A stretch of 30,537 nucleotides of DNA from Macrostomum lignano. Its lineage: Eukaryota. The stretch spans positions 1 to 30,537 of the forward strand of contig NIVC01004944.1 of the NCBI GenBank assembly GCA_002269645.1, read 5' to 3'. Every line of letters starts with the position of its first letter. The first letter of the stretch is position 1. The notes under the pieces were generated by a model that worked only from the letters and a program-made list of their open reading frames with translations, was not told the DNA's origin and ran no database searches. A program made the position numbers and the translations under genes. Shown piece by piece: positions 1 to 30,537 of this stretch.

Positions 1-129
1 CAACCAACCCGTTCCTTGAAGACATCGACCAAGCGTCAGGGCAGGCCTCAGCAATTCAGCAGTACGCCTATCCTCCAGCTCACGATACGCAGCGCTGCCA
101 GACTACAATCCGGACCGGCTCTTCCGCCA

Positions 130-880
130 GTACCTAAGCCTGCACCGTACAACGGTCGGGAGGATTTCGACGACTTTCTCATCAGATCAGCGCCTATATT
201 AGCCGGTTCCAGGCCTTCGAGACGCCGACAAGATCAACACCCTGACTGCGTTCCTCGGACCGGCCTTTGCAACGTACACCACCTGGCTGGCGATCCAGTG
301 TGCCTACGTCGGACTGCCACCGGGGACAACCCTGGACCAGCTACCTGGTGTCCGCTATGAGGCCTCGTTGAACACCTCCGGTCTCGTCACGGCGGGGCCA
401 AGAGTGCAGCGCTACTTCGCCGCGAGTTCCGTGCTCGGCAGCGTCGACCAGAGGAGAGCTTCGAAACGTACCTGACGGAGCTTCAACGGCTAGCTGCAAG
501 GGCATACCCGGACCAAGAGCTCAGGCTTACGTCCAACAGACAGTTAGCGAGCAGTTCATGCATGGTCTCAATGACGGCTACGTCACCGAGCGACTACTGA
601 ATCAACCAACACCACCAAGCACTGTGGAGCAGGTTCTACGAATAGCCCAGCAGCTTCGAGAAACCGGGCCTACATGGATGCTGGCCGTGGCGAAATCCAG
701 CCCCAGCAACCGAGACCACCACAGAGCCAACTTTCAGCGCCACCGAAACCACTAATGCCTCAGCAGCCTGCCTCATCTGGCGGTCGAGGACAGCAACGAC
801 AGCAATCACCGGCTAGTTCCAACTGTTTCGGCTGCGGTCAGCCGGCCACATCCGACGCAATTGCCCAAACGCCGAGGGGG
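130..880 (+). pseudogene. gag: Gag of gypsy element 1, frameshifted as assembled; start not defined
   Basis: Manual frame-joining gives YNGREDFDDFL...LRREFRARQRRPEESFETYLTELQRLAARAYP and a CCHC knuckle CFGCGQP[G]HIRRNC (about 823-865) after one frameshift. Confidence 0.75.
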
Positions 881-959
881 CTGGTTCACGAGGCCAGCAC
901 CGGCCCTCTCAGCACTAACGCATTCGGCCTCAACACCACGCCTCAGCAGCTGCCAGCCT

Positions 960-3900
960 GGCCAGGTGCGCTTCGTCACAGCGCGCATCCTTAGACGACG
1001 GCGCCACTGTCTGATCGACACCGGGGCAGAGGTGTCCTGCATCAGCGATGACATATGTAAGAAAGCTAGGCGGCGGCTGCAGCCCAGCAGCATCATCATA
1101 AGAGGCGTGGATGGCAACCTACAGTCTGTGCTGGGCGAGACTACTTTGCAGTGACTCTGGGAACCGTACAAGTCCATCATCGTTTCGTCGTACTCGAGAA
1201 GCTTCACCCGACGTCCGTCATCCTGGGCTGTGACTTCCTCAGTGAACACGACGTCTCGGTCCATCTCCAAGCCGGTTGCATCACTTTCAACAGCCTAGGC
1301 GTGTCGATTCCAGCTCGAAAAAGTAAAGAGGCAGCACAGACCTGCAAGCTCGTATCAGCGGCCTCCGTGCAGCTGCAGCCAGGGAGCGCTGGATAATCCC
1401 GTTAAACCAGCAAAGTCGGCCTCGTGGACGCGATCGGAGTGTCCAGGAGTCGTCACCGGCACAAGATCACAGGGCTCCTGGTGGGTCGTTGTGTTGCCAA
1501 GCTGGTCGAGAGAGGCATGGGCCTAGCAGTCATCAACGTCGACGACCACACGGTCAACATCAGCGACGGCGACATTGTTGGCATCTTTTCCCCGCTAGGA
1601 AGTCAGCCATTCGTTCAGCAATCGGGTGCCGCTGGCAGCACGGCGGCGACGGCCGCTGGCAGCACGGCGGCCGACGGCACTGGCAGCACGGCGGCGACGG
1701 CCACTGGCAGCACGGCGGCGACGGCCACTGGCAGCACGGCGGCGACGGCCGCTGGCAGCACGGCGGCGACGGCCGCTGGCAGCACGGCGGCGACGGCCGC
1801 TGGCAGCACGGCGGCGACGGCCGCTGGCAGCACGGCGGCGACGGCCGCTGGCAGCACGGCGGCGACGGTCGCGGTCAGCACGGCTACATCAACAACAGCT
1901 TTAGCGACGGACTTACCTCGCACCAACTGGCTGAACGACGTGCACATCGAAAGCTCTATCTCCGTCGAAGAGCAACAGTCGGTCAAGGATTTGCTGTTAG
2001 AGTTCAGCACCGTTTTTGCATCCCCTGGCAATGCTGGTCGAACTGCAGTCCTGCAGCATCGCATCGACACCGGCGGGGCAAGGCCGATCCGGCAGGGTTT
2101 GCGGCGTGCAGCGCGTCCAGTCATCGACAAGCAGGCCGAATTGATCGACGACATGCTGACCAAAGGAGTAATCCGGCCGTCTTCATCGCCTTGGGCTTCG
2201 CCAATCGTGCTTGTTCGTAAGAAGGACGGGACAGCGCGCTTTTGCTTAGACTATCGACTGCTCAATGAGGTCACCAAGCCGGACGCTTTTCCAATTCCGA
2301 GGATCGACGACACACTCGATGCGCTGCAAGGCAACGCCTACTTTCTCGGCACTCGATCTGGAGAGTGGCTACTGGCAGGTTGAGGTCGAGGAGCGCGACA
2401 AAGAGAAAACTGCTTTCATCTGCCATCAAGGCCTCTTCGAGTTCAACGTCATGCCGTTTGGTCTGCGCAATGCCCCGGCAACCTTTCAACGCCTCATGCA
2501 GCTGGTGCTCCAAGGCCTGACCTGGCAAGCGTGCCTGGTCTTCATCGACGACGTTATTGTCATGGGCCGGACTATCGAGGAGCACAACTATCGGCTGCGG
2601 GCGGTGTTCGAGCGGCTGCGGACGCGAACCTACGCTTGAAGCCATCTAAATGCCATTTCGCCAACACCACGATGATCGTCTTGGGCCATCGAGTTTCCAA
2701 GTCGGGTATCACCGTCGACGAGTCAAAGACTGCTGCGATCCGAGACTGGCCTACACCCCGAACTTCCAAGGAGGTCAAGAGCTTCCTAGGTCTCGCAGCC
2801 TACTATAGACGGTTCATTCGGGATTATTCAAAGATCGCCGAGCCGCTACGACGCCTGACGGTTCCGACAGAAAGGTTTCAGTGGACGTCCAAGGCCCAAG
2901 AAGCATTCGACCAACTGAAGGCAACACTGACCTCTGCTCCAATCCTCGCCTTCCGGATACTAGTGCGACCAGCTCGGAGTTCATTCTGGACACTGACGCC
3001 AGCGACTGCGCCATTGGTGCGGTACTCTCTCAACTGCAGGCGGGCGAAGAACGAGTCATCGCGTACTCCAGCAGAGCACTAACAAAAGCCGAGCGCAACT
3101 ACTGTGTAACGAGGCGGGAGCTGCTGTCCGTCGTTGAGCATGTCAGGAAGTTCCGGAATTACCTGCTGCCTCGGAAGTTCACCGTGCGGGTCGATCATCA
3201 GTCTCTAACGCACCTGCTGACATTCAAGGAGCCCGAAGGTCAACTCGCGCGGTGGCTGCAGACGCTAGACGAGTTCGACTTCAGAGTACTCTATCGGCCG
3301 GGCCGTCAACACAACAACGCCGATGCGCTGTCCCGTCAGCAGCAGCGCTGTACCAACCAGTGTCGGGTGTGTCGACCAACAAATGAGACCACCAGCAGGA
3401 CGACATCCTCGTTGCCTGCCAGACCGACGCCAACAGTGATGCCGCCGCTGCCGCCCAGATCAACGCAGCGACCATCAAGCTAGTGTCGACGGCTACCGAC
3501 GAAGCTGTTCAGACCGACAATGTGCATGTCTGCGTCGGCACCGTGCCATCAAGGCGCAAGCAAATCCATCAGCCCCGGTCGGACGACAGCGAAGAAAGCA
3601 GCAGCAGCGAGGACGACACCAACGAAGATGAATCCGCAGCGCCAGCGGCAGACAACAGGCCACCGACGCTACGTATGCTTCAGCTGCAGGATCCGGTTAT
3701 CAGTCCGGTGTTCCGACTGCTGGCCGACGGCAAGACTAGGTTTACCGACCGACAACGCGACCGAGTACCGCCGGAGAGCCTGGTGCTGGCGCAGAAGGTG
3801 CATGACTTGTGTTTCGTGAACGGTACACTGCACAGGCTGGTCAACACAAAGCCAGTACCCGTCATTCCCCGCTGCCGACAACGCGAATTTGTCGACGAGA

Positions 3901-5017
3901 TTCACAACGTCGGCCACCTGGGCGAAGTCAAGACGCTGGCCAGCCTAAAGACGCGTTGCTACTGGCCAAAAATGTCGGAGAGCGTCCGTTGGCCGTTCGG
4001 TCATGCCAGGTTTGCCAGCGGGCAAAGACTCCGGTTATCAAGCGGGCGCCGCTACAGTCCATCACTGCAGGGTTTCCAATGCAGCGTGTCGGGTTCGACA
4101 TTGTCAAGGTCGGCGCTTCCAGAAACGGCAACGATCGGATCCTGAGCATCGTCGACTACTTCAGCAAGTGGACGGAGCTGGTGCCGATTCCGGACGAGAA
4201 GGCGACGACAATTGCCAAGGCCCTCTTCAACAACTGGATCTCCAGGTGGGGTGCTCCGCATATTCTCCACTCCGACCGCGGCAAGAGCATCGATGGCCGC
4301 ATCATTCGCAGTCTCTGTACACTATTGGAGGTCGACAAGACTCGAACGTCGGGCTATCATCCTCAATGTGACGGCCTCGTGGAGAGATTTCATCGGACAC
4401 TCCATCAGATGTTGCGCTGCCACCTTCAAACTGTCGATCCGCTGGACTGGGAGGACGCCCTGCCGTACTGTCTCCTAGCCTATCGAAGCAGCATCAGCGC
4501 GACGACCGGATTTTCCCCACATTTCCTGATGACGGGCCGGGAGGTGGTTCTGCCATTGGACGTTGTCTATCGGTCCCCAGAGCCTCCATCCGTCGTCGGC
4601 CAGTACGCAGTAGAGACCATTCAACGACTGCAGGACGCCTTTGACGCTGTGCGGAGGTCAACTGGCGCGGCTCAACGACGGCAGAAGCGGTACTACGATC
4701 TGAAAGCCCAGAAGCGCAAGTTTCGCACCGGCGATCTAGTGTGGCTGTTCGTTCCGCCTGCTGTGCTGTCCAGGACCAACTGTCTGCCTCCGAAGCATCA
4801 ATCACCGTGGACAGGCCCATTTAAAGTCATGCGCAAGACATCACCTGTCAACTACTTGGTGCGGCCGATCAATTACACGGACGGGGAGATCAAGGGGCGC
4901 GTCGTGCATGTCAACAAGTTGAAGCGAGCGTGTCTGCAACGGACCCAGTCTGCTCAGCGTGCTGATCAGGACGCCAGTAGTGACGATGAAGGGCAACTTG
5001 TTGACGCTGAGGACTGA
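960..5017 (+). pseudogene. pol: Pol of gypsy element 1 (protease, RT, RNase H, integrase), split by several frameshifts
   Basis: PR: LIDTGAEVSCI, ILGCDFL. RT: SPWASPIVLVRKKDG, FCLDYRLLN, LDLESGYWQV, MPFGLRNAPATFQR, FIDD. RNase H: LDTDAS, RELL, DHQSL, NADALSR. Integrase: HNVGH..CQVC, GFDIV, HSDRG, GLVERF, WTGPF. Stop TGA ends at 5017. Confidence 0.92.
1631..1870 (+). repeat. In-frame 24-bp minisatellite, 10 units (GCTGGCAGCACGGCGGCGACGGCC), encoding (A/T)GSTAATA
   Basis: Units counted directly; visible in ORF 1424-2383 between protease and RT. Confidence 0.95.
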
Positions 5018-5260
5018 CTAACGCACGTTGAGGACTGACTGACTGGTTGTAGCCAGCAGTTTTGCTTTATAGGTCGTAGGTCTAGAACTTTTTAATAGCG
5101 TCTATCTATTAGCTTAGTAATCCTGATTTAGATTTAATTGTTCGAAACCCGGTTATCTCGAATTGTTCTATTTGCTACAGCTGGTTCTGTTCTTCCCTAT
5201 TGGAGTAGCTTTCATCTGTCGTTTCCACCCCTTGGGTTTAATGAGGACATTAAACTGTTG

Positions 5261-5269
5261 AAAGGGGAG
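5261..5269 (+). other. Polypurine tract of gypsy element 1
   Basis: AAAGGGGAG, 4 bp upstream of TGTAATA. Confidence 0.7.
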
Positions 5270-5273
5270 CTTT

Positions 5274-5631
5274 TGTAATAGTGCTCAATTTGCGTGCGCG
5301 TGCACTTCTAGTGTTTTCTCCGTATTTCTTTCTGCGTCACCCCACCCCTGCGTATAGCCTTTTCTAGAAATTTCTTTTTGTTTCTGATTGGCTGAAAACG
5401 CGTGAATAACGAGCCCCAACCAATAGAGTGCTTAGTGCCTACCCTATCGGCGAAATCCGATTGGTTAGGATTTTCTAAGCTGCGTTTTTCACCCTGCCCT
5501 CCCCCATCGCGGTCAGTCTATTTAATCAAGCAAGCTGGAACGCAAATAAATCAAGTTTTGAAGTTGAAGTTGAAGTTTTTTCTCTGACTAAAGAAGTCCC
5601 GGCAGTTCAAACTCAAGAATACGCGGCTACA
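5274..5631 (+). repeat. Probable 3' LTR of gypsy element 1 (358 bp)
   Basis: Begins TGTA right after the PPT, ends GCTACA, contains TATTTAA (about 5519) and AATAAA (5545-5550). The 5' LTR is outside the window, so the right boundary is inferred. Confidence 0.65.
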
Positions 5632-5924
5632 GATGAAGTATTTGAAAGCGCGCCAGAATATTTTTACGGTATTTTTGTACGAAAAGTGACGACTAACAAC
5701 TAACAACGAGTATAAATATTAATACAGAAATGAGTACGAATTACGAGGTATAGCTTTGATTGCAAGATTACGATATTTGTAAAAGTAAGGTATTTGAAAG
5801 AGCGTCTAGAATTTTTTTTTTATAAAACGGTTTTCCAGCCCATTAACGAGTCACGACTAACGACAGAATAACAAGATTCAAAGCAGGGAAAAATAAAAAA
5901 TCAATGTCTTACATGTATATATAT

Positions 5925-5931
5925 GACCTTA
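5925..5931 (+). repeat. Left target-site duplication GACCTTA of the fold-back element
   Basis: Identical to 29824-29830 and abuts the first base of the left arm. Confidence 0.85.
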
Positions 5932-6980
5932 CAGCCGTGTCCCACTCGTGAGGCCATTCTATCCTCGGAAAACACGGCCTTGCAGCCCAGTAATGAATGC
6001 AGCGGTGTAGCGCTGCATGTATTTCTGGCTTTATTTTACGTTGTATTTAATACATTTGCGCACGTATGCACCAGCCGGTTCTATAAGCCACCGTGGGTGA
6101 TATTGGTAAACAAGTGTACAATTCAAATTGCATTTTAGCTAGCTATTAAAATAAGCCTGCCTATACATAAAATTTTACCACTTGCCAATTAGTTAGGCTT
6201 AGATTTATTTATTGCTCTTTAGACTTTGGAATCATTTAAAATTTACATAACTATATCCTATTTTTTGTTTAGCCTAGGCAAAATGCATATTTAATAAGCT
6301 TTCTAGGCTTCTAAAATCTAATAGCAATAGATAAAAACTACCTACCTAGTAATTTTTTACCTAATAGTAATACAAAGCCAAGCCTTCTATTTCAAATCAT
6401 TGATTATTTTCTACTATTGACTAGTAGGTCTAATTCTAAGTCTAAAATATTTTCTTTTCTTTTGTGTTATAAAGCCTTTATGCTATGTTAGAATATGTTT
6501 TTTAATGATAATAAGATTAAGAATCTTTTTTTTCTTTGGATCTAAAATTCATTTGGTCCTTCTTTAATTTAAGTAGCTTAGGCCTATCTTTTTATAAGAC
6601 CTAAGCCTAGCCTATGTTTATAATGTATTATATTAAAATGTTTTAATAATATTGTTTTATGGGAATCAAAAGTAGGAATATAACTATATAAGATAAAGCA
6701 TGCCTAAAATAAAACTCTTTTTGAAATAATTAGCCATAGTCTAATCAACTATAGACTAAGTAATAACTATTCATTGCCACTATATAAAGTCATGATATCC
6801 CTCTAGTTGTGACCTTTTCTTCCCCTCTAATGCTAGGCCTTACCTTTTTCTTTCTAGCCCATATTCTCTTCTCTAAAGCCTCACCTTCTTTTCCCTTCAG
6901 TATTACCCTCCTCCCCAGTCCCACAATGTTTTCCCATTAAATTCTTACCCTTTTTTCATAATCTCACCCTCTTACTCCTA

Positions 6981-9900
6981 CCCTCTAGCCCCACCTTCCT
7001 AGCCTCTAGTCCCACTATCCTTCCCTCCAGCCCCACCCTCCTTCCCTCTAGCCCCGCCCTCCCTTCCAGCTTCTACCCTTTTCTCTCCTCTAGACCCATC
7101 CCTTCTCTCCAGCCCCACCCCTTCCTTCCAGCCCCACCCATTCCCTCCAGCCCTACCTCTTCCCTCCAGCCCCTCCCCTTCCCTCCAGCCCCACCCCTTT
7201 CCTCTAGCCCCAACCCTCCCCTCCAGCTTCCACCCTCTTCTCCCCTCTAGCCCAACCCTCCTACCCTCTAGCCCCACCCTCCTTCCCTCCAGCCCCACCC
7301 TCCTCTCTAGCCCCACCCTCCTTCCCTCCAGCCCCACCCTCCTACCCTCTAGCCCCACCCTCCTTCCCTCCAGCCCCACCCTCCTACCCTCTAGCCCCAC
7401 CCTCCTTCCCTCCAGCCCCACCCTCCTACCCTCTAGCCCCTCTCCTTCCCTCCAGCCCCACCCTTTCCTCTAGCCCCAACCCTCCCCTCCAGCTTCCACC
7501 CTCTTCTCCCTCTAGCCCAACCCTCCTACCCTCTAGCCCCACCCTCCTACCCTCTAGCCCCACCCTCCTTCCCTCCAGCCCCACCCTCCTACTCTCTAGC
7601 CCCACCCTCCTTCCCTCCAGCCCCACCCTCTTCTCTTCTGTAGCCCCACCCCACCCCCTTCCCTCCAGCCCCACCCTCCTACCCTCTAGCCCTGCCCTCC
7701 CCTCCAGTTTCCAACCTCTTCTCCTTTCTAGCCCCACCCTCCCCTCCAGCTTCCACCCTCTTCTCCCCTCCAGCCCCACCCTCCTACCCTCCAGCCCCAC
7801 CCTCCCCTCCAGTTTCCAACCTCTTCTCCCCTCCAGCCTCACCCTCTTCTCCCCTCCAGCCCCACCCTCCTACCCTCTAGCCCCACCCTCCCCTCCAGCT
7901 TCCACCCTCTTCTCCCCTCCAGCCCCACCCTCCTTCCCTCCAGCCCCACCCTCCTACCCTCTAGCCCCACCCTCCTTCCCTCCAGCCCCACCCTCCTACC
8001 CTCTAGCCCCACCCTCCTTCCCTCCAGCCCCACCCTCCTACCCTCTAGCCCCTCTCCTTCCCTCCAGCCCACCCCTTTCCTCTAGCCCCAACCCTCCCCT
8101 CCAGCTTCCACCCTCTTCTCCCTCTAGCCCAACCCTCCTACCCTCTAGCCCCACCCTCCTTCCCTCCAGCCCCACCCTCCTCTCTAGCCCCACCCTCCTT
8201 CCCTCCAGCCCCACCCTCCTACCCTCTAGCCCCACCCTCCTTCCTCCAGCCCCACCCTCCTACCCTCTAGCCCCACCCTCCTTCCCTCCAGCCCCACCCT
8301 CCTACCCTCTAGCCCCTCTCCTTCCCTCCAGCCCCACCCCTTTCCTCTAGCCCCAACCCTCCCCTCCAGCTTCCACCCTCTTCTCCCTCTAGCCCAACCC
8401 TCCTACCCTCTAGCCCCACCCTCCTTCCCTCCAGCCCCACCCTCCTCTTTAGCCCCACCCTCCTTCCCTCCAGCCCCACCCTCCTACCCTCTAGCCCCAC
8501 CCTCCTTCCCTCCAGCCCCACCCTCCTACCCTCTAACCCCACCCTCCTTCCCTCCAGCCCACCCTCCTCTTTAGCCCCACCCTCCTTCCCTCCAGCCCAC
8601 CCTCCTACCCTCTAGCCCCACCCTCTTTCCCTCCAGCCCCACCCTCCTACCCTCTAACCCACCCTCCTTCCCTCCAGCCCCACCCTCCTACCCTCCAGCC
8701 CCACCTCCTACCCTCTAACCCCACCCTCCTTCCCTCCAGCCCCACCCTCCTACCCTCTAGCCCCACCCTCCTTCCCTCCAGCCGCACCCACTTCTCTTCT
8801 GTAGCCCCACCCCACCCCCTTCCCTCCAGCCCCACCCTCCTACCCTCTAGCCCTGCCCTCCCTTCCAGCTTCCACCCTCTTCTCCCCTCCAGCCCCACCC
8901 TCCTACCCTCTAGCCCCACCCTCCTACCCTCTAGCCCTGCCCTCCCTTCAAGCTTCCACCCTCTTCTCCCCTCCAGCCCCACCCTCCTACCCTCCAGCCC
9001 CACCCTCCTTCCCTCCAGCCCCACCCTCCTACCCTCTAGCCCCACCCTCTTTCCCTCCAGCCCCACCCTCCTACCTCTAACCCCACCCTCCTACCCTCTA
9101 ACCCCACCCTCCTTCCCTCCAGCCCCACCCTCCTACCTCCAGCCCCACCCTCCTACCCTCTTACCCCACCCTCCTTCCCTCCAGCCCCACCCTCCTACCC
9201 TCTAGCCCCACCCTCCTTCCCTCCAGCCGCACCCACTTCTCTTCTGTAGCCCCACCCCACCCCCTTCCCTCCAGCCCCACCCTCCTACCCTCTAGCCCTG
9301 CCCTCCCTTCCAGCTTCCACCCTCTTCTCCCTCCAGCCCCACCCTCCTACCCTCTAGCCCCACCCTCCTACCCTCTAGCCCTGCCCTCCCTTCAAGCTTC
9401 CACCCTCTTCTCCCCTCCAGCCCCACCCTCCTACCCTCCAGCCCCACCCTCCTACCCTCTAGCCCCACCCTCCTACCCTCTAGCCCTGCCCTCCCTTCCA
9501 GCTTCCACCCTCTTCTCCCCTCCAGCCCAACCTCCTACCCTCCAGCCCCACCCTCCTACCCTCTAGCCCCACCCTCCTACCCTCTAGCCCTGCCCTCCCT
9601 TCCAGCTTCCACCCTCTTCTCCCCTCCAGCCCCACCCTCCTACCCTCCAGCCCCACCCTCCTACCCTCTAGCCCTGCCCTCCCTTCCAGCTTCCACCCTC
9701 TTCTCCCCTCCAGCCCCACCCTCCTTCCCTCCAGCCCCACCCTCCTACCCTCTAGCCCCACCCTCCTTCCCTCCAGCCCCACCCTCCTACCCTCTAGCCC
9801 CACCCTCCTTCCCTCCAGCCCCACCCTCCTACTCTCTAGCCCCACCCTCCTTCCCTCCAGCCCCACCCTCTTCTCTTCTGTAGCCCCACCCCACCCCCTT

Positions 9901-12900
9901 CCCTCCAGCCCACCCTCCTACCCTCTAGCCCTGCCCTCCCTTCCAGCTTCCACCCTCTTCTCCCTCCAGCCTTACCCTCCTACCCTCCAGCCCCACCCTC
10001 CTACCCTCTAGCCCCACCCTCCTACCCTCTAGCCCTGCCCTCCCTTCCAGCTTCCACCCTCTTCTCCCCTCCAGCCCCACCCTCCTACCCTCCAGCCCCA
10101 CCCTCCTACCCTCTAGCCCCACCCTCCTACCCTCTAGCCCTGCCCTCCCTTCCAGCTTCCACCCTCTTCTCCCCTCCAGCCCACCCTCCTACCCTCTAGC
10201 CCCACCCTCCTACCCTCTAGCCCTGCCCTCCCTTCAAGCTTCCACCCTCTTCTCCCCTCCAGCCCCACCCTCCTACCCTCCAGCCCCACCCTCCTTCCCT
10301 CCAGCCCCACCCTCCTACCCTCTAGCCCCACCCTCTTTCCCTCCAGCCCCACCCTCCTACCCTCTAACCCCACCCTCCTACCCTCTAACCCCACCCTCCT
10401 TCCCTCCAGCCCCACCCTCCTACCCTCCAGCCCCACCCTCCTACCCTCTTACCCCACCCTCCTTCCCTCCAGCCCCACCCTCCTACCCTCTAGCCCCACC
10501 CTCCTTCCCTCCAGCCGCACCCACTTCTCTTCTGTAGCCCCACCCCACCCCTTCCCTCCAGCCCCACCCTCCTACCCTCTAGCCCTGCCCTCCCTTCCAG
10601 CTTCCACCCTCTTCTCCCCTCCAGCCCCACCCTCCTACCCTCTAGCCCCACCCTCCTACCCTCTAGCCCTGCCCTCCCTTCAAGCTTCCACCCTCTTCTC
10701 CCCTCCAGCCCCACCCTCCTACCCTCCAGCCCCACCCTCCTACCCTCTAGCCCCACCCTCCTACCCTCTAGCCCTGCCCTCCCTTCCAGCTTCCACCCTC
10801 TTCTCCCCTCCAGCCCCAACCTCCTACCCTCCAGCCCCACCCTCCTACCCTCTAGCCCCACCCTCCTACCCTCTAGCCCTGCCCTCCCTTCCAGCTTCCA
10901 CCCTCTTCTCCCCTCCAGCCCCACCCTCCTACCCTCCAGCCCACCCTCCTACCCTCCAGCCCCACCCTCCTACCCTCTAGCCCTGCCCTCCCTTCCAGCT
11001 TCCACCCTCTTCTCCCCTCCAGCCCCACCCTCCTTCCCTCCAGCCCCACCCTCCTACCCTCTAGCCCCACCCTCCTTCCCTCCAGCCCCACCCTCCTACC
11101 CTCTAGCCCCACCCTCCTTCCCTCCAGCCCCACCCTCCTACTCTCTAGCCCCACCCTCCTTCCCTCCAGCCCCACCCTCTTCTCTTCTGTAGCCCCACCC
11201 CACCCCCTTCCTCCAGCCCCACCCTCCTACCCTCTAGCCCTGCCCTCCCTTCCAGCTTCCACCCTCTTCTCCCCTCCAGCCTTACCCTCCTACCCTCCAG
11301 CCCCACCCTCCTACCCTCTAGCCCCACCCTCCTACCCTCTAGCCCTGCCCTCCCTTCCAGCTTCCACCCTCTTCTCCCCTCCAGCCCCACCCTCCTACCC
11401 TCCAGCCCCACCCTCCTACCCTCTAGCCCCACCCTCCTACCCTCTAGCCCTGCCCTCCCTTCCAGCTTCCACCCTCTTCTCCCCTCCAGCCCCACCCTCC
11501 TACCCTCCAGCCCCACCCTCCTACCCTCTAGCCCTGCCCTCCCTTCCAGCTTCCACCCTCTTCTCCCTCCAGCCCCACCCTCCTACCCTCCAGCCCCACC
11601 CTCCTACCCTCTAGCCCCACCCTCCCCTCCAGCTTCCACCCTCTTCTCCCCTCCAGCCCCACCCTCCTACTCTCCAGCCCCCCCCTCCTACCTTCTAGCC
11701 CCACCCTCCCCTCCAGTTTCCAACCTCTTCTCCTTTCTAGCCCCACCCTCCCCTCCAGTTTCCAACCTCTTCTCCCCTCCAGCCTCACCCTCTTCTCCCC
11801 TCCAGCCCCACCCTCCTACCCTCTAGCCCTACCCTCCCTTCCAACTTCCACCCTCTTCTCCCCTCCAGCCCCACCCCCTTCCCTCCAGCCCAACCCTCCT
11901 ACCCTCTAGCCCCACCCTCCTTCCCTCCAGCCCCACCCTCCTCTTTAGCCCCACCCTCCTTCCCTCCAGCCCCACCCTCCTACTCTCTAGCCCACCCTCC
12001 TTCCCTCCAGCCCCACCCTCCTACCCTCTAACCCCACCCTCCTTCCCTCCAGCCCCACCCTCCTACCCTCTAGCCCCACCCTCCTACCCTCTAGCCCCAC
12101 CCTCCTTCCCTCCAGCCGCACCCACTTCTCTTCTGTAGCCCCACCCCACCCCCTTCCCTCCAGCCCCACCCTCCTACCCTCTAGCCCTGCCCTCCCTTCC
12201 AGCTTCCACCCTCTTCTCCCCTCCAGCCCCACCCTCCTACCCTCTAGCCCTGCCCTCCCTTCCAGCTTCCACCCTCTTCTCCCCTCCAGCCCCACCCTCC
12301 TACCCTCCAGCCCCACCCTCCTACCCTCCAGCCCCACCCTCCTACCCTCTAGCCCTGCCCTCCCTTCCAGCTTCCACCCTCTTCTCCCCTCCAGCCCCAC
12401 CCTCCTTCCCTCCAGCCCCACCCTCCTACCCTCTAGCCCCACCCTCCTTCCCTCCAGCCCCACCCTCTTCTCTTCTGTAGCCCCACCCCACCCCCTTCCC
12501 TCCAGCCCCACCCTCCTACCCTCTAGCCCTGCCCTCCCTTCCAGCTTCCACCCTCTTCTCCCCTCCAGCCTTACCCTCATACCCTCCAGCCCCACCCTCC
12601 TACCCTCTAGCCCCACCCTCCTACCCTCTAGCCCTGCCCTCCCTTCCAGCTTCCACCCTCTTCTCCCCTCCAGCCCCACCCTCCTACCCTCCAGCCCCAC
12701 CCTCCTACCCTCTAGCCCCACCCTCCTACCCTCTAGCCCCACCCTCCTACCCTCTAGCCCTGCCCTCCCTTCCAGCTTCCACCCTCTTCTCCCCTCCAGC
12801 CCCACCCTCCTACCCTCCAGCCCCACCCTCCTACCCTCTAGCCCCACCCTCCCCTCCAGCTTCCACCCTCTTCTCCCCTCCAGCCCCACCCTCCTACCCT

Positions 12901-13335
12901 CCAGCCCCACCCTCCTACCCTCTAGCCCCACCCTCCCCTCCAGTTTCCAACCTCTTCTCCTTTCTAGCCCCACCCTCCCCTCCAGTTTCCAACCTCTTCT
13001 CCCCTCCAGCCTCACCCTCTTCTCCCCTCCAGCCCCACCCCCTTCCCTCCAGCCCCACCCTCCTACCCTCTAGCCCTGCCCTCCCTTCCAGCTTCCACCC
13101 TCTTCTCCCCTCCAGCCTTACCCTCCTACCCTCCAGCCCCACCCTCCTACCCTCTAGCCCTGCCCTCCCTTCCAGCTTCCAACCTCTTCTTCCCTCCAGC
13201 CTCACCCTCCTCCCCTCCAGACCCACCCCCTTCCCTCCAGCCCCACCCTCCTACCTTCTAGCCCCACCCTCCCCTCCAGCTTCCACCCTCTTCTCCCCTC
13301 CAGCCTCACCCTCTTCGCCCTTCTAGCCCCACCCT
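6981..13335 (+). repeat. 21-bp C/T-rich minisatellite (CCCTC(C/T)AGCCCCACCCTCCT(A/T)) with variant units, about 6.35 kb
   Basis: Seen directly; source of the spurious GLEGRRV ORFs on the minus strand. Confidence 0.97.
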
Positions 13336-13434
13336 ATTTTCCTATTCAGCCTCACCCTTTCTCGTAGCTCTGCTAATAAAATTTAATTATCCTTTTCAGA
13401 AGTGAAAAATAATATTTCTCTTTTCTCTCTTCAG

Positions 13435-14322
13435 AATGTCCTCGCACCGGTCTTGAGGTCATACCACGTGCCGGAGCGACTGGTCGCAGCAACCATAACT
13501 CTCTTCTAGGAGACCCTGGCCGCCGTGGTGACACCTGACGGACTATCCGACCTGTTCAAAACGACCTCAGGGATGCTGCAAGGCGACACGCTTGCGTCCA
13601 ACCGTTTCGTGTTGGTGCTCGATGGGGTGCTACGTAGGGCCCTGCCAAGGTGCTACGTAGGGCCCTGCCAACAGATGAGGACAGCTTCCTACTGTGCCGG
13701 CAAACAAGCAGCCGCCAATCGGAGAAGCGGCTGTCACTCATGGGTTACGCCGACGACCTGGCGCTGCCCGCCTCTACGGCTGAGGGAGCTCAGCGCATGC
13801 TAGACAGCCTGGTTGGTGGCAGCTGCGGCATCGGTCGGGCTAGCGGTGAACATCGAGAAGACGGAGGTGATGACTGTACCTGCGGAGCTGCCTATCAAAA
13901 TCACCTGCTGGGACACCCGACGGTCATGCAGCAGCTCTACCTCGCTGCGCGTGCTTCACGTACCCCGGCGATCTTGTGCCCAGTGTCCAGGAGGACTTGG
14001 CGCGACGCAGGGGCCTGGCCTGGGCGGCCTTCCGCTCCATCCGAGTCGTCCTGCAGAACGCCGCGCTGCCAGACTGCTGCGATCACCTAGCGAGACCCTC
14101 CGCAGGCGAAGACATCAGCTGGCGGGCCACACCATCCACGCGGAGGCCTACTGTTCTCAACCAGTGCAAGACGTCCTGCTGCTCACGATGCAGGGCCCCT
14201 GGCGCCGGGGCTACGGCCGGGCGAGTCGCGTCGCGGATTGCCTGTTGGATGGCGCTGGGGTGATTGGCCAGGCGCACGCTGTTGCCGCCTTTAGAGAGCT
14301 CGCACTGAGAGAACTGATCTGA
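13435..14322 (+). pseudogene. Non-LTR retrotransposon (RTE-like) RT fragment, left-arm copy
   Basis: VTPDG..GMLQGDTLA..FVLVLD, YADDLAL, GLAVNIEKTEVM and C-terminal RRRRHQLAGH; stop near 13508, 23-bp tandem duplication 13626-13671, frameshifts. Clade assignment is from recalled motifs. Confidence 0.85.
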
Positions 14323-14898
14323 CATTGCCTCCCATTGTGAACTGTTACTTTTAACTCAACAATACTGGGTGTGCCTTGTTATTTTCTCTTCAAAAAAATT
14401 TGCCTAGCTGCGAACTGTGATGGTGCATATCGCGTACTCGTGATTCAATAGCTTATACTTATTACTGTTTTACTTATTGCCTTCCGATGTCAATGCTATT
14501 TATTGCATGTAATATTATCGCAAAATTTAAGTTCGGGTGTCATTATTTAGCTACTGCCGCTGTTCTGCATTACAATTATTATAGTACTTCCTATCTACTG
14601 ACGTAACATTGTACCAAAAATTTTACATTGCGTGGCGCCAAAACCAATCTTGTTGAATGCTACTAGCGTAATAGCCGTTTGAATCGCTTGAAATACATTG
14701 TAATGCCATGCTGTATTGCTTTTGACGATCTAAACGACACTGGCTAGACTTCACTGATCCATATGCTCCTCAAGCAAGGTATATGGAAAGCAGATTGAGC
14801 AGCAAACTTAGTGTTTGATTGATAGAGATATTGTATAGTTGGATCTTTGGATCACGGATAGAACCAAGGAATCTAGATCTGGAGGCATGGAGGCATGC

Positions 14899-16137
14899 GG
14901 GGGGAGCCGCCGAAAGCAGCGGAGCTGTTGGGGGAGCGGCGGAAAGCAGCGGAGCTGTTGGGGGAGCGGCGGAAAGCAGCGGAGCTGTTGGGGGAGCGGC
15001 GGAAAGCAGCGGAGCTGTTGGGGGAGCGGCGGAAAGCAGCGGAGCTGTTGGGGGAGCGGCGGAAAGCAGCGGAGCTGTTGGGGAGCGGCGGAAAGCAGCG
15101 GAGCTGTTGGGGGAGCGGCGGAAAGCAGCGGAGCTGTTGGGGGAGCGGCGGAAAGCAGCGGAGCTGTTGGGGGAGCGGCGGAAAGCAGCGGAGCTGTTGG
15201 GGGGAGCGGCGGAAAGCAGCGGAGCTGTTGGGGGAGCGGCGGAAAGCAGCGGAGCTGTTGGGGGAGCGGCGGAAAGAAGCGGAGCTATTGGTGGAAGTGG
15301 CGGAAAGCAGCGGAGCTGTTGGGGAGCGGCGGAAAGCAGCGGAGCTGTTGGGGAGCGGCGGAAAGCAGCGGAGCTGTTGGGGGAGCGGCGGAAAGCAGCG
15401 GAGCTGTTGGGGGAGCGGCGGAAAGCAGCGGAGCTGTTGGGGGAGCAGCGGAAAGCAGCGGAGCTGTTGGGGGAGCGGCGGAAAGCAGCGGAGCTGTTGG
15501 GGGAGCGGCGGCAAGCAGCGGAGCTGTTGGGGGGAGCGGCGGAAAGCAGCGGAGCTGTTGGGGGAGCGGCGGAAAGAAGCGGAGCTATTGGTGGAAGTGG
15601 CGGAAAGCAGCGGAGCTGTTGGGGAGCGGCGGAAAGCAGCGGAGCTGTTGGGGGGGGAGCGGCGGAAAGAAGCGGAGCTATTGGTGGAAGTGGCGGAAAG
15701 CAGCGGAGCTGTTGGGGAGCGGCGGAAAGCAGCGGAGCTGTTGGGGGAGCGGCGGAAAGCAGCGGAGCTGTTGGGGGGGGAGCGGCGGAAAGCAGCGGAG
15801 CTGTTGGGGGAGCAGCGGAGCTGTTGGGGGGAGCGGCGGAAAGCAGCGGAGCTGTTGGGGGAGCGGCGGAAAGAAGCGGAGCTATTGGTGGAAGTGGCGG
15901 AAAGCAGCGGAGCTGTTGGGGGAGCGGCGGAAAGCAGCGGAGCTGTTGGGGGGGGGGAGCGGCGGAAAGAAGCGGAGCTATTGGTGGAAGTGGCGGAAAG
16001 CAGCGGAGCTGTTGGGGAGCGGCGGAAAGCAGCGGAGCTGTTGGGGGAGCGGCGGAAAGCAGCGGAGCTGTTGGGGGGGGAGCGGCGGAAAGCAGCGGAG
16101 CTGTTGGGGGAGCGGCGGAAAGCAGCGGAGCTGTTGG
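14899..16137 (+). repeat. 30-bp G-rich minisatellite (GGGGGAGCGGCGGAAAGCAGCGGAGCTGTT), about 41 units
   Basis: Seen directly; G-run length varies; recurring variant AAGAAGCGGAGCTATTGGTGGAAGTGG. Confidence 0.97.
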
Positions 16138-16588
16138 TTTGATAACAGCTGACAGGCTTATTTGCATAGAGCGATGCTATGAGAATGAATTCAGTCAGTC
16201 AGTTTTAGGCAGAATGCTGGCTCTCTGCCTCTGCCTACCCTTCAACTGAATCGAGTGAACTCGCAGTGCCTGAAGTGCCCGAAGTTGGTTCTACATGTAC
16301 GTATGCATATTGTTTTGGCAAACTGGATTACAAAAAGGTACGGCTCATTTATTACAGTGTACTACATGTATTTGAGTGGCGAATTGGTGACGGTTTAAAT
16401 GTTACTAGGGCTACGTGTGTGTGACCCGGCCGGTGCTCTACTACCTTGAATTCATGCCCGTAAGGCTCAGCCTCCGATCATTTACTAATTATTTAATGTC
16501 GCGAAAGGGGACTCTCAGTCCCCAACATCCTGCATGGTATTTAGGGGGCCTAGGGTCTTGTCCTTGGGGCCTTCGACAAGTGACTGCC

Positions 16589-16790
16589 TGATATGTATGC
16601 CTTTTAGTACGAACTATGTCTATGGGCAAGCCTGCGAGCTGAAGTTGAGCTGGATTAAAAGAGAGACAGTTCGCTAAGTTAGACGCTAACGTGCGAGAAA
16701 TACACACGGCGTAAAAGCCAGAGCCTTGAGCTGACTAAACTTCTAAGTTGCTTTACTTAGTGACTACGTGATTTGTGCAAAGACGTAACA
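16589..16790 (+). repeat. 5' LTR of gypsy element 2
   Basis: Matches 20909-21110 with 2 substitutions (16628 A/G, 16673 G/T). Confidence 0.97.
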
Positions 16791-16791
16791 A

Positions 16792-16803
16792 TGGCGACGA
16801 GGA
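16792..16803 (+). other. Primer-binding site TGGCGACGAGGA (tRNA not identified)
   Basis: TGG (complement of tRNA CCA) 1 bp after the 5' LTR. Confidence 0.75.
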
Positions 16804-19800
16804 TGAAAATCAGCGAATTCTCCACAGACCAGCCAGACAAATGAAAAGCCTACGAGGAGCGACTGGAGCAGTTGTTCATCCTGGAGAAGATTGAAGACGA
16901 GGTCAAAAAGCGGGCTACACTGATCACAGCAATCGGTGATGACTGCTACGCGCTGCTTCGAGATCTGGTGTCTCCTAAGAAGCCCAAGGACGAAACGTAC
17001 GCAACTCTTCAGAAAGCGCTGCGGGATTACTTTGCTCCAAAGAAGAAACTCATTGTGGAGAGATACAACTTCTACCATCGCAACCAGAATGAAGGTGAGA
17101 CTGTAAGCGATTACATAGTGGGTCTGAGGAAGCTGGCATCAACCTGCGAATTCGATAAGTTCCTAGATGATGCATTGAGAGATCGACTCGTCTGCGGCAT
17201 TCGAAACAAACTAATTCAACAGCGGCTGCTCCAAGAGGACAAGCTCACACTGGATACAGCTCTGACTCTAGCAACAGCTATGGAGACTGCTGATCGAGGG
17301 GTCGCTGCTATAGCTGGGTCGTCTGTACATACCATCAACTTGTCCAAAGGTAGCCGACCTAAGCTTAGTCAAAGTACAAAGTTTGACAAAGCCGGACGCA
17401 GTGCCAAGAGTGGATGCTATCGTTGCCATGGAACTGACCATTGGGCCAAGAGTTGTCCATTTCGAGAAAAGGTTTGCTCAAAGTGTTCCAAGCAGGGACA
17501 TCACGAACGCGCATGCCGAACGAAGACCTCAAACGGAAGTGCCAGCAGACATAGGCATATACGAAATAAACCTGGATTCTGCAAGAAGACAAGAGCAGTA
17601 ATGGCTGAAGACTCTGAATCTGATAGTGAAGGATCAAGTGGCGAAATACAAACTGTTCGTTGGTGCGACTGCGACATTTCAACTGTCAGCTCTCCATACA
17701 GGTGTGTGATCAAGCTGCAAGGTACAAATGTTGAGTTCAACATCGATACAGGAGCCGACAGAACGCTAATCAACGAGCATTGCTACAAGGATATTGGGTT
17801 GGAGCTGAGCAAGACGTCAACGCGACTGTTTAGTTACTCGAACCATGCAATTCCGACGCTCGGTGAAGCTCTAGTCGAAGTCACTCATGGAGGACTGCAG
17901 CATAAGCTGAAAGTTTTGGTGGTTAAGGGCAACGGATCGAATTTGCTAGGAAGGGACTGGCTGAATATCCTTAAGCTGGATTGGCAGAAGGTTGTCCACG
18001 TGGCTGAAATTGGAAGCACCTTTTCACCAAAATCCATCTTTGAGGCTTACCCGGAGGTGTTTTCGTCTGGACTCGGACTCATCAACAACGCGAAAGCAAG
18101 GATCATTGTTCGTGAGGATTACTGTCCGAAGTTTCACAAGAGCAGACCTGTACCGTTTGCAATGAAGAAGCTTATTGAGGACGAACTCAATAACCTTGTC
18201 AACGAAGGGATCATATCAAAGCTGAGTTCATCAGATTGTGCTTCTCCCATTGTGCCAGTGCTGAAGAAAGATGGGAAATCAATCAGGATCTGCGCGGACT
18301 TCAAGAGGACTATTAATCCACAGCTGGAAGTGGACAAGTATCCACTGCCTCGACAGGAGGAAATGTTTGCTACTTTGAATGGTGGGAAGTACTTTTCCAA
18401 GCTGGACATTTCTCAAGCTTTTCTGCAGCTGGAGTTGGAAGAAAGCAGCAGAAAATTTACGACCATCAATACACACTTGGGATTGTATCAGTACAATCGA
18501 CTAACAATGGGCTTGGCTTCTGCTCCTGCTCAGTTCCAAGAAGCGATTGAGAAAATTCTCTGTGGACTGGAAGTTGTTGCTTGCATCGATGATATTCTAA
18601 TATCGGGAAGGTCACTCGAGGAACACGATCAGAAACTGCATAAAGTGTTGAAGACACTGCAATACAGGGGTGTCAGACTCAACAAGGACAAGTGCAAGTT
18701 TCGGCTGCAAAAAGTAGAATTCATGGGTCATATTATCAATAATGACGGACTGCACCCATCTCCTGACAAGGTAATTGCTGTGAGAAACGCACCGAATCCT
18801 ACCAGTGTGTCCGAGGTTCGATCCTTGGTTGGACTTATTAACTACTATGGGAAATTCATACCCAACTCATCAACTGTTCTGGCGCCACTCAACCGACTCC
18901 TGAGAAACGATGTGACATTCAGCTGGAGCAGTCAGTGCCAAGCTGCTTTGGACTCTGTGAAGTCAATTCTGACATCGGACCGGCTGCTGGTGCATTTCGA
19001 CCCAAAGAAGCCGATCATCCTACACACTGATGCTTCGAAGTATGGGCTCGGATGTGTTCTGTCCCACACAATGCCAGGTGGTGCCGAGCTGCCTATCAGT
19101 TACGCATCAAGGACACTGTCACCAGCGGAGCAGAATTATTCTCAGCTGGAAAAAGAAGCGCTATCAATCATATTCGGGATCAAGAAGTTCCATCAGTATC
19201 TATTCGGGAACAAGTTTATTTTGGTAACAGACCATAAGCCTCTAATTACTATTTTCGGAGAAAAGAAGGACATCCCGAGCATCGCAGCTAGCAGATTGCA
19301 ACGTTGGGCAGTCTTGCTCTCTGCTCATCAGTACGAGATAAGATTTCGAAAGACAGAGGACCACGGCAACGCTGATGCGTTATCCAGGTTGCCATTGCCA
19401 AGTTCGACGTCCCGAGTGGACAAAGTCATGGAACGTCGACTTCAAGAACTGCCTATCACCGCTGTCGAGATTCGTCGAGAGACAGCCAGGGATCCTATCC
19501 TGAGCAAGGTAATCAGGTTCTGCCAGAACGGTTGGCCGGAGAAATGTGAATTTGAGCTTGAGATATACCGTCAGAAAGGAAACGAACTCTGTCTTGAGCA
19601 GGGAGTCATCTTCTGGGGTATACGCGCCATCATTCCATCTAGCCTCCAACACCAAGTTTTGGACCTGCTGCACGAAGGACACCCTGGGATTGTATCGATG
19701 AAATCGATCGCTCGCCTGCACGTTTGGTTTCCGGGAATCGACCAACAGATTGAAAGAGCTGTGAAACAATGCAAGGGATGCGAACTGCAGCGAAGCAAAC

Positions 19801-20858
19801 CACCAGAATCTGCTGTTCACCCGTTGAGTTGGCCAGAAAAGCCATGGACGAGACTTCAGGCAGATTTTTTCGGACCGTGTTTCGGATTCAATTGGTTGGT
19901 AATCGTGGATGCCACATCAAAATGGGTAGAGGTTTTTCCAATGAAAGTTGCCAGTGCCGCGAACACCATTCAACGCTTTCGAGAGACATTTGCTCGGTTT
20001 GGAATACCTCGACAGATACTGACCGACAATGGAAGCCAGTTTGCATCACAGGAGTTTGCTGAATTCACCAAGCGAAATAACATCCATCACATCTTCAGTG
20101 CTGTAGGACATCCAAGAACCAACGGGCTCAGTGAGCGAATGGTTCAAACAGCCAAGAATGTGATCAGAGCAGGCATGAAGAGCCACGGTGATGCCATGCT
20201 GAGCCTGCACAATTTCCTATTCCGCTATAGAAGCACGCCTCATAGCACAACTGGCAAGTCACCTGCCGAGATGATGCTTGCGTATGCAAGACGGACAAGG
20301 CTGGACTTCCTGAAGCCAGACACATACGGGAGAGTCCTGGATTCGCAAAGTAAGCAGATGATGCGCCGGGAACATATTCCTCACCGAGAGTTTCAGGCTG
20401 GAGATATAGTGCTAGCTCTTGATTTCAGGAGGGAAAAAGAAAACAAGTGGGCTCAAGCCAAAGTGTTGAAACAGACTGGGCCGCTGTCCTACCACGTGGA
20501 AGTCAACGGACAAATCTGGAAACGACACGTGGATCATCTGATCAAATCTGAAACCGAAGTTGTGCCCCAGCCACAGTGTGATTTCGACACAGAACTAACG
20601 CAAGCACACAATGCCAAGAATAGCTACAAGTTGAAAAAGGATGCAAAAGAGGAAGCTGAATCGACGGGACCAAATCTAGAGCATCATGGTCAGACTGGCA
20701 AGTCTTCGCGGGCCATAGACAAAACTCGAAAGTTAGCCGCGTCATCAAGCTTCGATATCAAGCCAAAGGACGGCCAAGATGTGAAACAGCATCCGAACCA
20801 ACGTGTTTTGCGTGACCGGTCAAAACTGAAGAAACCGGATTTTTTTGTTGCGAATTAA
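16803..20858 (+). CDS. gag-pol: Single-frame Gag-Pol polyprotein with one in-frame TGA at 16842-16844
   Basis: Two CCHC knuckles (CYRCHGTDHWAKSC, CSKCSKQGHHERAC); PR IDTGAD, LLGRDWL; RT ICADFK, LDISQAF, CIDD; RNase H TDASKYG, EKEAL, TDHKPL, NADALSR; integrase HEGH..CKGC, TDNGSQF, GLSERMV. ATG 16803 (and 16791) is in frame with the track ORF that starts at TTG 16872. Confidence 0.95.
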
Positions 20859-20893
20859 CTGAACTGAACTGTTTTGACTGAACAATTTTTTTT

Positions 20894-20908
20894 AAAGAAA
20901 AGGAGGAA
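20894..20908 (+). other. Polypurine tract of gypsy element 2
   Basis: AAAGAAAAGGAGGAA immediately before the 3' LTR. Confidence 0.9.
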
Positions 20909-21110
20909 TGATATGTATGCCTTTTAGTACGAACTATGTCTATGGGCGAGCCTGCGAGCTGAAGTTGAGCTGGATTAAAAGAGAGACAGTTCTCTAAGTT
21001 AGACGCTAACGTGCGAGAAATACACACGGCGTAAAAGCCAGAGCCTTGAGCTGACTAAACTTCTAAGTTGCTTTACTTAGTGACTACGTGATTTGTGCAA
21101 AGACGTAACA
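20909..21110 (+). repeat. 3' LTR of gypsy element 2
   Basis: Direct repeat of 16589-16790, followed by CTGCC. Confidence 0.97.
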
Positions 21111-21528
21111 CTGCCGCAATTTGACTGGGGACTATGAACTCTAAACATTGGCACCTCAAGATTAGAGCGGCGGCACTCGAACCAAAATAATGTTGAAGGA
21201 CTACAGAATACATGTATATCATAGAATAGAGAGAAGCTAGTTCATTTAGATATTTTTTTAATCTCAATCCCCAATTTTCATTTTCATTTTCATTTCTAAA
21301 TCTCAATCCCCGATTGTTAATTCCCTTATATCCCTGATTCCTAATGTTGAAATCCGAATCCAGCTTGTTGATATCCCTCAGAGGGGAATGATGAGGGGAT
21401 GCTTCTGAGGACCGAGTTGCTGCTTTAGCTATACATGTATACATCTAAATATGATCCTGTTAGGAGTAGAGTAGAAATATGCGAGAGCAGAGAGGAGACA
21501 GAAAATAGTAGGGGAAGTTAAGGGGATA

Positions 21529-21911
21529 CCCTAGAGGACATTCTGTTTCTCAAACTTAGCAGATCTTGTCTCTGTGCCATTCTTAGCAGATCTTCTCAAT
21601 CTGCTCGGTTCTTGCAGGATCTTCTAAGATGGGAGGTACATTTGCTTTGTAATTCATTTGGCTAAAGTGTTCTAGCTGAACTATATTTATTTTATGACAA
21701 AAAGGAACAATAAATTTAAGAAAATATGCGATTCGAAGCTATAAAAGGATATAAAAGCTAAGCTCTTGTACGATGTAGCAAGTCGCCCAGATCTAGGTTT
21801 ACCTAAGTATTATTATAGCGAAGATCTTGCACGTTCTTGCAAGTACTTGCGCAGCAACCCAGGAAGATAGACAAGATCTGCTAAGAATCAACAAGTCAAT
21901 GTCTTCTAGGG
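21529..21911. mobile_element. 383-bp MITE-like element with CCC...GGG ends, flanked by TA
   Basis: TA|CCCTAGAGGACATT ... AATGTCTTCTAGGG|TA (13/14 inverted match); internal inverted motif CTTAGCAGATCTTGTC / GACAAGATCTGCTAAG. Confidence 0.7.
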
Positions 21912-22091
21912 TATAGGGCATTGGCAACTTTTACGAGAAACTTGTATAAGACTGGTCGGGTCAGGTATCATATTCTTAAGTTGAATATGACGTAAGTTAG
22001 AACTGGGGCACCTTTTACGAAATGTTTGAAAGCTGCCATGCAGCTACATGTATACAAGATCATAGAACAGAGCGAAGCTAGCTCATTTAGC

Positions 22092-24229
22092 CCAACCTCA
22101 AGAGCCAGAATTCCGAGTGGCAGTCGAAAAATTCTGCCCAGCCACTGAGACCATCAGTTCTGCGGCGCGCCAAGGGAGCCGACAAACTGATGATCATCGC
22201 ATCCCGGCGGTAAAAATCACGTCGAAATGACGTCGAAAAGCGACGTCGAAATTTCATGTCGATTTGAACCACGATTTCGACGTCGAAATTTTCGCCATCA
22301 GATGTCGAGTATGCGACGTCGTGTTTTCCACTATTGATGGCGAAAAATCGACGTCGTTTATACTCGTCGATCACAGAAAGTAAATGGCGATTTTCGACAA
22401 ATTTTCGATTTTAATATTATGGCTATTAATACTAGTACTTAATATTATTAATATGCTAGTGCAATGTTTCATACAATTAGCCATAAACTACATGTACGTA
22501 ACTTACAGCTGACGGAACATAAGTTTTATAACTCATACGCTGAAATACTCTAAGCAGTAAAAGAAGTGTTAAGGCATAAAAATGCTAATTAGGGCTGACG
22601 TTTCATTTGCTATCCGCGCAAATTGCAATAATCTTGCAACCATGAAAAAAGTATAGTACCGTGTATTCAATTCCAATTCAGCAGCAATTGGAAACGATCA
22701 TGGAAATCGGCATCCAGCAATTGCTAACAGAAAGCAACGATGAGAAAAAAACGATGAAAAACTGTGAGCAATGATACACGGATACACGCAATGGCAACAG
22801 AGTATACATTTAATACAGTAGTTACACTTAATCAATGGCAACATCTAAAATAATAAATGCACCTATACTAAATCTCTAATCTCAAAATATATATACTAAA
22901 AATGGTCTGCTCTGATATACTAAACTACATACATCTACAAACACAAACTACAACTTCTTTACTTTCTGCAATTTTGACCTTGATAAAGAACTAGCAAAAG
23001 CATGAAATAATGGACAAAAGATGATATTGAGTCTAACTAGAACTACACTCAAAAATGTAAAATGTGAAATAAAAAATGAGAAGTAACAATAACAGCAAAG
23101 CAAATAAAAGAGGAAAATGAACAATTATCTTTGTTGTTCCTCTTGACTGGAAAGATAATTAACAGCAATGGCAGCAAAACAAACAATAAAAAAAATTATG
23201 GCTACTTTATTGATTCGCTTATACATAAATAAACGATTAAAACTCTAGGCAGCAATATTGTGTTAAACCAAATTATAGCTACACACAATTTATGACACAC
23301 AATCACACATTAATACAGCGACAAATATAAAAAATGCATTGAAAGGAAGAAGCTGCCATGCGTAATACAGAAGTATAAGTTAAACATTTATGTATATAAG
23401 TTAGGCATCAAAAATAATAAATCGACATCGCATGGCGATATTTTTAAAAAATGCGCGTATCTAGCGCTGAGTTAAAACAAAAATATAACCTCTGTTGTAC
23501 TGAATTTTTAGGTCAATTTTGTAAACTCGCAATCACGTTAAAGAAAACATTGTAAAATATCATAAATGATATATTTGGCAAATGAGAAGATAAAATAATT
23601 CATATCGAAATTTCGACGTCGAATGAAGGTTCAACCGACAACTAATTCGGCGATAGTCTTTAAAAGGCGAATATCGACGTCATTTCGACGTGGTTTTTAC
23701 CGCCGGGATGCTACGACAGTTTTGGCATTATTCTCATCCAACGCATTTCTGAGGGCCAAAACATCAACCAAAAGTTTTATCGGAGCTTCCCCACCCACCA
23801 TCTTCGGCCTGCCTGGCGCAAAAAGCGGCCAGACCCTGGAACTTGGTCCACTCCTTCCGCACGACAATGCCAGTTCGCACACAGCCCGCATTGTGCAGGA
23901 CCTACTGCGGGACTATCAGTGGGAGGTGCTGCCTCATCCTACTTACTCCCTAGACCTCAGTCCCTGCGATTTCAGCCTTTCCCAAAGCTTAAGAACCAGC
24001 TTCAAGGGTATTCAAGGGAACCAGCATCCAGGCAGCGAGATCGGCCGCATTGCAAAAGACCTGTGCGAATCTGGCGCTGCTGACAGCGTCCACAAGTTGC
24101 CTGGCTGCTGGTAGCGCATGATTCAAACCAACGGAAGTTATTTTGAAGGTTTTTGAGCTGTTCACTGTTCTGAAACTCGTTTGTTGAAAATTAATAAGTG
24201 TTTAATGAAACTTTTGAGATGACCCTCGG
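22092..24229 (+). pseudogene. 5'-truncated mariner (D,D34D) transposase remnant with right TIR, split by a MITE
   Basis: KSQNSEW..KLMIIA|CYDSFGIILI..GQNINQKFY, LPHDNASSH..PHPTYSLDLSPCDF (34 residues between the two Asp), KLPGCW*RMIQTNGSYFEG; right end ...AAACTTTTGAGATGACCCTCGG|TA. First catalytic Asp and left TIR not found. Confidence 0.88.
22203..23707. mobile_element. 1505-bp non-autonomous TIR element (CCC...GGG, 2-bp TSD AT), CMC/EnSpm-like
   Basis: AT|CCCGGCGGTAAAAATCACGTCGAAATGACGTCGA ... TCGACGTCATTTCGACGTGGTTTTTACCGCCGGG|AT; clustered (C)GACGTCG motifs near both ends; AT-rich noncoding interior; removal restores the mariner frame. Confidence 0.85.
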
Positions 24230-24935
24230 TATAGATGGAAGAATATATTTAATGCCCTCAAGCCTGCTATATGTACACTGTACATTCAGAAGTTACGTGC
24301 TCTTTTAGCATGGTATTAGATACTGTACATGTAACATTGATACATTGAGTGTAAGATGCGTTACATGTACGTATCTATATATACAGCATGTATTCTGTAG
24401 TCCTTCAACATTATTTTGGTTCGAGTGCCGCCGCTCTAATCTTGAGGTGCCAATGTTTAGAGTTCATAGTCCCCAGTCAAATTGCGGCAGTCACTTGTCG
24501 AAGGCCCCAAGGCCAAGACCCTAGGCCCCTAAATACCATGCAGGATGTTGGGGACTGAGAGTCCCCTCTCGCGACATTAAATAATTAGTAAATGATCGGA
24601 GGCTGAGCCTTACGGGCATGAATTCAAGGTAGTAGAGCACCGGCCGGGTCACACACACGTAGCCCTAGTAACATTTAAACCGTCACCAATTCGCCACTCA
24701 AATACATGTAGTACACTGTAATAAATGAGCCGTACCTTTTTGTAATCCAGTTTGCCAAAACAATATGCATACGTACATGTAGAACCAACTTCGGGCACTT
24801 CAGGCACTGCGAGTTCACTCGATTCAGTTGAAGGGTAGGCAGAGGCAGAGAGCCAGCATTCTGCCTTAAACTGACTGACTGAATTCATTCTCATAGCATC
24901 GCTCTATGCAAATAAGCCTGTCAGCTGTTATCAAA

Positions 24936-25699
24936 CCAACAGCTCCGCTGCTTTCCGCCGCTCCCCCAACAGCTCCGCTGCTTTCCGCCGCTCCCCCCCC
25001 CAACAGCTCCGCTGCTTTCCGCCGCTCCCCAACAGCTCCGCTGCTTTCCGCCGCTCCCCAACAGCTCCGCTGCTTTCCGCCACTTCCACCAATAGCTCCG
25101 CTTCTTTCCGCCGCTCCCCCCAACAGCTCCGCTGCTTTCCGCCGCTCCCCCAACAGCTCCGCTGCTTTCCGCCGCTCCCCCCCCCAACAGCTCCGCTGCT
25201 TTCCGCCGCTCCCCAACAGCTCCGCTGCTTTCCGCCGCTCCCCAACAGCTCCGCTGCTTTCCGCCACTTCCACCAATAGCTCCGCTTCTTTCCACCGCTC
25301 CCCCCCCAACAGCTCCGCTGCTTTCCGCCGCTCCCCCAACAGCTCCGCTGCTTTCCGCCGCTCCCCAACAGCTCCGCTGCTTTCCGCCGCTCCCCCAACA
25401 GCTCCGCTGCTTTCCGCCGCTCCCCCAACAGCTCCGCTGCTTTCCGCCGCTCCCCAACAGCTCCGCTGCTTTCCGCCACTTCCACCAATAGCTCCGCTTC
25501 TTTCCGCCGCTCCCCCAACAGCTCCGCTGCTTTCCGCCGCTCCCCCAACAGCTCCGCTGCTTTCCGCCGCTCCCCCAACAGCTCCGCTGCTTTCCGCCGC
25601 TCCCCCCAACAGCTCCGCTGCTTTCCGCCGCTCCCCCAACAGCTCCGCTGCTTTCCGCCGCTCCCCCCAACAGCTCCGCTGCTTTCGGCGGCTCCCCCC
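24936..25699 (-). repeat. 30-bp minisatellite, right-arm copy, about 25 units
   Basis: Reverse complement of the 14899-16137 unit. Confidence 0.97.
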
Positions 25700-26278
25700 G
25701 CATGCCTCCATGCCTCCAGATCTAGATTCCTTGGTTCTATCCGTGATCCAAAGATCCAACTATACAATATCTCTATCAATCAAACACTAAGTTTGCTGCT
25801 CAATCTGCTTTCCATATACCTTGCTTGAGGAGCATATGGATCAGTGAAGTCTAGCCAGTGTCGTTTAGATCGTCAAAAGCAATACTGCATGGCATTACAA
25901 TGTATTTCAAGCGATTCAAACGGCTATTACGCTAGTAGCATTCAACAAGATTGGTTTTGGCGCCACGCAATGTAAAATTTTTGGTACAATGTTACGTCAG
26001 TAGATAGGAAGTACTATAATAATTGTAATGCAGAACAGCGGCAGTAGCTAAATAATGACACCCGAACTTAAATTTTGCGATAATATTACATGCAATAAAT
26101 AGCATTGACATCGGAAGGCAATAAGTAAAACAGTAATAAGTATAAGCTATTGAATCGCGAGTACGCGATATGCACCATCACAGTTCGCAGCTAGGCAAAT
26201 TTTTTTGAAGAGAAAATAACAACAAGGCACACCCAGTATTGTTGAGTTAAAAGTAACAGTTCACAATGGGAGGCAATG

Positions 26279-27164
26279 TCAGATCAGTTCTCTCAGTGCG
26301 AGCTCTCTAAAGGCGGCAACAGCGTGCGCCTGGCCAATCACCCCAGCGCCATCCAACAGGCAATCCGCGACGCGACTCGCCCGGCCGTAGCCCCGGCGCC
26401 AGGGGCCCTGCATCGTGAGCAGCAGGACGTCTTGCACTGGTTGAGAACAGTAGGCCTCCGCGTGGATGGTGTGGCCCGCCAGCTGATGTCTTCGCCTGCG
26501 GAGGGTCTCGCTAGGTGATCGCAGCAGTCTGGCAGCGCGGCGTTCTGCAGGACGACTCGGATGGAGCGGAAGGCCGCCCAGGCCAGGCCCCTGCGTCGCG
26601 CCAAGTCCTCCTGGACACTGGGCACAAGATCGCCGGGGTACGTGAAGCACGCGCAGCGAGGTAGAGCTGCTGCATGACCGTCGGTGTCCCAGCAGGTGAT
26701 TTTGATAGGCAGCTCCGCAGGTACAGTCATCACCTCCGTCTTCTCGATGTTCACCGCTAGCCCGACCGATGCCGCAGCTGCCACCAACCAGGCTGTCTAG
26801 CATGCGCTGAGCTCCCTCAGCCCCAGAGAGCGGGCAGCGCCAGGTCGTCGGCGTAACCCATGAGTGACAGCCGCTTCTCCGATTGGCGGCTGCTTGTTTG
26901 CCGGCACAGTAGGAAGCTGTCCTCATCTGTTGGCAGGGCCCTACGTAGCACCTTGGCAGGGCCTACGTAGCACCCATCGAGCACCAACACGAAACGGTTG
27001 GACGCAAGCGTGTCGCCTTGCAGCATCCCTGAGGTCGTTTTGAACAGGTCGGATAGTCCGTCAGGTGTCACCACGGCGGCCAGGGTCTCCTAGAAGAGAG
27101 TTATGGTTGCTGCGACCAGTCGCTCCGGCACGTGGTATGACCTCAAGACCGGTGCGAGGACATT
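26279..27164 (-). pseudogene. RTE-like RT fragment, right-arm copy
   Basis: Reverse complement of 13435-14322, with the same stop and tandem duplication. Confidence 0.85.
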
Positions 27165-27264
27165 CTGAAGAGAGAAAAGAGAAATATTATTTTTCACTTC
27201 TGAAAAGGATAATTAAATTTTATTAGCAGAGCTACGAGAAAGGGTGAGGCTGAATAGGAAAATA

Positions 27265-28850
27265 GGGTGGGGCTAGAAGGGCGAAGAGGGTGAGGCTGGA
27301 GGGGAGAAGAGGGTGGAAGCTGGAGGGGAGGGTGGGGCTAGAAGGTAGGAGGGTGGGGCTGGAGGGAAGGGGTGGGTCTGGAGGGAGGAGGGTGAGGCTG
27401 GAGGGAAGAAGAGGTTGGAAGCTGGAAGGGAGGGCAGGGCTAGAGGGTAGGAGGGTGGGGCTAGAGGGTAGGAGGGTGGGGCTGGAGGGTAGGAGGGTAA
27501 GGCTGGAGGGAGAAGAGGGTGGAAGCTGGAAGGGAGGGCAGGGCTAGAGGGTAGGAGGGTGGGGCTGGAGGGAAGGGGTGGGGCTGGAGGGGAGAAGAGG
27601 GTGAGGCTGGAGGGGAGAAGAGGTTGGAAACTGGAGGGGAGGGTGGGGCTAGAAAGGAGAAGAGGTTGGAAACTGGAGGGGAGGGTGGGGCTAGAGGGTA
27701 GGAGGGTTGGCTAGAGGGGAGAAGAGGGTGGAAGCTGGAGGGGAGTGTTGGGGCTAGAGGAAAGGGGTGGGGCTGGAGGGAAGGAGAGGGGCTAGAGGGT
27801 AGGAGGGTGGGGCTGGAGGGAAGGAGGGTGGGGCTAGAGGGTAGGAGGGTGGGGCTGGAGGGAAGGAGGGTGGGGCTAGAGGGTAGGAGGGTGGGGCTGG
27901 AGGGAAGGAGGGTGGGGCTGGAGGGGAGAAGAGGGTGGAAGCTGGAGGGAGGGTGGGGCTAGAGGGTAGGAGGGTGGGGCTGGAGGGAGAAGAGGGTGAG
28001 GCTGGAGGGGAGAAGAGGTTGGAAACTGGAGGGGAGGTGGGGCTGGAGGTAGGAGGGTGGGGCTGGAGGGAGAAGAGGGTGGAAGCTGGAGGGGAGGGTG
28101 GGGCTAGAAAGGAGAAGAGGTTGGAAACTGGAGGGGAGGGCAGGGCTAGAGGGTAGGAGGGTGGGGCTGGAGGGAAGGGGGTGGGGTGGGGCTACAGAAG
28201 AGGGTGGGGCTGGAGGGAAAGAGGGTGGGGCTAGAGAGTAGGAGGGTGGGGCTGGAGGGAAGGAGGGTGGGGCTAGAGGGTAGGAGGGTGGGGCTAGAGG
28301 GTAGGAGGGTTGGGCTAGAGGGGAGAAGAGGGTGGAAGCTGGAGGGGAGGGTTGGGGCTAGAGGAAAGGGGTGGGGCTGGAGGGAAGGAGAGGGGCTAGA
28401 GGGTAGGAGGGTGGGGCTGGAGGGAAGGAGGGTGGGGCTAGAGGGTAGGAGGGTGGGGCTGGAGGGAAGGAGGGTGGGGCTAGAGGGTAGGAGGGTGGGG
28501 CTGGAGGGAAGGAGGGTGGGGCTAGAGAGGAGGGTGGGGCTGGAGGGAAGGAGGGTGGGCTAGAGGGTAGGAGGGTTGGGCTAGAGGGGAGAAGAGGGTG
28601 GAAGCTGGAGGGGAGGGTTGGGGCTAGAGGAAAGGGGTGGGGCTGGAGGGAAGGGGAGGGGCTGGAGGGAAGAGATAGGGCTGGAGGGAATGGGTGGGGC
28701 TGGAAGGAAGGGGTGGGGCTGGAGAGAAGGGATGGGTCTAGAGGAGAGAAAAGGGTGGAAGCTGGAAGGGAGGGCGGGGCTAGAGGGAAGGAGGGTGGGG
28801 CTGGAGGGAAGGATAGTGGGACTAGAGGCTAGGAAGGTGGGCTAGAGGGT
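27265..28850 (-). repeat. 21-bp minisatellite, right-arm copy, about 1.6 kb
   Basis: Reverse complement of the 6981-13335 units. Confidence 0.97.
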
Positions 28851-29823
28851 AGGAGTAAGAGGGTGAGATTATGAAAAAAGGGTAAGAATTTAATGGAAAA
28901 CATTGTGGGAGGAGGTAATACTGAAGGGAAAAGAAGGTGAGGCTTTAGAGAAGAGAATATGGGCTAGAAAGAAAAAGGTAAGGCCTAGCATTAGAGGGGA
29001 AGAAAAGGTCACAACTAGAGGGATATCATGACTTTATATAGTGGCAATGAATAGTTATTACTTAGTCTATAGTTGATTAGACTATGGCTAATTATTTCAA
29101 AAAGATTTTTATTTTATTTTTAGGCATGCTTTATCTTATATAGTTATATTCCTACTTTTGATTTCCATAAAACAATATTATTAAAACATTTTAATATAAT
29201 ACATTATAAACATAGGCTAGGCTTAGGTCTTATAAAAAGATAGGCCTAAGCTACTTAAATTAAAGAAGGACCAAATGAATTTTAGATCCAAAGAAAAAAA
29301 AAGATTCTTAATCTTATTATCATTAAAAAACATATTCTAACATAGCATAAAGGCTTTATAACACAAAAGAAGGCTTGGCTTTGTATTACTATTAGGTAAA
29401 AAATTACTAGGTAGGTAGTTTTTATCTATTGCTATTAGATTTTAGAAGCCTAGAAAGCTTATTAAATATGCATTTTGCCTAGGCTAAACAAAAAATAGGA
29501 TATAGTTATGTAAATTTTAAATGATTCCAAAGTCTAAAGAGCAATAAATAAATCTAAGCCTAACTAATTGGCAAGTGGTAAAATTTTATGTATAGGCAGG
29601 CTTATTTTAATAGCTAGCTAAAATGCAATTTGAATTGTACACTTGTTTACCAATATCACCCACGGTGGCTTATAGAACCGGCTGGTGCATACGTGCGCAA
29701 ATGTATTAAATACAACGTAAAATAAAGCCAGAAATACATGCAGCGCTACACCGCTGCATTCATTACTGGGCTGCAAGGCCGTGTTTTCCGAGGATAGAAT
29801 GCCTCACGAGTGGGACACGGCTG

Positions 29824-29830
29824 GACCTTA
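29824..29830 (+). repeat. Right target-site duplication GACCTTA
   Basis: Identical to 5925-5931 and abuts the last base of the right arm. Confidence 0.85.
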
Positions 29831-30140
29831 AAGCAAAACGATTCTTCTAGAATGCGATTCAGGAAAGGTAGTTAGATCTTAACAAATATAACAAATAATC
29901 AGTATAATTAAGGATTGCTCTCAATACTATGCGATTTTTGTAAAAGGACATGTAGTATTTTTGAAAGCGCGTAATATATCAAAGCGTGAAAAACGAACAT
30001 AAACATACTTCGAACGAACTTAACGTCTAACGATTAACGACGATTTAAATAGGAAATTAAAAAAGACAGTAAATGAATAAATGACTGAAAAGCGGGTTTG
30101 TTACACTGCTGATGTATCTGAGTCAGTTTGTTTAACTGTT

Positions 30141-30536
30141 TTAGCTATTCATGACTTCAAATATTTTAGCTACACCAGTTAGTTCTTTTCTGACTCTTTT
30201 TTCATTTGTAGCATATCCTATCTTGTGTATTTGATTGCCATTTAAGAGGTATTGGCAGAAGTATTTTTTCCTGATCTCTTCAGTTTGTGGACATTCGGTC
30301 AAGTAGTGCAGGATGTCAGAACCATTTTGCGCTCCACACATTTTACATGGTTCTTGAGAAAAAAAGTTGGGTGTAATCTCGCATTTCAGTTTTAGGAGGG
30401 TTGTTAAGAATTTTTTGTTTCTAAATGTGCATGAAAGTAATCTGAAGGTCGGGCCTGCAGATTTTTTTGTAGAGATAGGCGTTTTGTAGAGTTTAATATG
30501 TTGCTGATTCTCTAGCTTTTGGCTAAGTTCTCTTTC
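30141..30536 (-). CDS. C-terminal end of a probable non-LTR retrotransposon ORF2 (CCHC knuckle), running out of the window
   Basis: The frame of track ORF 30141-30341 stays open to the window edge (131 aa) and reads LLKLKCEITPNFFSQEPCKMCGAQNGSDILHYLTECPQTEEIRKKYF: a CX2CX9HX4C motif shortly before the stop. Confidence 0.6.
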   Translation of the reverse strand, partial: ERELSQKLENQQHIKLYKTPISTKKSAGPTFRLLSCTFRNKKFLTTLLKLKCEITPNFFSQEPCKMCGAQNGSDILHYLTECPQTEEIRKKYFCQYLLNGNQIHKIGYATNEKRVRKELTGVAKIFEVMNS

Positions 30537-30537
30537 T

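What the first reader, a model, noticed from the sequence alone, without database searches (positions are those of the whole stretch)
5932..29823. 24-kb fold-back element with 5-11 kb inverted arms and an exact 7-bp target-site duplication
Seen: inverted identity starts precisely at 5932/29823, and a non-palindromic direct repeat GACCTTA sits on both outer flanks. Inversion alone cannot produce it, and an exact 7-mer at a fixed position is about 1 in 16,000 under uniform base composition. Arms are 5.4 kb (right) and about 10.8 kb (left, gypsy removed). Established: long TIRs with internal tandem repeats plus 7-bp TSDs characterise Galileo (P superfamily), whose arms are only about 1 kb; hAT elements often start CAG but make 8-bp TSDs. 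Inference: the whole unit was inserted by a transposase as one piece, and it may represent an uncharacterised family of giant fold-back elements.
Basis: partly seen in the sequence, partly recalled or inferred. Interest (0 to 1): 0.88.

Follow-up and report, generated by a model that had tools for sequence, protein, structure and literature searches.

The report
Long-armed fold-back transposon insertion
A 24-kb stretch of an animal genome is a non-coding "fold-back" mobile element: two long mirror-image arms, mostly satellite repeats and dead transposon pieces, that inserted at a precise site. It is unusually large for its kind but not a new kind.

Summary
The inverted identity starts exactly at 5932 and 29823, with the same 22 nt at both ends. 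An exact direct GACCTTA lies on both outer flanks, about 1 in 18,000 by chance.

- **Arms:** the left arm is 5932-16588 plus 21111-21225 (10.77 kb). The right arm is 24374-29823 (5.45 kb). The spacer between them is 3.1 kb.
- **Arm similarity:** the arms are colinear and differ by 0.29% in unique sequence.
- **Arm length difference:** it comes almost entirely from one ~4.7-kb block of extra 21-bp repeats and 0.5 kb of extra 30-bp repeats.
- **Later insertion:** a young gypsy element (16589-21110, its own 5-bp duplication CTGCC) entered the left arm afterwards.
- **Content:** both arms carry the same non-LTR reverse-transcriptase fragment. The spacer holds only a mariner remnant and small inverted-repeat debris. 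No transposase is present.

Best reading: a non-autonomous fold-back-type DNA transposon moved in trans by an enzyme that makes 7-bp staggered cuts.

The unit that integrated was not today's 24 kb. No second copy could be found, so "a new family" is untested. Galileo copies with 4.2-4.7-kb arms are already published, so this is a large new member of a known kind.

The parts
5925..5931 (.). Left copy of the 7-bp target-site duplication GACCTTA
   Evidence: Read directly. Chance of a match at the fixed position is 5.5e-5.
29824..29830 (.). Right copy of the 7-bp target-site duplication GACCTTA
   Evidence: Read directly.
5932..16588 (+). Left arm, outer part. It starts with the terminus CAGCCGTGTCCCACTCGTGAGG and runs up to the gypsy insertion point.
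   Evidence: Self-BLAST on the minus strand and the terminus search.
21111..21225 (+). Left arm, innermost 115 bp, separated from the rest of the arm by the nested gypsy
   Evidence: Pairs with 24374-24490 with 0 mismatches.
24374..29823 (-). Right arm (5,450 bp), colinear with the left arm
   Evidence: There are 9 substitutions in 3,086 aligned unique positions (0.29%).
5932..6974 (+). AT-rich (32% GC) unique terminal segment of the left arm; its mirror is 28856-29823. Two subterminal hairpin palindromes lie at 5934-5978 and 5984-6030. A 72-bp indel between the arms lies at 6385-6456.
   Evidence: Alignment A1, segment comparison, k-mer excess, fold z = -3.65.
6975..13335 (+). 21-bp C-rich satellite array of the left arm, about 303 units, GC skew -0.84
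   Evidence: TRF and composition profile. It equals the right array plus about 4.7 kb of internal extra repeats.
27264..28855 (-). 21-bp satellite array of the right arm, about 77 units
   Evidence: TRF. Its outer 1,185 bp are 97-99% identical and colinear with the start of the left array.
13438..14074 (+). Frameshifted fragment of a non-LTR retrotransposon reverse transcriptase in the left arm, with the motifs GMLQGD and YADD
   Evidence: Pfam RVT_1 E = 1.2e-9 on a manually frame-stitched translation. Aligns to Bombyx R2 reverse transcriptase residues 543-668. Coordinates.
26527..27161 (-). Mirror copy of the same reverse-transcriptase fragment in the right arm
   Evidence: The same peptides are found on the minus strand.
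14900..16137 (+). 30-bp G-rich satellite array of the left arm, about 41 units
   Evidence: TRF.
24936..25698 (-). 30-bp satellite array of the right arm, about 25 units
   Evidence: TRF.
16589..21110 (+). Nested Ty3/gypsy LTR retrotransposon, a later insertion that is not part of the fold-back unit. LTRs lie at 16589-16790 and 20909-21110 (2 mismatches in 202 bp, TG..CA ends). It has a 5-bp duplication CTGCC and one 1,328-aa ORF at 16872-20858.
   Evidence: LTR pair; duplication and the empty site in the right arm; protease, RT, RNase H and integrase domains.
21226..24373 (.). Asymmetric AT-rich spacer (3,148 bp) with no transposase
   Evidence: Six-frame Pfam scan found nothing. Six-frame search against PDB sequences found only a mariner remnant. 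Small inverted-repeat debris is present.
23836..24153 (+). C-terminal remnant of a mariner transposase inside the spacer, equivalent to Mos1 residues about 245-345. It is 5'-truncated and not able to act on this element's ends.
   Evidence: phmmer against PDB, E = 5e-11 and 1.4e-11. Coordinates.

Best explanation
This is a non-autonomous fold-back-type class II (cut-and-paste) transposon.

- Inferred mechanism: a transposase encoded elsewhere recognised the two identical ends (5'-CAGCCGTG...), excised or copied the unit, and integrated it at a 7-bp staggered cut. Repair of that cut produced the GACCTTA duplication. The element probably already carried multi-kb arms when it landed.
- Origin of the arms: as in long-armed Galileo copies, the arms were built by tandem-repeat amplification and by copying internal or foreign sequence from one arm to the other. 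Here the foreign sequence is a non-LTR reverse-transcriptase fragment.
- Changes after insertion: one arm gained or the other lost about 4.7 kb of 21-bp repeats and 0.5 kb of 30-bp repeats. A 72-bp microhomology-bounded indel arose. A gypsy element inserted into the left arm.
- By analogy only: the satellite arrays may supply extra transposase-binding sites.
- Shown versus inferred: the termini, the duplication, the arm colinearity, the later gypsy insertion and the absence of coding capacity are shown. Transposase mediation, the superfamily (a 7-bp duplication points to P-like) and the size at insertion are inferred.
For: - Exact 22-nt identical inverted termini abut an exact 7-bp direct repeat. 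The chance of that repeat is 5.5e-5.
- The flanks are otherwise unrelated to each other.
- The anatomy matches published fold-back elements: outer unique domain, tandem sub-repeats, inner domain and a non-coding middle (PMC4079207).
- Arm divergence is 0.29%.
- The same reverse-transcriptase fragment sits at mirror positions in both arms.
- The arrays are unequal through a single internal block.
- All of these traits are documented in the extended-arm Galileo copy 112: 4.2- and 4.7-kb arms, 7-bp duplication, unequal repeats, and P and Mar fragments in both arms (PMC4168063).
- Two Galileo copies share one extended-arm structure but have different duplications, which shows that extended-arm copies can transpose as such.
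- The first 100 nt of the terminus forms two palindromic hairpins (z = -3.65). They lie at roughly the distance from the end where the P and Galileo THAP sites lie (PMC3688188).
Against: - Only one copy is available, and no transposase or remnant of one matching these ends is present.
- No match to the terminus or the satellites was found in any searchable collection.
- The arms are a patchwork of satellite and retrotransposon debris, as in a low-copy palindromic duplication (PMC1952172).
- The arms exceed any published fold-back or Galileo arm that I could find, and long elements transpose poorly (PMC3688188).
- The target GACCTTA does not resemble Galileo's GTANTAC preference.
Confidence: 0.5

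Rival explanations
1. A much shorter inverted-repeat element inserted and made the 7-bp duplication. The multi-kb arms then grew where they sit, by copying sequence from one arm to the other (hairpin-templated repair or arm-to-arm gene conversion) and by satellite amplification. On this reading no giant unit was ever mobilised.
For: - Arm extension by recruitment of internal sequence and by tandem-repeat expansion is documented for Galileo (PMC3573991; PMC4168063).
- The reverse-transcriptase fragment in both arms shows that arm-to-arm copying happened at some stage.
- Arm divergence (0.29%) is no higher than that of the gypsy LTRs (2 of 202). This is compatible with continuing homogenisation, but not significant (P about 0.12).
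- The arrays are demonstrably unstable.
Against: - More than 5 kb would have to be mirrored in place without disturbing the exact termini.
- Nothing in the sequence dates arm growth relative to insertion.
- Extended-arm Galileo copies are known to re-insert.
Confidence: 0.25
2. This is a one-off palindromic low-copy repeat, an inverted segmental duplication assembled in a transposon graveyard. It was excised and re-integrated by double-strand-break repair at a staggered break, with no dedicated transposase. The model is the 14.6-kb module at the Anopheles gambiae 2Rj inversion breakpoints.
For: - The dimensions are very similar. Here the shorter arm state gives 5.45-kb arms and a 3.15-kb spacer, about 14.05 kb in all. 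The mosquito module has 5.3-kb arms, a 4-kb spacer, arms more than 99% identical, no coding capacity, fragments of class I and II elements, and a putative 8-bp flanking duplication (PMC1952172).
- The spacer and arms here are likewise debris: a reverse-transcriptase fragment, a mariner remnant and MITE-like pieces.
Against: - Unlike the mosquito module, this element has large terminal blocks of sub-repeats, clean CAG...CTG termini and an exact direct duplication.
- Break repair rarely gives a precise 7-bp duplication abutting perfectly symmetrical ends.
Confidence: 0.17
3. The 7-mer is a coincidence, and the structure is an inverted duplication formed in place by replication template switching or fold-back priming.
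For: Only one instance is seen, so chance cannot be excluded formally.
Against: - The probability of the 7-mer match is 5.5e-5.
- Template switching would continue into the reverse complement of the left flank, not into a direct copy of it.
- The flanks show no complementarity.
Confidence: 0.04
4. This is an assembly or long-read fold-back chimera artefact.
For: Palindromes and long satellite arrays are error-prone in assemblies. The array lengths in particular could be wrong.
Against: - Unique flanks lie on both sides.
- The spacer is 3.1 kb and asymmetric.
- One arm carries a gypsy insertion with its own 5-bp duplication, while the other arm preserves the empty site.
- The arms differ by scattered substitutions and indels.
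- None of these features is expected from a chimeric read.
Confidence: 0.04

Closest known systems
Extended-arm non-autonomous Galileo copies (P superfamily), especially D. willistoni copy 112 (PMC4168063)
   Same: - 7-bp target duplication.
- No transposase.
- Multi-kb arms (4,246 and 4,680 bp) that contain tandem repeats in different numbers in the two arms.
- Fragments of unrelated transposons mirrored in both arms.
- AT-rich segments.
- Insertion in AT-rich DNA.
   Different: - The arms here are 5.45 and 10.77 kb, and the arrays are far larger (77 and 303 units of 21 bp).
- The spacer is 3.1 kb.
- The host is probably not an insect: the best relative of the nested gypsy is from the flatworm Macrostomum lignano at 60% identity.
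- The target GACCTTA does not fit GTANTAC.
- No sequence or transposase link to Galileo could be tested.
Drosophila Foldback (FB), Tetris and other Mutator-type fold-back elements (PMC4079207)
   Same: - Modular arms with an outer domain, tandem repeats and an inner domain.
- A variable non-coding middle domain.
- Non-autonomous copies.
- A link between arm repeats and satellite DNA.
   Different: Those elements make 8-10-bp duplications (Tetris) and are assigned to Mutator; here the duplication is 7 bp. Their reported arms are about 1-2 kb at most according to PMC1952172.
The 14.6-kb inverted-repeat module at the Anopheles gambiae 2Rj inversion breakpoints (PMC1952172)
   Same: - About 5.3-kb arms that are more than 99% identical.
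- A kb-scale spacer.
- No coding capacity.
- A patchwork of degraded class I and II elements.
- A possible short flanking duplication.
   Different: The mosquito module lacks terminal sub-repeat blocks and a clean direct duplication, and its authors judged it a segmental duplication rather than a transposon. The element here has both features.

Membership tests
Fold-back-like DNA transposons (structural class) | Long terminal inverted arms make up most of the element | tested here: met
   The arms are 10.77 and 5.45 kb of a 19.4-kb unit once the gypsy is removed.
Fold-back-like DNA transposons (structural class) | Tandem sub-repeats inside the arms | tested here: met
   21-bp and 30-bp arrays are present in both arms.
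Fold-back-like DNA transposons (structural class) | Flanking target-site duplication | tested here: met
   GACCTTA lies on both flanks.
Fold-back-like DNA transposons (structural class) | Multiple dispersed copies sharing the same termini | not testable with these tools
   The source genome is not available. There is no second terminus in the window and there are no matches in metagenome or viral contigs or in the protein collection.
P superfamily / Galileo | 7- or 8-bp target-site duplication | tested here: met
   Exactly 7 bp; an 8-bp reading fails in both directions.
P superfamily / Galileo | THAP-domain P-type transposase in autonomous copies of the family | not testable with these tools
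   This copy has none. Six-frame Pfam and PDB-sequence searches of the spacer found only a mariner remnant. Non-autonomous Galileo copies also lack it, so absence here does not decide membership.
P superfamily / Galileo | Conserved ~40-bp Galileo terminal sequence | not tested
   No Galileo reference sequence was on hand.
P superfamily / Galileo | Target preference GTANTAC within a 15-bp palindromic motif | tested here: inconclusive
   GACCTTA matches 2 of the 6 specified positions. A single site cannot test a preference.
hAT superfamily | 8-bp target-site duplication | tested here: not met
   The duplication is 7 bp.
hAT superfamily | Termini of the YARNG type (from my own knowledge of hAT ends) | tested here: inconclusive
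   The end reads CAGCC. The first four positions fit and the fifth does not.
Mutator-type fold-back elements (FB, Tetris) | 8-10-bp target-site duplication | tested here: not met
   7 bp here; Tetris makes 8-10 bp.
Dada superfamily | 6-7-bp duplication with insertion into small-RNA genes (from my own knowledge) | tested here: not met
   The duplication length fits, but no Rfam family or tRNA gene is found anywhere in the window.
Palindromic low-copy repeat (An. gambiae 2Rj type) | Multi-kb arms more than 99% identical, kb-scale spacer, transposon-debris content, no coding capacity | tested here: met
   compared.
Palindromic low-copy repeat (An. gambiae 2Rj type) | No terminal sub-repeat blocks and no clean direct target duplication | tested here: not met
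   Both features are present here.

The most novel reading that the evidence does not exclude
The element is one copy of a recently active, undescribed family of very large fold-back transposons with a 7-bp duplication, hence probably P-like. The family would live in a non-insect animal, possibly a flatworm, and its transposase would be able to move palindromic units of 14 kb or more. Its arms would seed 21- and 30-bp satellite DNA.
Probability: 0.3. Interest if true: 0.6.

Novelty: new member of a known kind. Interest (0 to 1): 0.4.

Why it matters
- **Genome instability.** Long-armed fold-back elements are strong sources of instability. Galileo, Tetris/DAIBAM and the mosquito 2Rj module are all tied to chromosomal inversions, and long close inverted repeats stimulate recombination and deletion.
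- **Annotation and assembly.** A precisely bounded example with a clean target duplication marks a likely rearrangement hotspot. It also marks a region that is hard to assemble and annotate.
- **Satellite dynamics.** The element shows how satellite arrays and retrotransposon debris become part of mobile inverted repeats.
- **If more copies exist.** If the source genome holds more copies, or an autonomous partner, it would extend the known size range of transposable palindromic DNA. It would also place a Galileo-like life style outside Drosophila.

Tried and rejected
- **Other copies through protein space.** I searched with the pseudo-ORF that covers the terminal 200 bp and found no hit.
- **Exact-sequence look-ups.** Look-ups of an arm ORF and of the mariner ORF found nothing on record.
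- **Source species.** It seems absent from the protein collection. The young, intact gypsy has no relative above 60% identity. I therefore did not spend the last protein search or the representative search on the arms.
- **Transposase in the spacer.** The six-frame Pfam scan found nothing and also missed the real mariner remnant, so its sensitivity was poor. The six-frame PDB-sequence search found the mariner remnant only.
- **Sub-terminal binding motifs.** There is only a modest excess of AAGCCT and CTAGGC (z about 5), which is not convincing.
- **Insertion into a small-RNA gene (Dada-like).** Rejected: no Rfam or tRNA hit.
- **Left satellite as four copies of the right one.** Rejected: the right array matches the two edges of the left array, with one internal extra block.
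- **Right-flank ORF.** An ORF at 30141-30341 looked like a retrotransposon C-terminus by eye but gave no Pfam hit, so I make no claim for it.
Full report
**1. Observation**

The sequence reads ...tatatatGACCTTA|CAGCCGTGTCCCACTCGTGAGG... on the left and ...CCTCACGAGTGGGACACGGCTG|GACCTTAaagc... on the right. The 22-nt terminus occurs only at 5932-5953 (+) and 29802-29823 (-), and never in shuffled sequence. Complementarity stops exactly there, and the duplication cannot be read as 8 bp in either direction. With the AT-rich flank composition, a 7-mer match at that fixed position has probability 5.5e-5.

**2. Anatomy**

Self-comparison gives these parts:
- **Left arm:** 5932-16588 plus 21111-21225 (10,772 bp).
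- **Right arm:** 24374-29823 (5,450 bp).
- **Spacer:** 21226-24373, asymmetric (3,148 bp).

Read from each end inward, the arms have the same order of modules:
- A 1-kb AT-rich unique segment (32% GC).
- A 21-bp C-rich satellite, with 303 units on the left and 77 on the right (GC skew -0.84).
- A 1.56-kb unique segment containing a frameshifted non-LTR reverse-transcriptase fragment. Pfam RVT_1 gives E = 1.2e-9 on a manually stitched translation. The fragment aligns to Bombyx R2 reverse transcriptase residues 543-668. It lies at 13438-14074 (+) and 26527-27161 (-).
- A 30-bp G-rich satellite, with 41 units on the left and 25 on the right.
- A 0.57-kb inner unique segment.

In unique sequence the arms differ by 9 substitutions in 3,086 positions (0.29%) plus a few indels. 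One of these is a 72-bp indel bounded by a TTCT microhomology.

The size difference between the arms is not diffuse. The outer 1,185 bp of the right 21-bp array is colinear with the start of the left array at 97-99% identity. Its inner 400 bp matches the end of the left array. The left array therefore carries one extra internal block of about 4.7 kb, or the right array lost it.

**3. Events after the arms were formed**

A Ty3/gypsy element occupies 16589-21110.
- It has 202-bp LTRs with TG..CA ends and 2 mismatches between them.
- It has a single 1,328-aa ORF with protease, reverse transcriptase, RNase H and integrase domains.
- It has a 5-bp duplication CTGCC.

The right arm keeps the uninterrupted target ...GTGACTGCCGCAATTTG.... 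The gypsy therefore entered after the arms were duplicated.

Without the gypsy the unit is 19.4 kb. With the shorter array state on both sides it would be about 14.05 kb, and with the longer state about 24.7 kb. So the present 24 kb was not what integrated.

**4. Coding capacity**

- The spacer gave no Pfam hit in six frames.
- Searched in six frames against all PDB sequences, it gave only a 5'-truncated mariner remnant. This corresponds to Mos1 residues about 245-345 and lies at 23836-24153.
- The spacer also holds a MITE-like piece (21526-21914) and a 58-nt inverted-repeat pair (22194-22251 and 23659-23716).
- No RNA gene is present anywhere in the window.

The element is non-autonomous.

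**5. What it most likely is**

A direct duplication abutting exact inverted termini is the signature of integration at a staggered cut.
- Inversion or template switching would continue into the reverse complement of the flank, not into a direct copy of it.
- The module order matches published fold-back elements: outer domain, tandem repeats, inner domain, non-coding middle (PMC4079207).
- The specific oddities here are unequal repeat numbers in the two arms and a foreign transposon fragment mirrored in both arms. Both are described for extended-arm Galileo copies, which also make 7-bp duplications (PMC3573991; PMC4168063).
- Galileo copy 112 has arms of 4,246 and 4,680 bp. Copies 145 and 147 share an extended-arm structure but have different duplications, so extended arms can be transposed.
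- In Galileo the transposase's THAP domain binds about 70 bp from the end and again inside the tandem repeats (PMC3688188).
- Here the first 100 nt form two palindromic hairpins (z = -3.65), and the arrays could play the same role. That part is analogy, not evidence.

I put 0.5 on "a fold-back-type transposon that landed with long arms". I put 0.25 on "a short element that landed and grew its arms in place". The two cannot be separated with one copy.

**6. Rivals**

- **Palindromic low-copy repeat.** The closest non-transposon precedent is the 14.6-kb module at the Anopheles gambiae 2Rj breakpoints. It has 5.3-kb arms, a 4-kb spacer, transposon-graveyard content and a putative 8-bp duplication. 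Its authors called it a segmental duplication because it lacked sub-repeats, a clean duplication and other copies (PMC1952172). The present element has the first two features, and the third is untestable. I give this reading 0.17.
- **Chance 7-mer plus duplication in place.** About 0.04.
- **Assembly artefact.** About 0.04. The asymmetric spacer, the single-arm gypsy with its own duplication and the scattered arm differences are not what a chimeric read produces.

**7. Superfamily**

- A 7-bp duplication fits P/Galileo and does not fit hAT (8 bp) or Mutator-type fold-backs (8-10 bp).
- Dada makes 6-7-bp duplications but targets small-RNA genes, and none is present here.
- The CAG start is hAT-like only in its first bases.
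- The target GACCTTA does not match Galileo's GTANTAC, but one site cannot test a preference.

Membership in any superfamily remains open. The element works like a Galileo-type fold-back, but I do not file it as Galileo.

The nested gypsy's best relative is a Macrostomum lignano protein at 60% identity, and the next hits are at or below 47%. The source is therefore an animal, perhaps a flatworm, and it is evidently not represented in the protein collection. No copy of the terminus or of either satellite was found in metagenome or viral contigs or through protein space. The claim that this is a family is untested.

**9. Verdict**

- The feature is real and precisely bounded, and it is unusually large.
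- It is a new, unclassified member of a known kind, namely fold-back or extended-arm DNA transposons.
- The "one piece" and "giant new family" inferences go beyond the evidence, and the "about 1 kb" limit for Galileo arms is outdated.
- Interest is 0.4.

Noticed in passing
window 1-5017: This is a second, older Ty3/gypsy element cut by the window start. It has about 60% GC, and its pol is split over several frames (RNase H 2881-3483, integrase 3483-5017). A 24-bp tandem repeat lies at 1628-1884. Its integrase is only 28% identical to that of the nested gypsy, so it belongs to a different family.
   Followed up: partly
window 16589-21110: The nested gypsy looks recently active. It has one uninterrupted 1,328-aa ORF, 202-bp LTRs with 2 differences and an intact 5-bp duplication. 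Its closest relative in the protein collection is from Macrostomum lignano at 60% identity, which is the only clue to the host.
   Followed up: partly
window 23836-24153: A 5'-truncated mariner transposase remnant, the last ~100 residues by alignment to Mos1, lies about 220 bp from the inner edge of the right arm.
   Followed up: yes
window 22194-22251 and 23659-23716: A 58-nt inverted-repeat pair (83% complementary) encloses 1.4 kb of AT-rich DNA, with clusters of GACGTCGAAA-like motifs next to each arm. I saw no flanking duplication. It may be the ends of another small inverted-repeat element.
   Followed up: no
window 21526-21914: A MITE-like unit of about 390 bp with 53-nt imperfect inverted ends (ATACCCTAGAGGAC...) lies inside the spacer.
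   Followed up: no
window 5934-5978 and 5984-6030 (mirrored at the right end): Two local palindromes lie in the first 100 nt of each terminus: GCCGTGT...ACACGGC, and ATGCAGCG-6 nt-CGCTGCAT within a longer stem. The fold z-score is -3.65. They are candidate protein-binding sites, by position only.
   Followed up: partly
window 6975-13335: The 21-bp satellite is extremely strand-asymmetric (GC skew -0.84), and its G-rich strand carries runs of 3-4 G. Self-alignment of the left array suggests higher-order periodicities of about 590-650 and 1,220 bp.
   Followed up: partly
window 6385-6456: A 72-bp segment is present in the left arm and absent from the right. It is bounded by a TTCT microhomology, which is consistent with a slippage or end-joining deletion in one arm.
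   Followed up: partly
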